From an uncultured virus (IMG/VR IMGVR_UViG_2030936005_000022) (Duplodnaviria > Heunggongvirae > Uroviricota > Caudoviricetes): a stretch of 64,000 nt of DNA. Each line of letters begins with the position of its first letter. Within the stretch, counting starts at the first letter, position 1. The translations under genes were made by a program, and so were the position numbers. Below, piece by piece: positions 1-64,000 of this stretch. The stretch spans positions 62,001 through 126,000 of IMG/VR virus record IMGVR_UViG_2030936005_000022. One strand, written 5' to 3'. The notes below the pieces were generated by a model, which was not told the origin of the DNA, made no database searches, and was given only the letters and a program-made list of their open reading frames with translations.

Positions 1-590
1 GGACACACTGTGGTAGCTGGTACGATAAAACCATTATGTTGTGTATCATCTAATGTTCCTTTAGTTAATGATGTGAAAAATGTACCATCATTATTTCCAG
101 TATCTCCGGTTTGCATGGAACCGCATACAATACCACGGTTTGAACTAATAATAGACAACGCATACTTACCTGATGGGAAATATCCCGGATGATAAACTTT
201 ATTTGTGTTTATAGAAGAAGTCAAATTTGTTGTGTTTAATACATTTGGTAGATACGAATAATAAACACCAACTGTACCACCATTCGTACCGGGACGAAGT
301 GCTACCATAGTACCGTCATCTTCTAATAGAATCTTTATTCTACGATAGCTAGCGTTTTCAGATGCACCAACGAAGTCACCTGAAACACCAGCAGGTAGGT
401 AGTTGTGTGTACCATAGTGTGATAATGGAAGAGTACTTATAATATCTTCTAACTCTGCACGAGTATAACCATCAAGTACCATATTACCATTGGCATCAAA
501 CAATGTACCGTCTATACTTTGTACTGTTCTTAGGCCAGAAGCGAACGCTTGGTGTGTAACGTTATAGCCTCCATAAATTCTTTTTGTCAT
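1..590 (-). CDS. Partial CDS running off the window start; probable late/virion protein
   Basis: Open frame from ATG at 590 (MTKRIYGGYNVTHQAFASG...), absent from the ORF track; purine-rich SD; TAAATA at 623-628; G/T/N-rich. Confidence 0.7.
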   Translation of the reverse strand, partial: MTKRIYGGYNVTHQAFASGLRTVQSIDGTLFDANGNMVLDGYTRAELEDIISTLPLSHYGTHNYLPAGVSGDFVGASENASYRRIKILLEDDGTMVALRPGTNGGTVGVYYSYLPNVLNTTNLTSSINTNKVYHPGYFPSGKYALSIISSNRGIVCGSMQTGDTGNNDGTFFTSLTKGTLDDTQHNGFIVPATTVC

Positions 591-638
591 TTTATATCCC
601 TTTAGTTAGATATCCATTATTATATTTATGTACAAAAC

Positions 639-663
639 AAAAAAGCACCCATAGGGTGCTTTT
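639..663 (-). terminator. Intrinsic terminator after nrdG
   Basis: AAAAGCACCC-ATA-GGGTGCTTTT hairpin with T-run on minus strand. Confidence 0.8.
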
Positions 664-664
664 G

Positions 665-1135
665 TTAGAAATCTGTACCTTTTCTTAGTACTCTTTGGTT
701 ATTTGAACCTCTGAAGGGTAAATTCAAATTCTTTTCCTCTTGAATGAATTTTCCATCAATCAGTACATCAATGTACTTTAAAAGTGGTAGTGCATGGTTG
801 TTCTGAACTTCCTCTAATGTATATCCGGTCCAGCACCAAATGTCTTTATCTGGGAATATTGTCTTTGCTTTAGCACAAAGTTGAAGTACTGTATCAATAT
901 TCTTTTTCATTAGTGGATCACCACCAAGTAAGGACAATCCTGAAACGTAAGACTTACTTAGTTCAATTAGAATCTGGTCTTCAGTACTGGCAGTATATTC
1001 AGAACCACTCCTGTAATCCCATGCTTTTTCATTGAAACAGCCCGGACAACCATGACTGCATCCTGAAACGAAGAGAGAGCATCGAATGCCCTCTCCATTA
1101 ACTAAATCATCTTTAATGATAGTTTCGTAATTCAT
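665..1135 (-). CDS. nrdG: Anaerobic ribonucleotide reductase activase (radical SAM)
   Basis: NGEGIRCSLFVSGC, CxxxCxxC (CSHGCPGC), LGGDPL, DVLIDGKF, FRGSNNQR; adjacent to nrdD. Confidence 0.97.
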   Translation of the reverse strand: MNYETIIKDDLVNGEGIRCSLFVSGCSHGCPGCFNEKAWDYRSGSEYTASTEDQILIELSKSYVSGLSLLGGDPLMKKNIDTVLQLCAKAKTIFPDKDIWCWTGYTLEEVQNNHALPLLKYIDVLIDGKFIQEEKNLNLPFRGSNNQRVLRKGTDF

Positions 1136-1142
1136 TTATACC

Positions 1143-2951
1143 TCAATTAGTATGTTTTGTACGTTCAGTACATTCTTGTTGTTTACCTTTATTAAAGCCT
1201 CTTGATGATGGATTTCCCAAATACCCTGATACTCTACGGATAACTGACATTGTTTTGTCATTTCTGTTATTACAACTTGGACAATGGAATCCATCACGAT
1301 CAACAGCAAACTCACCCTCAAAGGAACATGCATAGCACTTGTCAACTGGTTGGTTAATACCAAAGTACGGCACTCTGAAATAAGCATAGTCAACCAACGC
1401 TTCTAGTGCTTTTAGGTTGTTTTTAAGGTTAGGTGTCTCAACGTAACTAATGTTACCTCCGTTGCTCAAGTAAGCAAAATCTTCTTCGTAGTTCCACTTC
1501 TCGAATGGTGTACTCTCAACCCATACTGGTTGGTGGAATGAGTTGGTAATGTAGTCGCGTTTGAGTACTGAAGGGAATTTACCCTCAATTGCACGTGCAA
1601 ACTTGTAACAAAGGCTCTCTGCTGGTGTACCGTAAAGACTGAAAGCTAAACGGCTTTGTGTTGAGAAGTCTTTACATTTTGTCTTCATGTAACTTAGAAT
1701 AGAAGTACAGAAGGTTTTGTCAATGTTTCCTTTAAGAATCTCACTGCACTCTGCTAAACCGACATACCCAATGCTAATACTAGCATATCCATCATAGAAT
1801 AGCTGTTCGATTGTATCCTCTGGATCTAACCTTGCAAGTACTCCTTCGGTGAATAGGATTGGGTTTTGTTTTGCTTTCATACTCTTTAAACGCTCTACAC
1901 GGTTCATCTGAGCACGATACGCCATTTGCATATGTTGGTCTATCTTAGTATAGAAATCGCCGTCAGAGGCCGATTCAAGGGCTAATAATGGAAGATTAAT
2001 GCTTACAACGCCAAGGTTGAAACGTCCATTGTATTGTTCAACTTCTTCTTTGTTTTCCCAACGACTAAGGAAGGAACGACAGCCCATAGGTGTAACTGCT
2101 TCTGAAGTACTACCAGTTACTTTACGGTTCAAAGGTACGGAAACGAAGTCTGGGTAGATGCGTTTAGCTGCACATTGAAGGGCTTTCTGTTTTAAATCAT
2201 AATTCACATCAGTACTGTTCATGTTCGTTCCTTGCTCTAGGAAGAACACAACTTTAGGAAACACTGGTGTGCTTCCATCAATCCCTAAACCATTTTCGTG
2301 CACATCAAGATATGCCTCGGTAATCATTCTACCGAACTTTGTAGTACTCAAACCTAGGCTTAATGTAACAAATGGTGTTTGACCGTTGCTTGATGTTATT
2401 GTGTTCACTTGATATAGAAGTGCTTGCATTGCATCATAGACTTCTTTACGTAATGAGTACTCAACGTATTCATCGCTGAGGTTAAATTCTTTTTGTAGTT
2501 TTAGTAGTTTTTGATACGATTTCTCTACATATGGCTCTAAACCGCGATCAATGTGCGGTAGAGACTGTCCACCGTATTGACTAGCTGAAACAGCTAAAAC
2601 GATTTGTGTTAGTACTGTACTTGCTACACCAATACTATTTGGCGAACCTACTTGTGCGTTTCCTATTTTGAAACCACGTTTAAGCATGTCCTCATAATTA
2701 ACTAAACAACAGTTAGTAAGAGGGCTAATGTAGTAATCTAAGTCATGAATGTGACCATATCCATCTTTATGCCATTGCATTAAATCATCAGCAACAACAT
2801 CCTCCGCGTAGTGTTTGGAAAGGATACCTGCAAGTAAATCACGATGCGTGTTAACTATCTTGGCATCTTTATTTGCATTCTCATTTAGTAGATCTTGATT
2901 ACTTTGGTTCAAGAAATTGGTTACATCATTGTATAAATTATCATTTTTCAT
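1143..2951 (-). CDS. nrdD: Class III ribonucleoside-triphosphate reductase, no N-terminal ATP cone
   Basis: NENANKD, HIHDLD, TNCCL, QYGGQS, MGCRSFL, GRFNLGVVSINLP, TPAESLC, Zn-binding CxxC...CxxC, glycyl-radical motif RRVSGYL. Confidence 0.98.
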   Translation of the reverse strand: MKNDNLYNDVTNFLNQSNQDLLNENANKDAKIVNTHRDLLAGILSKHYAEDVVADDLMQWHKDGYGHIHDLDYYISPLTNCCLVNYEDMLKRGFKIGNAQVGSPNSIGVASTVLTQIVLAVSASQYGGQSLPHIDRGLEPYVEKSYQKLLKLQKEFNLSDEYVEYSLRKEVYDAMQALLYQVNTITSSNGQTPFVTLSLGLSTTKFGRMITEAYLDVHENGLGIDGSTPVFPKVVFFLEQGTNMNSTDVNYDLKQKALQCAAKRIYPDFVSVPLNRKVTGSTSEAVTPMGCRSFLSRWENKEEVEQYNGRFNLGVVSINLPLLALESASDGDFYTKIDQHMQMAYRAQMNRVERLKSMKAKQNPILFTEGVLARLDPEDTIEQLFYDGYASISIGYVGLAECSEILKGNIDKTFCTSILSYMKTKCKDFSTQSRLAFSLYGTPAESLCYKFARAIEGKFPSVLKRDYITNSFHQPVWVESTPFEKWNYEEDFAYLSNGGNISYVETPNLKNNLKALEALVDYAYFRVPYFGINQPVDKCYACSFEGEFAVDRDGFHCPSCNNRNDKTMSVIRRVSGYLGNPSSRGFNKGKQQECTERTKHTN

Positions 2952-3000
2952 TTAGACTCTCCGTGTCATATGGGTGAAATTATTTAGATAGTACCATTTT

Positions 3001-3029
3001 ATTATATCACATATAACCCGGTATGTCCC
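3001..3029 (-). promoter_or_regulatory. Promoter GGGACA-N17-TATAAT with extended -10, upstream of nrdD
   Basis: Minus strand GGGACA-TACCGGGTTATATGTGA-TATAAT; same architecture at four other sites. Confidence 0.8.
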
Positions 3030-3043
3030 TTGATCTGGATCAA
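3030..3043. promoter_or_regulatory. FNR binding site
   Basis: TTGAT-CTGG-ATCAA is an exact match to TTGAT-N4-ATCAA and abuts the -35 of the nrdD promoter. Confidence 0.75.
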
Positions 3044-3077
3044 GGAAATGGCACATTGATGCTTAAGTGAACAAACG

Positions 3078-3102
3078 AAAAAAAGCACCCTAGGGTGCTT
3101 TT
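3078..3102 (-). terminator. Intrinsic terminator, near-identical to 639-663
   Basis: AAAAGCACCC-TA-GGGTGCTTTT. Confidence 0.8.
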
Positions 3103-3103
3103 A

Positions 3104-3547
3104 TTACCACATTTGACAGTGTGGATGGTCATAAATTTCATCAAAGAAGTCAATAGTGTTGAGGAATTCCAATGCTGATTCTTTACTTTCGAACCGCATA
3201 AATTGATCACCATCATCACAACCTATGAACCATACACAGTACTTATGAGTACTAAAACGTTCTAGGAACTCATCTCGGTAGTATTCATGTTGAAGTGCTT
3301 GTTCTTCCCGCATACCTTTGTAAGTTGGTTTTTCATACCAACATTCCAAATCGGTCATTACCGTTTCATTGTACTCACCAAACACTGGTGATACACGTTC
3401 ACAAACTGGATTTAGAGCACTGTTAGCAACAGTATAATATCCGTGTTGGTCTGGGTCATCAACTAAAAGATATCCTAAAAAGTCTCTAGTACCCATCTTT
3501 TTATAGTATGGCTCAACCTGAATACTATTACTTTCTTGTAATAACAT
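3104..3547 (-). CDS. Hypothetical protein
   Basis: 147 aa, coupled to upstream ORF. Confidence 0.75.
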   Translation of the reverse strand: MLLQESNSIQVEPYYKKMGTRDFLGYLLVDDPDQHGYYTVANSALNPVCERVSPVFGEYNETVMTDLECWYEKPTYKGMREEQALQHEYYRDEFLERFSTHKYCVWFIGCDDGDQFMRFESKESALEFLNTIDFFDEIYDHPHCQMW

Positions 3548-3729
3548 TACTCGTCCTCAAATGGTGACCATTGGATAGTTACAATGAACTGACCTTCTTG
3601 GATACCATTTTCATCTTGTGGGATGTCAGCAACGAACTCATTGAAGCGTGAATCAAATGCTTCCACTACGTCACGTTGTACATCGTAGATGCTCTCACCA
3701 TCGTATTCTTTACTAAAGATTGTCTTCAT
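3547..3729 (-). CDS. Small acidic hypothetical protein
   Basis: 60 aa, stop/start overlaps on both sides. Confidence 0.7.
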   Translation of the reverse strand: MKTIFSKEYDGESIYDVQRDVVEAFDSRFNEFVADIPQDENGIQEGQFIVTIQWSPFEDE

Positions 3730-4283
3730 TTACGCACCTCGAATTTAAACATACTACCAAGGATTTCTAGAATCTTCTCTGGCATTTCTTCATGAGTGAA
3801 ACGAGTCATATCAAAGTAGTCAACATCTAGTTCGTGTAGCTTGTTCATAAAGATACGATCAAGATGTTTGGCTTCTTCTAGTGATTGAGTACGACCATAT
3901 TGGTCATATTGTGGTTTACGTGGTAGCAAGAACACTAGATTATCATCGTATTCATTGAAAAGATCAATTGATAGTTGAGTACTAAGATTCTTTGAATCCT
4001 TATAGAATTCATTATATACAACACCATTGAGTAATGAAGCATCACTAATAATGAAATCTACTTTACCTTGTAGGCGACGTAGACGGTGGTTCTGTTGTGC
4101 AGTAATTAGGATCTGATCGTGCATTGCACCTTTGTTTTCATCATACACATAGTCCTTAATGACTTCTGTAACGATTTCAACTTTCTGGTCAGATTTTAGT
4201 TTCATAGCTGCGAATAGTCCAGCGGCTGTAGTACTTTTACCACAGCATGGTCCACCTACTAGGTTAACAATTTTGGTTATCAT
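3726..4283 (-). CDS. NadR/AAA_28-like P-loop kinase/ATPase
   Basis: Walker A GGPCCGKSTT, IISDASL, YDQYGRTQ. Confidence 0.75.
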   Translation of the reverse strand: MITKIVNLVGGPCCGKSTTAAGLFAAMKLKSDQKVEIVTEVIKDYVYDENKGAMHDQILITAQQNHRLRRLQGKVDFIISDASLLNGVVYNEFYKDSKNLSTQLSIDLFNEYDDNLVFLLPRKPQYDQYGRTQSLEEAKHLDRIFMNKLHELDVDYFDMTRFTHEEMPEKILEILGSMFKFEVRK

Positions 4284-4644
4284 CGATTAGGTTCTCCAAT
4301 ACTTTGTTTATTTTTGTTTGGTATACGGCAGCAATTTTCTGAACTTCTTGGTTGTACCATGACCGTGCTTCTTCTTCTGTATCGAAGACCCATACATATT
4401 CTACTGCACTAATAATTTTACCTTTCGAACTTTTAGCAACTAAGTACTGTAGATTCTTATCATTGTAGTACATTCCAGTACGGTAAGGTTTAGCTGGATC
4501 ATTGCGTTCTAAAGTGACTAAAGTTGGCTTTACATTACAAGCAGGAACAGAACGTAGTTTAGGATTGGCATAACCACTAATATAGAATGATTTGCCTAGT
4601 CCAATTTTTACTTGTACAAAATCACGAAGACATGCATATTGCAT
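4264..4644 (-). CDS. Hypothetical protein, paralog of the next gene
   Basis: Shares VKPT and VFD-x-E-x-E...YN motifs with 4647-5091. Confidence 0.7.
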   Translation of the reverse strand: MQYACLRDFVQVKIGLGKSFYISGYANPKLRSVPACNVKPTLVTLERNDPAKPYRTGMYYNDKNLQYLVAKSSKGKIISAVEYVWVFDTEEEARSWYNQEVQKIAAVYQTKINKVLENLIDDNQNC

Positions 4645-4646
4645 AA

Positions 4647-5091
4647 TTATTCCTTTGGTTTAATGGTTAGTTCGCGAATCTCTTCCATTTCATTTTGATA
4701 GCCTACGCATAACGAATTGAAGTTCATATTCGTACTTCTTAAGTACTTCTAAGACTTGTTCATTGTACATGTCAATACACTCTTGTTCATTATCAAATAC
4801 GCATAAACCAATACCAGCATATGAGCGGTATCCGGTATTATCAAAAGGTGGAATGAGTTGCTTGAGGTTAGGGGAACCATCTTTTTTGAGTTTAGCTAGA
4901 CCTACGTGACTGTAGTAAATTTTTGGTTCTAGATCCGCATCACAAAAATCTTTAGAACCAGCAACATACACTTCAGTTGGCTTGACGTGTCGAATAGCTT
5001 TCTTATCTAACTCTTTGCGGTAGTCACAAACCCATAGCTTCTGACCAACGTATTTTTCACTATCAGTTAAATCTGTAATATCAATTTGCAT
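4647..5091 (-). CDS. Hypothetical protein with apparent +1 indel near 4700
   Basis: ORF stops at 4690 but the shifted frame continues QNEMEEIRELTIKPKE to a stop at 4647, just before the next gene. Confidence 0.6.
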
Positions 5092-6143
5092 TATTCAAAC
5101 CTCTTGTACTGTGTAGTAACAAAATCCTTACGAGTTTCTTGACGTTGCATTCCTAATAAATCTACTAGTAAATCGTCAATTTCTGGACCCCAAGCAACAC
5201 CAAGCACTGCATTACCTTCATATGTATTAATATCAGTAACTGTATTTGGGATAGCAATTTGGAGTGGATCAAATGTTGACCATTGGATTTGTGCACGTTG
5301 TTCTTGTACTTGAGCTTCTAGTTGACGTACACGAGCAGCTTCCTCAACTCGACGTTGACGCTCTTTAACTAGTTCTGATTCTAGACGATCAATCTGCTTC
5401 TGCTGTGCCTGTAGAGTACATCTCATGTTCTCCAATTGGGCACTGATGTTATCTACCTTGTTTTGAAGTGATTCAATCTGTTCAATCATGCCGATTAGCA
5501 TAGGTAGAATGATTTTAATTGAAGTGAATGCTTGGTTGATAGCAGAAGGAATGAAGAACTCATACGATAGATCTTTAGCGTGGCGTTCAATATCATAGTA
5601 CTGAATAGGACAAACCAACCATGTGTTTAGGTTGTTTTTCTTAGCTTCACTAACGAAATTGTTATAAGCGTAGTGTACATATTTCTCATAATTACCAATT
5701 AGAATTTTATCTTTCCTGACTAATTCCATTTTCACATACTGTGTTGGAATAACTAGTAGACCTAGTTTTTCAGCTACTTCTAGAATTCCGGGAACACTTG
5801 TTCGACAGGATTTAAGTACTTTATCTTTCTTTCCGTACTTTGAAAATTCAGGTCCACCATAAGAACTATATCCAATTGAAGAAATAACATCAACTGGTTT
5901 GAAGTCCAAATAGTTCACTTCTTTATCTTTGGCAGATAGTCGTTCGTTGAACTTTTCAGTCATTTCACTGATAACGTTGTTTAAATCTGATCGTTTTGTA
6001 CTACCCAATTCCTTTGCAGCATTAACTAGGGCAGAACTAACATCGATGAACTGTTGAACCTCACCCGCTACTTCTTCAGCGTATTTTACGCCTTTCTTAG
6101 AATTGCCGTACTTTACTTCTTTTAATAGATCTGCTAGAAGCAT
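5091..6143 (-). CDS. Hypothetical protein with long coiled coil
   Basis: Likely start MLLADLLKEV after GGAGA SD; Q/E/L heptad region. Confidence 0.8.
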   Translation of the reverse strand: MLLADLLKEVKYGNSKKGVKYAEEVAGEVQQFIDVSSALVNAAKELGSTKRSDLNNVISEMTEKFNERLSAKDKEVNYLDFKPVDVISSIGYSSYGGPEFSKYGKKDKVLKSCRTSVPGILEVAEKLGLLVIPTQYVKMELVRKDKILIGNYEKYVHYAYNNFVSEAKKNNLNTWLVCPIQYYDIERHAKDLSYEFFIPSAINQAFTSIKIILPMLIGMIEQIESLQNKVDNISAQLENMRCTLQAQQKQIDRLESELVKERQRRVEEAARVRQLEAQVQEQRAQIQWSTFDPLQIAIPNTVTDINTYEGNAVLGVAWGPEIDDLLVDLLGMQRQETRKDFVTTQYKRFE

Positions 6144-6153
6144 AAATGCTCTC

Positions 6154-6522
6154 CTATGTATGAATAATTTCTTTAATACCAAACTTCTTAATAGCAATAC
6201 TGCAAATCTCACATGGTGCAGCAGTAATAGGATTACCATTATTGTCAACACGTGCGATCAGTAATGTGTGTACTTCTTTTCCTTTAGCAGCAACTAAAGC
6301 AGCAATCTCTGCGTGAACAAAGATTGCTTCAGGACGACCAGCCATTACAGCAAAGTGCTTCTGTACTGGATGTGACAGAGTGTAGGAATTGGTCTTGGTG
6401 CTGATTACACGACCTTTTTTGTCCAGTGCACGAGCAATAACGCGAAAGCGTCTACGTTCACTGGACTGTTCCAGAGGGGGCATATTGTTCAGTACTTTAA
6501 CTAATTTCTGTATCTCTGTCAT
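6154..6522 (-). CDS. Zn-dependent cytidine/deoxycytidylate deaminase-fold protein
   Basis: HAEIAAL and PCEIC motifs. Confidence 0.8.
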   Translation of the reverse strand: MTEIQKLVKVLNNMPPLEQSSERRRFRVIARALDKKGRVISTKTNSYTLSHPVQKHFAVMAGRPEAIFVHAEIAALVAAKGKEVHTLLIARVDNNGNPITAAPCEICSIAIKKFGIKEIIHT

Positions 6523-7148
6523 TTCCTCACCAAGTCGATTCCGTATTTTAATGAAAGTTCAGCTTCGTACACTTTGAATGTCTCTTTCTCTAAGTGCTCG
6601 TCAATTTCTTCGTATTCATCAATACTACACGTTTTCCGGTGCTCTGTCAAGGCTTGGATTGTTTTTTTCATGCACTCAATATCATCAGTGTATATTTCAA
6701 TCTGTTCTTTATCTAGTACATCATTCTTCCAATCTTCAGTGAGTCTCCATGAAGTATGAAGTTTTCTCGATTTGGCAGTAATCACTGATTTAGAAATGTT
6801 GATACTATACACTTCTTTGAATTTAGCACTAGCTTCTTCTTCTGTATAATCCCCATACTTTTTCAATACTAAATTATACATATTATCAATTGCTTCTTCA
6901 TATGTCCAACCGCCACAATCCAATTCATAATCATGACCTGACTCATACTTCTCTTCACCTTCATGTTTGAAGGGAACCATTACTTCAATCCACAACTGTA
7001 ACTTGGTGTTTAGTGGTTTATAATCCTCAATTCGTCCAGTACTTGGACATACCATATGTGGCTCTATTTCAATATGAACCATAGCACCATCTTTATTGAT
7101 AAATGCAGGATGTTCAGTAACCCACCAATATTTGTCACATGTATTCAT
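6519..7148 (-). CDS. Hypothetical protein
   Basis: Likely start MNTCDK after GGAGA SD. Confidence 0.75.
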   Translation of the reverse strand: MNTCDKYWWVTEHPAFINKDGAMVHIEIEPHMVCPSTGRIEDYKPLNTKLQLWIEVMVPFKHEGEEKYESGHDYELDCGGWTYEEAIDNMYNLVLKKYGDYTEEEASAKFKEVYSINISKSVITAKSRKLHTSWRLTEDWKNDVLDKEQIEIYTDDIECMKKTIQALTEHRKTCSIDEYEEIDEHLEKETFKVYEAELSLKYGIDLVRK

Positions 7149-7170
7149 AAATTCTCCATTCAATTAAAGC

Positions 7171-7281
7171 GAAAGTACTATCGCCCTCTGTTTTGGTATC
7201 TTTGAGTAGGGATACAGAGTATTCGCTGTGCGGTACGGACTTATACTGGATTTTGCCAGAGGCACGGCTTATAGTACTTTC
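7171..7281. other. Intergenic multibranch structured element
   Basis: 11-bp terminal inverted repeat GAAAGTACTAT/ATAGTACTTTC enclosing two hairpin arms. Confidence 0.6.
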
Positions 7282-7288
7282 TTATTTG

Positions 7289-7630
7289 TTATCCGCGACT
7301 CAAGTCACCGATTAGGAATGAACCATCTTTCATTTCAAGTACTTGTACTTCTACTTCACCATCAAATTCAGTTTCGTCATCAAAGTAGTACTCAGTGATG
7401 CTGCGAATGTCTTTAATTTGAACATCATAACATTCACCATCTAGATCATAACCGAAGTCCGGTACATCAGCGTCAGCACGACTATCTTCATCGATTTCAA
7501 TCCAAACATAGTCTTCAGTAACGTTAGCAAAGTCTGCTTCCATGATACGGTCTTCATCAAAGAGAGCTTTCATATCATCAACGCCTTGACGTGCCATGTA
7601 CTCAATCAAAAAGTCTTTAGCTTGGGACAT
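7289..7630 (-). CDS. Acidic hypothetical protein
   Basis: 113 aa, SD present. Confidence 0.75.
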   Translation of the reverse strand: MSQAKDFLIEYMARQGVDDMKALFDEDRIMEADFANVTEDYVWIEIDEDSRADADVPDFGYDLDGECYDVQIKDIRSITEYYFDDETEFDGEVEVQVLEMKDGSFLIGDLSRG

Positions 7631-7632
7631 AA

Positions 7633-7821
7633 TTATTCCTTATTACAAATGTACTCAAATGATGGTAGTCCATTCACGAACACAATGTTCGAATCGGCTA
7701 CTGCACAGTTATCTGGAGCATTCGCACCAAATGGATGATATTCGGTATGACCGGGATCGTGTTGGAAATTAGTAACACAACCACTTAGAAGTACTGCTAG
7801 ACTTAGAATAATAATTTTCAT
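7633..7821 (-). CDS. Small lipoprotein
   Basis: Signal peptide with lipobox LSGC. Confidence 0.7.
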   Translation of the reverse strand: MKIIILSLAVLLSGCVTNFQHDPGHTEYHPFGANAPDNCAVADSNIVFVNGLPSFEYICNKE

Positions 7822-8318
7822 TAGATAGTCCTCTTGCGAATTGGTTTAGATGAATCTGGTCTGAATTTATTGGTAGAACTGAAGTAACCCTTACCTTCAG
7901 GACATGATTTATCGGCTGCTTTGTGCAAGCTGGGACTTTTCCCGCAGTGCAAACATTCAAAACCAACAATAGGAAGTGCATCTTCTACATAGTGTGGATC
8001 TTCGAGAATCATGACTGATACATAGTCATCAAATGCTTTTAGATCAACGAATCCATCAGTAATAAAATGCACGTTGTCATATTCAAGACCGTTTAGTAGA
8101 GACTCGACTAAACCACCACCATCACCAACATTGAAATCCCAACCAGTATTGAACTCTTCAAGAGTACAGAAGTGTAGTTTAGTAGTAACTTTAACTACTT
8201 GTACTTCAGAATTAGCAGAAAGTGCATGTACTGTTTCATTAACAATTTTCTTTGTATGTTCCCAACGGTCCATATCAGTGAAAGAACCGGACGCATCTAC
8301 TGCTACTAAAATTTTCAT
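7821..8318 (-). CDS. vWA-like domain protein with C-terminal Cys/His motif
   Basis: MIDAS DASGS, FITDG; C-terminal CLHC...H...C. Confidence 0.65.
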   Translation of the reverse strand: MKILVAVDASGSFTDMDRWEHTKKIVNETVHALSANSEVQVVKVTTKLHFCTLEEFNTGWDFNVGDGGGLVESLLNGLEYDNVHFITDGFVDLKAFDDYVSVMILEDPHYVEDALPIVGFECLHCGKSPSLHKAADKSCPEGKGYFSSTNKFRPDSSKPIRKRTI

Positions 8319-8378
8319 AATTAACTCCAGTTGATTTGATAGGGGAATTATATCAAGACACAAATCCCCTGTCAACCA

Positions 8379-9224
8379 TTATTTTAGGGTGTCACGCCAT
8401 TTATTCAACTTCACTAGCATATACGAAAGAAATTCCCGTTCAATTTCTTCTGGAGTCATCCCCGGACATTGTAACGCAAACATATCCATTGCACAGATTG
8501 CTAAATCAACCGCTTCACCTTTAACACCATCAGTACCTGCTTCTTTGTAAGATAGACCATCAGCGATGTTCATCTCAAGAGTCATTTCACCTAGTTCTTC
8601 GTTAGCTTTGCGAAGTACATAGTTTTCAGAACGGTAAGCATCGGAATTCTTTGGACCAAGACCAACACTCATATTGAACATAGATGTTAGTACTGGTTCA
8701 TCTAAATCAATTTGTTTGATGCGGTATTTTTTATCCATACTTCTCCATTCGTCGTGTGGGACAATGTTGTATGGGCTTAGTTCTGGATCAAAAACAGTCT
8801 CTTCTACTTTTGGTTTTAGTAGTGTATCAAGGCCATCTTTCATTGCTTTCTTCTGATTTTTAGTACAGAATTGTTCGAAATAAATTGATGCCCGACCACT
8901 GATTTCAAGTAACTGATAGAACTCTTGAATACGGCGTGTATGTTTATCTTCGCCTTGGTGATGCTTATGAGCATACGCTAAACGGTAGATAGCTAGAAGT
9001 ACTTCACCATCAGGAGTAATCTTGTACTCATGGATAGCTTGGTCGTATAAGTCTTGTTGACCACATGAATTATATTCACCCCACAAACCGCTCGTTACCC
9101 AATTAATCATTTTGTTTTTAATTAGATAATCTAAATTTTCAGACCACTTACCTTGATATTCACATGAGCGGATAGTAAAACCACCATTGTGTTTAGCGTG
9201 ATATAGAATCTTCTCTTTATCCAT
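8379..9224 (-). CDS. Protein with C-terminal MazG-like NTP pyrophosphohydrolase domain
   Basis: KANEELGEM...GEAVDLAICAMD fits EExxE...ExxD. Confidence 0.65.
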   Translation of the reverse strand: MDKEKILYHAKHNGGFTIRSCEYQGKWSENLDYLIKNKMINWVTSGLWGEYNSCGQQDLYDQAIHEYKITPDGEVLLAIYRLAYAHKHHQGEDKHTRRIQEFYQLLEISGRASIYFEQFCTKNQKKAMKDGLDTLLKPKVEETVFDPELSPYNIVPHDEWRSMDKKYRIKQIDLDEPVLTSMFNMSVGLGPKNSDAYRSENYVLRKANEELGEMTLEMNIADGLSYKEAGTDGVKGEAVDLAICAMDMFALQCPGMTPEEIEREFLSYMLVKLNKWRDTLK

Positions 9225-9284
9225 GATACTTCTCCGTTAGTACTTCACGATATACTTGTTTTCTTTGCATAATCACCTCAAAAG

Positions 9285-9307
9285 AAAAGGGAGCATTAGC
9301 TCCCTTT
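9285..9307 (-). terminator. Intrinsic terminator
   Basis: AAAGGGAGC-ATTA-GCTCCCTTT. Confidence 0.7.
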
Positions 9308-9865
9308 GTATTGTTTTTTACGTTTAGTGCAGTTCTTCCAAGAACAGCTTCTTCTTACACAGATATCGTCCCAATGGGTACGAAGTTGTTTGTGCTTACG
9401 AGCACCGCGAAATTCTGGTTCACCTTCTTCCTTTACAACACCTGCTGCCATGCGACGAGCTTGTTGGTTGTGTGGGCGTTTGTCACGACGAGTAGTGTGA
9501 CGGTTACCAGCAGTGGTCATTGGACGTGTCCAGTAAATGCGACCACGGCCCCAGCAATAGTACTTACTATAAGACACGTACTTTTTGTTGTACTCTGCTA
9601 GAAGTAAATCAGGGGAAACCATTAAACCACTTTGTGTGTACAAATAGAAGCCTACGTGATTACATTCAATCGGACGAGAATACCACCAGCTTCTATAATG
9701 CTGGTAGAACGCATCACTTGATTTAGTGTATGGTCCAACATTGAATTTCATGAAGCTATGGAAGCGTTGAATATCTCCACTCTGCCTAATGTGCGTGTAC
9801 AAATCATCTACAATTTCAGTTTTACCTGAGTCGTGGTAGATCACGAATGTTTGGTCAAAGAACAT
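9296..9865 (-). CDS. Hypothetical protein with basic C-terminus (WDD...SWK...RKKQY)
   Basis: 189 aa, AGGAG SD. Confidence 0.75.
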   Translation of the reverse strand: MFFDQTFVIYHDSGKTEIVDDLYTHIRQSGDIQRFHSFMKFNVGPYTKSSDAFYQHYRSWWYSRPIECNHVGFYLYTQSGLMVSPDLLLAEYNKKYVSYSKYYCWGRGRIYWTRPMTTAGNRHTTRRDKRPHNQQARRMAAGVVKEEGEPEFRGARKHKQLRTHWDDICVRRSCSWKNCTKRKKQYKGS

Positions 9866-9939
9866 ATATTCTCTCCTATTAAGTTAAAGTACCTTAATGG
9901 AAAGACATGCGACCCTTGTGTTGTTTTTTCATATATCTC

Positions 9940-10074
9940 CTACATGATTGCGTACAAACCGACGCATAGTGCTACTAAAATTAGTACTGTAATAACGATA
10001 GCTGTACCTTTTCCCGGTTTGCCTAAAAACAATACCGCGAGTAATTCTAAAATCCCACCAATCAAATCATCCAC
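9940..10074 (-). CDS. Small membrane protein (44 aa, not in ORF track)
   Basis: GTG start, two hydrophobic segments, fills the gap between genes. Confidence 0.5.
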   Translation of the reverse strand: MDDLIGGILELLAVLFLGKPGKGTAIVITVLILVALCVGLYAIM

Positions 10075-10781
10075 TTAGTCCACCTTTTTCGGGAAACGAA
10101 TACGAAAATCTGTCATGAGTTTATTATATCTGGGTTTAATCACTGCGTCAAGCGTTTTCCAACGTTCTTCGAGTGTACCAGTACTGTTATTATATGTGTC
10201 AAAAATGATATCATGAATATCTTTCAAATACCATATATGATTGTATTTAATTGTTGTTAGTGATTCAATTTCACAATTGTCTGAATGATTGTAGTAGTGC
10301 ATGGCCTGTACTGGAAACTTGAATGCATGATACAAGTTTTTAAGGCCCAAATACTTATCATAATCATCTTCTACTATTAGCTTCTTCTTGCCTTTATTAT
10401 AAGCCTTAGAAGAAATCGAACTAATATTACTACGTACTTCCCAATCTTTTTATTATCCAATTCATCGTAGATCATAGAATGATGACCAAAATCTGAGGAA
10501 TAGAAATTGAAGTACTTTGGTTCTAGTGCATCTAATTCTCTTACGATTTCAGATGAATACATTGGTGTTATTTCCAATGGAATATTCAATTCTGGAATTT
10601 TTACGTGAATGGTTTCAGATAGATTGTAGAAGTTAAGTAGTGCAATGTCAACATCTTTAGGTTCAACGAAGAAACCTTCTTTAGCTTCAATGAATGAACC
10701 ATAGATAACAAATACTGCATTATCACCGAATTCATTATTGATATAAGACGTTATATCTTCAATTGCTTTTTTAAAATCCAT
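10075..10781 (-). CDS. Pol-beta-superfamily nucleotidyltransferase-like protein split by an indel at an A5 run (about 10449)
   Basis: IYGS...KDVDI motif; adding one A joins ORFs 10377-10793 and 10075-10350 via NKKDWEVRSNISSISSKAYNKGKKKLIVEDDYDKYLGLKNLYH. Confidence 0.6.
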
Positions 10782-10791
10782 AGTACTCTCC

Positions 10792-10821
10792 AAAAAGAAA
10801 AGGCCACTAAATTAGTGGCCT
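10792..10821 (-). terminator. Intrinsic terminator
   Basis: AGGCCACTAA-A-TTAGTGGCCT plus T-run on minus strand. Confidence 0.75.
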
Positions 10822-10895
10822 AAAAACAACATGGAGTCAAAATGTTATTATTGTTATAACATTATTTATCAATGTTGTTTTGAAACAGGCACTAA

Positions 10896-11144
10896 TTAAG
10901 TGCGAGTCCATTGCTGGGTTTTAACCTCTAGCACTTTCTTCTTGCCCTGTTTAACCACTTCATAGGTGGTGATTAGAGGGGAACCTTTGGTGCTACCTTG
11001 TAGACCTTTGTCAAAGGTAATGGTACGGAACTGCTGACGGGTTAGCACACCCTGCTGGCGTAGCTTCTTGAAGCTCTCTAGAGCGGAGTTTTTGTCCATC
11101 TGTGCACGACGGGTGTTCTGAGCTTCTTTCTTATTCTTTTCCAT
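10896..11144 (-). CDS. Small basic protein, probably highly expressed
   Basis: Own promoter, AGAGG SD, strongly biased codons. Confidence 0.8.
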   Translation of the reverse strand: MEKNKKEAQNTRRAQMDKNSALESFKKLRQQGVLTRQQFRTITFDKGLQGSTKGSPLITTYEVVKQGKKKVLEVKTQQWTRT

Positions 11145-11177
11145 TATAATTTCCTCTTTTGTTTTGATAACATCTAT

Positions 11178-11206
11178 ATTATATCACATTGTTGAGCGTT
11201 TGTCCC
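11178..11206 (-). promoter_or_regulatory. Promoter GGGACA-N17-TATAAT
   Basis: TTGGGACA-AACGCTCAACAATGTGA-TATAAT. Confidence 0.85.
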
Positions 11207-11214
11207 AACTTTTT

Positions 11215-11478
11215 TTACATGAAAATTTTCACAACAACTGCTATGAAACCAACTACTAATACTATACCAAGAAGTACAGATAGGTACTCCATGAATGGAT
11301 CATACATTGAACTAGTAATTGCATCTAAATGCATAGAATCACGACTCCAATACCCACGGTCCCATTCTAGTTTGTCTTCCCCATCTTCATATGGATTGTC
11401 ATCGGGGTATGAATTATCCCAAGCATTCCAACCTTCATCGTATGGTGTCATTATATCACCTAATTTTGTTTCCGTCAA
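11215..11478 (-). CDS. Small protein with C-terminal TM helix
   Basis: YxEGW...NPY...WxRG motif plus hydrophobic tail. Confidence 0.6.
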   Translation of the reverse strand: MTETKLGDIMTPYDEGWNAWDNSYPDDNPYEDGEDKLEWDRGYWSRDSMHLDAITSSMYDPFMEYLSVLLGIVLVVGFIAVVVKIFM

Positions 11479-11686
11479 TGTCGTAAACAGAATCTTTCAC
11501 TTCATGTTCTAGTACTCGACAATTCCAATCCTCAACTGCTGATTGAGGTTCGTATGAACCTTCCATTTCTAAGGAGCAATGCAAGCATTGCACACAGTCA
11601 AGCATTCGAGTACTGAAGTCGCCTTTTCGCCAGTATGCAGCTTCACCACAGCACGGACAACCATAAACTTTCACTTCATTGGACAT
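11456..11686 (-). CDS. Lar-like (restriction alleviation family) Zn-ribbon protein
   Basis: CPCCG...CLHC...AVEDWNCR pattern. Confidence 0.6.
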   Translation of the reverse strand: MSNEVKVYGCPCCGEAAYWRKGDFSTRMLDCVQCLHCSLEMEGSYEPQSAVEDWNCRVLEHEVKDSVYDIDGNKIR

Positions 11687-11704
11687 ATTATATCACTCTA
11701 ATTG

Positions 11705-11726
11705 AAAGGGGGCAATAGCTGCCCCC
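11705..11726 (-). terminator. Terminator after phoH
   Basis: GGGGGCA-ATAGC-TGCCCCC. Confidence 0.65.
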
Positions 11727-11732
11727 AAATTA

Positions 11733-13190
11733 TTATAGATTTTCTTCTGCAAATTCTGCTAGTGCAGAACGTACAACACCTTCTAGTTCAACGATACGGC
11801 AACCTTCCCAATCTTTGAACTTCTCAACTACATACGTTAGGCCACTGTTTACAGGGCTGATGAAGCGGGAGTCAATCTGGCTTAGGTTACCCATGATGAT
11901 TACTTTACAGTTTTCACCAGCACGTGTCAAGATGGTTTTTGCTTGTGCAGGGGTAATGTTTTGGAATTCATCAACGATTAGGATCGTGTTAATGAAGCTA
12001 CGACCACGAATAAAGTTCAATGCTTTGAACTGCATTACGTTGCGTTTAATGATTTCCTCAATGCTTCCTTGTGGGTTAGCATCATCTTTGTGGAGGAATT
12101 CTAGGGCATCAATAGCCGCTCCACAGAATGGAATAACTTTTTCCATTTCAGTACCGGGTAAGAATCCGATATCTTCAAATTGTGAATCTTGTGTTTTGGA
12201 GAAGATAATACGTTGATACGCATTCTTCTGTTCTAGCACTAGGTCTAACGCCGTTGCTAGGGTAATTAGGGTCTTACCAGTACCAGCAGAACCTAGAAGT
12301 ACTGTAATGTGTACATCAGGATCTAGAATACTGTTAATAGCCATCGCTTGTTGAACGTTTTTAGCTTTGATATCCCATACTTTAGCACGTAGAGATTTCT
12401 GCTGTCCAATGTCCAAGAATACCATGTATTCGGTATCGTCTTGTACTGAAGGATCAACATCCTCACGACGACCCCAACCTTCGAACACAAAGAGTACATC
12501 AGCATTATCTGCAATGTAATCACCGATGTATAGGTTAGTTGGTAGAAGAGGTTTAATTGCATCTTCTGGAATGTATTGGAATAGTTTACGTTGAGCTTGT
12601 GCACAATATACTTGTGTTTCAGACTCAGCTAGGGTAGCCCACAAATCAATATCAATGATATGATTTCCGGTGTGGATTAGATCACTGTCTTCGATTGTTA
12701 CGTCATGACGATAGTCTTGTACTTCTACGCCATAGGCTAGTGCCTTAATACGCATATTAATATCACGAGTTACAAGTACTGATTCAGTAGCTAGAGCAAC
12801 TAGGATAATCTTATCATCAGGTACAGTACTATTAATTAGTGTTTGTACTTTGTTAAAGTCTTTATCAGCAGCATCAACTTTAGTGCGTAGCAATGCTTCT
12901 GCTTCTTCAACGGTAGCAACGAATAGACGACTGTTCTTATCCATGTGTTTATGGATCTTAGAAACGTCCACTCCAGTACTAGAGATTTCTTCATGGGTCG
13001 CTGATTCAAGAATATCAGAAATGTTGCGAATTGCGACACGAGCATCACGACTTACGTCAACATTGCGGCTTTTGATGGAATCTAACTCTTCAAGTACTGT
13101 GAACGGTAAAATTACTGTTGAGCCAGCAAATGCTAGGATAGCAGATGGGTCACCAAGAATTACGTTTGTGTCTAGAGCATATTTTTTCAT
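11733..13190 (-). CDS. phoH: PIN domain-PhoH ATPase fusion
   Basis: PIN: LDTNV, EELD, DDKII, TRDINMR; PhoH: GSAGTGKT, GFLPG, RGRS, DEFQN, GNLSQID. Confidence 0.93.
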   Translation of the reverse strand: MKKYALDTNVILGDPSAILAFAGSTVILPFTVLEELDSIKSRNVDVSRDARVAIRNISDILESATHEEISSTGVDVSKIHKHMDKNSRLFVATVEEAEALLRTKVDAADKDFNKVQTLINSTVPDDKIILVALATESVLVTRDINMRIKALAYGVEVQDYRHDVTIEDSDLIHTGNHIIDIDLWATLAESETQVYCAQAQRKLFQYIPEDAIKPLLPTNLYIGDYIADNADVLFVFEGWGRREDVDPSVQDDTEYMVFLDIGQQKSLRAKVWDIKAKNVQQAMAINSILDPDVHITVLLGSAGTGKTLITLATALDLVLEQKNAYQRIIFSKTQDSQFEDIGFLPGTEMEKVIPFCGAAIDALEFLHKDDANPQGSIEEIIKRNVMQFKALNFIRGRSFINTILIVDEFQNITPAQAKTILTRAGENCKVIIMGNLSQIDSRFISPVNSGLTYVVEKFKDWEGCRIVELEGVVRSALAEFAEENL

Positions 13191-13254
13191 AAACATCCTT
13201 ATCTATATATCGAGACATTCCTTGTCTCTCAATCGTATTTAGGTACGATAATTT

Positions 13255-13557
13255 TTAGTTTTTTGAAGGTGAATAGTCAACATAACACTGTAGACCCTTC
13301 ACCTTTTCAGTCCAACATTCCTGATAGACTAGTTGCCCGATGATCATTGGAGTGTTAGACAATCCAAATTTCACCTCGTTTGTACTGGTCTTGTACTCAA
13401 AAGAACATTTGCTGTCCCGGCACTGACCAATATTAGTTACAGTAGCAGTATTGTAGTAAACATCCTGCTTACGTGTATTTTCAATTTGTTGATTGCAGGA
13501 AGAGACTAGAAAGGCAATTCCCAATGTGACTACGCTTGCAACGATAACTTTATACAT
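13255..13557 (-). CDS. Predicted lipoprotein/membrane protein
   Basis: Hydrophobic N-terminus followed by VSSC. Confidence 0.6.
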   Translation of the reverse strand: MYKVIVASVVTLGIAFLVSSCNQQIENTRKQDVYYNTATVTNIGQCRDSKCSFEYKTSTNEVKFGLSNTPMIIGQLVYQECWTEKVKGLQCYVDYSPSKN

Positions 13558-13882
13558 TTTGGCTCCTGATGAATTTTAAACCATTTTTAAGATAGCACTC
13601 AATATTTGCTTTCCCTACAGGGTTTGCACTGTGCACTACATAATCAAAAACACATTGTAACTCATTATCGATCATAAAGTCAATAATAAATTTAGCAAAA
13701 CTGTAACCAGTTTTCTCGTCCTCGGCTTCGTCACCCAAGTCATGATCGAATGAAATGAATACGGGAACACCGTGATTTTTGACATATTCAACGGCTTCAT
13801 CGTAAGTACGCACAGTAATAAATCCTTTATTTGGATAGTACTTTTCTGCGTCCCTCAAATCATCAAGAAACATACTGTACAT
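13550..13882 (-). CDS. Cyclic-phosphate-processing receiver-like domain protein
   Basis: FLDDLR, ISFDHDLG, TGY, VHSANPVG motifs. Confidence 0.8.
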   Translation of the reverse strand: MYSMFLDDLRDAEKYYPNKGFITVRTYDEAVEYVKNHGVPVFISFDHDLGDEAEDEKTGYSFAKFIIDFMIDNELQCVFDYVVHSANPVGKANIECYLKNGLKFIRSQNV

Positions 13883-13886
13883 TTTG

Positions 13887-14447
13887 TTACCCTTTGTTTA
13901 CGTATGATACTAGTAAGTTTTTAGTACTTACCAGATGTTGAAGTTCCACTTTAGCAGAACCAATGAATTCTTGGTCTAGGAGTACATTATATCCGCACTC
14001 GACCTTGTTTGGCTTTTGATACCTACAGATATGCATAAGGTTTACACCAGCATTCTCTGCACTAAAATGCTCACCTAAATGTGCATTGTTTCGAATTTGT
14101 ACAAGTTCTTCATATGATACTTCTAATGAAAAACTATGGTTGTGTGATCCAGAGCCATTTTTTAAAGTAAGTAATGGCTCTAAGCGTTCAATAGGAAGAT
14201 CGTAGTTAATCTCTTCGAATGCTTCCCGTTTTACTGCTTCTTCCAATGATATATCATCATCTTCAACGCCTCCACCAACGGCTCCCATAAGACCATCCCA
14301 ACGTAATTCTGAAAGTACTAGAGATACGTTAGGAATGTCGTTATACGGGTAGTTCGCATACGGTGTACAGTTTTTGGCGTATATCCAAACGAAGACGCAA
14401 TCAAATCTGTTAGATCTCTCCCCGAATGGTAGCTCTTTATATATCAT
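13887..14447 (-). CDS. Nudix hydrolase, NUDT16-like
   Basis: RWDGLMGAVGG, Nudix box GGVE...AVKREAFEE, C-terminal FIGSA. Confidence 0.8.
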   Translation of the reverse strand: MIYKELPFGERSNRFDCVFVWIYAKNCTPYANYPYNDIPNVSLVLSELRWDGLMGAVGGGVEDDDISLEEAVKREAFEEINYDLPIERLEPLLTLKNGSGSHNHSFSLEVSYEELVQIRNNAHLGEHFSAENAGVNLMHICRYQKPNKVECGYNVLLDQEFIGSAKVELQHLVSTKNLLVSYVNKG

Positions 14448-14456
14448 TATACCCTC

Positions 14457-14828
14457 TTAGGCATAGACTGATAGAATCCAAAGATCGACGTTAAATTCGC
14501 TTGCTCTACGACCGAAATATACTAATAGTATCCAGTCTACGCTATCGCGAATGTCGGGTGTTACCTTCTCTCTTAGATCTGAAAAACTAACAGTGTTAAG
14601 TAATTCAGTTTCCCATTCAGTGTCTGCCGCTTGATCAATTACGTACCCAAAGTAGTGTGCATCAGATAACTCATCATATATCATTTGAAAAGGTGAGTCA
14701 ACCTTATTGATCACATCGTAAACATGATTTATGTACTCTTCGGCATTTTCAAAACGACTTGTATCGAATTTACCAAAATCTACTTCAGTTCCATATAAAA
14801 TAAATGTTCTTGCCGTTACTTCACTCAT
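14457..14828 (-). CDS. Hypothetical protein
   Basis: 123 aa, ATGA overlap. Confidence 0.7.
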   Translation of the reverse strand: MSEVTARTFILYGTEVDFGKFDTSRFENAEEYINHVYDVINKVDSPFQMIYDELSDAHYFGYVIDQAADTEWETELLNTVSFSDLREKVTPDIRDSVDWILLVYFGRRASEFNVDLWILSVYA

Positions 14829-15585
14829 AAATCCATCCTCAATAAAATAATATCTTTCAATTTAGGGATGGCCTCTGACGCTGGCTTGTAAATTTTCTCG
14901 CTAAACATCCAATCATTATCTGACTTTCGTATGTTAACATTGTATGTATAAGCAGGTGACGCACCAGCCATCGAAGACCACTGGATCACTGTGTCGGAGG
15001 AACCCACTACCACAACGGTATCTTGATCTGTCAGGGATGCAAGTACTTTGTTGCGATCTTCGTATAATGGTACACGCTCACCATATACGTAACGTTCTGA
15101 TTCCCCAAACATAACAACATTTGGTTTCGCATACACCCCTTCTTTCGGTATATAGGCTTCATAACCTAAGTACTCAATGTTAAAAGAGTTATCTGCTAGT
15201 GAATAGTTCTCTATTACTTCTAAAAGATCACCATGTAAGTGCATAGCGGTTCCACCTGCACGTTCATATAGATCATCGACGTTAGTCGTCATGTGTAAAA
15301 AAAGATCATCCCCGTATTGTTTTTCTAATTCAGCAATCACGTGATGAGCGGCGTTAGGTACTTTTCTTTTAGGTTTACTCTCAAGGTATTGTAAAATGCG
15401 TGTACTTTGTGATAGTAAGCTGAAAGATTCGCGATGTTACATACGTGGTTTACGTTAGTATTTTCCCAGAGTGCGTCTTCGTCAAATCTGAAAGTACTGA
15501 TCCCTGATTCTGCTGAGAGACCTGCACCTGATATAACTAACAGTCTGCGTTTACCTTTGTTTGCCAAGAACTTATCCAAATCCAT
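14825..15585 (-). CDS. Sir2/sirtuin NAD-dependent deacylase split by an indel at about 15363
   Basis: GAGLSAESGISTFR; PNAAH restored across the shift; TTNVDDLYERAG, HLHG, KPNVVMFGE; no Zn-binding cysteines. Confidence 0.88.
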
Positions 15586-15593
15586 CCTTCACC

Positions 15594-16040
15594 TCACTTA
15601 GTTTTACCTGAGTATTCCTTTCCAAATTTAAGAGTTTCTGGTAGTGCTCCAAGTTTATGTACTAGATCTATAATGTCTTCATCCGTATCTTCCGGTTGGT
15701 ACACTACACTCATGTGACATTTGAAACTAGGGTGCTTATGATCAAAGCCAGCCTTCTTCAACTCTTTGTGTCTTTTTTCGATCTCTGGGGATTTCAAGAT
15801 CAAAGCAATTGCTTCGTATTTTGATCCCTTCTTACCTAATCGCTCAACTCCTACGATCTTCGCACTGTACGACTTAGTATTCACTGGAAGATCGATCTCT
15901 GGATCTGACTCATCGTATACTAAGGTAACATGAAATTTCGTTGGTGTCAAGCATTTTATTCCAGCAGTTTTAAAAACTTTTTGGATTTCTTTTCCTTGTT
16001 GCAAATCTAACTGAAGTGCAACGAATCCTTTCCCTGCCAT
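15594..16040 (-). CDS. acb1: 2H phosphoesterase, Acb1/T4 57B-like anti-CBASS nuclease
   Basis: HVTLVY and HMSVVY (two HxT/S motifs), GFVAL, S...RH...G.DH, KEY; 148 aa; TAAATA upstream. Confidence 0.75.
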   Translation of the reverse strand: MAGKGFVALQLDLQQGKEIQKVFKTAGIKCLTPTKFHVTLVYDESDPEIDLPVNTKSYSAKIVGVERLGKKGSKYEAIALILKSPEIEKRHKELKKAGFDHKHPSFKCHMSVVYQPEDTDEDIIDLVHKLGALPETLKFGKEYSGKTK

Positions 16041-16073
16041 TTTTTATCCTTTTGGGTAGTTAATATACTGTAT

Positions 16074-16484
16074 TTACGTATATAATTTAACTCCACCCCG
16101 GTACATATAGACTCCCTTATCAGTAATTACATGAATGTACTTAACTGATGAATTTGGAACTGGAACGGAAAAGACGTAGTACAAATAACAACAGCGTTTA
16201 AATTCTTCCATCATATCGTTGGTTACAATCTCAACCTTCTTGTAACGCATTGAGAGAATTAATAAAGACCGTTCAAATGATGTTGTTTGTGAAACACCCC
16301 AACACATATCATTTTGTGCATAATGTTCTTTGGTGCACAAAAATTTTACAATGTCAGGGTTTTGTTCAACTAATACACGCATCTCGTGTGTAAGTTGTAC
16401 AAACTCACTAATACTTTTAGTCCGTTCATACACCATCTTTAAGTAATGGTGTATTCTTAGGTTATTAGTATGTGAAGATATCAT
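16074..16484 (-). CDS. Hypothetical protein
   Basis: 136 aa in operon. Confidence 0.65.
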   Translation of the reverse strand: MISSHTNNLRIHHYLKMVYERTKSISEFVQLTHEMRVLVEQNPDIVKFLCTKEHYAQNDMCWGVSQTTSFERSLLILSMRYKKVEIVTNDMMEEFKRCCYLYYVFSVPVPNSSVKYIHVITDKGVYMYRGGVKLYT

Positions 16485-17058
16485 ATTCAGAACTTACGCT
16501 AGTTACATTAGTACTAACAATTTTGAAGATATCAGTTACACGGTCAACCATCCCAAGATTACCTTCTTTATTTGCAATATGGAATGCTTGCATTGCTGCG
16601 ATTGCATGATAAGTACCACTACCCACAGATGTAATTTGAGTTTTAGGTTGTAGTACTGAGAAGTCTTCTTGAACTTCGTAAATCACATGGTCGTGGAGAA
16701 TAATAAACTGACCACCACCAACGTCTTGTGTATTGTCACGTGAACCCCATTCATCTTTGAATAGTTTGCGAATCTCTGGAATTACTTGATGCACTAGATA
16801 CTGAGTAACAGTAGTACCTTTCTCTTGAACTGGTAGTTCTAGTTTATGGTCAAGAAGCTGTAGCATACGGAACGAAGTGGTTCCACCTAATGCTAGAGTA
16901 TGTTCTTCACGTTGTACACCATCTTCAAGTACTTTGATGAATTTCTTCTCAAAGATTTTAGGTTCAACCATCACTGACTTGGTAAAACCATTAGAGCCTA
17001 ATTTATCACCTGCAATGAAAGATGATTCCCCGTTAGTATAAGCGATAATACAAGTCAT
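16465..17058 (-). CDS. HslV/proteasome-beta-like Ntn peptidase
   Basis: N-terminal M-T-C-I-I-A, AGD, KIF, VGSG...AIAAM. Confidence 0.75.
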   Translation of the reverse strand: MTCIIAYTNGESSFIAGDKLGSNGFTKSVMVEPKIFEKKFIKVLEDGVQREEHTLALGGTTSFRMLQLLDHKLELPVQEKGTTVTQYLVHQVIPEIRKLFKDEWGSRDNTQDVGGGQFIILHDHVIYEVQEDFSVLQPKTQITSVGSGTYHAIAAMQAFHIANKEGNLGMVDRVTDIFKIVSTNVTSVSSEYDIFTY

Positions 17059-17070
17059 TTACATTCCTTA

Positions 17071-17352
17071 TTAGTTTTGATAAACAAACATCATTAGAAT
17101 AATCGGCGTACATGCAAGTACAACCCAGAATATACCAATAACCGTTGTCTTGAATACTGCACCACTTGTACCGGGATGTGGGCTTTGCCAAAATCTCCAG
17201 TACACACTTTGTATACGGTCTTTAATTGACCAACCTTTGTAATGCTTGTTGAATAAAATAGGCAGAAAAGCAACGACTGTGCAAACAAAAAAGAATACAA
17301 ACAGTCCGAAAATCTTTTCTAACGCTAGCAGTACTTCCATAATGGTTTCCAT
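17071..17352 (-). CDS. Membrane protein
   Basis: Two TM segments. Confidence 0.65.
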   Translation of the reverse strand: METIMEVLLALEKIFGLFVFFFVCTVVAFLPILFNKHYKGWSIKDRIQSVYWRFWQSPHPGTSGAVFKTTVIGIFWVVLACTPIILMMFVYQN

Positions 17353-17356
17353 ATTC

Positions 17357-17596
17357 TTATCCCATGTAGTGTTTGATAACTACTGGAATAGCTACTAAAC
17401 CAACCATCCACGCAAGATAACCTAAACAATGAAGTACTTGATAGACGCGAAGTTTAAAAGTACTTTTATTTTCATGTTTAGCCCAACCGATTAAACAGTT
17501 AGTTTCACTGTGGGCTATTCCGTTGAATACCAGCAGGAATGGACCCACACCGAACCACCAAACAACCATGAAAAATGCTGCAATTGCTGTTGCCAT
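17357..17596 (-). CDS. Membrane protein
   Basis: Two TM segments, GAGG SD. Confidence 0.65.
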   Translation of the reverse strand: MATAIAAFFMVVWWFGVGPFLLVFNGIAHSETNCLIGWAKHENKSTFKLRVYQVLHCLGYLAWMVGLVAIPVVIKHYMG

Positions 17597-17623
17597 AATT
17601 AAACCCTCTGTATAATTGAGAGT

Positions 17624-18037
17624 CTAGTATAATGCCTGTTTGGTGGGAATGCAAGATAAATCTTCAATAATTTTTAGTTCATATTCGAATTCATATTTTT
17701 TACGAATTGAGCCATCCTGTACGATAAGGTGCGTTATACCGTTATGTACATAACAGTCAGTGATGTAGCACTGATGAAGAGGGAATATGTTTGTTTTAAC
17801 ATACATCCAAACTTCACCAATCTTAAAGTACACATCATCTTCATTGCGTTCGTAATCAGTAACTATACCACGTGGTATTGGGAATTTCGATTCCATGACA
17901 ATTTGATCATTTAGTAGTTCATACATTTGCATATATGCATGATTACGTTCTTCAGTACTAGAAGCAGTACGTTGAATGTAATTGTAATGTTCGTTGATAC
18001 GATACAATGTATGACCTAGTAGAAGTGGTTGACTCAT
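17624..18037 (-). CDS. Hypothetical protein
   Basis: Likely start MSQPLL at ATGA overlap. Confidence 0.65.
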   Translation of the reverse strand: MSQPLLLGHTLYRINEHYNYIQRTASSTEERNHAYMQMYELLNDQIVMESKFPIPRGIVTDYERNEDDVYFKIGEVWMYVKTNIFPLHQCYITDCYVHNGITHLIVQDGSIRKKYEFEYELKIIEDLSCIPTKQALY

Positions 18038-18252
18038 AGCATTGCTACCGGACCGAGAATGTAGATTGCAATTAGACATGCAAACAATACAAATAGGAAA
18101 CTTTTGAATTCCATAAACCACGCTTTGAAACGGAATTTACGAGTATGAGTTTCGTTATCAACTGTGTACCAACCACGAGTAGTTGCTTTAACAATAACGT
18201 ATGCAGAACCCGTTGACAAAATGTACATAATAGCTAGCATTACATATTCCAT
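18034..18252 (-). CDS. Membrane protein, paralog of 19176-19385
   Basis: ATTxGW...WFxExKS motif; GGAGG SD. Confidence 0.65.
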   Translation of the reverse strand: MEYVMLAIMYILSTGSAYVIVKATTRGWYTVDNETHTRKFRFKAWFMEFKSFLFVLFACLIAIYILGPVAML

Positions 18253-18268
18253 AATTACCCTCCAAAAA

Positions 18269-18940
18269 TTAGTAATCTTCCCCATATGGGAATTCGTAGT
18301 GAGAGATTAGTTTGTTCTGATAGCTAACAATGGAAATATACTCCCCATCTTCATCTTCAAAAAGACGGAATTCAATCTCGCCCCATTTTTGCTTCTTAGT
18401 GCGTTTAGCTTTTTTACCATAAGTGTCTTGGATGAACTTCTTGCAATCTGCTGTACTTTTAACATCGATTGCATCTGGTGCAGTAAGAGACTTACCTAGT
18501 AAAGTACTGAAGAAATCTTCAATTTCTTTTACACGAGCACGTACTGTTAATTCTGGGAAATGTTCATCGTGGTCAGTATAAATCAATTCACTGTAACTTT
18601 CCATACAACGCCAATCAACAAGACCCAAATCGGACAACTCTTTCCAGTGAATTTGAGTAATATACTCGATTAGTGATTGATCGTCAAGGTATCCTTCATC
18701 AGTTTTTAAACCAAATGGGAACCCACTAAACTCTTCTGGATCACGGCGACCTAATACAATTGATGGTGCAGAAGGAATATTTTCTGAATCACTTTCATAT
18801 TCTTCTTTATCATCTGGATCATTGAGGTCATATTCATTCAACTCAATAATACCTTTAAGTACTTGATCGTGTACCCATTTTGAATCATATAGTGGTAGTA
18901 CATAACTATCTAGTTTAGATTTTAGTTCAGAAAATAACAT
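18269..18940 (-). CDS. Hypothetical protein
   Basis: 223 aa, AGGAG SD. Confidence 0.75.
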   Translation of the reverse strand: MLFSELKSKLDSYVLPLYDSKWVHDQVLKGIIELNEYDLNDPDDKEEYESDSENIPSAPSIVLGRRDPEEFSGFPFGLKTDEGYLDDQSLIEYITQIHWKELSDLGLVDWRCMESYSELIYTDHDEHFPELTVRARVKEIEDFFSTLLGKSLTAPDAIDVKSTADCKKFIQDTYGKKAKRTKKQKWGEIEFRLFEDEDGEYISIVSYQNKLISHYEFPYGEDY

Positions 18941-18948
18941 ATAAACTC

Positions 18949-19167
18949 CTAGAGTATTAGTTTAAAGATTATTGTTGGTATTCCGATGTATGACAACACA
19001 CCAACACCTATCATACCAGCAGAAAGAATAATTCGAACAATAAATGGAACATTTGGACCACCCATTGCAGATACAACCGCCATTGCTAATATGGCTAGAA
19101 CTGGAGTTATTAAAGCACACACAGCTATAGATAATATGGTACAAAGAACAACTAATGCTATTGTCAT
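18949..19167 (-). CDS. Membrane protein, paralog of 19397-19624
   Basis: Hydrophobic, ends YIGIPTIIFKLIL; AGGAG SD. Confidence 0.65.
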   Translation of the reverse strand: MTIALVVLCTILSIAVCALITPVLAILAMAVVSAMGGPNVPFIVRIILSAGMIGVGVLSYIGIPTIIFKLIL

Positions 19168-19175
19168 ATAAACTC

Positions 19176-19385
19176 CTATGGAATTAATGCAAAAAATGAA
19201 ACAACATAAATGAAAATTACAAAACCCCAAACTGTGTATAGAACAGATTTGTACTCATCAAACCAACCACTCCAATCAATCTTTCCGTTTCTACTCCATC
19301 CAATTGTTGTTGCCATAGTAATACAGTATGCCACTAGTCCTACAAACACAAAGATGATTGATAAAAACAAAACACTCCAAAACAT
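19176..19385 (-). CDS. Membrane protein
   Basis: ATTIGW...WFDEYKS; AGGAG SD. Confidence 0.65.
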   Translation of the reverse strand: MFWSVLFLSIIFVFVGLVAYCITMATTIGWSRNGKIDWSGWFDEYKSVLYTVWGFVIFIYVVSFFALIP

Positions 19386-19396
19386 ATTCTGTACTC

Positions 19397-19624
19397 CTAA
19401 AGTATTAAGAAAAATATAAGTACTGGAACTGCAATGTACGCAACTAGTAAAATACCAATATAACCTGCAACCATGAAGTATTTTTCTTTATTGGTAAGGC
19501 CGGGTGCACCACCTGCCATTATGAATGGCATTAGTGCCATTGACACGAACGGTGCACTTACTATACACCACACAATTGTTAATACTATACCTAAAATTAT
19601 TGATAAAATCATAATCCACCTCAC
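19397..19624 (-). CDS. Membrane protein
   Basis: Hydrophobic, ends YIAVPVLIFFLIL. Confidence 0.65.
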   Translation of the reverse strand: MRWIMILSIILGIVLTIVWCIVSAPFVSMALMPFIMAGGAPGLTNKEKYFMVAGYIGILLVAYIAVPVLIFFLIL

Positions 19625-19626
19625 TT

Positions 19627-19651
19627 AAAAATGGGGAGGTCATGCCTCCCC
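19627..19651 (-). terminator. Terminator after NAMPT gene
   Basis: GGGGAGG-TCATG-CCTCCCC with T-run. Confidence 0.75.
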
Positions 19652-19661
19652 TAAAAACTAA

Positions 19662-21140
19662 TTACAAACCTTTGTTAGCACGTTCACGTACTTCATCAAA
19701 AGAACTTAGGTTCATAATTTTACCATCCACATACACATCAACCATCATATCTTCTAGTTGTTTGTTCACGTCCTGTAGCTCAATGCGTTCAGCAATGATT
19801 TTACCAGTAACTTTACATTTGTATGTGGTTACGCGACCACGTAGGCTACGTTTACCAACATCAGTAATTGGGTCTTTGAATAGGTCTTCCCAAGTACCGT
19901 CTTCTAGTTGTTGTGCAGAACCTTTCATTGCAAAGCTATAAGTATCGCGACCTTTCGGTGGGTGTACTAGCTTACCACCCATACCAAACACAATGTTCTC
20001 TAGAGATAGGTTGTGTTTTTCTAGGTTAGCAACGATTGCACGGATAGAATCTTCTTCAATACCATCACCTTGAATCACTCCAATGTAAGATGGTAGTACA
20101 CGCATACCTTTAGCATTTAGGGTAGTACCGAACTTGTCAGCTAGAATCTCTAGGATTTCAATTGGCATAGTTTCTGGATTACCACTATCTGGACGGGCAA
20201 CAATTTTTGCACCCGGACATTTCGCAGCGATTTCTTGAATCATTGCTTTTAGGCGTGTTCCGAGATATTCACGTACAAAGCGATATGCGTCATAAGTATC
20301 GATTACAATAGATACGATTGGTGGAACACCAACAGAACCTTTAGCAATGTAATCATCACACATTTTCTCCCAAATACGCACCATTTTTAGTGCCATATTG
20401 AAGTCATCGCGTTTGTCTGCGTCAGAGTTGGAACAGGTTGCACTGTGCTCAGTAGCCATCACACTGCTTAGGTAATTCGTTTGTGTGTGATAGTAGTGTT
20501 TGATATAACGGTTTGCCAATAGGCAATCGGAGCCGTTGAATACCACTGCGTGAGCAATACCTGCTAGAATTGCTGATTCGTAGCTAGATGCACTACGATC
20601 ACCAAAGTTGTGTAGATGATAATCTACAAAGCGATGACCAGCATGACGTTCCATAGTATCTCCGAGGAACTCTTTGATACTACGGGCGTTTGAAGCAACA
20701 GTAGTACTGAATTGGATAGCACGTTGAAGTTGTGTTTCAATGTAGCTAGCAATTACTTTTACTGCTGGATCAGTACTCATAGAACGTACAAGTGGCATAC
20801 CTACTGGTACTACAGTACCTTCAGGAATCGCACGGATGTGCAAAGGAATACGACCATCATGTTTATGAAGAATGTGTTCCCAGAATGCACGGTCGAAATA
20901 ATCCCCGCGAGATGCGGTTTCAGCTTCGGCTTCATCAATGTCATCCATCGTAATCTGAATATCGAGATATTCTTGTAGATAGACTTGTAGACCCATCATT
21001 ACTACGTGAGTAGTGTATGGTGTTGGCTTACGTGCAATGATGTTGGATTCAAGAGCAATTACGCCATCTTTCATCATCATGCCGTGTGCAGTTTTGTATG
21101 AGTCTACGTTTAGGATAAAGTTAACTTTTAGATTTTTCAT
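19662..21140 (-). CDS. nadV: Nicotinamide phosphoribosyltransferase
   Basis: DSYK, PEG, LHNFGDR, ATEHS, SIVIDTYD, RPDSG, IQGDG, FGMGG, FKDPITDVGK. Confidence 0.95.
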   Translation of the reverse strand: MKNLKVNFILNVDSYKTAHGMMMKDGVIALESNIIARKPTPYTTHVVMMGLQVYLQEYLDIQITMDDIDEAEAETASRGDYFDRAFWEHILHKHDGRIPLHIRAIPEGTVVPVGMPLVRSMSTDPAVKVIASYIETQLQRAIQFSTTVASNARSIKEFLGDTMERHAGHRFVDYHLHNFGDRSASSYESAILAGIAHAVVFNGSDCLLANRYIKHYYHTQTNYLSSVMATEHSATCSNSDADKRDDFNMALKMVRIWEKMCDDYIAKGSVGVPPIVSIVIDTYDAYRFVREYLGTRLKAMIQEIAAKCPGAKIVARPDSGNPETMPIEILEILADKFGTTLNAKGMRVLPSYIGVIQGDGIEEDSIRAIVANLEKHNLSLENIVFGMGGKLVHPPKGRDTYSFAMKGSAQQLEDGTWEDLFKDPITDVGKRSLRGRVTTYKCKVTGKIIAERIELQDVNKQLEDMMVDVYVDGKIMNLSSFDEVRERANKGL

Positions 21141-21185
21141 TTTTAATACCTCTTCGGAAGTTGTTAAGAAAAGCTACATCACTTT

Positions 21186-21728
21186 TCAGATTATTAGTGA
21201 GTAAGGAATTTTATAGTCCACATTAAGATCAGCAAACATATTAGGATTTGGTGGAAATAATGCGTCCATTTTAAACTTCTGATTACTCTTTGCTATCTCT
21301 TCTATTGTATATTCCCCTTTTGATAGCTCATTGTCTATCTCATAGTAAGGAACTTCACCAATAACAGAAATATAGGTTGAGAACAATTCAGTACTGACAA
21401 GTAGTTTACTAGAAGAACAGGCAGCATACCTGTAAGCCCAAAACCCTTTTTCACCATCTTTGTACTCAAAATTTTTATCAACTACGTCTGAACTGAATGG
21501 GTTGTTTGTACTGCACCAATACCGGACAACCATAGTTGCATGTTGCCATTCATTTGCATTACGGATATGCCTAGCAGCCGCAAATATCAACGAATTTATT
21601 TCACACAGTCTAACATGTTCTGGCAAAATGTCAAGAAATTTACAATTCGTCGTGTCATATTTGCTATGCAAGTGACCTTGCATAGCCATGATATCAGAAT
21701 ATACGTCTTGTGTTAGACAATATAACAT
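21186..21728 (-). CDS. Hypothetical protein between the NAD salvage genes
   Basis: 180 aa, coupled to upstream gene. Confidence 0.7.
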   Translation of the reverse strand: MLYCLTQDVYSDIMAMQGHLHSKYDTTNCKFLDILPEHVRLCEINSLIFAAARHIRNANEWQHATMVVRYWCSTNNPFSSDVVDKNFEYKDGEKGFWAYRYAACSSSKLLVSTELFSTYISVIGEVPYYEIDNELSKGEYTIEEIAKSNQKFKMDALFPPNPNMFADLNVDYKIPYSLII

Positions 21729-22846
21729 TATAGAATTCCGAGGAAAGTATCAATAATGCTTAGATGATCTTCAAAGAACATCTCACGATTGTTTGCAATC
21801 TCAGAAAGTGGAACCCAGAATGCTTTCTCTGCATCATCACTACCTTTTACTTTAGGTAGTTTTGCACCAGCTAGCTTGATATAAGCACACTTGGTGATGA
21901 TACGCCAGCGTAGGGAACGTTCGAAGTCACCGAACTCTTCAACTTTCTCAATAGAACCTTTTAGTTCTTTATAACGAACATCAATCTTAGTTTCTTCTTT
22001 TAGTTCACGCAATGCTGTATCGACCTGTGTTTGGTCTTCCCATGCGTCAAAGAATCCACCGGGTAACGCCCATAATCCTTTACCGGGATAGGTGCGACGT
22101 TTTACTAGTAGGACGTGACCAGCACATACTACTAACGCATCACCCGTTAGGAATGGAATGTTAGTGTACGGTAGTTGCTCATTCATCTGTTTACGATAAC
22201 GTACAACAAAGTCGTGTTCATTTACTAGATTGTTTAGTACTTCAGGTTTATTCACGACGAACTTCTCAAGGAATTCTTGAGTTTCGGCGGGAAGACCAGA
22301 AGGTACTTGTTTAGTACTGAAGAACTGATTACGCAATGCAGTGCTGCTGAATGCTGGTGTAGGATTAACTTTAGAATCCTGTTCACGATATTCTGCTGGT
22401 ACTGCTGGGTTAACAGTTAGTACTTCTTCGATAAAATCTTGTTTCCAGTGCGGGAAGAAGTCGAGATAGAAAGTACTTGCATCACCTTCTTTACGACAAC
22501 CAGTAAGTACAATGTCAGTACTGTTGCTAACTGAAGCAACTTGATTTTGAACTTCTTTTAGCCACTTGGTATTGTTGTAAGTGTAATCGTGCACTGGAAG
22601 AATATTAATCTTCACAGAACGACCTTTTGACCACTCTTCGGATGCAATACGTTGTGCCATCGCTTCTAGTACTGTTTTGCGTTCGTCAAAGGTGAACGGG
22701 TTTTTTGGGTCACGAGCTAGTTCGGAAGAACCAACTAGTAGGACAACGCGATCAGCTTTTTCGATTGCATTTTTAAGTACTTCTTCATGACCACGATGTG
22801 TCATTTGGAAACGACCGATATAAACATAAACTTTTTCTTTACTCAT
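21728..22846 (-). CDS. nadM: Bifunctional NMN adenylyltransferase/ADP-ribose Nudix hydrolase (NadM-Nudix/NatV)
   Basis: IGRFQMTHRGH, KNPFTFDER, SSTALR; ALPGGF...ALRELKEET, GSDDA, FEDH. Confidence 0.95.
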   Translation of the reverse strand: MSKEKVYVYIGRFQMTHRGHEEVLKNAIEKADRVVLLVGSSELARDPKNPFTFDERKTVLEAMAQRIASEEWSKGRSVKINILPVHDYTYNNTKWLKEVQNQVASVSNSTDIVLTGCRKEGDASTFYLDFFPHWKQDFIEEVLTVNPAVPAEYREQDSKVNPTPAFSSTALRNQFFSTKQVPSGLPAETQEFLEKFVVNKPEVLNNLVNEHDFVVRYRKQMNEQLPYTNIPFLTGDALVVCAGHVLLVKRRTYPGKGLWALPGGFFDAWEDQTQVDTALRELKEETKIDVRYKELKGSIEKVEEFGDFERSLRWRIITKCAYIKLAGAKLPKVKGSDDAEKAFWVPLSEIANNREMFFEDHLSIIDTFLGIL

Positions 22847-22901
22847 TCTAAGTACTCCTTAGTTATTTTTTAACACCGCCTACATCAGCGGCTACATTCT
22901 T

Positions 22902-22930
22902 ATTATATCACATGATTTTTGGTTTGTCCC
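22902..22930 (-). promoter_or_regulatory. Promoter GGGACA-N17-TATAAT driving the NAD salvage operon
   Basis: TTGGGACA-AACCAAAAATCATGTGA-TATAAT. Confidence 0.85.
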
Positions 22931-23006
22931 AAGTTTTTATGGGCGTTTATCCGTGATATGTCGTCTATTATACGGTTTTTCTTGGGTATGTCAACGTTTT
23001 TTTTGG

Positions 23007-23012
23007 TAAATA
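23007..23012 (+). promoter_or_regulatory. Putative T4-like late promoter core TAAATA
   Basis: GGTAAATA upstream of three Ig-like genes (also 24278-24283 and 27605-27610). Confidence 0.55.
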
Positions 23013-23050
23013 ATGTAAAGTACTTTTATAATTTTACAGGAGATATTCAA

Positions 23051-24226
23051 ATGAAGCCTATTGCTAAATTTGGAGAGTTACCATTTTACGTGGATGGTAT
23101 CTGTGTTTTTGCTGCAACAGACGGGCAAGCACAAGCTATTACTGATGAACTCTTTATCATTGGTGAGCGTTCTACACGCATTTTTGATCTAGTTAACCAT
23201 GATACTAGTGAAATTTATAAATTTAAGCAAATGGTTAGTAGGGGGAAGGACTTAGTTGAGTTGCCATTATCAGCAACTGCAACCGAAGTTCAGCAAGCAC
23301 TTGGTAAAAATCAATTTGCGGTTAAAGTATATGATATTGTTAGTGGTGATGTTCTAGGATATGCTTACAAGTTTTTTACCCACAAATTTGTACTATCTAA
23401 TGGCCTAGAAGTTCCTGTTGTTGATTTCAACAAACAAACAACACAACCAGTTCCAATTGTTCCAGTTACTGGTGTTATTGTTACCCCAAAAACAATCTCA
23501 GCACTATTACCAAACAGTGTTTCTGGAACACTTATTGTTGATGTTCAACCTAGTGATGCAACCAATAAAAATGTAACATACTCTAGTTCTGATGAAACTA
23601 TTGCAACTGTTACAAGTTCTGGCTTTGTTACCGCCTTGAAAAACGGTAATGTAGACATTACGGTAACTACAGTAGATGGTGGTTTTACTGCTGTTTGTGA
23701 GATTGATGTTAAAACTGAAGTCCAGTCTATTTCTATTACAAACGCAAGTACGCCATTCCAACCGGGTCAAACCCAGCAATTGAATGCTACAATTTTACCA
23801 GTTGGAGCAGAATATAATGCCAGTGTTGATTGGATTTCTTCAAATGATGCAGTTGCAACAGTTTCAAGTACTGGTTTAGTAACTTACGTTTCTAACGGGG
23901 ATGCAACAATTACGGTATCCGCTAGTAATGGTGCTGAACCTAAAACCGCAACTTACACTGCTTTAACAAGAACAAGACTACAAGGGATTGAATTCAATCA
24001 CACAACATTCACAGGCGTAGTTGGTGGAACTGATCGTTTGATCACCATTTATACACCATCTACAGCAAGCAATCAGAATATCACATGGGCAACCAGTGAT
24101 TCAAGTGTTGCAACTGTTAGTTTTGGTGTAGTTTCATTCACTGGCATGGGAACCGTTGAAGTTACTGCAACCTCCCAAGAAGGCAATTTTGTCGCTACAT
24201 GTGTTTATACAGTTGTTAGTGCATAA
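23051..24226 (+). CDS. Ig-like (Big_2) domain virion protein 1
   Basis: Start MKPIAK after AGGAG; three repeats like V.P.DATNK.V.(Y/W)SSS...ATV...G.VT...G...ITVT. Confidence 0.88.
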   Translation: MKPIAKFGELPFYVDGICVFAATDGQAQAITDELFIIGERSTRIFDLVNHDTSEIYKFKQMVSRGKDLVELPLSATATEVQQALGKNQFAVKVYDIVSGDVLGYAYKFFTHKFVLSNGLEVPVVDFNKQTTQPVPIVPVTGVIVTPKTISALLPNSVSGTLIVDVQPSDATNKNVTYSSSDETIATVTSSGFVTALKNGNVDITVTTVDGGFTAVCEIDVKTEVQSISITNASTPFQPGQTQQLNATILPVGAEYNASVDWISSNDAVATVSSTGLVTYVSNGDATITVSASNGAEPKTATYTALTRTRLQGIEFNHTTFTGVVGGTDRLITIYTPSTASNQNITWATSDSSVATVSFGVVSFTGMGTVEVTATSQEGNFVATCVYTVVSA

Positions 24227-24240
24227 TTCTTTTTATATCC

Positions 24241-24265
24241 AAAGCACTGCTATGCAGTGCTTTTT
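24241..24265 (+). terminator. Intrinsic terminator
   Basis: AAAGCACTGC-TAT-GCAGTGCTTTTT. Confidence 0.85.
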
Positions 24266-24285
24266 AATTTAGGTGGGTAAATACA

Positions 24286-24328
24286 CTATATAACTTAATA
24301 AGGAGTTAATATGGGAAAACCAATAGCA
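24286..24328 (+). repeat. 43-bp exact direct repeat (copy at 27613-27655) covering leader, SD and first codons
   Basis: CTATATAACTTAATAAGGAGTTAATATGGGAAAACCAATAGCA. Confidence 0.9.
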
Positions 24329-25639
24329 AAAGCTGGTAATTCTCCATTTACAACTGGTGGATATTGTGTAACAGCCGCCAAGATAAATGGTGTAACATAT
24401 ACTAACCTAAACATATACCAACAACGTTCTGACATGGTTTTTGACCTAATTGATACGTCTGGTAACATTTATACATTCATTTCATTGGTGTATAACAATT
24501 CAGAGTCACAAACTCTAAATCCATCATTAAGTACTGAAGTACTTGTCAATTCAATTTCTGACAATTGTTTCTTTATTAAAGCAACAAATAGTCTAACCAC
24601 AAACACATCATTTGTGATTAGTTTTCAAAGTAATAAATTAAAACTAGCGAATGGTGAAATGCTTTATCGCCCGTTTGATTTATTCTACTGTAATATCCCA
24701 ACCCCTGAACCTTTTATTCTTCCTGATATGTCTAGAAGCTATTTTTCAGGTGGTGATGTGGTTGTACCCGCAACTGGTGAAGATTTCGGTACAGCAGATT
24801 TATTCCTAGTAGGTACTGACGGAAAAAACATCACAAACTATGATGTTAGTAAAATAAAAATGTCATTAGTGAATGATGACGGAACTTCATCATTATCTGA
24901 AGTTATTTCAAATGGAAATGGGGTTTATTATGCCAAAGTGTATTCTACGGTAATCCAACCTGTATATTTTGTTTGTTCAGTTAATGGTGAAACACCAAAT
25001 ATGACACGAAATTTTGTTCAATTTATATCACCACAACGTGCAACCGTAAGGACGAATAGTGCTGTTAATTATGGTACTGCTAGCACCGTGGTTGTTAATA
25101 CTGAATTTATAATAAATGATCCAGCCAACCAATCAGTATGGGATAATTCAGCTACGTGGACGTCACCAACTCCGGGCGTAACAATATTAGGAAATACATA
25201 TGGATCAACTTGTTATTTGATAGCTAACACCACCGATGATGTGGTACTACACTATCAATCAAATTGGCAGAAATCTTTGAATGCAACTGGTACAGTTAAG
25301 GTTGAACCCAATTTCATTTTAACATCACCTGATGGTACAGTGGATACATTTAAAATTATACCTGACTCAACTTTCGATGTTAAGTTTTCATATAACCCAG
25401 TTGACCTCAGTACTTCTGAGCCGGGTAATATTGTAATTTTGACAACAGCTTTAAATGGTGTAATAGATTCAGTTGAATATCTCGGATCTATGACTTATAG
25501 ATTTAAATCCAAAAGTGCTGATGAATTTGATTCATTTTCAAACTCTGGTATTGGTGATTTGACTCTTTCCAACTTCACATCACGTGCAAAAATTAAATTT
25601 AATATATCAGATAAATCTGGTAACTTCGAGGACAATTAA
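24311..25639 (+). CDS. Virion protein paralog 2 with Ig/invasin-like beta domains
   Basis: Shared MGKPIA...AAKING...YQQRS N-domain; NGNGVYYA invasin-like segment. Confidence 0.75.
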   Translation: MGKPIAKAGNSPFTTGGYCVTAAKINGVTYTNLNIYQQRSDMVFDLIDTSGNIYTFISLVYNNSESQTLNPSLSTEVLVNSISDNCFFIKATNSLTTNTSFVISFQSNKLKLANGEMLYRPFDLFYCNIPTPEPFILPDMSRSYFSGGDVVVPATGEDFGTADLFLVGTDGKNITNYDVSKIKMSLVNDDGTSSLSEVISNGNGVYYAKVYSTVIQPVYFVCSVNGETPNMTRNFVQFISPQRATVRTNSAVNYGTASTVVVNTEFIINDPANQSVWDNSATWTSPTPGVTILGNTYGSTCYLIANTTDDVVLHYQSNWQKSLNATGTVKVEPNFILTSPDGTVDTFKIIPDSTFDVKFSYNPVDLSTSEPGNIVILTTALNGVIDSVEYLGSMTYRFKSKSADEFDSFSNSGIGDLTLSNFTSRAKIKFNISDKSGNFEDN

Positions 25640-25640
25640 T

Positions 25641-27560
25641 ATGGGAAAACCAATAGCAGGCCAAGACCAATTCCCTTACAATACTAATGGGTTTTTAGTA
25701 GATGCGGCAAAAATTAATGGTGTAACATTTTCTAAATCACTGTACATATACAAACAACGTTCTGATACATACTATGATTTACAGGATACATCAGGTACAA
25801 TTTATCAGTTTGTTAAAATCGTTGGAACTGACCAAGATAAAAAACCACTTCAGTACTTTGATACATCCGAAGACATAGCTTTGAAATTGGAAAACAACAC
25901 ATTTTGTATGAAAATACAAGATCCAACTAGAGGTATATTTTCGTTTGTTAGACTTTACCAATGGCATAAATGTATAACATTCGATGGTGATTATATTTTC
26001 AGGAAAGGTGGATTAGATCCAACATTAAGTGGTGTTTATATAAATCCAGTGGTTGCGACAATATCTAAAGGTTCCACTCAATCATTCGTAGCTACTTTTT
26101 TCCCTGATGAATACTTGAACACTGATGGTAATTGGTATTTGAACATAAATGGTTCGGAAAAGACAATAAACACTTTAATTAAACAAACTGATAAAAATAA
26201 AATTGTGGTTGAGGGAATAGATGTTGGTAAATCAATTTTATCATTTATACCATCTGGAAACAATTCTAAAATTTCAAGTTCAATAATCAATGTTATTGAT
26301 GCAGATACGCCAGTTCAAAGTTTTTTTGGTAGAGGAACAACAGACTTGCCATTTTCAACCACGCGTGCGTTATATGGTGAGGAATTTGATATTGTTATTG
26401 AAACCTATCCATATGATGCAGTGTTGACTGAAGCACTCGATTTTGATATTAACATGAACGATGGATTAAGTATTGATGAAATAACTTTAGTGAAAGTATC
26501 GGATGATTTTAGAACCTATACCTTTAAATCAAAATATATATATGATATCGATCCAGTTGGGATTTCATACAATCCTAGAATTACTTTTAAAATGAAAAAT
26601 CCAATTGATTTTGAATTTATGGTTTATTCAATTTATATATATAATGAAATGCGAGAAATTTATGTCAAGGAAAACGAAGAACTTGGCGTTAGGTATGAAG
26701 TTCTTTCAAATTTAAGACCAAATTCGCAATACCAAGCAATAAAACAATACATGTATTATGGTATACAATATAACCCATATATCTCATCTGACCCATCAAT
26801 TGCAACATTGGATCATGAGACTGGTTTAATAACGACATACGATAAAACTGGCGAAGTTTCATTCTCAACCACATATGTTAGAGATAATGGGGAAGTTGTT
26901 AATTATGATAATATATTAAGCTTTTCTGTAATACCGGATGTTTATGATTATATAACAATCGATCCACCAAATATCACATCAGTTCCTATTAATTCAACAA
27001 CCCAGTTTAAAATATACGGCGTGATTGGGGATATTAAAACTGAATTGAAAATTAAAGAAGTCAGTGATTCCAATTACAAAATAACATCGGATGGTATATT
27101 AACTACTTATAACAAGGCTGGTGCTTATGCAACCGTTCAAGTTGATGATTTGTTTGAATTGTCATCTAATGTAATGACACCATATCAAACATTTGGAGCT
27201 TTCCCATTAATCGTTGAAGATGATAAATCAAAATATCAAATTACCGATCTATCATCATCTTGGGTATACCAAAATAATACTGTGTTTGTCAATCTAGATG
27301 GATATACCGCAGGGTTAATTCCAAATTTCACAATAAACCCATACCCAGAAGTATGTGTGGATTATGAATTGGAAATAATTTCATATGATGAATCTATAAT
27401 TGAAATTTTAGATAAAGAACGAATCTCGGAAAATCAATGTTTTATGGCTGGTCAAATGATTGTTTACTTCAATCCCGTATCACGTGGAAGTACTTTAGTT
27501 GTTGTTGGAAGTGTTTCTAATCCAGACATTAAAATTGAAGTTAAAGTTGTAGTTTACTAA
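25641..27560 (+). CDS. Virion protein paralog 3 with Ig-like domains
   Basis: True start MGKPIAG at 25641 (GAGGA SD); SSDPSIATLD..TGLITT. Confidence 0.8.
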   Translation: MGKPIAGQDQFPYNTNGFLVDAAKINGVTFSKSLYIYKQRSDTYYDLQDTSGTIYQFVKIVGTDQDKKPLQYFDTSEDIALKLENNTFCMKIQDPTRGIFSFVRLYQWHKCITFDGDYIFRKGGLDPTLSGVYINPVVATISKGSTQSFVATFFPDEYLNTDGNWYLNINGSEKTINTLIKQTDKNKIVVEGIDVGKSILSFIPSGNNSKISSSIINVIDADTPVQSFFGRGTTDLPFSTTRALYGEEFDIVIETYPYDAVLTEALDFDINMNDGLSIDEITLVKVSDDFRTYTFKSKYIYDIDPVGISYNPRITFKMKNPIDFEFMVYSIYIYNEMREIYVKENEELGVRYEVLSNLRPNSQYQAIKQYMYYGIQYNPYISSDPSIATLDHETGLITTYDKTGEVSFSTTYVRDNGEVVNYDNILSFSVIPDVYDYITIDPPNITSVPINSTTQFKIYGVIGDIKTELKIKEVSDSNYKITSDGILTTYNKAGAYATVQVDDLFELSSNVMTPYQTFGAFPLIVEDDKSKYQITDLSSSWVYQNNTVFVNLDGYTAGLIPNFTINPYPEVCVDYELEIISYDESIIEILDKERISENQCFMAGQMIVYFNPVSRGSTLVVVGSVSNPDIKIEVKVVVY

Positions 27561-27564
27561 CAAT

Positions 27565-27593
27565 AAAAAAGGAACCCATTGGGTTCCTTTTTT
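27565..27593 (+). terminator. Intrinsic terminator
   Basis: AAAAAAGGAACCC-ATT-GGGTTCCTTTTTT. Confidence 0.85.
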
Positions 27594-27637
27594 CATTTAT
27601 GTGGTAAATAATCTATATAACTTAATAAGGAGTTAAT

Positions 27638-29458
27638 ATGGGAAAACCAATAGCAGGAAAGGATCAATATCCTTTCCAAATCAATGGCATTATTGTAGAT
27701 GGTGCTAAAATAAATGGACAAACTTTTGTAAAAGGTCTATACATTTATAAACAACGTTCATATAACTATTATGATTTAATTGATTCTGATGGAAATGTAT
27801 ATGAATTCATCGAAATTACTTGGAGAAAAGAAGATACCACCGTTCTTAATTACTTCGATAACTCAGATTATATTGTTGAAAGCATAAAAGATAATTCATT
27901 TTTTATAAAGATTCAAGATATACCAAGAAACATTTATGGTTTTATTACATTAATACAATCAAACAAAGTTAAAGTTAGTACGGGTGATTATATTTTCTAT
28001 AATGACGAAGATGACTACGCTTTGTTGTCTGTTAGATGTATCCCAGCAACAATTCAAGCAAAGAAAAACCAGCTTGTTTCTATTGATGTTTCATTCCTTC
28101 CATTGGATTTTTCAAATCAAAATGGTAGATGGGATATGGAAACTTCAAATATAGCGGAAGTTGGTAGATCTAATACCAGTACTGGTATATTTAGATGTTT
28201 AGATGTTGGTCATGCACGAGTTACTTTTAACCCTGAAGCAAATACTAAACTAGCTGCAACTGCACAGATTTTCATTACTGAGAATGAACCAACATATACT
28301 TCATTTAGATTTATGCAAAACGTTCCAAATGGAAAATCATTGTCAAATGATAATACATTTTTCCCTGGGGATGAAGTTACATTCACTGCGATTTTTGAAC
28401 CGTTTGGTTTTGTCCCAAGTCACGAATTTGATGTAATATATGATGAAACCGTTTTTGAATATCTTGGTTCGGATGATTTTATTAATTACAAATTTAAAGT
28501 ACTAGATGATACTACCTTTAGTGGTGTAAGAACACGAGTAGAATTGCGTGATGGTAACATGTATGCATTTGATCAACCAATAATCAGGTTACCAACAACA
28601 TCAATATATACTGGCGTAGAAGGTCCATATTTTGTTCGTAGTGGCGAATCATATCAATATGATATGGCATATTATAGCAAGCCAGTAGATCCTTCTTTTA
28701 CTTGGGGTGTACAAAATTCAAGCTTAGGGACTATTACATCTGATGGTGTGTATTCCCCGGTCGGAACTGGTGACAACCGTGTTTATCAAAACACAAACGG
28801 TGGGATGAACTTGAACTACAAAAATGTAAAATGTTCTCCTTATGTACCAGATCGCTATGTATATTCACCAAGTGACCGTTCTGTATATTTTGTCGGAGAG
28901 GAAATCCAACTAACGGCAGCTACCATTCCTAGTTCAGTTTCATTGATAGGTGGAAAGTGGAGAAGTAGAAATAACAATGATTATGAATATTTCTCAGTAA
29001 GTACTTCAGGTGTATTGAAAATTTTAAAAGCACCAGACCAACCAACCAAACAATTTTATGTTGGATTTGCATACAATGGTTCAAGTAATGGTGGCGGTAC
29101 AGTTACGGATACAGTTGAAGCATTGGAAAAAACATTCATGATAATGGATGTAGATTCAAATGTTCCAATCCAGAGTATTAGAATTTATAATTACGCGGGG
29201 GTAGTTAACGTACCACTAGGTGGTAAAACCTCTACACAGGTAACAGTTTCACCAGTTAATAGTACTGGTAATAAAGGGTGGACTTATGAAATGTCAGTTG
29301 CTGGTATTGTATCAATTGAGTACATTCAAGAGTATAATAACAACTTCTACTTTACACCAGTTATAATTAATGGTTTATCTCGTGGTCAAACTGATATCAC
29401 ATTCACGTGTGTGCAGAATCCTGAAATAAAAGTTATACAAACCATAACTGTTTATTAA
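27638..29458 (+). CDS. Virion protein paralog 4 with Ig-like domains
   Basis: MGKPIAG N-domain; several Big_2-like repeats. Confidence 0.8.
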   Translation: MGKPIAGKDQYPFQINGIIVDGAKINGQTFVKGLYIYKQRSYNYYDLIDSDGNVYEFIEITWRKEDTTVLNYFDNSDYIVESIKDNSFFIKIQDIPRNIYGFITLIQSNKVKVSTGDYIFYNDEDDYALLSVRCIPATIQAKKNQLVSIDVSFLPLDFSNQNGRWDMETSNIAEVGRSNTSTGIFRCLDVGHARVTFNPEANTKLAATAQIFITENEPTYTSFRFMQNVPNGKSLSNDNTFFPGDEVTFTAIFEPFGFVPSHEFDVIYDETVFEYLGSDDFINYKFKVLDDTTFSGVRTRVELRDGNMYAFDQPIIRLPTTSIYTGVEGPYFVRSGESYQYDMAYYSKPVDPSFTWGVQNSSLGTITSDGVYSPVGTGDNRVYQNTNGGMNLNYKNVKCSPYVPDRYVYSPSDRSVYFVGEEIQLTAATIPSSVSLIGGKWRSRNNNDYEYFSVSTSGVLKILKAPDQPTKQFYVGFAYNGSSNGGGTVTDTVEALEKTFMIMDVDSNVPIQSIRIYNYAGVVNVPLGGKTSTQVTVSPVNSTGNKGWTYEMSVAGIVSIEYIQEYNNNFYFTPVIINGLSRGQTDITFTCVQNPEIKVIQTITVY

Positions 29459-29462
29459 ACAT

Positions 29463-29488
29463 AAAAGGAGCCATCGGCTCCTTTTTTT
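29463..29488. terminator. Bidirectional terminator between convergent blocks
   Basis: AAAAGGAGCC-ATC-GGCTCCTTTTTTT. Confidence 0.85.
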
Positions 29489-29764
29489 ATTGGTAATCAT
29501 TTAGTTTCTGCATTACTAAATCAGCATCAATCTTACTTTTGTAGTACACCCTGAACAACCCAAAACGACATACATCAATGTCACCATAATTTGTTGCGTT
29601 CGTTAGGTAGTACTTATGCTTCGTTGGTTCGTAACGTACTTTAAAATTACGACGACCACGATTCAAGTCAATTGATGTTTTCCGATCTCCGATATGGATT
29701 AGTAAGGCAACTATTAAAAAATTAATAACAACAACCCTACCGAGCCAATTAGTGGATAGAACAT
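29487..29764 (-). CDS. Membrane-anchored hypothetical protein split by an indel in a T6 run (29716-29721); not in ORF track
   Basis: MFYPLIGSVGLLLLIF continues as LIVALLIHIGDRK...LNDYQ* if one T is added. Confidence 0.55.
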
Positions 29765-29765
29765 A

Positions 29766-30239
29766 TTATTCCCCCAAATCAGATAGTTTGTGAACTTTAA
29801 TCCCAGCATTCTTTAGTACTGAAACCGCAGCTTCAGGAGTGCGAGGGTATTCTTTTTCGTAAATTACAGTCGTGATACCACTCCCTGCAATTAACAAGGA
29901 ACAAGTATAGCACGGTTGAAGAGTACTGTAAAGCGTTGCTCCAACCCTATCTTTTGGTGCACTGTAAAGTAATGCATTCATCTCAGCATGGATTTCATGG
30001 TGCATAGACCACTCGTGGTGCTCGTGTTTCGCTTCCTCAGAGACCCAATTTTGAAGCTCACCATTATGTACTAAATGGGAGTTATGGTCACAGCAGTTCA
30101 CCTGCTTCGCTGGAGTGCCATTGTAGCCAGTACTCACGATGCGATCATTTTGTACAATAACCGCACCCACATGATGAGAGATACATTTACTCTCATCAGC
30201 TACGTCTTTAGCGATCTTCATCCAAGTTGAGTGTTTCAT
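29766..30239 (-). CDS. cd: dCMP deaminase
   Basis: S.C...VGAVIV, TGYNGTP, HAEMNAL, TLQPCYTC. Confidence 0.93.
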   Translation of the reverse strand: MKHSTWMKIAKDVADESKCISHHVGAVIVQNDRIVSTGYNGTPAKQVNCCDHNSHLVHNGELQNWVSEEAKHEHHEWSMHHEIHAEMNALLYSAPKDRVGATLYSTLQPCYTCSLLIAGSGITTVIYEKEYPRTPEAAVSVLKNAGIKVHKLSDLGE

Positions 30240-30705
30240 CGTATACGCCTCCTTCTACTAGAATTTCTTTCAATTCTTCATGCCATACGAATAGATTTTG
30301 ATACATTTCCAAATCACCTTCTTGGATCTGGAAAGGTTGTGATGCGTAACGCTCCCACTTGTCTTTTAAACGCTGTAGTACAGCATCACGCTTATCACGA
30401 TACACAAAACGCGTAACACGCATGTAATAACATAACTTGTCTGGAATTGGATCTACTTTTCCAATCTTACCAAATATTGCATAGGACTCATGATAGTAAC
30501 CATCCCATCCAATACGCAAATCTTCAAACGCCGCTCCACCATGCCATAGTTTACCAAAGAAACCATAACGTTCATTGTACTGAGTCTCGCGGTTATCATA
30601 TACACTGTTATGATATTTTTTAACAGCAGTGCGGAGTGTAAGAAGTTTGTTTAGATTCTTGATCCAAATTGCTGTTTGTTTTGGTGTTAAAGTAGCTAGA
30701 ATCAT
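30208..30705 (-). CDS. Hypothetical protein (weak paralog trio 30208-31743)
   Basis: Similar size and C-terminal (R/N/E)Y...P(F/Y/V) pattern. Confidence 0.7.
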   Translation of the reverse strand: MILATLTPKQTAIWIKNLNKLLTLRTAVKKYHNSVYDNRETQYNERYGFFGKLWHGGAAFEDLRIGWDGYYHESYAIFGKIGKVDPIPDKLCYYMRVTRFVYRDKRDAVLQRLKDKWERYASQPFQIQEGDLEMYQNLFVWHEELKEILVEGGVYDETLNLDEDR

Positions 30706-31229
30706 TTCTTATCTCCAAGAATATAACTGTAATAATACAATTTAGTACTTAGACCTTCTAACTCATCCAACCATTCCTGATCGATAGTATAAGGTACTTG
30801 CATGTAATTTTCCATTTTGTGGATCATATCAGTCCATACCTCGTATTCACGATATGCACACATAGAAGCCATACATGCTGCACTAACCATATTCACTTCA
30901 CCCAAAATATCTAAATAAGAATTTTTGGTTAGTTTTGCAATGGTTTTAGGGCGTAGATTGGCTGACCAACCATCTTTATTGGAAATCGTTTTACGATTAC
31001 TACTTTCAATATTAACAACAATTCCTTTAGTAAGAGTAATCTTCTTACCAAACTTCTCAATGCTCATTGGTTTAAAACCGAAGATGCTATGATGGTTGTT
31101 TACGTAATCATCATACCAACCCAAAAATGCAGTCACTGCACTTTGTTGTACGCGGTTGATGATATCTACTGCATCTTTTAGATCGTTATAGAATTTAGTA
31201 CTTTGTTCTTCAGTTAGATTGTATTGCAT
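30702..31229 (-). CDS. Hypothetical protein
   Basis: Likely start MQYNLT. Confidence 0.7.
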   Translation of the reverse strand: MQYNLTEEQSTKFYNDLKDAVDIINRVQQSAVTAFLGWYDDYVNNHHSIFGFKPMSIEKFGKKITLTKGIVVNIESSNRKTISNKDGWSANLRPKTIAKLTKNSYLDILGEVNMVSAACMASMCAYREYEVWTDMIHKMENYMQVPYTIDQEWLDELEGLSTKLYYYSYILGDKK

Positions 31230-31743
31230 CGTTAAATTTATCCCATTCGTTTTCAAGGTAATCCAAACGTTCACGTAGATTACGGATTAGTTTAATGTCT
31301 TCAGGACTGAATTCTACAGGATTTTCTGCATATTCTTCTAGAAGAATTTGGAAATCAATAAACTTTTCATGATTCTGTGTACCTACCCAACAGGCCGCCC
31401 ACACTAAATCTTGAAAATGTTTTTGAGTAAATGCATAATCAAAATCTGCATCAGGGAACCAAGCTGATAAGTACTTATCCAATCCGGTTTTTCTTTTTAA
31501 GAATTCATCATCAAGTTCACGCCATTGACCACCGCAAATTTTATGAACCATGCGATCATAGTCTTTAATGCGTATATCAAATGGACGTAGTAAACTCCAC
31601 CTAAAATCACGGACATGATCACGATGGGCTTCTTCCATTTTGGTTGCAGCACAATTAGTAATAGTACCGCATAACACCCAATAACGATTAAAATCTTTCA
31701 GTACATTAATAGTTTCATCATCTGTAAATTTACGTAATTTCAT
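31210..31743 (-). CDS. Hypothetical protein
   Basis: GAGGT SD. Confidence 0.75.
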   Translation of the reverse strand: MKLRKFTDDETINVLKDFNRYWVLCGTITNCAATKMEEAHRDHVRDFRWSLLRPFDIRIKDYDRMVHKICGGQWRELDDEFLKRKTGLDKYLSAWFPDADFDYAFTQKHFQDLVWAACWVGTQNHEKFIDFQILLEEYAENPVEFSPEDIKLIRNLRERLDYLENEWDKFNDAIQSN

Positions 31744-31756
31744 AATTCACCTCGAT

Positions 31757-31779
31757 AAAAGGCCGCTTTATGGCGGCCT
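31757..31779 (-). terminator. Intrinsic terminator
   Basis: AGGCCGC-N6-GCGGCCT plus T-run. Confidence 0.7.
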
Positions 31780-31786
31780 ATTTCAA

Positions 31787-32227
31787 TTATTTTGGAGAGT
31801 AATCGTATTGCTTTAGATCACGCTCATCTAGGATACCTTCGTCATAACCATACTGTAGCATGATATCGAAAGCGGTGTCAACCTTTTTTAGTACATCACT
31901 GTAACGAGTCACGTCAGCACAATTCTTTTCTACTTCACGAATGAGTAGATTTAATAGAGGTTGCATGTGATCTGCGTGTAGCTTATTCATGCGTGGGCGA
32001 CGTGTCGCAGCTAGAATGTCATTCCATGTTGGTACGAAGTTCGCAGAACGACGAGGAATGTCATAAAGGGTGGTTGGGAACGTACCAGTACTCTTCTTCG
32101 CTGCTTCTTCTTGTGCACTGCGATAACCGCTACGGAATAGTGGACTACGTTGTTTTAGTAGATCCATATCCATTGTGCCGTTTTGTTTGAAGTACTGATA
32201 ACCTTCGTTGTATTGTTGATTACTCAT
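31787..32227 (-). CDS. Hypothetical protein
   Basis: Likely start MSNQQY after AGGAG. Confidence 0.75.
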   Translation of the reverse strand: MSNQQYNEGYQYFKQNGTMDMDLLKQRSPLFRSGYRSAQEEAAKKSTGTFPTTLYDIPRRSANFVPTWNDILAATRRPRMNKLHADHMQPLLNLLIREVEKNCADVTRYSDVLKKVDTAFDIMLQYGYDEGILDERDLKQYDYSPK

Positions 32228-32516
32228 CGTCTTGCTCCTTGATTGCCTTTTTATCGACAAACGTTCCTTCAGTAGAACTTAGTTGTTTTAGTGTATTGAA
32301 TAGTTCCAATGGGTCAATGTTCTTATGGATTAGAATTGCTTTCATCAATTCCATAATATCACTCATACCTTCTAGTAATTCACCTGTTTCTTTACTGAAG
32401 GATAAATCAAGACTGATTTGAGAGATTTGGTCGAACGCCAATGTTTCAAATTCTGAAGTACTGACTACTTCTGCATCACTAGGGGCGGTTAAGCCCCGGA
32501 CTAGTGTTTTAGACAT
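32220..32516 (-). CDS. Degenerate PRA-PH/MazG-like helical protein
   Basis: KTLVR...LLEGMSDIMEL...EGTF resembles KLVRD...EELADILE...RGGF. Confidence 0.4.
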   Translation of the reverse strand: MSKTLVRGLTAPSDAEVVSTSEFETLAFDQISQISLDLSFSKETGELLEGMSDIMELMKAILIHKNIDPLELFNTLKQLSSTEGTFVDKKAIKEQDDE

Positions 32517-33193
32517 TAAATCCACTCCTGCACACCACCACGGCGTACTACTAATAGTTTACCATCTTCGTTACGCTCACCCATTAGGATACCATCGATG
32601 AAGCCTTTTGTGCCGTAGTTTAGTGCTTGTTCAGCAGTCATCCACATATCACGGATGGTATCTTGCTTGTACTGCTCGTAGGTAACACCAACAGCTTCAG
32701 CAATTTCACGAGCTAGCATTTCATCTAGTAGCTCACTGTGAGCTAGAGAGATTTTCTGGTCAGCTAGTGTACCTTGAGTACCGGAAGATACTTGGTGTGC
32801 CATGATTTGAGCACGTTTCCCCGCTAGACGTAGGCCCGGTGTACCCATAGTTGATTGCATGTAACAACCCATTGATGCAGCCATACCTAGTACAACTGTG
32901 CGGATTGGTGAAGTCATGCAAGAAACGATATCAGCGATACCTAGACCTGCGTGTACTGAACCACCCGGTGAAGTAATGTAAATGGTAATTGGTTCATTAC
33001 TTTGTGAATCCATCCAGTGCAAGGATTGCTTGACGATGTGAGCCATGTTGTCATCAAAACCAGCATCAAGGAAAACAACACGGTCTACAAGTAGGCGTGA
33101 ACCTAGATCATAAGCACGTTCGCTACCATTGGATTTCTCAATTACCATTGGCACGGATAGGTTAGAAGGGCTAGTGTTTGTATTCATGTTCAT
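32516..33193 (-). CDS. clpP: ClpP-like serine protease subunit
   Basis: YDLGSRLLVDRVVFL, YITSPGGSV, GMAASMG, IMAHQ, RDMWMTAEQALNYG. Confidence 0.92.
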   Translation of the reverse strand: MNMNTNTSPSNLSVPMVIEKSNGSERAYDLGSRLLVDRVVFLDAGFDDNMAHIVKQSLHWMDSQSNEPITIYITSPGGSVHAGLGIADIVSCMTSPIRTVVLGMAASMGCYMQSTMGTPGLRLAGKRAQIMAHQVSSGTQGTLADQKISLAHSELLDEMLAREIAEAVGVTYEQYKQDTIRDMWMTAEQALNYGTKGFIDGILMGERNEDGKLLVVRRGGVQEWI

Positions 33194-33207
33194 ATTGTTT
33201 CCTCTAG

Positions 33208-33999
33208 TTATACTTCAAAAATAAATTTAGGACTGTAATCAAAATTCTCACTCGCTCCACTAAATGATTCATAACCACGTGGATTGCAAATGATTCTGGT
33301 CTTACCAATGTTATAATCAAAACTACTATGCACGTGACCATGAATCCATACGTCAACGCCTAGTTCTTCAATGTACTGATCCATATCTGAACAATAACAA
33401 CCATTCAGTGAATCGTTTTTGTACTTAGTTGATACACTCTGATAACTTGGTGCGTGATGTGTCACCACCACAATCTTGATATCATTATGCACCAAATCAC
33501 GCTCTGTGTCAACGATCATTTTAATGTATTTTTTGGACTTATGATGCATGAACTCAACATCTTCAACAGTGAGCTTTGTTTTCCACGGCTCATTTACTGG
33601 TCCATGACGGATGTGTTTGTAATCGTTCATCTTCATACGTGCATCAAACTTCACCAACGGATCACCCTTGTTGAAATCTGTCCACAAAGTACTACCAACG
33701 ATTAGTACATCATCAATCCAACAGTAATTGTCCTGCATAAAGATGAAATTAGAAATCTCATCATCCATCTGCTGGAGTACTTTATGCGTCTTGTGAATGT
33801 TAGAACCATAGTACTCGTGATTACCCGGTACGAGTACTACATTCTTGAATTGTTTGCATAGTGCTTCGATACCAGTACGGTAACGACTACGCTTGGTTTC
33901 ATCATAATCACCTGCAATGATGAGTATAGTATCGCTGTAATCATCATCATGGAGATAACCAATTCCACCATGTATGTCCGAAAAGACAACAAATTTCAT
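33208..33999 (-). CDS. Calcineurin-like metallophosphoesterase
   Basis: SDIH, AGD, PGNHEYY, TLWTDF, THHAP, WIHGHVH, NPRGY. Confidence 0.92.
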   Translation of the reverse strand: MKFVVFSDIHGGIGYLHDDDYSDTILIIAGDYDETKRSRYRTGIEALCKQFKNVVLVPGNHEYYGSNIHKTHKVLQQMDDEISNFIFMQDNYCWIDDVLIVGSTLWTDFNKGDPLVKFDARMKMNDYKHIRHGPVNEPWKTKLTVEDVEFMHHKSKKYIKMIVDTERDLVHNDIKIVVVTHHAPSYQSVSTKYKNDSLNGCYCSDMDQYIEELGVDVWIHGHVHSSFDYNIGKTRIICNPRGYESFSGASENFDYSPKFIFEV

Positions 34000-34010
34000 T
34001 TCTCTATCTC

Positions 34011-34436
34011 CTAACTGGTCAATGCCGCTAAGTATAACTCAGGATGCTCTATGTTGTCAATCTTGAATTTAAAGAATTTCTTATCCCTCAAAATATTAGG
34101 GTTTCTCTGGTTGATTAGATAGTTGGTAAGTAAATCTTCTTTACCAATTGAATCATTCATGTAAAGAATTTCAGTACTGGTAGTTATTTTATCAAATGGT
34201 ATTGTTTGTTTGTGTCCAGAACCAATATATCTATTCTTCCGTACTTCATACGTACCATCTTCAATATTATATTCTAGTACTTGATTTGCCAAATATAACA
34301 ATTTGGTATAACCACTAACAATAGGTACACCATAACGGTCAACCCGTTCTGGTGTTTTAAAAACAATAGCCAATTCACCTTTACCACCGTCTACACGGTG
34401 GTGTTCTGAAAATGTCATTATCATGAATGAGTTCAT
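34011..34436 (-). CDS. Hypothetical protein
   Basis: 141 aa. Confidence 0.7.
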   Translation of the reverse strand: MNSFMIMTFSEHHRVDGGKGELAIVFKTPERVDRYGVPIVSGYTKLLYLANQVLEYNIEDGTYEVRKNRYIGSGHKQTIPFDKITTSTEILYMNDSIGKEDLLTNYLINQRNPNILRDKKFFKFKIDNIEHPELYLAALTS

Positions 34437-34437
34437 T

Positions 34438-35868
34438 TTACTTTTTACCTTTTAAAGCCTTAGTAATAGTTTCGCTAAAGACTTTAACTGCACTGGAACG
34501 AATTTCCACAATACGTTCATGTGTATCACAAGTATCTTTATCAAAACGGAATTCAACAAATACAGGTAGGAACACTTTAGGAATCTGAGTCTTCTTATCT
34601 TTGGTTAACTCGTTGCACTCAACAGTAACAACTTTACCTAATAGCTCATCCTTCTTATCCCAAATACTTTGGAATGTCCACTCGTGTCCTTTCTCTTTAA
34701 TACCAGTACCGCAGTTTGTGGTCAAAATACCATCTTCGGATTCTAGTACTAATGAACCTAGCATACCAGTACGTTTACCTTCTCCGGGAAGGAAACCAAC
34801 AATACGTAGATCCATTTGCATCTTGAGTTTCATTTTTAATTGCTTAGGTGAGGTATGAGACTTCCAAATACCACCTTCACATTTAAGTACTGAACCTTCT
34901 TCACCACGTTCCATTAGCTCAGTATTATAAGCAAATGCATCTTCAATGCTTAGAACAGTTTCGTACTCAACCATACGAACAAACTCAGAGTCAACTTCAT
35001 AGATTGCATTTTCTAGAATGTTACGACGCTCACGGCGGTTAACGTCCCAAATTCCTTCACAGAACGCATCGTAAGGCAATACATCCCATAAAACGAACAC
35101 AACCCGCATAGCTTCTGCCATCGTCATAGTGCCTTTCCCAGCCTTCTGGATGATGCCATTGCCAGTTTCACGAGGTTGGATATTACCTTGATCATCCATC
35201 ATCAAGCATTCACCGTTAAAGACTACCCCACTTTTAAAGCGTGGGTCATTACGGGAAATAGCGTCTGCTAGTTTTGCCATTTCTTCATCACGGCTTCCTA
35301 AGAAGTCATATAGTTTACCATTACGGGAAGTACAAGTCAAAGAAGAATTGATGACGGTATGGTTTAAGTACTGACCATCCATCTTCACTTCTGATACTGC
35401 ACAACCGTAAGTATCGAACTCAATATTACGAACAGTTTTGGTATCAATTAGAGAACAACGCATATATGGCTCATCTTTAATAAAGCCTTTACCAAATACA
35501 TCGTTAGTAATTTTATCGCTTGCACCGCAACCTAAATCTTTTGTTAGTACACGTCGAAGTACTTCAGCATCATCATCTGATACAGAACCAAATAGATTAG
35601 CAATGTAATCTCTGCCTGTGTGACCAGTTAGCTTACGAGAGTAGATTGCATCTAGTTTCTCTAGTGCCTCTCCCAATTCCATTCGTTCGCAATAGTTATG
35701 CAAAGGTGCGGGTAGCTTCTTATATCCACTAACAATTCCGGGATCAAGTGCTAGTTTAAGTACACGCTTGAGTACTGGATTATCTTTATTCTCTTCTAGG
35801 ATACGTTTCTTAGCAAGAATACTCGCGTCGTTTTTAATTTCTGTTAGAATTGATAGAATGTCTTTCAT
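34438..35868 (-). CDS. lig: ATP-dependent DNA ligase (T4 gp30-like)
   Basis: EVKMDG (motif I), FNGE, WD, GEEGSVLK, KMK, GTG, FLPVFVEFRFDK. Confidence 0.95.
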   Translation of the reverse strand: MKDILSILTEIKNDASILAKKRILEENKDNPVLKRVLKLALDPGIVSGYKKLPAPLHNYCERMELGEALEKLDAIYSRKLTGHTGRDYIANLFGSVSDDDAEVLRRVLTKDLGCGASDKITNDVFGKGFIKDEPYMRCSLIDTKTVRNIEFDTYGCAVSEVKMDGQYLNHTVINSSLTCTSRNGKLYDFLGSRDEEMAKLADAISRNDPRFKSGVVFNGECLMMDDQGNIQPRETGNGIIQKAGKGTMTMAEAMRVVFVLWDVLPYDAFCEGIWDVNRRERRNILENAIYEVDSEFVRMVEYETVLSIEDAFAYNTELMERGEEGSVLKCEGGIWKSHTSPKQLKMKLKMQMDLRIVGFLPGEGKRTGMLGSLVLESEDGILTTNCGTGIKEKGHEWTFQSIWDKKDELLGKVVTVECNELTKDKKTQIPKVFLPVFVEFRFDKDTCDTHERIVEIRSSAVKVFSETITKALKGKK

Positions 35869-35892
35869 TTTATCCTCCATGAATGGGAAGTA

Positions 35893-37086
35893 TTACTTCC
35901 CAATTTTTAGTTTACCGAACATTACTTTTTCTGGCATTGCCATAAAGACTAGCTTATAGTGCTGGTCGGAATAATTACTGAATCCAGCAAATGGTGTTTC
36001 GGCTCTCCAACCACTAAAGCGTTTGTGTAAATCTAAGTTTACTTCAGGCATTAGCAATTGTCCATTCTCTAGAATTTCTGCATCATATGCGAAGAGATAT
36101 TTAGCTGTGCGGAATTTTTCAGTTTGTGATTTATTACCACTAGTGTAATAACCAGTATTATCATCTGCTGCACCAAGTACTCTCATAATTTTACCACGAT
36201 ACTCAGTATAAACAAAGAACGGGTTGATATCACGTGTTAGTACTTTAGGATCAATTTCTTCGTACTCAACAGTACAATCTTTTAGCTTGAATGGTTTATC
36301 GTCACCAATAGCTACTAGATCATAAGAATCATTCATAATATCAAACTGACCTGCTGGCATGTGTTTGTTGAAATTCATATATTGAAGTTCAACTTGATGA
36401 ATTACATCTTTACGGTCAATAGGCTGATGGCCCACAACATTGATATTATAATACGAGTCTACAATCTTTGTACGAATGAAGTACTTACCAGTATTAGTAT
36501 TAAGAACAACTTCTTTCTTAGAACTCTTCTCTGGAATGCATAGTTCTTTATTCTTATTCATAACTAGTACATGATACTTTCCACAGTACTGGTATAGATC
36601 GTTTTTTGAGCTATCAGTACGGAATAGATCACCTTCTTTAATTTCAGAAAGGAGGTTCTTCTTCTCTTCGGCTTTCTCTTCTTTCTTGATTAGATCGGCA
36701 AAGAGTTTAGTCTTAGTACTTACTAGTTTGCGAGTCTCAGTGAAGAATAGTTCTTCTTGAATAGCACCTTCAATAATTGTACTTGTTTCAATCAAGTCCA
36801 TGAAGTTATCAGACGTGATTTCAAACTCGAAACCTTCTGGGTGACGTACACGCCAAACAACGTTTGAAGTACTGTAACGAGATACGTTAGTAACCATTTG
36901 GAAGCCAGTTTGTGGTGTATTCTCTACGTAGATTTTAGGTAGACGATTGTCGCCCCAACGATCAGCAGTTTCTTTCTTCTTCTGGAATGCTTTAGTATGT
37001 TCTGCATCAGCAACAACCATAAAGCCTAAAATCTCTTCAGTACTGCGATAACAACGGGATACATAAAACTTCTTAGGAATACTCAT
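35893..37086 (-). CDS. Hypothetical protein
   Basis: About 397 aa. Confidence 0.8.
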   Translation of the reverse strand: MSIPKKFYVSRCYRSTEEILGFMVVADAEHTKAFQKKKETADRWGDNRLPKIYVENTPQTGFQMVTNVSRYSTSNVVWRVRHPEGFEFEITSDNFMDLIETSTIIEGAIQEELFFTETRKLVSTKTKLFADLIKKEEKAEEKKNLLSEIKEGDLFRTDSSKNDLYQYCGKYHVLVMNKNKELCIPEKSSKKEVVLNTNTGKYFIRTKIVDSYYNINVVGHQPIDRKDVIHQVELQYMNFNKHMPAGQFDIMNDSYDLVAIGDDKPFKLKDCTVEYEEIDPKVLTRDINPFFVYTEYRGKIMRVLGAADDNTGYYTSGNKSQTEKFRTAKYLFAYDAEILENGQLLMPEVNLDLHKRFSGWRAETPFAGFSNYSDQHYKLVFMAMPEKVMFGKLKIGK

Positions 37087-37310
37087 TTCCACACCTCTTC
37101 TTTTTCTTGCCAGCCTTTTTGATTACAATCAATACAAGGTTCCATATAACGCATATCATTACTCAATACACGTCCAGTACCTTTGCACACAGGACATTCC
37201 CGGCGTGTTCCATTAAGGATACGCTCATGGTGGTTAGCTTCATTTGGATTATCAAATACCTCACCATCTTCAGTTTGGTATTTGATTACAGTTACTTTTA
37301 TTTCTTTCAT
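37083..37310 (-). CDS. Small protein with DnaJ-type Zn finger
   Basis: CPVCKGTG...CIDCNQKG. Confidence 0.7.
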   Translation of the reverse strand: MKEIKVTVIKYQTEDGEVFDNPNEANHHERILNGTRRECPVCKGTGRVLSNDMRYMEPCIDCNQKGWQEKEEVWK

Positions 37311-37795
37311 TACACAAGACTCATGAATGTCATTCTTAGTAAAATATTACCTAGTACTTCACCATAAGTTTCCATGAATTCATCATCACCTAAAAGACCA
37401 CGACGAAGTTGTTCCATATCTTCTACCATCTTTGTCGTACAAAGTACTGCGATGCTAGTGATAGTGTTATTAAGTCCGGGTTCTTTGAATTCAGCAAAAG
37501 GTACAATTGGATATTTTTGTTGGTACAATTGATCTTTCATGCGATTGATAGATACATCACTCTGTAACTTATCTAGGGTTTCTGTTAGTTCGGCTAAACC
37601 ATCATGTGCCATCCCACTTTTTAGCATAATTACAGTTTTATGCTCAGTGGCCCAATCTAGTACTTGCTCTGATAGTTCAGGAAAGTCTCTGTCATCTGAA
37701 GTGTACTTTACAACTAGTTCAACTGCTGAGTGAACACCTTGAATTCCCGGATGATTACCACCACAGTACATATTTGTTAGTAGATATAGTTTCAT
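37310..37795 (-). CDS. Peptidyl-tRNA hydrolase 2-like protein
   Basis: GIQGVHSAVE, W...HKTVIMLK, F.EPGLNNTITSIAV. Confidence 0.65.
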   Translation of the reverse strand: MKLYLLTNMYCGGNHPGIQGVHSAVELVVKYTSDDRDFPELSEQVLDWATEHKTVIMLKSGMAHDGLAELTETLDKLQSDVSINRMKDQLYQQKYPIVPFAEFKEPGLNNTITSIAVLCTTKMVEDMEQLRRGLLGDDEFMETYGEVLGNILLRMTFMSLV

Positions 37796-37797
37796 TA

Positions 37798-38541
37798 TTA
37801 CCTCTTGAATCTGTCAAAGCTATGCTCATCTTTCGGTCTACGGAAGTGACGTGGAGTTTTACCACTGAACATAGTAAATGTTAAATCACCACTCAAGAAC
37901 TGACTATCAATCCACATACGGTTACCGTACACTAATGGGTCAACTACACCAGTGTGTCCAGAAAGTACATAATCGATACCAGCAATCTTTGGTGCGTTAG
38001 GAGTTTGATTGTACTTACAATCATCGAATACTTTACGATCCCAAATGATTTCTTCCACTAAGTCCCATTTCATAGGCTTAACATCAGCAACAAAAGTATC
38101 CCAATCAGTATAGCGTAGTGGGACTCCACCGTGAACTAGACCAATCTTTAAACCTCTGTGATGAATTTCAATGATTAGTGGTAGTTGATCAACGAAAGGT
38201 CTGAAGTACTGGAATCCAGTTTCTCCTACTTCGTTAAGGAAAACATCACCACCGTTCTGCATATGGCAGTGGAAGAAATCTCGACGATGTTCACCCATTA
38301 CGTACATGTTTTCATGGTTCCCGATGATCATATAACGGTTCTCTTTGAATAGGAATTCGAATAGTAATTTAGCACTTTGAGGACCACGATCAATAACATC
38401 ACCTACACTAAAGACATAATCTTTATCAGTGATTCCAAATTCCTTAAGTGAACGTTCATACAAATCAGCATTACCATGTAGGTCACCGACGATGAATAGT
38501 TCCCGGTCATCGGGAACTACTATTTTCTGAAAATGATTCAT
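37798..38541 (-). CDS. Ser/Thr protein phosphatase (lambda NinI/PphA-like)
   Basis: GDLHG, GDVIDRG, GNHE, NGG, VHGG, WDR, GHT. Confidence 0.92.
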   Translation of the reverse strand: MNHFQKIVVPDDRELFIVGDLHGNADLYERSLKEFGITDKDYVFSVGDVIDRGPQSAKLLFEFLFKENRYMIIGNHENMYVMGEHRRDFFHCHMQNGGDVFLNEVGETGFQYFRPFVDQLPLIIEIHHRGLKIGLVHGGVPLRYTDWDTFVADVKPMKWDLVEEIIWDRKVFDDCKYNQTPNAPKIAGIDYVLSGHTGVVDPLVYGNRMWIDSQFLSGDLTFTMFSGKTPRHFRRPKDEHSFDRFKR

Positions 38542-39164
38542 AAATTTGTTGTCTCTATATTATTAGCATAATCATAAGCTAATTTATTTTTAATATTATG
38601 TAAAGCGTCAACCACATCTTGATAAAAGAATGGCTCATTTTTATACTTATCTATAATAAGATCAGTATATTGTATTTTACCTAATTGCCATGCTTTATGT
38701 GCTTCATTTGTAGTTTTGTATCTACCTAGATTTTTAAGTACACCAAACATTCTTATTGATGTTTTATACAGATTTCTATCCTTAGATACACCCAATGGAT
38801 ATATACCCCTGCTACCAGCACTAATACGATAGGCATTATTAATATACACTGGAATCAACAAACATGTATCAGGTGAATACATATGTAAATCTGTTTTTAA
38901 ATCTTTATCCAATTCCAAAACACTTATATATTCGCCAACTGGATGTGAATCAATCCATTTTTTGAAATTACTGAAGTACTTCCACTCTTCATGAACCATT
39001 GACCCACTGTAGGTTGGTCTACAAGATTGGTATTTTACACTAGTGGTTCTAATTTTCATCTGTGCCCATTTGTCGTAAATTGGGCAAGTCCACACTTGTT
39101 TACACTTACCGTCAGTGGTTTCATATAGAGATACTTTATAATCAGCATCATTTATGAATTCCAT
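38538..39164 (-). CDS. HNH-type homing endonuclease with AP2-like C-terminus
   Basis: W..M..R, EWKYFSNFKKW, LDKD, YSPDTC...IN, PLGV, LGRY....EAH.AW. Confidence 0.8.
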   Translation of the reverse strand: MEFINDADYKVSLYETTDGKCKQVWTCPIYDKWAQMKIRTTSVKYQSCRPTYSGSMVHEEWKYFSNFKKWIDSHPVGEYISVLELDKDLKTDLHMYSPDTCLLIPVYINNAYRISAGSRGIYPLGVSKDRNLYKTSIRMFGVLKNLGRYKTTNEAHKAWQLGKIQYTDLIIDKYKNEPFFYQDVVDALHNIKNKLAYDYANNIETTNL

Positions 39165-39167
39165 ATT

Positions 39168-39857
39168 TTACCTTATAAAATTTAAGTACTCAAGGATGTT
39201 CTGACAATCACTATCCTCAAATACTATATCTTCATCTATTCTTACTATCCATACACCATCGCAATAAGTCATATAATAGTCTTCATCACTATGCCACAAA
39301 CCAATTTCAATACTCGGTTTACCTTGATATGCTGAATTGGAAGTAAGGTGCTTAACCATATTCTCTAAAAATATATGACCATTCTGGAAATCGAAATTTC
39401 CACGCAATACATATACAGTGAATTGATCACCATGAACATATGGTGTCATTACACGGAAACCATTTCTACTCAAGAAATCTGCACTAGCAGTACTTCCACA
39501 AATAGCGGCATTTGAGAAATAAGCATAGTCATCTAATTCTTCACGAGCATTAGCTTTGATACCTTCAATTTCATTCTCCAGTACTTCTAATTGCTTCTGA
39601 ACAAATAACATACCATTTCTGGATTCTTCTGCTTTTATTTTCTCACTAATGAGATCCATTTCAATTCGTTTAGCTTTAGTATCATTATGATCAAACCCAT
39701 GACTATATTGTAAATCAACTAACTCTCCAAACAAATCATTCTTCTTTAGATATAAGTTATTGATTTCACCTTTAGTTAAAGAGATTAATTGCACGGAAAG
39801 TTCATTGACCGTATCATAACGGTCAGTGAGTAATTTTACATAGTCTTGTGCTGTCAT
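39168..39857 (-). CDS. Hypothetical protein
   Basis: 229 aa, N-terminal coiled coil. Confidence 0.75.
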   Translation of the reverse strand: MTAQDYVKLLTDRYDTVNELSVQLISLTKGEINNLYLKKNDLFGELVDLQYSHGFDHNDTKAKRIEMDLISEKIKAEESRNGMLFVQKQLEVLENEIEGIKANAREELDDYAYFSNAAICGSTASADFLSRNGFRVMTPYVHGDQFTVYVLRGNFDFQNGHIFLENMVKHLTSNSAYQGKPSIEIGLWHSDEDYYMTYCDGVWIVRIDEDIVFEDSDCQNILEYLNFIR

Positions 39858-40192
39858 GATTTTTTAATAATAACCTTTGGGTCAGAATTGTGTTTATTAT
39901 AACGGTCACGAACAATACTATTCTCGGACTGATCTACACGCCAGCGTTCACCACAAGAACGACACTCACCCTCGTACCAGTACTCATCATCTGAACGACA
40001 ATAGTTTCCAGTGTCAGAACGTGCACAAACTGTCATGTGTCGATGTTGACAAGTGTCCTGTAAATCTTGAATTTCTTTATAGAGGGCAGCTTGTTTCTTT
40101 TGAATAGCAATGATTGCTTCACGGCGTTCAGCTTCTTCTAAATCAAAGAACTGCTCTCCATTATCTGTGTAATAGATTTTCTCTTCTCTCAT
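39854..40192 (-). CDS. Small Zn-ribbon protein
   Basis: CQH...CRSC; N-terminus similar to 37083-37310. Confidence 0.7.
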   Translation of the reverse strand: MREEKIYYTDNGEQFFDLEEAERREAIIAIQKKQAALYKEIQDLQDTCQHRHMTVCARSDTGNYCRSDDEYWYEGECRSCGERWRVDQSENSIVRDRYNKHNSDPKVIIKKS

Positions 40193-41085
40193 TACATTTC
40201 CTCTTTGAATGGTTTAATCATGTGTTGGTTTGCATGGAAACGCTTGACAAAATCATCTTCACCAAATTCACGGAACAAAGCAATAATATCATAGAAACGT
40301 TTATATGCGAATTCACGGAACCATCCAGAAGTAATACTAGTACAAACCTTAATCAAGGCAGTAATGAAAGCATGTTTTGGAGTTGGTTCGAAGTTGAATG
40401 GAATCAAACAACGTTCTAGTGCTAGTACACAAGTTTCCTCATACACACCTAGTAGCTGTCTGATATCACTGCACTCAAAGAACTTAGCCTTGTCAACCAT
40501 TACTTCAGCACCATCTTTCATATAACTTTTATATGCAGGTGCATCCATAATAGCGACGGCTTCATGAATGGTATCGTGGTCATAGATGTACCCAACCTCA
40601 TCTTGGAAGAAGGTTTCTTTGGACTGATTGAGTACTGGATGGTCGTAATTATACGTTTCTTTCTCCCGAATGTCAAGGATTTTTTTCAACTCCACATCGA
40701 GACTTGCACCCATCTTTTCCATATCGCGAATATGAGAACGAGTCTTTAGAAAGTGAGGACTATTACGCAAATAACGATGAGACATTTTAATACAGTACAA
40801 TACATTTAGTGAAGCGATTACATCTTCTTCTACACCCCAAGCATTACTGTACTTCATTAATTGTTCAGTACTATTATTGTCGTGTGCAATGTAGAACTCA
40901 TAGTTCAAACCATTACAGAATAGATGACAATAATCGGAGGTACGTTTGTGAATAACAAAATCCTTCATATTACTGAAGTACTCAATTTGTTCATCGAGTT
41001 CTTTATCAGTGCACATGTAGTCTAAATCTTGTGGGGTAATCTCTGGCTTATAGGATTTATAAGCATAGGAACCAATTGCTAGCAT
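40192..41085 (-). CDS. Phage protein with N-terminal nucleotidyltransferase-like motif
   Basis: IGSYA...QDLD; KMSH; YDHDTIH; EETCVLALER. Confidence 0.6.
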   Translation of the reverse strand: MLAIGSYAYKSYKPEITPQDLDYMCTDKELDEQIEYFSNMKDFVIHKRTSDYCHLFCNGLNYEFYIAHDNNSTEQLMKYSNAWGVEEDVIASLNVLYCIKMSHRYLRNSPHFLKTRSHIRDMEKMGASLDVELKKILDIREKETYNYDHPVLNQSKETFFQDEVGYIYDHDTIHEAVAIMDAPAYKSYMKDGAEVMVDKAKFFECSDIRQLLGVYEETCVLALERCLIPFNFEPTPKHAFITALIKVCTSITSGWFREFAYKRFYDIIALFREFGEDDFVKRFHANQHMIKPFKEEM

Positions 41086-41651
41086 AGTCCGTCCTCCATC
41101 ATGTATTTTAATGCGTCTTTTAGATTGTTGTACTGACGTAAGTAAGTACCTTCAACGCAGTATAAGTTTTTGTGCGGGAAGTAATTCATATTCATAACCG
41201 AATCACCTCTAATAGCAAGATTGTAACATAAGTCTGTTTCCATTACATAGCTAGGTTTTGTGTTTTCTAATGCTATTGGAAGGTAGTATAAAATCTTTTC
41301 AATATTCTCTTTGATATATATGCGGTCAGCATACCAAATGAAATTTTGTCCAGAAACATCACGGTCTAATTTCATTGTCCAAAAGAACGCTTTGCATTTA
41401 TCTAGATAGTATTGACTACGGCTATAAGTGATATTGTCACAGAAGTATTTCATTTGTTCTTCAAATGGTATATAGATTACAGACTGTATATCTCTGCGGT
41501 CAAGTTCTTCTTGTAGTTTATCGTATTCACGTTGATACTCCAGCACGGTATGTTGAATACTACTCAACCGATTCTTTTCAAATTTAATTAAAGAACCTAG
41601 TGCATTCATTTCATCAAGAATATGTTTATCAGATTTTTCATTACCAATCAT
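41079..41651 (-). CDS. Hypothetical protein
   Basis: GAGGT SD. Confidence 0.75.
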   Translation of the reverse strand: MIGNEKSDKHILDEMNALGSLIKFEKNRLSSIQHTVLEYQREYDKLQEELDRRDIQSVIYIPFEEQMKYFCDNITYSRSQYYLDKCKAFFWTMKLDRDVSGQNFIWYADRIYIKENIEKILYYLPIALENTKPSYVMETDLCYNLAIRGDSVMNMNYFPHKNLYCVEGTYLRQYNNLKDALKYMMEDGLC

Positions 41652-41663
41652 ATTACCTCACTT

Positions 41664-41685
41664 AAACGGGGAGAGTACTCTCCCC
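41664..41685 (-). terminator. Hairpin/terminator, perfect 18-bp palindrome centred on AGTACT
   Basis: GGGGAGAGTACTCTCCCC. Confidence 0.65.
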
Positions 41686-41691
41686 TGATAA

Positions 41692-41916
41692 TTAGCAGAA
41701 GTCAGAGCTAGATAGCCATTGACCACCAGAGTTACCGTGATAGTCACGTAGATATTCATCTTCGTTGATGTACTTCTCACAATAGAATTCTTTATCAATG
41801 ATGTTTAGACTAAAGTTAACATCGTTATCATCAGCAATTTTCATTAGCTCACGAATCTTGATAGTGATTTCTTCAATGCGTAGATCGATTTCTTGTTGTA
41901 CTGGACTCTTAGACAT
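41692..41916 (-). CDS. Hypothetical protein
   Basis: 74 aa ending WLSSSDFC. Confidence 0.7.
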   Translation of the reverse strand: MSKSPVQQEIDLRIEEITIKIRELMKIADDNDVNFSLNIIDKEFYCEKYINEDEYLRDYHGNSGGQWLSSSDFC

Positions 41917-41918
41917 TA

Positions 41919-42173
41919 TTACTTTCCTTTTGTTACTTTTATATTTTTCAAATTAGATAAATCAATTCCGAATAGACCCAAAAGCCCACGGAGCGTGTAC
42001 CAAATAATATGATGCACAATACAAGGCCACAAAATGAATGTGAGCAATGAATCTTTTAAAAACTCTGGTAGATATACTTCTCTTCCATAATCGCGATAAT
42101 CATATAGAAGTACTCCTAAACCTCCTAGAAATCCACCAATCCAAATTAGAATAGCAAGTGTTATTAAACTCAT
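41919..42173 (-). CDS. Small membrane protein (WP-motif trio)
   Basis: TM...ILWP. Confidence 0.65.
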   Translation of the reverse strand: MSLITLAILIWIGGFLGGLGVLLYDYRDYGREVYLPEFLKDSLLTFILWPCIVHHIIWYTLRGLLGLFGIDLSNLKNIKVTKGK

Positions 42174-42391
42174 ACCTTATCCTTCTTTTTCTTTTTAAGT
42201 ACTATTTTAGGAGATGCATGTAGTAATGCACCAAGTACGATTATCATAACAATAGGCCAACAAAAACCAGCTACTATATCAATGAATACATCACCTAAAG
42301 TATATTCGTCACTTAGTACATAATCGATAATCCAGAAGAGTACGGTAAAACACCCACACAAGTATAGATATATTAGTACTTCATTAGGCAT
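42170..42391 (-). CDS. Small membrane protein (WP-motif trio)
   Basis: Start MPNEVL after GGAGG; FCWP. Confidence 0.65.
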   Translation of the reverse strand: MPNEVLIYLYLCGCFTVLFWIIDYVLSDEYTLGDVFIDIVAGFCWPIVMIIVLGALLHASPKIVLKKKKKDKV

Positions 42392-42567
42392 GAACGTATA
42401 CCCTCCCAAATAAACAATGATAAGAAGAAAGGCCACAGGATAGCAAGTCCGATGCTTGTGACAATGTTTACAAGCCACCAGCCAGCATTTAGTGGGAAGA
42501 TTTCTGAAAGTACACACCATACAAAAATTACAGCAGCTACAATCAGATAGATATAAAGAATAGTCAT
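42373..42567 (-). CDS. Small membrane protein (WP-motif trio)
   Basis: ILWP. Confidence 0.65.
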   Translation of the reverse strand: MTILYIYLIVAAVIFVWCVLSEIFPLNAGWWLVNIVTSIGLAILWPFFLSLFIWEGIRSCLMKY

Positions 42568-42568
42568 T

Positions 42569-42826
42569 TTATTTCCTTTTTAGATGTACTGGTACATGAT
42601 AAAATGGATTGAAATCTGCACCATTGGTATCATGAATACATACGTTAAATGTTTTACCAGTGAGAACATCGGCGGGAGTTTCAATAAATTTGTGTAGAAC
42701 ATCGACATTGGTCGGTTCGGTTATCACAGTTACATCATAACCTTCTTCACGTAGTATAGCAGCAATTCTCATGCTTGTCAATGTTTTTCCACAATGACTT
42801 GAACCTTCAATTTTAATTTTAATCAT
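42569..42826 (-). CDS. Small P-loop protein
   Basis: IEGSSHCGKT...GYDV..ITEP, like a truncated thymidylate-kinase N-terminus. Confidence 0.6.
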   Translation of the reverse strand: MIKIKIEGSSHCGKTLTSMRIAAILREEGYDVTVITEPTNVDVLHKFIETPADVLTGKTFNVCIHDTNGADFNPFYHVPVHLKRK

Positions 42827-43304
42827 TTATTGTACAAAGCTCCGAGTTGACTCTATCCATTCCTTCAGTGTCAGTGAAATGTATTTGTGTACCCACTGGA
42901 TCTACTGTATGAATAGTGAATGTAACATCAGCTTCATCATCCATTTTAATAGATTTACCAATGTACTTTTGGCGAATAAGTTCAAGTACTGCATTAGCTT
43001 CTTTTGCAACACTGATTACCATTTCATACATAGTTAATATTGGTTCAGGATCTACAACTTCTTTTTGTATTGATACAAATCTAGTGTACGCAATTTGTTG
43101 TATTCCAATTTTAACCTTACAATACATGTGAAGTTTAGAATTTTTATCTACAGAAAAACCATACACCGAGTCAAATACATCTTCACTCTTTAGAGAAATT
43201 TTAAATGTATCATTAAAGGGTTTTACATCCTGCATTAGAATTTGCTCTGCATTCTTTAAGTTTTTGAACTTATCTATTAATTCATCTTTAATCACGTAAT
43301 TCAA
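42819..43304 (-). CDS. Hypothetical protein (paralog run 42819-44637)
   Basis: N-terminal ELIDKFKNL helix shared with neighbours. Confidence 0.7.
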   Translation of the reverse strand: MNYVIKDELIDKFKNLKNAEQILMQDVKPFNDTFKISLKSEDVFDSVYGFSVDKNSKLHMYCKVKIGIQQIAYTRFVSIQKEVVDPEPILTMYEMVISVAKEANAVLELIRQKYIGKSIKMDDEADVTFTIHTVDPVGTQIHFTDTEGMDRVNSELCTIND

Positions 43305-43794
43305 ACTCCTGTAGGCTTTTTACTAATATACTTCTATCAGGATTACGCAATTGAATCGTAATATTATTATAGAAGTCAATATCGGCTATACAATATACAT
43401 CACCATTTGATTGGTCCACAACAATACGATTCAAATACAGATCTTGAATCTGTTTTTTACTTTTGTTTATAATATTCCGTACTGAAAGAAAATTGGAACA
43501 AACTTCTTCAATTTTCTTATGATTAGTTTTAAATGCATATACATCATACATTTGCATTTTAGTACTAAAAGTCTTCCATCCACTAGTAGTTCTGGGTTCA
43601 TCTTGAACTGTAACTTTACAGTGCATGAGAATTCCACCACTACCTTGACTCAAACTAAGAGGATATATTTCATCAATACTATCATCATATTTGTGCTTAA
43701 GACGAAGGTTTTTTAATTCAAGTAAAGCACGTCCCTCAAATTGTTTTAGTATATTAATTAGACTATTGTGACGATCAATTAAATCGCAATTCAT
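43288..43794 (-). CDS. Hypothetical protein (paralog run)
   Basis: CDLIDRHNSLI; MHCKV versus MYCKV in the neighbour. Confidence 0.7.
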   Translation of the reverse strand: MNCDLIDRHNSLINILKQFEGRALLELKNLRLKHKYDDSIDEIYPLSLSQGSGGILMHCKVTVQDEPRTTSGWKTFSTKMQMYDVYAFKTNHKKIEEVCSNFLSVRNIINKSKKQIQDLYLNRIVVDQSNGDVYCIADIDFYNNITIQLRNPDRSILVKSLQEFELRD

Positions 43795-44137
43795 AATATA
43801 AATCCTCACCAGCCAGTACTTCAGCCTTTTTTATTTCTGCACAAACCAAGAGATATGGATAAAGAATCTCTTCTATTCTATTAGACTTACCACGAAGTTC
43901 ATCAACTGTAAATGTTCTCAATGAAGTTTGTGGCATTATTGGATACCCACTATTATCATATAGTTTTATTTCACTACCTAATAATTTTATTCCATCTTTG
44001 GTGATCACAATATTGGATACAGCAAGTCTAGTTCTTGAATTATTTGATAGTACTGAATTTAATGCTTTAACTGTACTGACTCTTAGTTCATCTAGTGCTA
44101 GAATAAGATTTTTGTACTTCTGTAAATTATCATTCAT
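43775..44137 (-). CDS. Hypothetical protein (paralog run)
   Basis: DNLQKYKNLI. Confidence 0.65.
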   Translation of the reverse strand: MNDNLQKYKNLILALDELRVSTVKALNSVLSNNSRTRLAVSNIVITKDGIKLLGSEIKLYDNSGYPIMPQTSLRTFTVDELRGKSNRIEEILYPYLLVCAEIKKAEVLAGEDLYYELRFN

Positions 44138-44637
44138 ACATAATTCCATTCGGTGTAGTTAAAACGATTGATAGCCACTTCTCTACCACTTTCCCGGTGT
44201 TCAGCCTTGAGGTAAAATCTGTTTTCACCAATAGTTACTAAACGTGTAATTATATATATGTCCAAATCATAAGTACACATACATTCTCTTCCACGGTACT
44301 TATCTTCCAAATCATCTCTGGCATCGTATGCGAGTGATAGTAATTGATAATATGCAGATGCACAAGGTTCAACTAAATTTGCCAATTCTGGACAATTATT
44401 CATTTGTATCCAAAAAGCAGCTTCGGAAATACGGAAAGAACCTTTCTGTTTTTTAAGAAGATTGAAACGTAACTGTTCAATACCCGAATCATCAAAATCC
44501 AGTACTAGATATTCATATCCATCAAGTACTAAAATTTTATTGCAAATCTGATACCTTATTGATTTTTCTAAACTTTTAGCACTAGTAATAAGTGATTCAT
44601 ACTTACGTCTTAAGTCGCAGTACTCAACTGTAATCAT
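44134..44637 (-). CDS. Hypothetical protein (paralog run)
   Basis: CDLRRKYESLI. Confidence 0.7.
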   Translation of the reverse strand: MITVEYCDLRRKYESLITSAKSLEKSIRYQICNKILVLDGYEYLVLDFDDSGIEQLRFNLLKKQKGSFRISEAAFWIQMNNCPELANLVEPCASAYYQLLSLAYDARDDLEDKYRGRECMCTYDLDIYIITRLVTIGENRFYLKAEHRESGREVAINRFNYTEWNYV

Positions 44638-45026
44638 TCAATAATCCTTACTAGACGTGTTGCACCGTTACAGTACTGAATACAATACGGTCCGAATTTA
44701 CCATCAATATTATCCTGCATGAATCTTTCAGTACTTTCACCCATAGATTTAGCTGCTTGAGCAAGATTGAGATAATACATTTCCGTATCATCACTGTAAT
44801 AAACATCTATAACAGCATGATTTCTGGGAATATGTACTTTACGGACGAAGTGATATTGTACTGTACGATCAACAATTTCATCAGGCTTAGTAAAGAAAGT
44901 TTTATCTTCACTCATTTCTACTACTAAAATGAAAAGCTGTAATGGATTATCAAAGCGAAGCATTTTCACTAAATCTTCAAAACCACTCTCACCACGTCTA
45001 CCAATAAGAAAAGTATAATCTTCCAT
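44634..45026 (-). CDS. Hypothetical protein
   Basis: 130 aa. Confidence 0.7.
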   Translation of the reverse strand: MEDYTFLIGRRGESGFEDLVKMLRFDNPLQLFILVVEMSEDKTFFTKPDEIVDRTVQYHFVRKVHIPRNHAVIDVYYSDDTEMYYLNLAQAAKSMGESTERFMQDNIDGKFGPYCIQYCNGATRLVRIIE

Positions 45027-45037
45027 ATAGAATCCTT

Positions 45038-45061
45038 AAAAGGGCAGTGCAAGCACCGCCC
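45038..45061 (-). terminator. Terminator after pseT
   Basis: Minus strand GGGCGGTGC-TT-GCACTGCCC-TTTT. Confidence 0.7.
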
Positions 45062-45066
45062 GTATT

Positions 45067-46000
45067 TTAGAAATTACCTTCAGCCACGGCAAAGACCTTT
45101 AGGCCGATTAGGTTCCTCCACATTTTCACGACTTGTTCGCGATCATCGAATACTTTGACGACTTTCATCTTACCATGAACGTGCTTCATGTACAACTCAT
45201 ATTTCACGATATCATCGCTACGGTTGTCATGTTCTTCACGCATGAAGATGTGATCAACTGGAACATTGTGTTTTTCAAACCATGCAAGGGTATCAGCCAT
45301 ACAGGTTTCATGACGACCACTCATGACGATTACTTTACGACCGAGGAAGTTCTTTTCTGCTAGTACAGAAAGGATTACTTCAGGATCGGGTTTATCGTCA
45401 AGTACTTTAGTCTCGTCATAAGGTCCACGGTTCCACATATGTGCAACAGTACCATCCACATCCACGATGATATATTCTTGAGCATCTTCTGCGAAGAACT
45501 CAGAATTAACTACGTGTACAAAAGAACTGTACAAGTACTTCACTGCCATATCATCGATTACTGATTCAGGAACTGCTTTAACGCGGTTGATGTTACGAGC
45601 CTTACAGTGTTTTACGAATTCTTTTACTGCAAAGAACTCGTGAACAAAGTCTTTACCCTTTTTGTAACTCAGTGAAGAAGTTCTGTTCTTTGTAAGTGTA
45701 TCCATGTGCCTTAGCAAATGCTTTCCACTTCTCACGAACTGTTGGGTTAAGGTTCGTGTCAGAAACGATGATGTTCCACTTGTTAGCTGCTGCATGTTCC
45801 GCTGCACTGCACTGTACAGATTGTACGTACTGTTCGTTGTCTTTACGGAACTTGTAGTTCTGGTGTGTACCAGCCATTGTCTCACGCACGTCATCAAGGT
45901 TGACGTTTACCGTTTTGGACTTTGCAGTACGTACCTGCTCGTTAGCCCAAGTACTTTTACCGCACCCCGGAAGTCCCACCGTTAGTGTTAGTGTTGGCAT
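45067..46000 (-). CDS. pseT: Polynucleotide 5'-kinase/3'-phosphatase split by a +1 indel at about 45666
   Basis: GLPGCGKSTWA, NLDDVR, SDTNLN, RN..R...VPESVI; HAD DVDGT, SGR, K, FDDR. Confidence 0.93.
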
Positions 46001-46211
46001 CTTTGTTTACTCCAAATTTGTCTGTAATGATATTCAAAACGTGTTCACCTACGCGAATACTCGCAGTATCTTTTGCACCACTGTATTTTAATGGTATCCA
46101 CTCTAATTTAGCTTTGTGTAGAAAAGCTATACAACGACGATAATCACCTAATGAGAAAAATTTAACCACTGACATATCCTGTACTACACTGTGGGTAACT
46201 TCTACTTTCAT
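45957..46211 (-). CDS. Hypothetical protein
   Basis: 84 aa with SD. Confidence 0.6.
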   Translation of the reverse strand: MKVEVTHSVVQDMSVVKFFSLGDYRRCIAFLHKAKLEWIPLKYSGAKDTASIRVGEHVLNIITDKFGVNKDANTNTNGGTSGVR

Positions 46212-46221
46212 TTCTCTTCTC

Positions 46222-46494
46222 CTAAGCGTCTATAAAGTCATAATTATTGAACATCAAATCAATGTTGAAATATGCATCTGAATCAAAGTACAAACAATTA
46301 TCAATACAGTATATCTGATTTCCGATACCTTTGCAATGATTATATATGTCCTCTCGATCTTTTTCTGAGACTCCTGCACCTTTATCAATGCAGTACCATT
46401 TCTCATTATAATGCATAATCGTTAGAACGTCAACCCTACGATTAGTCACGGTAATCTGTTCTCCCCATATTTTGAATGAACCTATTTTGATCAT
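46222..46494 (-). CDS. Hypothetical protein
   Basis: Likely start MIKIGSF. Confidence 0.6.
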   Translation of the reverse strand: MIKIGSFKIWGEQITVTNRRVDVLTIMHYNEKWYCIDKGAGVSEKDREDIYNHCKGIGNQIYCIDNCLYFDSDAYFNIDLMFNNYDFIDA

Positions 46495-46705
46495 AGATTC
46501 GTTCGGTCTTCGGTTTTTTGGGCTTGTGCTCCTTCTTGTACATAGTACTACTAATACCAAACGTGTTGGCAATCCGCTTCTTACTCTTCTTCACTCCCGC
46601 AAAGGAGCGTTTTGACTGCAAAGCGTCAATCTCTTGAAGTATTTTTCTATGTTCTTCTGGAGTACGGGTTTCTCCCTTTTTTAGTTTATATTTTGTGTTA
46701 GCCAT
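46442..46705 (-). CDS. Small Lys/Arg-rich protein
   Basis: GGAGA SD, 87 aa. Confidence 0.65.
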   Translation of the reverse strand: MANTKYKLKKGETRTPEEHRKILQEIDALQSKRSFAGVKKSKKRIANTFGISSTMYKKEHKPKKPKTERIYDQNRFIQNMGRTDYRD

Positions 46706-46733
46706 AACTTCTCCATGTCTTGGCTTATATGTA

Positions 46734-47885
46734 TTAGAAGTCTTCTAACACATCTTTCATGTACTTCAACATCACTTCTTTGTAATCCACAGGTTTATTG
46801 TTGTATAACGCAAAAGCAATACCTTGATGATTCAAATCCTTTGGCAAGTTACGCTGTACTACTAAAGCGAACTCTTTACGATCAAGATCTTTATAAGCAC
46901 TTACAAAATCCTGCACAGTCTGTTGTAAGTTATTATAGGTTGAAAATACTAATTTTTCCATACGCTCAATCTTATCTAAGCAGTACTGATCAGTACTAAA
47001 CATCTGACGTAAATCATCCGATCCACCTGTTAGTACTGCTTCGTATAGACGGGAATCAACGTTAATACTATCCTTAGTGAAGTGCAATGCACAGTACCAC
47101 TCGGTCTTAATTTTAAACATTGTACCATCTTTTAATTGAACGACAAAACCTTCGATACCCGTCATTTTATAAACAGACTCAATCGAATCTTTTAAAGTAT
47201 GACACATTGGGAAGGTTTTGTCAATATCCCCGCTGTTAGAAAATACTGATTTATTATATAGTACCGGGAAACGTTTTTTCAACGCTTCACCTGTTAGTAG
47301 CTCACCAGTGCTGCGGTGACGCAAGTTTAGTACAGTCAACTCATCTTTCTGATATGGTAACACAATCCTGAACTCAGGGGAAGTGTACTCCAAATTCACC
47401 GTGTACATCGCTAGGTCAGCTTCAATGATTGCCTGATGGAAATCATCATCTGCGTGAATTAACGCCGTAGAATTGATTGCATGGTCGCTGTGCATAGATG
47501 TATGAGACTTGGTACGGATCACTCCGTCATTATCAGTGAAAGTACTGATAATCGAACCATCACGCTTATCCATAGCAATTGTAATTTCCGAAGATAGAAC
47601 ATCCTTCGGGAACATCACTAATGGATTCTCATAAGCGTTAAAGAATTTCTGTGGTGTACGACACGCGACACGGATTAAAGAACCGTCCGGGCGAATCTCG
47701 AACATTGTACCACGACACTCTAATGCCGATGGCTCTAAGAAATCCGAATAGGAAGCAAGACGGTACGCAAAGGTACGATACAAGCCACCAGCAATTGATT
47801 GTGTGTCACGGAAAAAGAATGCTTCGTTCTTTTCACATAACTGTAGTAACTCATTGTACAACGTAATGATTGAAGGGGTTGCCAT
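46734..47885 (-). CDS. rnlA: RNA ligase 1 (T4 Rnl1-like)
   Basis: ECRG, KFFN, DKRDGS (motif I), LEY.SP..RIVLPY, IEGFV, FKIKTEWY..LH. Confidence 0.95.
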   Translation of the reverse strand: MATPSIITLYNELLQLCEKNEAFFFRDTQSIAGGLYRTFAYRLASYSDFLEPSALECRGTMFEIRPDGSLIRVACRTPQKFFNAYENPLVMFPKDVLSSEITIAMDKRDGSIISTFTDNDGVIRTKSHTSMHSDHAINSTALIHADDDFHQAIIEADLAMYTVNLEYTSPEFRIVLPYQKDELTVLNLRHRSTGELLTGEALKKRFPVLYNKSVFSNSGDIDKTFPMCHTLKDSIESVYKMTGIEGFVVQLKDGTMFKIKTEWYCALHFTKDSINVDSRLYEAVLTGGSDDLRQMFSTDQYCLDKIERMEKLVFSTYNNLQQTVQDFVSAYKDLDRKEFALVVQRNLPKDLNHQGIAFALYNNKPVDYKEVMLKYMKDVLEDF

Positions 47886-48486
47886 GATTTTCTGCCTCAA
47901 ATAGTAGTTCTAATGCATTTTCATACATAGAATCGATAATGTTTAATGATAGTTCTGCTGGAATGAACTCAGACAAATCCAAATCCAAGTGCTGGTAATC
48001 CAAATCAAAACCAATACTGTGCTTTCTAGCAATCTTTTCCAAATAGTCATACACTTCACACGCAGGTTTGATGTACTGGTGATCTGGAAGATTGTACAAC
48101 ATAGTCATTTGGAAATGCTCATCTTCTGCAATATTACGATCCACTTCTAGTGATTCGTCCATGTACACAATTTTAGTACTGTGCATAGGTAGATACATCC
48201 ACGAAGGATATAAAATAGTTCTACCACCATAGTTTTGTAGATTACCGAATAATGAAGGTTGGTTGGTTTCTCTGTCTTCTAACATCAATCCAATTCCATT
48301 AGTACCTTTCTTTGAAGTCAAGTACATTTCATAGCGACTTAATGGATGAGATAATCCTACAAAACATTCAGAGAACATGTTTTTGTACTTTTTAGATTCT
48401 TTTAGTTCAAATACATCAACAGCAGTATGGAACCGCCATTGATTGACTAATTCAAAAAAGAACAACATAGATTGTATATTTTTCAT
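47851..48486 (-). CDS. FQ-motif family hypothetical protein
   Basis: EDEHFQMTMLY. Confidence 0.75.
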   Translation of the reverse strand: MKNIQSMLFFFELVNQWRFHTAVDVFELKESKKYKNMFSECFVGLSHPLSRYEMYLTSKKGTNGIGLMLEDRETNQPSLFGNLQNYGGRTILYPSWMYLPMHSTKIVYMDESLEVDRNIAEDEHFQMTMLYNLPDHQYIKPACEVYDYLEKIARKHSIGFDLDYQHLDLDLSEFIPAELSLNIIDSMYENALELLFEAENHGNPFNHYVVQ

Positions 48487-49004
48487 ATTAATCCTTCTGG
48501 AATATCTAGGTTATCAAAATTCTCTTCCATGCCAATATCAATCATTGTGTTGGACATGTAGCATATTTTAGCTAAAGATGGACAGTACTTAGCAATAGCA
48601 TCGTACATCTCTTGAGTACCGAAATTATAGATAGTATTCATTTGGAATACATACTCTTCATCAAAAGAATCCATCTTACGAGTTTCAATTGGCATCTCAT
48701 CAAAGTACGACCCAACATCTACTAAATGTGTAATGTCCACCATTTCACCTAATTTACCATACACAGTAAGTTTAGGATAGTATGTTTCATCTAATCGTAT
48801 TCTACTGTTCGGTGCTTTTGGTGAACTGCGAGAACAATCATAGATAGTAATAATCTCTCTACAAGTTTCTAAATTGTGAATACCAACTTTATAATGCGTA
48901 ACATACGCTCGGTATGGACCAATTTGGTTATCAAAGAAATTGGATTCATTTTTATTACGATCATAAAGTTGTATTAAGTTAAACACTACTTCAACTATAT
49001 TCAT
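48483..49004 (-). CDS. FQ-motif family hypothetical protein
   Basis: EEYVFQMNTIY. Confidence 0.75.
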   Translation of the reverse strand: MNIVEVVFNLIQLYDRNKNESNFFDNQIGPYRAYVTHYKVGIHNLETCREIITIYDCSRSSPKAPNSRIRLDETYYPKLTVYGKLGEMVDITHLVDVGSYFDEMPIETRKMDSFDEEYVFQMNTIYNFGTQEMYDAIAKYCPSLAKICYMSNTMIDIGMEENFDNLDIPEGLI

Positions 49005-49579
49005 TTGGTCATCTCCAAAAACTCATAGGACAAGTTAGGCATGATACGTTGAGGTAGATTCCCAGAAACGAAACATTTGTGTTGCATCATCATTGGGCGA
49101 ATCTTTTGTGCAAATTCGTAAAACGCCATAAGCTCATCAAGCTCTGGAAGAGAGCTAATGGCGGTACTCAACATGAAGTGGTTACCTTCTTCACATACTT
49201 CATGGAAGGAATATTCCTCACATTCTTCACCAGCCCTCATCTTTATACGAACAAGTATATCATCTAAAAACTTTGGATTCAAGTGATATTTGATCATACC
49301 ACCCAAGCCAATGTAAATTTCCGATCTTTCTTTTGAGTCGTTTTTGAAATTCGATATCTCAAATCCATAATCTAACGTTTTATCACTGGCTGACCAACCA
49401 GAGTACTCATACTCTTCAGTACGGTTACCACGTACATCATATGTACTCTCTGCGACATGAGAATGAGTCATTCCAAAGTCTTCATACTGTCTACGTTGCT
49501 TTACCTTTTTGTCTCTTAGATTGTACAAAGAATCAAAAGCATTAAGTACACTACGCTGTAAAGTTTTATAATCCCGCAT
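49001..49579 (-). CDS. FQ-motif family hypothetical protein
   Basis: EEGNHFMLSTAI; likely start MRDYKT. Confidence 0.7.
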   Translation of the reverse strand: MRDYKTLQRSVLNAFDSLYNLRDKKVKQRRQYEDFGMTHSHVAESTYDVRGNRTEEYEYSGWSASDKTLDYGFEISNFKNDSKERSEIYIGLGGMIKYHLNPKFLDDILVRIKMRAGEECEEYSFHEVCEEGNHFMLSTAISSLPELDELMAFYEFAQKIRPMMMQHKCFVSGNLPQRIMPNLSYEFLEMTK

Positions 49580-50099
49580 ATAAATTACTCCAGTACTCAA
49601 AGTCACCACCCTCATTTACAATCTTACGAACTAACGGAATAGGGTTTAACAACTTACCACGATAAGATCCATTAAATGAAATACCGTTTTCAATACATTC
49701 AGTCATAGCTTGATATACTTGTTGAATTTCTTCAATATCAGTACTCAATTCAGCAAGTAAACTGTACTGAAAATATCCTTCCTCAGTGAGCAAATCTTCA
49801 GTACTAACTGTCATGTTGGTTCCACCAGTAACATACAAGGTAGTGCGGAAGTCTGTATTGTTGTTAGTAATGTACGCTCTTTTGGACGTAATGGCAATAT
49901 AGTTACGTTCCATATAATGATTAAATGAACGATTCATCTTCATAGAGTAGCCATCGTTATACACTTCTAATTGACGACTATTCCTTTCCCATTTCCACAA
50001 CATATGGTTGTACTTGTACGCAATATCAAAATCGGAAACTTCTTCTTCTAACTCTTTGAATAGTTTAATTAAAGTACGGATATTTTCAAGATAATACAT
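49566..50099 (-). CDS. FQ-motif family hypothetical protein
   Basis: EEGYFQYSLLAE. Confidence 0.75.
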   Translation of the reverse strand: MYYLENIRTLIKLFKELEEEVSDFDIAYKYNHMLWKWERNSRQLEVYNDGYSMKMNRSFNHYMERNYIAITSKRAYITNNNTDFRTTLYVTGGTNMTVSTEDLLTEEGYFQYSLLAELSTDIEEIQQVYQAMTECIENGISFNGSYRGKLLNPIPLVRKIVNEGGDFEYWSNLYAGL

Positions 50100-50105
50100 A
50101 GAACC

Positions 50106-50405
50106 TCACTTGTTCCAATCACTTCCCATAGATTCAATCTCTTCAGCGATATCATAGATCTCACTTAGAGTTGCTTTTACCCAAAACACAGTTGAACTGG
50201 AAATACTTTCATATCTGTGATTTCCAGAATACAAGAATACAGTATCTTGAGTACATTCTACAGTACTGTCACCAATGGTAACATGGTCTAATAAAGTATA
50301 TTCTTTACCTTCTGGTTTTTTGTACACAGAAGTGTTGTGATCAATATTAATAGCTTCTAGTTGAAACCACACATCATTTGGAACTGCTCTGATATTATAA
50401 CTCAT
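50106..50405 (-). CDS. Hypothetical protein
   Basis: About 99 aa. Confidence 0.65.
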   Translation of the reverse strand: MSYNIRAVPNDVWFQLEAINIDHNTSVYKKPEGKEYTLLDHVTIGDSTVECTQDTVFLYSGNHRYESISSSTVFWVKATLSEIYDIAEEIESMGSDWNK

Positions 50406-50419
50406 ATTCACCTTCTATT

Positions 50420-50448
50420 AAAAAGAGTACACGACATGTGTCGTGTAC
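50420..50448 (-). terminator. Intrinsic terminator
   Basis: GTACACGACA-TG-TGTCGTGTAC plus T-run on minus strand. Confidence 0.7.
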
Positions 50449-50455
50449 ATAATGA

Positions 50456-51187
50456 CTACATTAATGAAACCATTCCGAGAAGAATACTTTCATCAGGTCT
50501 TTGATATTTTTGTTTTTCTATTTTGAAGTAGAATGAATCAGCATCTTGTAAATCATAACGCTTTTTCAAACAACGAGTATAAGTACTGTTATTTGGATGT
50601 ACCCATTCGTACACCTGAACACCATCCTCATTATACCCATCAATACTTCTTCTGTTCCCTTCGTGCTTGTGGAAGTTCTTACTACGTTCAGTAAAAGTCT
50701 TTTCAGCAACACTATCAGGGAAATCGTATATGTATGGAACTTCTGTTAGTCTGAAGTAAAAGTATTTCTCATCTTCAGAGTAACCTAGAAGAACAGTTTC
50801 AGTACTAGTCACATTGTACTTCTCTTTACTCTTCTGTTCGTTTTCCATAATATCTTGTAGTACTTCTTTTAAAACAAGATCTGGTTCAGCATTAGGATTG
50901 GATACCCCTGATACACGTCTTTCGATAATGAAATCAGTGAATCTCCTTTCTTCTTCTACTTCGCCATTCATATACATACCCACAAACTTGTCTTTATATG
51001 ACTTTACTGAGTACTGCATACCCTGTACTTCACTAAACACATCAGCCAATAGGTTAGCTTGTCCACACTGTACCCCTGACGAAGCCGCCGCAGTTGCGTA
51101 TTCTGCCATGATTGGGTTTAGTGCTTGGAAACTAGCCATGTTTAACTCGTTTGCGAGTTCTTGTGCAAATTTAATTCGATCTAACAT
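50456..51187 (-). CDS. Hypothetical protein, possible PD-(D/E)xK restriction-endonuclease-like fold
   Basis: AEY...LADV-x8-YSVKS arrangement; ORF is credible, the fold call is tentative. Confidence 0.4.
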   Translation of the reverse strand: MLDRIKFAQELANELNMASFQALNPIMAEYATAAASSGVQCGQANLLADVFSEVQGMQYSVKSYKDKFVGMYMNGEVEEERRFTDFIIERRVSGVSNPNAEPDLVLKEVLQDIMENEQKSKEKYNVTSTETVLLGYSEDEKYFYFRLTEVPYIYDFPDSVAEKTFTERSKNFHKHEGNRRSIDGYNEDGVQVYEWVHPNNSTYTRCLKKRYDLQDADSFYFKIEKQKYQRPDESILLGMVSLM

Positions 51188-51219
51188 CGTTCACATTCCT
51201 TGTGATTAAATCTGCTTTA

Positions 51220-51846
51220 CTACTCCTTAATTCCATATTTTTGTCTTAAATCTTCTATCTCTAAATCCACAATACATCCCGAACTCTTCATCAGTACTTT
51301 ATCGACATGTTCACTTAGTAGTAAAAGATGTAATGCATTCATCGCAATGACGTATAAGAATTCTGGAGTTTCGGTATCTATCATACTGTGCTGAAACATT
51401 GATGCTTCATCAGCTAAATCTATAGTATTAGTACGACCTTTACTATCTTTGATAATAAATTCAGTACTTATATTTTCTATTTTAATAGTCCATTCGTTGG
51501 GACTAAAATATCCAAGGGATATTAAATTAATTCTTGGAGAACGGACCATACCCAAATGGAATGTCTCTAGACTTGCTAGATGTTCAGTATTACCATGCAT
51601 ATAAGTACCAATACGCGGCGTAGTACTTTGTACGTAAAATGTTTCCGAAGCAATTTCACCATCAATACGATGGAAGGTTTTATGCGTTTTAGCATCTCTG
51701 GAATTCATCAATGCTAATGGATAGTTTATGTGGTTGAATGGTAGTTCAGGAAGTTCATCAGCTTTCATGCGACTAATCTCCATCATGTACTCAATGTTTT
51801 TTATCATTCTTCCAAAGTTAAGTCTAGCTGCTTGTTCTTGCGTCAT
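51220..51846 (-). CDS. FQ-motif family hypothetical protein
   Basis: DEASMFQHSMID; N-terminus MTQEQAARLN shared with next gene. Confidence 0.75.
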   Translation of the reverse strand: MTQEQAARLNFGRMIKNIEYMMEISRMKADELPELPFNHINYPLALMNSRDAKTHKTFHRIDGEIASETFYVQSTTPRIGTYMHGNTEHLASLETFHLGMVRSPRINLISLGYFSPNEWTIKIENISTEFIIKDSKGRTNTIDLADEASMFQHSMIDTETPEFLYVIAMNALHLLLLSEHVDKVLMKSSGCIVDLEIEDLRQKYGIKE

Positions 51847-52440
51847 ATTCATCCCTCAAATTACGGATACCTAAATCGAATTTTAAAAAATTACACTTCA
51901 GGGTAAGTTTATTCACATTGTGAGATTTATGCAATAACTTTCTCATATTCTTTGCAATATCTAAAAGATACAACGGCACACCACCGACTACTGAGTACTG
52001 AAAAACTTCTGCTTCATCATTAATATTGACAGTAGATGTTAATATATTATTAGCAGTTGAGATATGCTTGAGAACATAATGTGGTGACTCTTCTTCGATA
52101 ATGATATACAAATCCCGACTACATTCATTATAGATAATATAATTATCAAGTTCAAAGCGACTATCTTTATATGCAGTAGTCATATAACACACAGATGGGT
52201 TGTACATACTATCTTTTGGTTTTGTAAATTGACGTAGATGCTGGGTTCGGTTGCGTACATATAAGTTCTGCCTAATTTCGCTGAATCTTCCATTACCATC
52301 TGGTCTTCTATGATATTATAATTTGCGTTTTTAAACCCTAGATCCATCATATGGATACCTTTAGCACTCATCTCTAGCATAAAGTCCATAGAATTGATAA
52401 TATTAGTTGAATTCAAAAGGGTTGCTTCTTCTTGTGTCAT
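51824..52440 (-). CDS. FQ-motif family protein split by an indel at about 52221
   Basis: MTQEEATLLN N-terminus plus DEAEVFQYSVVG; one added A joins both ORFs. Confidence 0.65.
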
Positions 52441-52460
52441 AAAGTCTCCAATTTTAGCTT

Positions 52461-52488
52461 AAAAGAAAACCCACATGTTAGTGGGTTT
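52461..52488 (-). terminator. Intrinsic terminator
   Basis: AAACCCAC-N6-GTGGGTTT. Confidence 0.65.
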
Positions 52489-52639
52489 AGATATCTTTGT
52501 CAACAAGTCTTTCGTGAATTGTTTCATCACAAACACTACAGATAGTCTTTGCAATAACAATTCCACCATCTTGTCCTACACCATACGTACATATCGTATA
52601 TGCTAGTACTTCAACGTGACAGTACGGACAGTGTTTCAT
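52487..52639 (-). CDS. 50-aa Zn-ribbon protein (not in ORF track)
   Basis: MKHCPYC...CSVC. Confidence 0.6.
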   Translation of the reverse strand: MKHCPYCHVEVLAYTICTYGVGQDGGIVIAKTICSVCDETIHERLVDKDI

Positions 52640-52646
52640 TTCGCAA

Positions 52647-52862
52647 TCATCTTCCATCTTTAATCCTCGTTATTGATTCTTCAAGTAGATGCCAGAAGAA
52701 GCAACCACCGAATACCACAATGATACAACTAATGGCGTACAAGATATAAAAAGAACTAACTGGAATAATAGAAAGTACTACAAGGTAGAAGAACATAATC
52801 AAACAAATAACACAGATTGCAATTCTTCTAATAGCTATGCGAAGTCTATCTGATATACTCAT
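52647..52862 (-). CDS. Membrane protein
   Basis: Two TM helices. Confidence 0.65.
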   Translation of the reverse strand: MSISDRLRIAIRRIAICVICLIMFFYLVVLSIIPVSSFYILYAISCIIVVFGGCFFWHLLEESITRIKDGR

Positions 52863-53470
52863 AGGCTTAGTGCCTGAATTGTATTCACTTGAGTACGAAG
52901 GATGAACTTCAAGTTCTCATAAACAGAACGATTTGAGAAGTTCTCTTTGCAAAGGCGAATCATATCAAAGTAATAATCCTCAGTCTCTTTACAGTACTCA
53001 GAAAGTTTTTCTGCACTGAACACACCCGGTGCAGTACTGAGATTATGAACACGGTCAATAAGTTTCACAATACTACATACTTCACATGTACTCAATACAT
53101 TGAAATACTTCTGGTATCCACACTCACCTGATTTAAACTTAGCAAGACGATCACTGTACTGGAGTACATTAGGAAATAGCTCTAGAAGCTCCTGACGCTT
53201 CTCTGGGTAGTCTTCAATCACGTCATGGACCAAGATTGCCTTATACACATCAAGTGGTTTAGAAAGCTGCTGGTGGAACGTGAGAGCGAATGCAATCATC
53301 TCTAGCTGATGACTGAACTCACGTGAGCCATCTTTGCGAGTATACACATGAATGTTCTCGCAGAAGATTAGTAGTTTGCGAAGATCGTTATAGCCGGGAT
53401 CAGCTAGAGCCAACCCCTCGATGATGCCAAGTACTTTAGTGCGTAGTTTATCATAATCGGTTTTAGGCAT
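52859..53470 (-). CDS. HD-domain hydrolase, SpoT/Mesh1-like small alarmone hydrolase family
   Basis: H...RKDG..EFSH, VHDVIED, VKLIDRVHNL. Confidence 0.8.
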   Translation of the reverse strand: MPKTDYDKLRTKVLGIIEGLALADPGYNDLRKLLIFCENIHVYTRKDGSREFSHQLEMIAFALTFHQQLSKPLDVYKAILVHDVIEDYPEKRQELLELFPNVLQYSDRLAKFKSGECGYQKYFNVLSTCEVCSIVKLIDRVHNLSTAPGVFSAEKLSEYCKETEDYYFDMIRLCKENFSNRSVYENLKFILRTQVNTIQALSL

Positions 53471-53472
53471 AA

Positions 53473-54090
53473 TTAGTCCTCGTCGTCATCATCATCGTCA
53501 TCGCCGTCCATATCAATTTCGATATACATATCATCGTCATCAATAATTTCAACAACAACCCCGTCTACCTTCATGTCTTTGAATATTACATCGTACTTTT
53601 CTTCAGAAGGAATTAGAATGAAGTCTGTAACATCTTCAATTGGTGGTAGTTTATCAAGATCAATGTCAGCACCAAGGGATTTTAGTTGGTTTAGTAGAGC
53701 CTCTTTGTACTCTTGGAATTTCTCTGGTGTTGGGAAGTCCATAATCATCTGAGCAATAATACCTTCGGAGCAACCGTAAGTAATACCAAGTTGACTATCT
53801 AATGCTACTTCAGCCCATAGAGGAACACGCATTTGACTCTGGATGTGTTCTAGTACTGCTTTAACTTTTTCATGACGATCACTATTAATGATGTAATCCA
53901 AGTTAAGTACTGTCATGTTCATATCTTCAATTGAACCTTCTTCTTCGAAAGCCCCGTAGTCATTGAAGACGTACTGCACATTATCAAAGTAATATGCTAC
54001 TGCAAAATCTTGGTCTTCACCCTTACCACGAATTGGACGTGGGGAGAAACCCATACGATGATAACGCATAAATGTATTGGTTGTAAACAC
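53473..54090 (-). CDS. Hypothetical protein with acidic C-terminal tail
   Basis: AAGGAG SD, GTG start, poly-Asp tail. Confidence 0.75.
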   Translation of the reverse strand: MFTTNTFMRYHRMGFSPRPIRGKGEDQDFAVAYYFDNVQYVFNDYGAFEEEGSIEDMNMTVLNLDYIINSDRHEKVKAVLEHIQSQMRVPLWAEVALDSQLGITYGCSEGIIAQMIMDFPTPEKFQEYKEALLNQLKSLGADIDLDKLPPIEDVTDFILIPSEEKYDVIFKDMKVDGVVVEIIDDDDMYIEIDMDGDDDDDDDED

Positions 54091-54099
54091 TGTTGCTCC

Positions 54100-54339
54100 T
54101 TAGTTCATACTACTGCATACATAGATTGTATTGTTTCCCAAGTACAACAAAGTCGCTTTAGGATATTCATATACCATATCGTCTGCTTCAAAATAACAGA
54201 AAGATACGGTTTCATCTTGTAGTGATTCAATTAGATTTTTAGTACTGCTACTCATGTTCTGAAGATATACATGAATGTATGTTAAACCTTCTAGTGCAGT
54301 GCACCTCTCTGGGATGATATTTCCATTAATTGTTATCAT
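54100..54339 (-). CDS. Hypothetical protein
   Basis: 79 aa in operon. Confidence 0.6.
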   Translation of the reverse strand: MITINGNIIPERCTALEGLTYIHVYLQNMSSSTKNLIESLQDETVSFCYFEADDMVYEYPKATLLYLGNNTIYVCSSMN

Positions 54340-54628
54340 TGGTCATCCCCAAATAACTGGTTATATCGTCGTGACTCATTTCTTCATCACTCTCAATGTA
54401 GTTCATTAGAGAATCGATGGTTGAAAACAATTGAGCTAATTCATGAGCTTCCTCGCGAGTGTAAGAATAACCCATTGGAATCAAACTAGACTTCCATTCT
54501 CCCATACATTTGTGGGAAACGCAAGCAAAGATTTTCACTGCACCATTAAAAATACCAACATGACGGTAACCCGTCAATTCGTTGTCAGCCCAATGTACTG
54601 CTGGTGCTGGTCGTAATTCAAGTTCCAT
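54326..54628 (-). CDS. Hypothetical protein
   Basis: 100 aa, GAGGA SD. Confidence 0.65.
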   Translation of the reverse strand: MELELRPAPAVHWADNELTGYRHVGIFNGAVKIFACVSHKCMGEWKSSLIPMGYSYTREEAHELAQLFSTIDSLMNYIESDEEMSHDDITSYLGMTNDNN

Positions 54629-54629
54629 A

Positions 54630-55167
54630 TCATTTCCTCATATGCGATTGAACGCCACAGAACATATCATATTTTAAGTACTCATCATCTCCGGGTAAAC
54701 ATATCTTGAATGTACCGAAGTCATTGTTCAGTACTGACTGACGCATTAAGGTACTACTGTATATGCATCCAGTTCTGTCTGAACCTGCGAGTACTGTCTT
54801 GATGGAGTTAAAATTATAGTTCACTCCGTTATATTTGTCAAGTGTTTTTTGAAATGAATCAGTTCTATCACTTCCACCCACAAATACAATTTCTTCGTAC
54901 TCACCGTTTAGGCCATCCATGATATCAAACAAGTTTTTTGACATTTTCATCTTGGATTGTGTTAGCAATTTCTGGGAAGAACTTTGAAATATAGAACTGA
55001 CGAAGTTCTCTTGGAAGTGGATTTCTTTCTGTATCTATTGTTGAACTCAAGAAGAGTTTAACATCGGTAGAAGCATTCTGCAAAGATAATGCTTGTTCGA
55101 ATACTTTACCGTGACCTAAGTGTACGGGATTCATTCTCCCGTACATAAACACACAAGTTTTAGACAT
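54630..55167 (-). CDS. HxGH nucleotidyltransferase (cytidyltransferase-like) split by an extra A in an A6 run (54934-54939)
   Basis: YGRMNPVHLGH, RNPL, VGGSDR, SSTLMR. Confidence 0.8.
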
Positions 55168-55687
55168 TTTTCATTACCAAACCTAAAGTTTTTAAGTACT
55201 GAACCTTTGCATCTGTTAAATTCCTATCAAGTACAATAATACAACTAGGGAAAGGTGCAGGGTTCTCCTTTTTAGTTACATCTCTATCAGGGTCAAAGAA
55301 CTTCAATCTTCCCTTAATAAAGCATATACAAGAACATTCTTTGGCTGCATAAAGTTGGAATGCTTTAGTATCAGTTCTAGAAGGAACTAGTATAACAACT
55401 GTGGCTCCCCTTTGATATGCATCAACTGCTTTGGTAAGCCATGTCTTAAGATCATCGTAAGGTGGGTTAAGCCAAACGATTTCAGTACCCCAATCCTGTA
55501 TTAGACTATTGTCTCCAGGAGTGTAGTACTTTTTACATAATGCACTATTGGGTAAACACGCTGCATCTAGTGTAAACTTCCAATGTGCATCTATGTCGCG
55601 AAATAACTCTCTTGGAGTATTCCATGTTTGAGATTCAGAAGAGTAATGTATACTCATATCTCTCTTTGCATTTCCTTTGCTACTCAT
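55160..55687 (-). CDS. Phage DNA N6-adenine methyltransferase; specificity unknown
   Basis: WNTP, FTLDAA, WLNPPY, LVPSRTDT, GRLKF, APFPS. Confidence 0.88.
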   Translation of the reverse strand: MSSKGNAKRDMSIHYSSESQTWNTPRELFRDIDAHWKFTLDAACLPNSALCKKYYTPGDNSLIQDWGTEIVWLNPPYDDLKTWLTKAVDAYQRGATVVILVPSRTDTKAFQLYAAKECSCICFIKGRLKFFDPDRDVTKKENPAPFPSCIIVLDRNLTDAKVQYLKTLGLVMKNV

Positions 55688-55694
55688 AAAAATC

Positions 55695-56228
55695 CTATTT
55701 TAGACAGAACCTCATAATGTCATCAAATTCGGCACTATTGATTCTGTATTCGTCGTGAAGTTTAAAGTGGCTTCCATACAACATAAAGATGTTAAAAACT
55801 TCATCTTCAGCAAACTTGTATGTGTTAAATGATTCGTTATCTCCTTTAAATCCAATGAAGGACTTAATATCTTCAGTTACATCAGTACTGTTACTGTAGT
55901 ATAAAACCGTTTTTAACTCACCACTTATTGTATATTTCCTGTACTCACCTTGAACTCTGTTGTTATGGTCAGTATAATATACAGTATTGATATTCCCATT
56001 GTTATAGCGTTCCTCGCTATAACCACCATATTTCACAGAAAAAATGACAGGTTGTTGTGTAGGTCTAAAACTAATCTTTCCTACTTGCTTTCCTTCGTTG
56101 AACTCAATAATATTACTGAGTTTATTGAAGTCCTTTGTAATTTTATATCCAGTAAAGTAATTCGGTACTTCGTTGTCATTGGGCTTGATAACTGTACCAT
56201 CTTTCTGTTTATATGTTACTTCATTCAT
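55695..56228 (-). CDS. Hypothetical protein with MORN-variant-like repeats and a divergent FQ-like motif
   Basis: YNNGNI...QGEYRKY..SGEL; EDEVFNIFMLYG. Confidence 0.65.
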   Translation of the reverse strand: MNEVTYKQKDGTVIKPNDNEVPNYFTGYKITKDFNKLSNIIEFNEGKQVGKISFRPTQQPVIFSVKYGGYSEERYNNGNINTVYYTDHNNRVQGEYRKYTISGELKTVLYYSNSTDVTEDIKSFIGFKGDNESFNTYKFAEDEVFNIFMLYGSHFKLHDEYRINSAEFDDIMRFCLK

Positions 56229-56252
56229 TGTCTGTGCTTCTCTTTTTGTTAT

Positions 56253-56355
56253 GTACAATCAACGAATCATTTCACTTCGTTCTATGATTCAGAGAAAGAA
56301 TAATTCAAATACTCACTAGCGTTCGTATTTTAATATTCTTTTCATTGGATTGTAC
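56253..56355 (-). other. Y-shaped element with twin GA-AC-G(N/NN)A-GT-GA hairpins
   Basis: Closing stem GTACAATC/GATTGTAC; arms 56264-56290 and 56294-56343. Confidence 0.6.
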
Positions 56356-56359
56356 TTTA

Positions 56360-56899
56360 ATTATTGACGAGGTTTGTTGATTCAATTTCATCCCCCCACA
56401 GGGAGGGAAGAAAAATATATTTGACGCTGGTGGTGTCATCATTTCATGTCACGAATTTCATATAAGAACGGAAGCGGGTTGCCCGGTTTCTTCCTATCGC
56501 GGTTCTATGCAACGGTCGTAGTCTTACTACACTAATACAATAACAACATGAACTGTTATTGTACTTATCACTCAAATTCTGGACGGAATAAGGGCTAGCC
56601 CTAAATTACGTCGCACTTGAATAAGGTGAATCCCTTATACATTATGGTAGGTGCGAATCCTATATGTCTATCGTGCCGTGAACACGCCAAGTCCTCTTGT
56701 ATTAATCGACTTGGTTTTAATAGCCGCATTGCCGTGGGTGGTACTAACTATGCCATCTCCTAACGGGTCTCATCTGCTATCGTACTGAATGAACTACTCA
56801 ACTGTCCTCTACATTTTCGAGTGAATCAGGTTATTTAAATTCCCCAGAACGGGGCCATTCAGAATTGAAAAGGGGTAAAGGACACACGCCTTTACCCCT
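56360..56899. ncRNA. Candidate large structured non-coding RNA or transcription-primed origin
   Basis: Only long ORF-free gap in the window; at least 10 inverted repeats; GC-richer than flanks; promoter at 56902-56930 points into it. Confidence 0.5.
56868..56899 (-). terminator. Hairpin overlapping the predicted start site; may terminate upstream read-through
   Basis: AGGGGTAAAGG-N7-CCTTTACCCCT-TTT. Confidence 0.65.
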
Positions 56900-56901
56900 A
56901 T

Positions 56902-56930
56902 ATTATATCACATTTTTGTCACTTTGTCTC
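56902..56930 (-). promoter_or_regulatory. Promoter GAGACA-N17-TATAAT
   Basis: GAGACA-AAGTGACAAAAATGTGA-TATAAT; no ORF downstream for about 640 bp. Confidence 0.75.
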
Positions 56931-57776
56931 AGAAATCTGAGCCATAATTTTGTTATGAAAACGTTTATAGTTTTCAATCTCATAGTCTGAAATGAACTTC
57001 CTAGCACTCAAAAATAATGAGTGATCATCCATCCAGAACTGCATACACTTCATGAAAAAATCAACACGCATATGCCACGTTTCAGTACAGCCATGCTCAT
57101 CATCATCAAATACACGCTTCCCAGCGAACAAGTGCTCACTAGTACTGTATTCTTCATACACAGCATCGTCATCATTATAGTTCCGCTTACGTTGCCCTGC
57201 GAACTGCTGAGTGCGGTTAATGCAGTCTGAACCCATCTTGAAGTACTTCACGTACTCCCAAACCACGAACGGATAAACAGCATCGTGAATGTTCTTGTAA
57301 TGCTCACCATCAGGAACAATACTGTAATCAGGCCGTGCGTTCGTCAAGCCGTCATGCTGACTCTCAGAACTTATACCGAACTGGAAGAACCGACCTTCTT
57401 CATCTTCACCACAAGCCTTACCATAACCATAACGATTATCACCATATCGACACGCTTCATATGCACCTTTAGCAATGCACATCTTACCGCTTTCCATGTT
57501 GTACGCTATGTAATCGTAATCGTAAACACCATCTAACATGTACTGAAACATTGCTTCATCTGGAACATCAATTAGTACTTTGTACTCATTACGATCTAAA
57601 TGACGACAGTACTTGGATATTTTATGTGAAGCTGTTTCTGTAAATGTCATAAGCTCATGTGGATGCATAGCAAAACTTGCACGGTCACTTACATAACCAT
57701 ATGGTTCTGCTATACAATCTTCCTCATCACAATCATCTCGTAATGTGTTGAAATCAATTATTAACTGTAATTTCAT
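56919..57776 (-). CDS. Hypothetical protein with FQ-like motifs
   Basis: DEAMFQYMLD and EEGRFFQFG; likely start MKLQL. Confidence 0.75.
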   Translation of the reverse strand: MKLQLIIDFNTLRDDCDEEDCIAEPYGYVSDRASFAMHPHELMTFTETASHKISKYCRHLDRNEYKVLIDVPDEAMFQYMLDGVYDYDYIAYNMESGKMCIAKGAYEACRYGDNRYGYGKACGEDEEGRFFQFGISSESQHDGLTNARPDYSIVPDGEHYKNIHDAVYPFVVWEYVKYFKMGSDCINRTQQFAGQRKRNYNDDDAVYEEYSTSEHLFAGKRVFDDDEHGCTETWHMRVDFFMKCMQFWMDDHSLFLSARKFISDYEIENYKRFHNKIMAQISETK

Positions 57777-57777
57777 A

Positions 57778-57999
57778 TTAATCGAAGTTCCAAGATTCTT
57801 CTTCGAAGTCACTTAGCATTTGTGCTAGTTCAGCCGCTTCACCAATACTAGCATCAAGCACTTCAAAGTCAATATTACAACCGTAATAACACTCTGATGC
57901 TTGCATTAGTTCATCATGAATCTCTTGTACAGATTTGTCTTTGTATAGGTTTAGATAGTGATCACCACTTTCAGATGTAATGTGTAATGCTACAATCAT
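57778..57999 (-). CDS. Hypothetical protein
   Basis: Start MIVALH after AGGAG. Confidence 0.65.
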   Translation of the reverse strand: MIVALHITSESGDHYLNLYKDKSVQEIHDELMQASECYYGCNIDFEVLDASIGEAAELAQMLSDFEEESWNFD

Positions 58000-58009
58000 A
58001 GTATATCTC

Positions 58010-58774
58010 CTAAAATTTATAGAAGCCTTTAATGCTTCCGTCTTCGTTTCTTTGTGTACTAAAACTACCATCAGCATCTTTTCCAACCATCTCAAAGAAA
58101 TGGTGTAGTACTTCATGGTGACGAACAACTTTCTTCAAATCACTATTGTGAATGAAATTAGCAATGTCACTACTAACTGGTGGTAGATTGACATTCGGTA
58201 AATCATTTACTACTTGAGCAATATCTAATAATTGCTCACATGTACGTTTAACAGAACTGAATTTCTTACGAGCATTTTTTATATAATCACTCGCTTTGTT
58301 AGTACCGTAAATGTAATCACGAACTCCCTCATAAGTAATACAATGAGTAATAGCCCAAAACTGTTGGATTTTGTATTCGCTCAAAATCTCACCCACTGTT
58401 TGCACATAGTCCGAAATCTCTACATCAAATAATAGTTCATCTTTGTTGAGAATATCTTTTGGGACGGTTAAACAATACTCACCAGTACTGAGATTAGTTG
58501 CGAAATGACCGTCTGGATGAACATTCACCCAACCTTCCAAGAAGTCAATTAGATGTGAGTCAACCATATTCCACATCGTTTTATTGTACTCTTTAACTAA
58601 AGGAAGAATACGTTCATTGTACTGTTCTTGATATAGATCCGCTTGGAAATTATCATCAAGAATTTCACGCATAGAAAGGGGGCGAAGTAGTTTGGTGTGA
58701 ATCTTTTTAGCTTCATCTTGAATGAAAAGGAATTGATTTACTTGGTATTGGCGAATTTCTTTAAGACTGTACAT
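58010..58774 (-). CDS. Hypothetical protein
   Basis: 254 aa, GGAGA SD. Confidence 0.8.
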   Translation of the reverse strand: MYSLKEIRQYQVNQFLFIQDEAKKIHTKLLRPLSMREILDDNFQADLYQEQYNERILPLVKEYNKTMWNMVDSHLIDFLEGWVNVHPDGHFATNLSTGEYCLTVPKDILNKDELLFDVEISDYVQTVGEILSEYKIQQFWAITHCITYEGVRDYIYGTNKASDYIKNARKKFSSVKRTCEQLLDIAQVVNDLPNVNLPPVSSDIANFIHNSDLKKVVRHHEVLHHFFEMVGKDADGSFSTQRNEDGSIKGFYKF

Positions 58775-58794
58775 AAGTTCTCCAAAATTAAATT

Positions 58795-58826
58795 AAAAAA
58801 AGAGCAGGAGTTTCCCCCTGCTTTTT
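58795..58826 (-). terminator. Intrinsic terminator
   Basis: AGCAGG-N8-CCTGCT plus T-run. Confidence 0.65.
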
Positions 58827-58829
58827 GGC

Positions 58830-59135
58830 TTAGTGATTAGTGCTGTAAGCGAATACAGGACGCATGTTTTCTAGTGGATTGACTTCAGGTTTAAGTACTG
58901 TTACTTTAACTTGATACTCTTCTCCAGTTGTTGGATGGGTTAGTGTTTCGAAATGAACACTATCAATAAACGTTTCGTATTCTTCTTGAGAACGTGCTGT
59001 TACTGTACTGTATTTTTTCTTAGAATCAGCTTTAGCAGTAACACTTACTACTTCAACTTCTTCATTTTCAATATCATTGAAATCGCGTTCTTCTAGAGTT
59101 GCGAACATATCAAATTTGTTATTTCCATTTTCCAT
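58830..59135 (-). CDS. Hypothetical protein
   Basis: 101 aa. Confidence 0.75.
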   Translation of the reverse strand: MENGNNKFDMFATLEERDFNDIENEEVEVVSVTAKADSKKKYSTVTARSQEEYETFIDSVHFETLTHPTTGEEYQVKVTVLKPEVNPLENMRPVFAYSTNH

Positions 59136-59163
59136 TTTTTAATTCCCTTTAAGTAATATGTTA

Positions 59164-59553
59164 TTATTCGATAATTAGTGAACCGTTGCGGTACATGTCT
59201 AGACGTTCTAGTACAGTCTTACGCTCAACGATCTCTGGAACTTCTTCATTCAACTGAGCACACGCTTCTACCATGAAGTCGTAGTCAGAATCACAATTAT
59301 CTAGTACTGCTTTAAGTGTTTCCCAATCAGCAGAAACTTCTCCAGTTTTGCGATTGCGATAGGAAGGCCAGAGGTCACCGTACTCTTGAACGTCTTTACC
59401 GTGATAAACACGAATAGCATTGAATAGCTGGCCTATGGTAAAATATTTGGTGTGCTGCATATCTTCAAGACAACATAGTTTTTCACTACCTTCATGGTTA
59501 ATTAGCACTACGCCACCAACAGTCTTTAAGATTTGAGAATGATTAGTCTTCAT
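59164..59553 (-). CDS. Hypothetical protein, probably early
   Basis: AAGGAGG SD directly after promoter. Confidence 0.8.
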   Translation of the reverse strand: MKTNHSQILKTVGGVVLINHEGSEKLCCLEDMQHTKYFTIGQLFNAIRVYHGKDVQEYGDLWPSYRNRKTGEVSADWETLKAVLDNCDSDYDFMVEACAQLNEEVPEIVERKTVLERLDMYRNGSLIIE

Positions 59554-59587
59554 AATGTCGCCTCCTTACGAATTTTTATGATGATTT

Positions 59588-59616
59588 ATTATATCACATT
59601 ATTGGTCGTCTGTCCC
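59588..59616 (-). promoter_or_regulatory. Promoter GGGACA-N17-TATAAT
   Basis: TTGGGACA-GACGACCAATAATGTGA-TATAAT. Confidence 0.85.
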
Positions 59617-59925
59617 AAGTTTTTCTTCAATGTGTTTCCACCACTGCCCGAAGTCATCTAGGATCATGTAAAATGTCTTTTCACATGGTTCATCGAAGTC
59701 CAAAATATGCTCCGAGTACAAATATGTTAAGTACTTTACATCACTTTTTGTTTTATTAAAACGCGAAGAAAGAATTAAAGAATCAATAGCACTCTTTTCG
59801 GTTGGTGTATTCAAAAGATACAACACAGTACCGTCAGGGTGAATAATCTCTTCCGCATTCTTCGGTTTCATTCTGTGACCTAAATTTGGAATCTTAGGTC
59901 CGTTCTTGAATTTGAGTTCTATCAT
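59599..59925 (-). CDS. Hypothetical protein
   Basis: Likely start MIELKF. Confidence 0.65.
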   Translation of the reverse strand: MIELKFKNGPKIPNLGHRMKPKNAEEIIHPDGTVLYLLNTPTEKSAIDSLILSSRFNKTKSDVKYLTYLYSEHILDFDEPCEKTFYMILDDFGQWWKHIEEKLGTDDQ

Positions 59926-60778
59926 CTTCCATAACCTCAATAGAATTTAATAACTGCTTTATAAATGAAGAATGCTTATCCTGTTCTTTTAGTACCGAAT
60001 ATGTATCTTCAATGTTCTTTTTAAAGAACACTCTGATCCCTTCCATAATTTCAAATAGAACTGGATCTGCAATCATATCAAAATTGAATGTAACATACTT
60101 GTTATAAACAAAATCAATACTTGCATCTTTATAATCAAAGTACTGCACATAATCTAATCTTTCAAAATTTTTGTGGAAATTAACTTTGATCTTATTCTTC
60201 TTCTCGTGATGGATACTCATTGAGTATGTTTCACGATTATTTCCGGTTGTCCGAATAGTAGTACGTAGTACTTTACCTTGATTGTTAACCTTTTCATAAA
60301 AGGATAACCCACTATGAGTACTAAAATTATGCTCTTGGTATTTCTTGAATTTTTCTACTCTGTAAGTAAACACATGTGGTACTATTGCACTAAGCACTTT
60401 TTCACCTCTGCGGGAAATATCCAAACCTTTAATGATAAAATTCTTATAGCAAACACCTTTTGATGGTCTGTGCACATAACCAATATCATCAAAACCACAA
60501 CTTTCAGAATGCTTTTCTTTGTTGTAGAAATTAGATGACGTGATTACATCTTGTATATTATCATCGTAGTACTTGCACCACCAGCCACGTTTATCTATCT
60601 TCAGCCATGTATTCTTTTCAAAGATAATGGTAAGTACTTGAGGGCTGCGTTTAGTTTCCAGTACTTTAGATGTAAAAATACTGGCATCGAAAGTACGCCC
60701 ATCGAACCAAAACTGATTTAAAAATTCATTGTACTCTTTCACTGAGTACCGCTTAAAATCAAAAATATTGTTTTTCAT
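59894..60778 (-). CDS. Hypothetical protein
   Basis: About 294 aa. Confidence 0.75.
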   Translation of the reverse strand: MKNNIFDFKRYSVKEYNEFLNQFWFDGRTFDASIFTSKVLETKRSPQVLTIIFEKNTWLKIDKRGWWCKYYDDNIQDVITSSNFYNKEKHSESCGFDDIGYVHRPSKGVCYKNFIIKGLDISRRGEKVLSAIVPHVFTYRVEKFKKYQEHNFSTHSGLSFYEKVNNQGKVLRTTIRTTGNNRETYSMSIHHEKKNKIKVNFHKNFERLDYVQYFDYKDASIDFVYNKYVTFNFDMIADPVLFEIMEGIRVFFKKNIEDTYSVLKEQDKHSSFIKQLLNSIEVMEDDRTQIQERT

Positions 60779-60793
60779 AGTACCCCACAAATG

Positions 60794-60943
60794 TTAAAAG
60801 GACGTGAAATCACGTCCTTTATGTTTAACTTTGCCATTCTTGGCTTCTTTTTTTTGATCAACAAAAGTCTTAGGTTTGTTGAAAGTTTCCATGTGCTTCG
60901 CAACTGGATTGTTTACAACAGGGTTCTTCTTTTTCTTTGACAT
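60794..60943 (-). CDS. 49-aa basic NPVAK...KHKG protein (not in ORF track)
   Basis: MSKKKKNPVVNNPVAKHMETFNKPKTFVDQKKEAKNGKVKHKGRDFTSF; GGAG SD. Confidence 0.7.
   Translation of the reverse strand: MSKKKKNPVVNNPVAKHMETFNKPKTFVDQKKEAKNGKVKHKGRDFTSF
60796..60820 (-). terminator. Terminator-like hairpin inside the 3' end of the 49-aa ORF
   Basis: AAAGGACGTG-ATTT-CACGTCCTTTT. Confidence 0.7.
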
Positions 60944-60945
60944 GT

Positions 60946-61269
60946 TTACTCCAAGTCAGGGTTTTTAACTGAAAGACTCTCAATATCTGATGCATAGATC
61001 ATCACATGCGGTTTGTCTTCTGCTACCTTAAAGTCGTGGTAGCTGTCCTTCACAATGAAATTATCAAGGATAAATCCTTTAGTGAGGAATAGCATATACT
61101 TATTATCATCTTTTGTCAAGTAAGTATTGCGACGATTTTCTACATTTCGTTGAGCAGTATCTTCTTCCGTATTTCTACAAACACGTTCGTTATATTCCTG
61201 ATGGGTATACATTGGCATTCCCATTACCCAAGACGATTCTGTACTAATTGTTACAATAAAAGATTGCAC
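60946..61269 (-). CDS. Hypothetical protein, start uncertain
   Basis: 107 aa; upstream 61270-61465 has interrupted frames. Confidence 0.45.
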   Translation of the reverse strand: MQSFIVTISTESSWVMGMPMYTHQEYNERVCRNTEEDTAQRNVENRRNTYLTKDDNKYMLFLTKGFILDNFIVKDSYHDFKVAEDKPHVMIYASDIESLSVKNPDLE

Positions 61270-61468
61270 TTATCCGAGTGGAAGCAATCATGCATAGACT
61301 TACTACACAAAACAAGCATTGTATCACATCACGAAAATTAAACATAATATCGTGAATCTCAAAGGCATCTTGAGTGATAATATCTTGTACGGGACCACTC
61401 TCTTTTATTCCGATCATAGTTCACTCCTTGAACCTATTCACGAGTACAATCCATGTACTCTCAATATA

Positions 61469-61954
61469 TCATTTAGCTTCTAGCTTATACGCCTCAACCG
61501 CTTCAGATACATTCTCGATAGCTTGATCGATAAATTCTTTACTAACTAAACGCGGGGAGGTCTTCATTTCTTTTAGAAGCTCTAGGTATTTAGTCATTAA
61601 TTCTGGGATGATTCCAAAGTCGAAATCATGCACAGTGCTGTACTGAAATAGTTCACCACCATCGACATACAAGCGATTGTACGAGGTTTTAAACCCACTT
61701 TCGAGTACTGTTAGGGTCAAATCCAAACCACGCTCATACGAGCCTACAGACACGATAGCAGGGTTGATAGCAATACTAGCATTCTTTGCATTATCACTAT
61801 AAACTAAACGTAAAGTTCCAGCACCAATAATAACAGTTAGGTCATCTGTATTAAGGGTAGTAATATCCCCAGAAACAGAAACTTTATTATTTAGACGGTC
61901 TTTAGTACTGAAAGATTTAGATAGCCGTGCAAATGCATCTTCAAGTTTATTCAT
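61469..61954 (-). CDS. FQ-motif family hypothetical protein
   Basis: GGELFQYSTVHD. Confidence 0.75.
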   Translation of the reverse strand: MNKLEDAFARLSKSFSTKDRLNNKVSVSGDITTLNTDDLTVIIGAGTLRLVYSDNAKNASIAINPAIVSVGSYERGLDLTLTVLESGFKTSYNRLYVDGGELFQYSTVHDFDFGIIPELMTKYLELLKEMKTSPRLVSKEFIDQAIENVSEAVEAYKLEAK

Positions 61955-62394
61955 TATTCGTAATCCTTTAGTAGTTCTACTAGTTTAACAATACTATCAT
62001 CACTGCAAGTGTACGATAGGTTTAGAAGGGTGTACTGGAAGAAATCAATTTCATTAATTCCACCATACGGTACTGGTTGGGCTTTACCTTGTTTGTCTGC
62101 CATGTAAACATCTTCTGCATCAAAACGCATAGAAAATGTATCACGTTCTTCTGGGTTCAAATACACAATAAAACGACCCAAGGATTTAGCAAGTTTTTCA
62201 ATCCTGATGCTATTAGAACCATAACTGAACTCAGCATCACCGCGATCATTCTGGAAATGATAGAAGTTGATACCACCAATATTAGTATAGCCCTCTGTGT
62301 ATAGAAGGTCTTTGTGGTGATACATAACTTGAATCAGTTCATCAAGCGTAGTCGTCCGAGTCTTATTTTTGGTTAGCGAAAATAAATGAATCAT
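61954..62394 (-). CDS. FQ-motif family hypothetical protein
   Basis: EIDFFQYTLLN. Confidence 0.75.
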   Translation of the reverse strand: MIHLFSLTKNKTRTTTLDELIQVMYHHKDLLYTEGYTNIGGINFYHFQNDRGDAEFSYGSNSIRIEKLAKSLGRFIVYLNPEERDTFSMRFDAEDVYMADKQGKAQPVPYGGINEIDFFQYTLLNLSYTCSDDSIVKLVELLKDYE

Positions 62395-62824
62395 AAATTC
62401 CTCTGCACATGGATAACGTTTTAATCATTGTATCATAGTCGAACTTGACTTGCAACCCCCAACCACCCACACAATTTTGAGTGAAGAAAACACCCTCCAT
62501 CTCGTCAAGTGTGAACGCTTCATCAAACAAATTAGTCTGATATAATTCGGTCTTTGGATTGTATACCATCAAGAATTCAGTACTGTAACGTATTACTAAT
62601 TTCTTTGGACTAATCATAATCCTGCATAAATCTTGCAAGTACTCAGTGCGAATATGTAAGTTAATGTGATTCTTATGACCAGCACAACGAACATCCATCG
62701 CGTATCCATCACCGATAACAAAACCATTTCTGGGGGTAAATTCTTTACCCGCACTCATTGACAGGCAATCCTGTACAATATAATTGATTGTATCCAAGTT
62801 GTCAAGTATATCTACTTTACGCAT
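62363..62824 (-). CDS. FQ-motif family protein (divergent)
   Basis: EGVFFTQNCVG; start MRKVDI after AGGAG. Confidence 0.7.
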   Translation of the reverse strand: MRKVDILDNLDTINYIVQDCLSMSAGKEFTPRNGFVIGDGYAMDVRCAGHKNHINLHIRTEYLQDLCRIMISPKKLVIRYSTEFLMVYNPKTELYQTNLFDEAFTLDEMEGVFFTQNCVGGWGLQVKFDYDTMIKTLSMCRGIYDSFIFANQK

Positions 62825-62834
62825 ATCTTCTCCT

Positions 62835-63404
62835 TTAAATCCCAACCTTATGTATCAATGTACGACGAATTTTACGAACATACTGAGTCTTAAATGAAAA
62901 CGGGATATAAAGATGATAACCCTCTAATTCCGGGCAAGGTGCTGTAAGAATCTCTTCATAGGCTCTTTTAATTATATTGTACTCTGGTAGTTCTGGGTGG
63001 ATCAACGATAACTGAAAATGCTCATCTTCAGTACATAACCCTTCCTTAAAGAATGTGTCAACATAATCATCAGTATCCAATAAATCTGAATTTTCAGAAT
63101 TAACAAAAGAATAACCAAAAAATTCATCATCTTTGTTGTAGGCAACACTGCAACCTGTATTACAAAATAATGAAATGCCAGTATCTTTGGATAAATGGAA
63201 TACATGTTCGGAACCGTAACCATCAATGTATGTTCTTATATATATTTTATCTTTATCAGTCCATACAAATTCTAGTTCATTACCATCGTCCATGCGAGTG
63301 TTTTGTTGATAACTATAAGCTACTTTTTGTTTCCTGAAATTCAAACAACGAATAGCTAGATCTCTACATAACTCGAAATGCTCTTTAAGTTCTTCATAGT
63401 TCAT
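62835..63404 (-). CDS. FQ-motif family hypothetical protein
   Basis: EDEHFQLSLIHP. Confidence 0.75.
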   Translation of the reverse strand: MNYEELKEHFELCRDLAIRCLNFRKQKVAYSYQQNTRMDDGNELEFVWTDKDKIYIRTYIDGYGSEHVFHLSKDTGISLFCNTGCSVAYNKDDEFFGYSFVNSENSDLLDTDDYVDTFFKEGLCTEDEHFQLSLIHPELPEYNIIKRAYEEILTAPCPELEGYHLYIPFSFKTQYVRKIRRTLIHKVGI

Positions 63405-63407
63405 TGG

Positions 63408-63959
63408 TTAAAATTCCTCAAAGTACAAACAAATGTCATCATAGATAGTGTTAAGAAGTTCAGTACTAACTTCTGGACAAAGATCCATATAGAAACACAT
63501 ACCTTTCATTTCAGTACAATCCATAGTTAGTGCTTCCATATAACGTGGAAGGTCTTCGTACTTCAATACCATATCATCACGAATAAGTGATTGTTGAAAG
63601 TACTCTTCCTCGCTGATATTAATTACACCACCATCTAGCTTAGAATCCAAGTACTCATCTTCGTGATCATTCCCACTATCAAAGAATGTATACTCTTCAT
63701 TACGTTCATCACCTTCCATGAAGTTACGGCCCCATCCACGATGTGTACGGAGATTGATAATATACAAGTGCTCATGATTTCCAATTTCGCAAATCTCGTA
63801 ACGTTCTTCGTGATCATCCATATCAAATGATACACGAACTAATGCATGTTCGTCTGCGTACTTAAACCCATACACCCTGCATAAGTATTGTGGCATGTAC
63901 TTTTCATAAGAGAATACTTTTGGTTTATTCTTATTAAGCAAAGCACCCAATTCTAGCAT
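63408..63959 (-). CDS. FQ-motif family hypothetical protein
   Basis: EEEYFQQSLIRD. Confidence 0.75.
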   Translation of the reverse strand: MLELGALLNKNKPKVFSYEKYMPQYLCRVYGFKYADEHALVRVSFDMDDHEERYEICEIGNHEHLYIINLRTHRGWGRNFMEGDERNEEYTFFDSGNDHEDEYLDSKLDGGVINISEEEYFQQSLIRDDMVLKYEDLPRYMEALTMDCTEMKGMCFYMDLCPEVSTELLNTIYDDICLYFEEF

Positions 63960-64000
63960 AAGTTTGTAACGATAGATATCTTCATCTACTTTGTCTTTAA

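What the first reader, a model, noticed from the sequence alone, without database searches (positions are those of the whole stretch)
1..64000. AGTACT behaves as a highly iterated palindrome, with an orphan adenine methyltransferase in the window
Seen: by eye I counted about 31 AGTACT sites in 1-10000. Independent bases at about 35% GC would give about 3-4. Sites occur in all three codon phases (Ser-Thr; Lys/Glu/Gln-Tyr; Val-Leu), in intergenic DNA, at the centre of a hairpin (41668-41685) and in the arms of the 7171-7281 element. One-off variants TGTACT/AGTACA are also common. Density drops to about 11 in the 6.5-kb Ig-gene block, with none seen in about 25900-27480. Knowledge: phages usually avoid 6-bp palindromes (AGTACT is the ScaI site); cyanobacterial HIP1 is an iterated palindrome linked to methyltransferases. 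Inference: the motif is actively generated or kept, for example as a methyl self-mark (candidate writer 55160-55687), a packaging or nucleoid-protein site, or a repair/recombination signal. Lower density could mark recently acquired DNA.
Basis: partly seen in the sequence, partly recalled or inferred. Interest (0 to 1): 0.82.

Follow-up and report, generated by a model that had tools for sequence, protein, structure and literature searches.

The report
Iterated AGTACT palindrome in jumbo phage
A giant phage and its enterobacterial relatives carry the six-letter palindrome AGTACT about nine times more often than chance, kept there by selection, but the methylase gene in the window is probably not what reads it.

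Summary
AGTACT occurs 191 times in the window against 20.8 expected. It is the commonest hexamer. It is the top outlier of 4096 hexamers after synonymous-codon shuffling (359 vs 100, z=30).

The window is a Rak2-like jumbo phage. All nine complete enterobacterial relatives counted have 850-1313 sites against 134-200 for the reversed word. PA5oct, Atu_ph07 and T4 have fewer than the control. E. coli K-12 is about 35 times poorer.

Selection acts on the DNA: synonymous codons inside sites are conserved 227/282 against 177 expected. Sites still turn over, and density does not depend on gene age.

The word is a strict hexamer with about 0.5 bit of dyad-symmetric flank. In GAP32 and Munch it is 2.5-3 times denser in the early region and sits beside the -35 and -10 boxes of early promoters.

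The PF05869 methylase is the only methylase family of four found in all five relatives tested. The only characterised relative I read about methylates GATC, and the closest non-jumbo homologues sit in AGTACT-poor phages.

The scan has noted this motif before in other genomes.

The parts
1..64000 (.). 191 copies of AGTACT (2.98 per kb), spread through coding DNA in all three phases and through intergenic DNA
   Evidence: The contig-wide spacing is close to Poisson (CV 0.95). There is no peak at any fixed distance from start codons.
55160..55687 (-).
   Evidence: Pfam E 2e-30. TIGR01712 88.8 bits, below the 97.05 cut-off. NPPY motif invariant in the alignment. Syntenic homologues are annotated in Munch, 121Q, GAP32 and pEa_SNUABM_47 and found in RaK2 and Hallingskeid.
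41668..41685 (-). 18-bp perfect palindrome, a G+C-rich intergenic hairpin with the motif at its centre
   Evidence: Sequence read. It lies between ORFs 41692-41913 and 41079-41651.
7171..7281 (-). Conserved intergenic structured element whose 11-bp closing stem carries AGTACT in both arms
   Evidence: RNA fold -31.6 kcal/mol, z = -3.58. 84.6% identical in Munch. Three pairs are kept through changes on both sides (two sequences only).
22919..29458 (+). Block of four plus-strand genes, the first with three Big_2 Ig-like domains, with lower motif density (11 sites)
   Evidence: 11 against 20.5 expected, P = 0.017. Plus-strand genes in the contig have 2.03 sites/kb against 2.86 for minus-strand genes.
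55695..56258 (-). Conserved neighbour gene of the methylase, tested as a possible nuclease partner
   Evidence: Ten homologues, none with a Pfam domain. Model pLDDT 91.3. No PDB fold match at E <= 0.001; the best rows are beta-sheet repeat domains and none of those listed is a nuclease.

Best explanation
AGTACT is a selection-maintained, highly iterated palindrome shared by the enterobacterial Rak2-like jumbo phages. I think it is most likely a genome-wide recognition word on duplex DNA. A symmetric phage-encoded factor, not the Dam-like methylase, would bind it non-covalently with a precision like that of restriction-modification enzymes.

Individual sites are interchangeable and density is what is kept. 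The word therefore works as a tag that sets phage DNA apart from host DNA, which is about 35 times poorer in it. In the early region of relatives the same word sits beside the -35 and -10 boxes of sigma-70-type promoters, where the same factor could switch early transcription.

Shown: the enrichment, its spread across the clade, selection at the DNA level, turnover of sites, the strict hexamer, the dyad-symmetric flanks, and the placement at promoters. Inferred: that a protein binds the word, what that protein is, and what binding achieves.
For: - Enrichment survives codon-preserving shuffles, z = 30, top of 4096 hexamers.
- All nine complete enterobacterial relatives counted have 850-1313 sites against 134-200 for the reversed word. 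PA5oct 15/40, Atu_ph07 25/82 and T4 29/51 are not enriched.
- Site positions are conserved 62/114 against 28% for all hexamers (Munch), 17/39 against 17% (121Q) and 17/42 against 17% (GAP32).
- Synonymous codons inside sites are kept 227/282 against 177.3 expected (P 1e-10), and 89/118 against 65.7 for GAP32.
- Only 27 of 197 site positions are shared by all three phages, yet density stays 2.4-2.8 per kb.
- Density is equal in core, clade-limited and orphan genes.
- The raw flank logo is symmetric on a one-strand-biased genome (T at -4/-3, A at +3/+4, G avoided at -1). It recurs in Munch and GAP32.
- Inner one-off variants have O/E 0.6-1.5.
- E. coli K-12 has 400 sites in 4.64 Mb.
- GAP32 and Munch have 6-7 sites/kb in the first 20-30 kb against about 2 elsewhere. 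In GAP32 1-24.9 kb the non-coding DNA has 9.6/kb, with sites clustered about 39-45 and 60-67 bases before start codons.
- The strict double-site pattern AGTACT-TG..-N-AGTACT-N-(T/C)A(T/A)AAT matches 6 places in GAP32 and 3 in Munch.
Against: - No binding protein is identified.
- Pfam found no classical repressor or nucleoid-protein domain among the 109 window ORFs.
- Among 143 Munch ORFs conserved in GAP32 and without a hit in PA5oct, only weak leads appeared: a T5orf172/GIY-YIG-like 102-aa protein, an HNH protein with an HTH_7 domain, type IIA topoisomerase subunits, and a sigma-70-family protein.
- A strict 6-bp word with 0.5 bit of flank is more typical of methylases and nucleases than of regulators, which keeps the methyl-mark rival alive.
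- Intergenic density in this contig is lower than coding density (1.5 against 2.76 per kb).
- The contig holds no early-type double-site promoter, so the promoter link rests on two relatives.
- The loss rate on this lineage is only modestly below background (16/43 against 3280/6998). No accelerated gain was seen (0/57, small sample).
Confidence: 0.4

Rival explanations
1. Methyl self-mark. The PF05869 methylase, or another modifying enzyme, writes on AGTACT or its GTAC core. The dense modified sites protect or label phage DNA, and methylation state could time early promoters.
For: - PF05869 is the only one of four methylase families present in all five relatives tested. PF01555 is in 2 of 5, PF00145 in 3 of 5 and PF02086 in 0 of 5. 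Munch has none of these three.
- A homologue is absent from the non-enriched PA5oct, Atu_ph07 and T4.
- The word has the strictness of an enzyme site.
- The enzyme is divergent: below the equivalog cut-off, with a clade-specific loop insertion and a C-terminal extension.
- A genome that lacks 25 of 64 palindromic hexamers yet carries 191 ScaI-type sites suggests that these sites are not exposed.
- RaK2 DNA is reported as methylated, data not shown (PMC3622015, passages).
Against: - M.Phi93DAM methylates GATC by SMRT sequencing and DpnI/DpnII digestion (PMC4190342, passages). It lies between the two terminase genes, as does the homologous gene of Lactococcus phage 10W24. I did not check the identity between those two proteins.
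- From recall only, T1, HP1 and VT2 Dam are also GATC enzymes.
- The 41-47% identical homologues lie in phages with 4 AGTACT (control 4) and 0 AGTACT (control 12).
- The loop that differs from GATC enzymes also differs in length within the AGTACT clade.
- The presence/absence contrast is a single phylogenetic event.
- Iyer et al. suggest that a small Dam family of this phage subgroup may act on RNA (PMC7824862, passage). I did not confirm that their example is this family.
- Methylation alone gives no reason for enrichment.
Confidence: 0.22
2. Site of action of a phage DNA enzyme, such as the type IIA topoisomerase, a nicking or cutting enzyme that starts recombination-dependent replication, or a primase. 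Many sites on both strands would be useful for such an enzyme.
For: - The word is dyad-symmetric with weak A/T-phased flanks out to about 9 bp, as type IIA topoisomerase sites are (recalled).
- GyrB-like and ParC-like subunits, three HNH proteins and a T5orf172/GIY-YIG-like protein are conserved in Munch and GAP32 and gave no tblastn hit in PA5oct.
- Density rather than position is kept.
Against: - T4 has its own topoisomerase II (recalled) but no enrichment (29 against 51).
- Topoisomerase consensus sequences are loose (recalled), whereas this hexamer is strict.
- No data on cleavage or nicking exist.
- This reading does not explain the fixed promoter positions.
Confidence: 0.12
3. A host factor reads it. 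The nucleoid-occlusion protein SlmA has AGTACT at the core of its site, so phage DNA could block cell division.
For: - The SlmA site is GTGAGTACTCAC (PMC3020112, passages).
- All enriched phages infect Enterobacterales, and the Pseudomonas and Agrobacterium relatives are not enriched.
Against: - SlmA needs G and T at positions 1-2.
- 0 of 191 window sites match GTRAGTACTYAC. The one match with a single mismatch breaks the core.
- At -3 the sites prefer T, with G at 0.17. At -1 G is depleted to 0.08-0.12.
Confidence: 0.03
4. Neutral by-product of a context-specific mutation or mismatch-repair bias (Vsr-like), with no reader.
For: Directed repair could mimic both enrichment and apparent conservation. 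Density is uniform across gene classes.
Against: - No one-off variant is strongly depleted: AGTATT 0.97, AATACT 0.79, AGGACT 0.58 on 10 counts.
- No accelerated gain from conserved one-off sites: 0/57 against 1.9% background.
- Dyad-symmetric flank preferences and fixed promoter positions are not expected from repair.
Confidence: 0.06

Closest known systems
HIP1 (GCGATCGC) and other highly iterated palindromes of cyanobacteria (Elhai 2015, PMC4390886; PMC5861425; abstracts seen in the listing)
   Same: A short palindrome far above expectation, roughly once per gene, in coding and non-coking DNA alike. It is kept by selection, its function is unsettled, and orphan methylases are encoded in the same genomes.
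   Different: It is a hexamer of different sequence, in a lytic jumbo-phage clade rather than a bacterial phylum. The co-resident methylase family is known for GATC, which is not contained in AGTACT, whereas the HIP1 methylases recognise sub-words of HIP1. Spacing here is close to Poisson.
Chi, DNA uptake sequences and similar over-represented self-marking words
   Same: Many interchangeable copies. Density is what is selected. The word discriminates own DNA from other DNA (35 times against E. coli K-12).
   Different: Those words are asymmetric and strand-biased and their readers are known (recalled). This one is a perfect palindrome with symmetric flanks, and its reader is unknown.
Phage T1/HP1/VT2/Phi93 Dam group (Pfam PF05869, TIGR01712)
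   Same: The window's enzyme matches the family and keeps the NPPY motif.
   Different: It scores below the equivalog cut-off and has an inserted loop and a C-terminal extension. Its specificity is untested.
SPO1 TF1-type phage DNA-binding proteins that prefer phage DNA and sit on early promoters (recalled, not checked in a call)
   Same: The idea of a phage protein that binds its own genome at many sites, including early promoters in the terminal region.
   Different: TF1 recognises hydroxymethyluracil DNA rather than a hexamer. No HU/IHF-type domain appeared in the ORF sets scanned, but I ran no dedicated search for one.

Membership tests
Highly iterated palindromes (HIP-type) | A palindromic word far above composition- and codon-based expectation | tested here: met
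   191 against 20.8. z = 30 after codon shuffles, rank 1 of 4096.
Highly iterated palindromes (HIP-type) | Present in all reading frames and in non-coding DNA | tested here: met
   Phases 154/79/126; 11 intergenic or partial sites.
Highly iterated palindromes (HIP-type) | Sites conserved beyond background between related genomes | tested here: met
   54% against 28%. Synonymous codons 227/282 against 177 expected.
Highly iterated palindromes (HIP-type) | An orphan methylase that recognises the word or a sub-word of it | not testable with these tools
   PF05869 is present in all relatives checked, but its known relative targets GATC. No methylome data are available.
HIP1 proper | Sequence GCGATCGC in cyanobacterial genomes | tested here: not met
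   The word is AGTACT in a phage. CGATCG occurs 0 times in the window.
PF05869 / TIGR01712 phage Dam | Profile match above the curated cut-off | tested here: inconclusive
   Pfam 106 bits against 28.1, met. NCBIfam equivalog 88.8 against 97.05, not met.
PF05869 / TIGR01712 phage Dam | Catalytic (D/N)PPY motif | tested here: met
   N74 P75 P76 Y77 are invariant in 8 sequences.
PF05869 / TIGR01712 phage Dam | Methylates GATC | not testable with these tools
   Only a relative is characterised. GATC O/E is 0.65-0.82 in the contig, which settles nothing.
Type II restriction-modification pair (ScaI type) | A cognate nuclease gene beside the methylase | tested here: not met
   The neighbour 55695-56258 folds confidently (pLDDT 91.3) but has no PDB match at E <= 0.001, and none of the rows listed is a nuclease. 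The other neighbour is a nucleotidyltransferase in relatives.
SlmA-binding site | GT(R) flanks on both sides of the AGTACT core | tested here: not met
   0 exact matches among 191 sites. Flank logo.
Promoter element | Fixed distance to transcription or translation starts | tested here: inconclusive
   Not met in this contig: the profile is flat, with a dip before starts. Met for a minority of sites in the GAP32 and Munch early regions.
Cruciform or hairpin-forming repeat | Flanks complementary within each site beyond what base frequencies give | tested here: not met
   819 against 808.5, 1953 against 1908.5 and 2305 against 2270.6 complementary flank pairs.

The most novel reading that the evidence does not exclude
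AGTACT is a private identity barcode of this phage clade. A dedicated factor, or a retargeted Dam-family enzyme, reads about a thousand interchangeable copies to tell viral from host DNA. The same word beside the -35 and -10 boxes of early promoters lets that factor switch the early programme. This would be a genome-identity system for a virus that has no base hypermodification and no nucleus-like compartment.
Probability: 0.35. Interest if true: 0.85.

Novelty: new variant of a known kind. Interest (0 to 1): 0.72.

Why it matters
Phages normally purge short palindromes, and this clade does so heavily: 25 of 64 palindromic hexamers are absent from the window. Yet it loads one palindrome to about a thousand copies per genome and keeps it by selection at synonymous sites.

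This gives a testable route to how an unmodified, nucleus-less jumbo phage marks its own DNA and controls its early promoters. It is also a second, experimentally tractable example of the long-unexplained HIP phenomenon, because coliphages of this clade grow on laboratory E. coli. In practice the word is a simple diagnostic for this clade in metagenomes.

I found no paper that mentions it. Of 49 papers holding 'AGTACT' and 'phage', the two of the 20 listed that I opened used it only as the ScaI site. None of the 15 top-ranked clade papers listed holds the word. The three occurrences in the CBB supplements are in one file; the two shown lie in a terminator sequence.

Tried and rejected
- Neighbour gene as nuclease partner. 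I gathered homologues, folded it and searched PDB folds. No match reached E <= 0.001. I did not run pdb_via_wide.
- SlmA. The flanks do not fit.
- Vsr-like repair. One-off variants are not depleted.
- Promoter element in this contig. There is no positional peak, and the four AGTACTTG[AC][CA]A matches in the contig lack a second site.
- Regular spacing. CV 0.95, P = 0.18, with only a deficit of gaps under 30 bp (14 against 27.7).
- Hairpin or cruciform. No excess complementarity.
- Low density as a sign of acquired DNA. Not seen.
- An alternative iterated palindrome in PA5oct. None, and no palindrome avoidance either.
- Gain/loss rates on a three-phage alignment. The sample was too small (0/57 gains), and the script stopped with an error after printing the first branch. 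I did not re-run it.
- PDB sequence search with the methylase. Nothing below E 0.1.
- Rfam and tRNA scans of the window. 0 hits each.
- Sequencing runs. Four were listed, all kept as contigs, with no RNA holder listed. No reads were laid.
- Pfam scan for clade-specific DNA binders. It gave leads only. ORFs crossing 20-kb locus borders (4 of 147) were dropped, and homologues of window genes were left out because they had been scanned.
- Supplements of the other clade papers were not opened. The GAP32 paper was not among the papers found by the searches.
Full report
**What the window is.** The window (C1:62001-126000 of a 136,837-base viral contig) belongs to a jumbo myophage of the Rak2/121Q/GAP32 group. 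Its nearest records are Salmonella phages Munch and PHA46 and Klebsiella phage fENko-Kae01, at about 78% nucleotide identity. It encodes nucleotide and NAD metabolism, DNA and RNA ligases, Clp protease, an anti-CBASS Acb1-like protein and other counter-defence genes.

**The observation.**
- AGTACT occurs 191 times. Dinucleotide-preserving shuffles give 20.8 +/- 4.7, with a maximum of 33 in 100.
- It is the single commonest hexamer in the window and in the whole contig, which has 368 sites at 2.69 per kb.
- Markov expectations rise with order: 20.7, 41.3, 84.3 and 168 for orders 1 to 4. The order-4 model nearly absorbs the excess, because it is built from the pentamers AGTAC and GTACT, which the motif itself inflates. 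This is the one test under which AGTACT is not an outlier.
I permuted synonymous codons within each of 215 ORFs, which keeps every protein and each gene's codon usage. This gives 98.7 +/- 8.6 sites against 359 observed. All three phases are raised 3-4 times. In a second run z = 30.3, the highest of all 4096 hexamers.
- The controls ACTAGT and TGATCA are at expectation.

**How strict the word is.**
- Inner single-base variants are not enriched (O/E 0.6-1.5). Only the outer A/T swaps TGTACT and AGTACA are about 2 times up.
- The flanks add about 0.5 bit in total, but they are dyad-symmetric in the raw logo although 192 of 215 genes lie on one strand. T is favoured at -4/-3, A at +3/+4, and G is avoided at -1. 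The same logo recurs in Munch and GAP32.
- Flanks are not complementary within sites beyond what base frequencies give. The sites are therefore not hairpins.

**Distribution.**
- Spacing is close to Poisson (CV 0.95, P = 0.18), with fewer very short gaps than expected.
- Sites show no preferred distance from start codons, and they thin out in the last 100 bases before a start.
- Density is the same in genes shared with both Munch and GAP32 (2.63/kb), genes shared with Munch only (3.01/kb) and genes with no homologue in either (2.46/kb). It does not depend on protein identity. 'Low density marks recent acquisition' is therefore not supported. The Ig block has 11 sites against 20.5 expected (P = 0.017).

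**Spread across the clade.** Counts of the word against its reversed control are:

| Phage | AGTACT | Control |
|---|---|---|
| Munch | 850 | 149 |
| 121Q | 903 | 134 |
| GAP32 | 1011 | 169 |
| TH47 | 917 | 139 |
| pEa_SNUABM_47 | 1067 | 146 |
| Hallingskeid | 1313 | 200 |
| Serratia BF | 1072 | 152 |
| ELP-22 | 1060 | 151 |
| RaK2 | 937 | 142 |
| PA5oct | 15 | 40 |
| Atu_ph07 | 25 | 82 |
| T4 | 29 | 51 |

- The more distant PA5oct and Atu_ph07, and T4, have fewer sites than the control.
- PA5oct has neither another iterated palindrome nor any absent palindrome.
- E. coli K-12 has 400 sites in 4.64 Mb against 1147 for the control. The window is therefore about 35 times denser.

**Selection.**
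- AGTACT positions are conserved about twice as often as hexamers in general: 62/114 against 28% with Munch, 17/39 against 17% with 121Q, and 17/42 against 17% with GAP32.
- Where the amino acid is unchanged, the codons AGT, ACT, GTA and TAC keep their spelling more often inside sites than outside. The figures are 227/282 against 177.3 expected (P 1e-10) for Munch and 89/118 against 65.7 (P 7e-6) for GAP32.
- Sites still turn over. Of 197 aligned positions holding the word in at least one of three phages, 27 hold it in all three.
- Loss on this lineage is 16/43 against 47% for all hexamers. No gain from conserved one-off sites was seen (0/57). The sample is small, and the script stopped before the second branch.
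- The picture is one of many weakly selected, interchangeable sites with a maintained density.

**The methylase.**
- 55160-55687(-) matches Pfam PF05869 and keeps NPPY. It scores below the TIGR01712 equivalog cut-off.
- Homologues are annotated or found in Munch, 121Q, GAP32, pEa_SNUABM_47, PHA46, ELP-22, RaK2 and Hallingskeid. None was found in PA5oct, Atu_ph07 or T4.
- Other methylase families are patchy in five relatives: PF01555 in 2, PF00145 in 3 and PF02086 in 0. Munch has none of the three. If a methylase writes on AGTACT, this is the candidate.
- Against that, M.Phi93DAM of a lactococcal phage methylates GATC by SMRT sequencing and DpnI/DpnII digestion (PMC4190342, passages read). It lies between the terminase genes, where the homologous gene of phage 10W24 also lies.
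- The 41-47% identical homologues sit in phages with 0 and 4 AGTACT sites.
- The loop that distinguishes the jumbo enzymes also varies in length within the clade.
- The presence/absence pattern is one phylogenetic contrast, shared by at least 147 other Munch ORFs.
- Iyer et al. propose that a small Dam family of this subgroup may methylate RNA (PMC7824862, passage). I did not verify that it is the same family.
- The conserved neighbour gene is not a recognisable nuclease.
- I put the methylase-writer link at roughly one in five.

**A clue from relatives.**
- In Munch and GAP32 the first 20-30 kb hold 6-7 sites per kb against about 2 elsewhere and 1.3-2 in the middle of the genome. This region has small genes, annotated sigma-70-type promoters and many terminators.
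- In GAP32 1-24.9 kb the non-coding DNA has 9.6 sites/kb and coding DNA 4.3.
- Non-coding sites cluster about 39-45 bases (11 sites) and 60-67 bases (14 sites) before the next start codon. They form the pattern A-rich tract, AGTACT overlapping TTGACA/TTGCAA, about 12 bases, AGTACT, 1-2 bases, TATAAT.
- The strict double-site pattern matches 6 places in GAP32 and 3 in Munch. The -35-linked form accounts for 26 of 1011 sites in GAP32 and 22 of 850 in Munch.
- Within this contig density does not follow protein conservation. The early-region excess is therefore unlikely to be mere relaxed constraint.
- This contig holds no such region.

**Reading.**
- A strict, symmetric word on duplex DNA, kept by density-type selection, rare in the host and built into early promoters is best explained as a recognition tag read by a symmetric factor.
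- I favour a non-covalent phage-encoded binder (0.4) over the methyl mark (0.22), an enzyme action site (0.12), a mutational by-product (0.06) and host SlmA (0.03). The rest is unassigned.
- SlmA fails on its flanks. A repair bias fails on the variant spectrum.
- Candidate readers from a Pfam scan of 143 clade-restricted Munch ORFs are only leads.

**Prior knowledge.**
- No paper found by three searches mentions the enrichment. The CBB promoter and terminator tables do not point it out.
- The RaK2 paper states, data not shown, that its DNA is cut only by methylation-tolerant enzymes.
- This scan has recorded the same motif many times in related genomes (132 notes in at least 56 genomes). Two earlier notes judged the methylase to be a GATC enzyme. 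My tests agree with them.

Noticed in passing
window 1-64000; Munch and GAP32 whole genomes: Very strong palindrome avoidance. 25 of 64 palindromic hexamers are absent from the window, 22 of 64 from Munch's 350 kb and 27 of 64 from GAP32's 359 kb. PA5oct lacks none. AAGCTT occurs 2 times against 17 expected, and GGTACC and CGTACG 0 times.
   Followed up: partly
contig-wide, sense strand of ORFs: TATTTA (9 against 68.9) and TAAATA (22 against 80.5) are the most avoided hexamers inside genes. This fits avoidance of the ATAAATA late-promoter word reported for CBB and GAP32 (PMC5259590). ACCAGG and CCAGGT occur 0 times against 18-21 expected, which suggests CCWGG avoidance.
   Followed up: no
window 56259-56918: A 660-base non-coding stretch upstream of the methylase block. 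It is 88.6% identical to Munch, more than the 78% genome average. Partial extra copies exist: one more place in this contig and several in Munch and GAP32. It holds no AGTACT.
   Followed up: partly
window 7171-7281 (-): A conserved intergenic element with a stable fold (z = -3.58). Three pairs are kept through changes on both sides against Munch (two sequences only). It has no Rfam or tRNA match.
   Followed up: partly
GAP32 1-25 kb and Munch 1-20 kb (L065, L029): Early promoters carry two AGTACT copies, one overlapping the -35 box and one just upstream of the -10 box, 20-23 bases apart.
   Followed up: partly
window 14825-15582 (-): The Sir2 domain is split over two adjacent ORFs of 170 and 81 aa. 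Munch annotates a single 762-base NAD-dependent deacetylase gene there.
   Followed up: no
window 54630-55172 (-): The nucleotidyltransferase gene that follows the methylase in relatives (537 bases in Munch) is broken here by in-frame stops. Two ORFs of 111 and 79 aa are left, neither with a Pfam hit.
   Followed up: no
contig G000 about 129.8-134.8 kb (outside the window): A run of genes without AGTACT, including the largest gap in the contig (4216 bases). I did not examine what it encodes.
   Followed up: no
Munch 330-350 kb (L045, L046): Thirteen tandem paralogues of about 380-400 aa with RCC1-like beta-propeller repeats. GAP32_001 at the left end is annotated as similar to RCC1.
   Followed up: no
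contig, Munch, GAP32: GATC is moderately under-represented in the clade. O/E against order-1 and order-2 expectations is 0.82/0.65 in the contig, 0.68/0.58 in Munch and 0.76/0.65 in GAP32. In PA5oct it is 0.93/0.94.
   Followed up: no

Follow-up and report, generated by a model that had tools for sequence, protein, structure and literature searches.

What is made from a stretch of phage DNA that has a promoter in front of it and no gene inside it? In the window (the whole 64-kb stretch of virus DNA analysed here), the interval 56259–56918 (660 nt) is the longest without a chosen open reading frame (ORF) of at least 60 aa. The interval 193–664 was considered as a second non-coding gap and rejected because it is coding, its ORF extending past the window end; after these two, the next-longest ORF-free stretch is 307 nt. 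The original prediction had placed a promoter directly in front of a long non-coding gap and proposed that this promoter drives a so far uncharacterised RNA of ~550 nt. Our analysis supports this: the promoter is conserved, covariation across the copies is massive and Rfam holds no match. On sequence grounds, the gap is a predicted transcription unit for a large, triple-pseudoknotted RNA on the minus strand. The gap and its surroundings comprise:

56919–57812, minus strand: upstream gene, 297 aa, with its stop at 56919 and without a Pfam family
56902–56930, minus strand: promoter, with −35 GAGACA at 56930–56925, a 17-nt spacer, TG at 56910–56909 and TATAAT at 56907–56902
56867–56899, minus strand: intrinsic terminator of the upstream gene, an 11-bp hairpin followed by UUUU
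55695–56228 (ORF to 56258), minus strand: downstream gene, ATG at 56228, without a Pfam family
55160–55687: Dam methyltransferase gene, after the downstream gene

The promoter is of the sigma-70-type extended −10 class, with 10 of 12 consensus matches and the TG present, and sets the expected RNA start at ~56895 on the minus strand, in agreement with the start originally given. All seven copies aligned first keep it as TTGGGACAAA...TGTGATATAATAT. Like promoters stand elsewhere in the window (11176–11206 and 22900–22930), with ORFs and their ribosome sites 31 and 53 nt downstream. Because the same class also drives these ordinary ORFs, it is a general phage promoter and not peculiar to the RNA unit. 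At the RNA locus, the promoter precedes ~660 nt free of genes.

Every sequence motif pointed out beforehand is found at the position given for it. They include the inverted repeats CCAAGTC (56687) with GACTTGG (56708), TCGCAC (56611) with GTGCGA (56651) enclosing ATAAGG (56621) and CCTTAT (56633), TACAATAACA (56536) with TGTTATTGTA (56554), and GTAGT (56518) with ACTAC (56526), together with AGGGCTAGCCCT (56591), a CCCCCC run at 56392 (G6 on the minus strand) and three ATTTCAT repeats (56385, 56441 and 56455). Three elements call for a different interpretation. The first hairpin (56871–56899; AGGGGTAAAGG at 56871 with CCTTTACCCCT at 56889) is present, but it is the upstream gene's terminator rather than part of the conserved RNA; the expected RNA start falls within its 5′ arm, and among other copies of the family the hairpin is variable or absent. 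The motifs AATTCTG (56575) and CAGAATT (56860) exist, yet the long-range helix drawn between them failed the covariation screen, and three of their bases belong to a covarying pseudoknot instead. A T-loop-like hairpin is likewise real, but it lies on the antisense strand and mirrors a conserved minus-sense hairpin.

Copies in jumbo phages and bacterial islands

About 480 nt of the region are 69–82% identical in 71 records of RaK2/121Q-like jumbo phages, at four to five places in each, and the region itself is 87% identical to Salmonella phages Munch, 7t3, SE_PL and PHA46 and to Klebsiella phage fENko-Kae01. A second copy lies 70 kb away, beyond the window, in the 136.8-kb virus record from which the window is taken. 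Munch carries five copies on one strand, at ~40.5, 100.2, 182, 263 and 316.7 kb. The 99%-complete record G001 has four by nhmmer, one of them identical to the window's, and the copy is missing at the place syntenic to Munch's fifth. A pattern from the 3′ core (GACCGTTG..GAAAC..CAACCCGC) finds 50 IMG/VR loci and 89 metagenome loci, with three to four matches on one strand in each of the five complete genomes and none for the reversed control.

The pattern used first to collect copies (14 specified bases) was too loose, and most of its 120 loci were chance matches. Run over all loci, nhmmer gave 182 matches, 27 of them cut by locus ends, and 99 distinct full copies. Eight diverged or partial copies were set aside, and the 91 kept were reduced to 70 representatives below 95% identity, whose median pairwise identity is 62%.

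In complete genomes, the four to five copies lie on a single strand, 54–82 kb apart. Gaps are 53.5–81.9 kb in Munch (minimum-gap p 0.003, circular), 63–81 kb in IMGVR_3300012988 (p 0.0004, circular) and 70.1–127.8 kb among the four copies of G001 (p 0.01, circular); because the copies are syntenic, these three p-values are one observation and not independent. According to a tree of 32 copies, the split into paralog classes predates the phage genera sampled. Two classes each hold one copy from every one of six genomes (supports 100/99 and 100/100), and the window's copy belongs to the first of them. The flanking genes vary from copy to copy, and the Munch 182-kb copy is followed by two convergent genes. 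Our search of the literature, with subscription journals and supplements outside its scope, found no description of the family and no phAPEC6 transcriptome paper.

Four wastewater runs labelled RNA-Seq were compared with window positions 48000–64000. The only two contigs of run X3 lie inside the element, and run X1 has a 503-nt contig over 56344–56846. We dismissed these contigs as evidence on expression, transcript ends or strand, since the runs were chosen by their match to the same stretch and X1, X2 and X5 also cover the coding flanks.

The family reaches beyond phages. A scan of GTDB genomes returned 14 loci, nine of which nhmmer confirmed as full-length copies: eight in Enterobacterales (Serratia, Citrobacter, Enterobacter, Silvania, Buttiauxella and others) and a ninth on a contig of 2.8 kb assigned to a Clostridium bin. 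Five loci, in metagenome-assembled genomes labelled Chloroflexia, Anaerolineales, Verrucomicrobia, Bacteroidetes and Mycobacterium, were not confirmed by nhmmer. By eye, their surroundings look unrelated and partly coding, and by our own estimate ~3 chance matches are expected.

Gene content was assessed by running 54 of 64 ORFs, from five of the eight enterobacterial loci, against Pfam. Directly upstream of the RNA and co-oriented with it, four of the five loci carry an integrase (three large serine recombinases and one tyrosine integrase), and the fifth has a serine recombinase and two ParB-like genes past the RNA's 3′ end. The cargo of these islands includes a CI-like repressor, a small HTH repressor, invertases and an ADP-ribosylglycohydrolase, as well as the defence genes of Hachiman (HamA and a helicase) and the Kiwa protein KwaB. 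Pfam and PHROGs searches of 5 kb on either side of the island copies recovered no replication initiator, packaging or capsid gene. With G001 the islands share only the RNA unit and one ADP-ribosylglycohydrolase, and all that is common to two Serratia islands is a ~920-bp cassette holding the RNA, their flanks being different. Island copies retain the extended −10 promoter (TGTGGTATAAT / TGTCCTATACT), and seven of the eight form their own clade in the tree. Since the entire unit, promoter included, is retained in the islands, the RNA seems to work away from the phage's own proteins.

The folded core and its strand

The conserved RNA and its main pairings, in 5′ to 3′ order on the minus strand, are:

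56422–56866, minus strand: conserved RNA core, ~445 nt, with at least 15 covarying helices
56855–56862 (CUGAAUGG) with 56785–56792, minus strand: pseudoknot 1, whose partner is the loop of a 3-bp hairpin (56782–56797)
56776–56779 with 56721–56724 (UAGC/GCUA) and 56763–56766 with 56732–56735 (CCGU/ACGG), minus strand: nested helices
56727–56729 with 56664–56666, minus strand: AUG/CAU pairing
56535–56564, minus strand: long hairpin, helix 9, with double changes in 11 of 11 pairs
56546–56552 (loop UUCAUGU) with 56443–56449 (ACAUGAA), minus strand: pseudoknot 2, helix 10
56450–56531, minus strand: 3′ core, with hairpin 56517–56531, invariant GACCGUUG and helices 11–14
56509–56513 (GUUGC, in GACCGUUG) with 56478–56482 (GCAAC), minus strand: pseudoknot 3
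56497–56501 with 56450–56454, minus strand: closing helix of the 3′ core

A covariation screen and APC-corrected mutual information were applied to the 70 representatives, and the structure model on their alignment has 92 pairs in 17 helices. Modelled pairs are formed in 91.5% of cells, against 72.7% in shuffled alignments and 38–42.5% when partners are slid by one to three columns. Cells changed on both sides number 1164 in the model, 320 when shuffled and 146–213 when slid, and the covariation score is 0.513 as against 0.177 (reached by none of 500 shuffles) and 0.077–0.099, respectively. Double changes occur in 69 of the 92 pairs. The top 17 pairs by APC-corrected mutual information are all pair-forming, with at least 86% standard pairs. 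The model is weak at helix 8, with 71.4% of cells paired, and at helix 16, where a register problem leaves 47.8%.

Pseudoknot 1 encloses a hairpin (56802–56829) with a GAAAAUGUA loop, and helices 1–3 of this region (56785–56862) have double changes in 8 of 8, 7 of 8 and 2 of 3 pairs. The nested helices of 56721–56779 surround invariant CGGCAAUGCGGC, and helices 4–6 there are paired in 100%, 100% and 98.6% of cells. Pseudoknot 2 shows double changes in all seven pairs, with 98.8% of cells paired. In pseudoknot 3, GCAAC forms the loop of hairpin GGAAG/CUUCC (56490–56494 with 56470–56474). Four of its pairs are invariant, while the fifth alternates between C-G, U-A and A-U, is 100% paired and ranks 15th in APC-corrected mutual information (columns 426–453).

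The folding energy of the locus also beats that of all 100 dinucleotide shuffles (z −2.85 in the minus sense, −3.55 in the plus sense), so that neither of two outcomes that would have spoken against a structured RNA, shuffle-like folding or missing covariation, is seen. Folding energy cannot choose the strand, since both strands beat their shuffles. Assignment of the RNA to the minus strand follows from promoter conservation, from the excess of G-U and U-G over A-C and C-A cells in the minus-sense model (467 to 170), and from the C-rich/G6 hairpin at the 3′ end, which varies solely between C and U opposite an invariant G run. Promoter conservation and the G-U excess thus settle what the promoter had originally been taken to imply.

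No known family accounts for this fold. Across 55500–57800, the covariance models of Rfam 15 give six chance matches at E ≤ 10 (best E 0.51; 20.8 bits, where the gathering score is 92), with none to GOLLD, ROOL, group I/II introns, RNase P, tmRNA, 6S, OLE or HEARO. At gathering score, Rfam has no match in the whole 64-kb window, and ARAGORN finds no tRNA or tmRNA gene in it.

The 3′ end

Past the pseudoknotted core, the RNA ends in a series of smaller elements:

56422–56438, minus strand: last core hairpin, consisting of arm UGAC, a loop and then site 1 (CCAGCGUCA)
56392–56406, minus strand: C-rich/G6 hairpin, CCCUCCC-UGU-GGGGGG, helix 17
56365–56391, minus strand: 3′ module, AUGAAAUUG..AACAAA and site 2 (CCUCGUCA, 56365–56372), unique in the window
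56307–56330 and 56263–56291, minus strand: downstream hairpins, capped by GAACGNAGUGA-type loops

The C-rich/G6 hairpin is paired in 96.8% of cells; all six of its pairs vary on one side only, the G run (G5–7) being invariant. Beyond it, 57–87 nt downstream of site 1 (consensus YCANCGUCA), stands site 2 (YCNCGUCA). The Y position is C at both sites in 34 and U at both in 36 of the 70 representatives, with no discordant case, and is identical at both sites in 97 of 99 copies, including eight island copies. This co-varying position is itself unpaired. Five core types (CGUCA, UGUCA, CUUCA, CGACA and CGAAG) each occupy both sites of one molecule, and the hairpin arm tracks the site type (GACGA with UCGUC, UCGAU with AUCGA, UUCG with CGAA); the arm covariation consists of cases read by eye, because automatic arm detection was noisy. 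On a tree built without the site columns, Y changes five times at each site, always jointly. A sign test on these changes is underpowered (3 of 3 pairs on well-supported branches, 5 of 5 over all branches, p 0.25).

The simplest reading is that one arm would have two interchangeable partners, site 1 and site 2, and would act as a switch or as a temporary hairpin that a long-range helix later replaces. This putative arrangement, in which a direct repeat co-evolves over 57–87 nt, is new here; so are the count of internal terminators, the hairpins beyond site 2 and the grouping of island copies in a clade of their own.

Of the 70 copies, 41 have an internal terminator (a hairpin with a U run after it) located between site 1 and site 2. 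In 13 of the 41 (two of them weak calls), it uses the site-1 core GUCAGR as its own 5′ arm, so that either the arm:site-1 hairpin or the terminator can form but not both, the layout of an attenuator. A further 28 copies have a terminator that does not involve site 1, and 29 copies, the window's included, have none. On the minus strand down to 55500, no terminator-like site follows the RNA start in the window. The RNA of this copy should therefore also be the 5′ leader of the next gene's mRNA, with transcripts running on.

Downstream hairpins with a GAACGNAGUGA-type loop are present in 30 of 69 copies, with differing stems, and those of the window end close to the ATG of the next gene (56228). 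The unit extends further than was first seen, to ~56263, and its locus is one of several paralogs.

Possible roles and known systems

Tentatively, and with somewhat less than even confidence, we favour the reading that the folded RNA is itself the product, a stand-alone structured RNA. The unit is laid out like a gene: it has its own promoter, a covarying fold and inconsistent neighbours, no gene being a fixed partner, and in 41 of 70 copies (the window's is not among them) the core is followed by a terminator. The family is large and strongly covarying, and is neither a known Rfam family nor a tRNA or tmRNA; islands devoid of the phage proteins still retain the complete unit, together with its promoter. 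Host RNA polymerase would start near 56895 at the conserved extended −10 promoter and transcribe the core (56866–56422), the 3′ module (56406–56365) and the two hairpins, to ~56263. The RNA would be abundant and early and would act through its tertiary fold on a partner encoded elsewhere, either host machinery or phage proteins. Its 3′ arm would pair with site 1 or site 2, as a structural switch or in a stepwise co-transcriptional fold, and in most paralogs the terminator between the sites would set a short form against a read-through form. A stand-alone RNA acting in trans leaves unexplained, however, the even spacing of the copies and the upkeep of anciently diverged paralogs, each at its syntenic place. 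Nor does it explain the strong sequence conservation of the 3′ module past the terminator, or hairpins that reach the next gene in a copy, the window's, with no terminator before that gene.

The spacing is more readily met if the copies are RNA-primed replication origins, a reading that we consider unlikely. The transcript would form a persistent RNA–DNA hybrid near the G6/site-2/A+T-rich end, and a T4-like replisome would use the hybrid as primer, compare ColE1 RNA II and T4 oriF/oriG. A pre-primer RNA would thus stand every ~70 kb of the 350-kb genome, its 3′ platform handing the transcript to template DNA, and defence islands would have acquired a copy of one origin, by which an infecting jumbo phage would replicate them, and perhaps also spread them, as satellites. 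Four to five evenly spaced copies on one strand, with each paralog class at its own place in every genome, are consistent with this, as are the invariant G5–7 run that follows a C-rich run and an A+T-rich flank (75% in the first 50 nt past site 2 in 69 copies, against 62% in the G001 genome). Site 1 is repeated downstream as site 2, as pairing of upstream RNA and template DNA would require; yet RNA–RNA pairing alone explains the repeat, since the arm covaries with both sites. In the same direction as the origin reading, the RNA unit is almost the sole item that the islands share with G001, and no replication initiator was recognised within 5 kb of their copies. Islands riding on jumbo phages also have a precedent in Pseudomonas, where genomic islands are transduced by a jumbo phage; that report mentions no RNA element (PMC12595487).

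Several observations count against origins. Tight folding competes with hybrid formation, and we know of no primer RNA with three pseudoknots and so many invariant junction bases. In 41 of 70 copies, transcription would terminate ahead of the G6/site-2 module. GC/AT skew in the window and in the complete relative G001 has no inflection at any copy, although it is uninformative here, as skew follows gene direction. The T4 MotA box consensus resembles AUUGCCUCA in the 3′ module; we dropped this identification because neither MotA_activ nor AsiA was found in G001 and Munch, a weak negative given that control genomes were equally silent.

We think it distinctly unlikely that the RNA is a cis-acting leader, that is, a sensor that would decide between termination and read-through, or make polymerase terminator-resistant, for downstream genes, and that islands would use to wire their own genes to phage infection. 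The promoter directly upstream, the orientation of copies with the bulk of genes and the attenuator layout in 13 of 70 copies (two weak calls) fit such a role, as does the window's copy, in which no terminator precedes the next gene and conserved hairpins reach the ribosome site. However, the downstream genes are unrelated between copies, with the Munch 182-kb copy and several island copies facing convergent genes, and the terminator is independent of site 1 in 28 of 70 copies and absent in 29. At ~450 nt, the sensor would exceed in size any riboswitch or leader known to us. Very improbable, finally, is another DNA-acting or selfish role, whether as a site for packaging or chromosome organisation or as an RNA gene cassette moving between phages and islands: the even spacing and the ~920-bp cassette that alone is common to two Serratia islands would suit it, but covariation that includes G-U pairs reflects selection on RNA pairing, no transposase or target duplication was seen, and the copies in phages are old and syntenic, not recently mobilised.

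Large RNAs with complex tertiary folds form few known classes, each of which has led to new biology. The present class lends itself to study, occurring as dozens of diverged paralogs and in easily grown phages of E. coli, Salmonella and Klebsiella. It brings a built-in puzzle in its even spacing, at ~70 kb per copy, and forms a link between giant phages and small chromosomal islands equipped with defence systems (Hachiman and Kiwa). If the copies are origins, they would explain the fast copying of a 350-kb genome and represent a novel means by which satellites exploit a helper phage; if the RNA is trans-acting, it would be a new phage RNA machine or decoy. The co-evolving site pair offers a switch open to direct testing.

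Among known systems, T4 origins have MotA-dependent middle promoters and short, unstructured transcripts. The family resembles T4 oriF and oriG in having several candidate origins per genome, each a promoter followed by an easily unwound A+T-rich stretch, but differs in that its promoter is an extended −10 promoter also used for genes, not a MotA-dependent one. The T4 pair is described as combining a middle promoter with a second element (PMC4412123). In ColE1, the hybrid is described as requiring that an rG stretch of the RNA pair with a dC stretch of the template (PMC4412123). ColE1 RNA II likewise has a promoter ~0.5 kb upstream of a G/C-run element (490–530 nt upstream of the invariant G5–7 run and site 2 in our family), depends on folding and has an upstream segment repeated near its 3′ end. 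There is no homology to RNA II, however; the fold here is far more complex, and many copies carry a terminator ahead of the G run.

The jumbo phage PA5oct, of the same wider clade, has four putative lncRNAs defined by RNA-seq (ncRNA001–004) at ORF-free loci of 236–619 nt, two of them described as highly transcribed all through infection (PMC7318152). As far as that account describes them, they are similarly promoter-distal, ORF-free loci. As homologues, ncRNA001 and ncRNA002 were rejected (nhmmer E ≥ 20, invariant motifs absent).

The closest analogues of the family would be ROOL (RF03087) and GOLLD (RF01998), described as large (0.5–0.8 kb), ornate, pseudoknotted non-coding RNAs often found in phages and prophages (PMC12286853). 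In the features given there, the likeness lies in size, pseudoknots, carriage by phages and an own promoter. In contrast to ROOL and GOLLD, to which cmscan finds no match at E ≤ 10, the present RNA belongs to enterobacterial jumbo phages, comes as four to five evenly spaced paralogs and has integrase-linked copies in bacterial islands.

Promoters and a neighbouring gene

Promoters of the class that stands at the RNA, GGGACAAA..TGTGATATAAT, recur at two other places in the window, each with an ORF and its ribosome site starting 31-53 nt or less downstream, and the class is probably the standard early promoter of the phage.

11176-11206, minus strand: promoter, GGGACAAA..TGTGATATAAT class
22900-22930, minus strand: promoter, GGGACAAA..TGTGATATAAT class
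55160-55687, minus strand: Dam-type DNA N6-adenine methyltransferase gene (Pfam PF05869, E 2e-30)

The methyltransferase gene lies two genes downstream of the window's RNA.

Paralogs, diverged copies and islands

The same virus record (G000) carries a second RNA paralog outside the window, at G000:C1:48224-48714 (locus L002, 1501-2082). Its intrinsic terminator is perfect (UCAGGA-UUA-UCCUGA, then U8), and the 5′ arm of this terminator shares bases with the core of site 1, one of the two co-evolving segments at the RNA 3′ end. A diverged subfamily on metagenome contigs (L237, L259, L228, L223, L263 and L272) retains both sites, with the site core CGAAG, as well as the G6 hairpin and the 3′ core; its 5′ half is different and is unmatched by the profile. 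The fifth RNA copy of Salmonella jumbo phage Munch (316.7 kb) is absent from the syntenic place in the complete relative G001 (G001:C1, about 500-1040), although the gene flanking it is conserved there.

A small island layout recurs in enterobacterial loci L321, L322, L323, L325 and L327. It combines an integrase with the RNA unit, repressors of the CI-like and Cro-like types and a DNA invertase. Among the cargo are Hachiman, Kiwa (KwaB), LprI-like proteins and an ADP-ribosylglycohydrolase; a gene for an ADP-ribosylglycohydrolase also comes after the phage RNA copy at Munch 263 kb and G001 61 kb.

A variable hairpin loop

56802-56829, minus strand: RNA hairpin with loop GAAAA(U)GUA, a column in A1, the alignment of 70 representative copies

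In some copies in this alignment the loop becomes GACAA-GUA. This alternation has a parallel in the boxB loops of lambda and P22.
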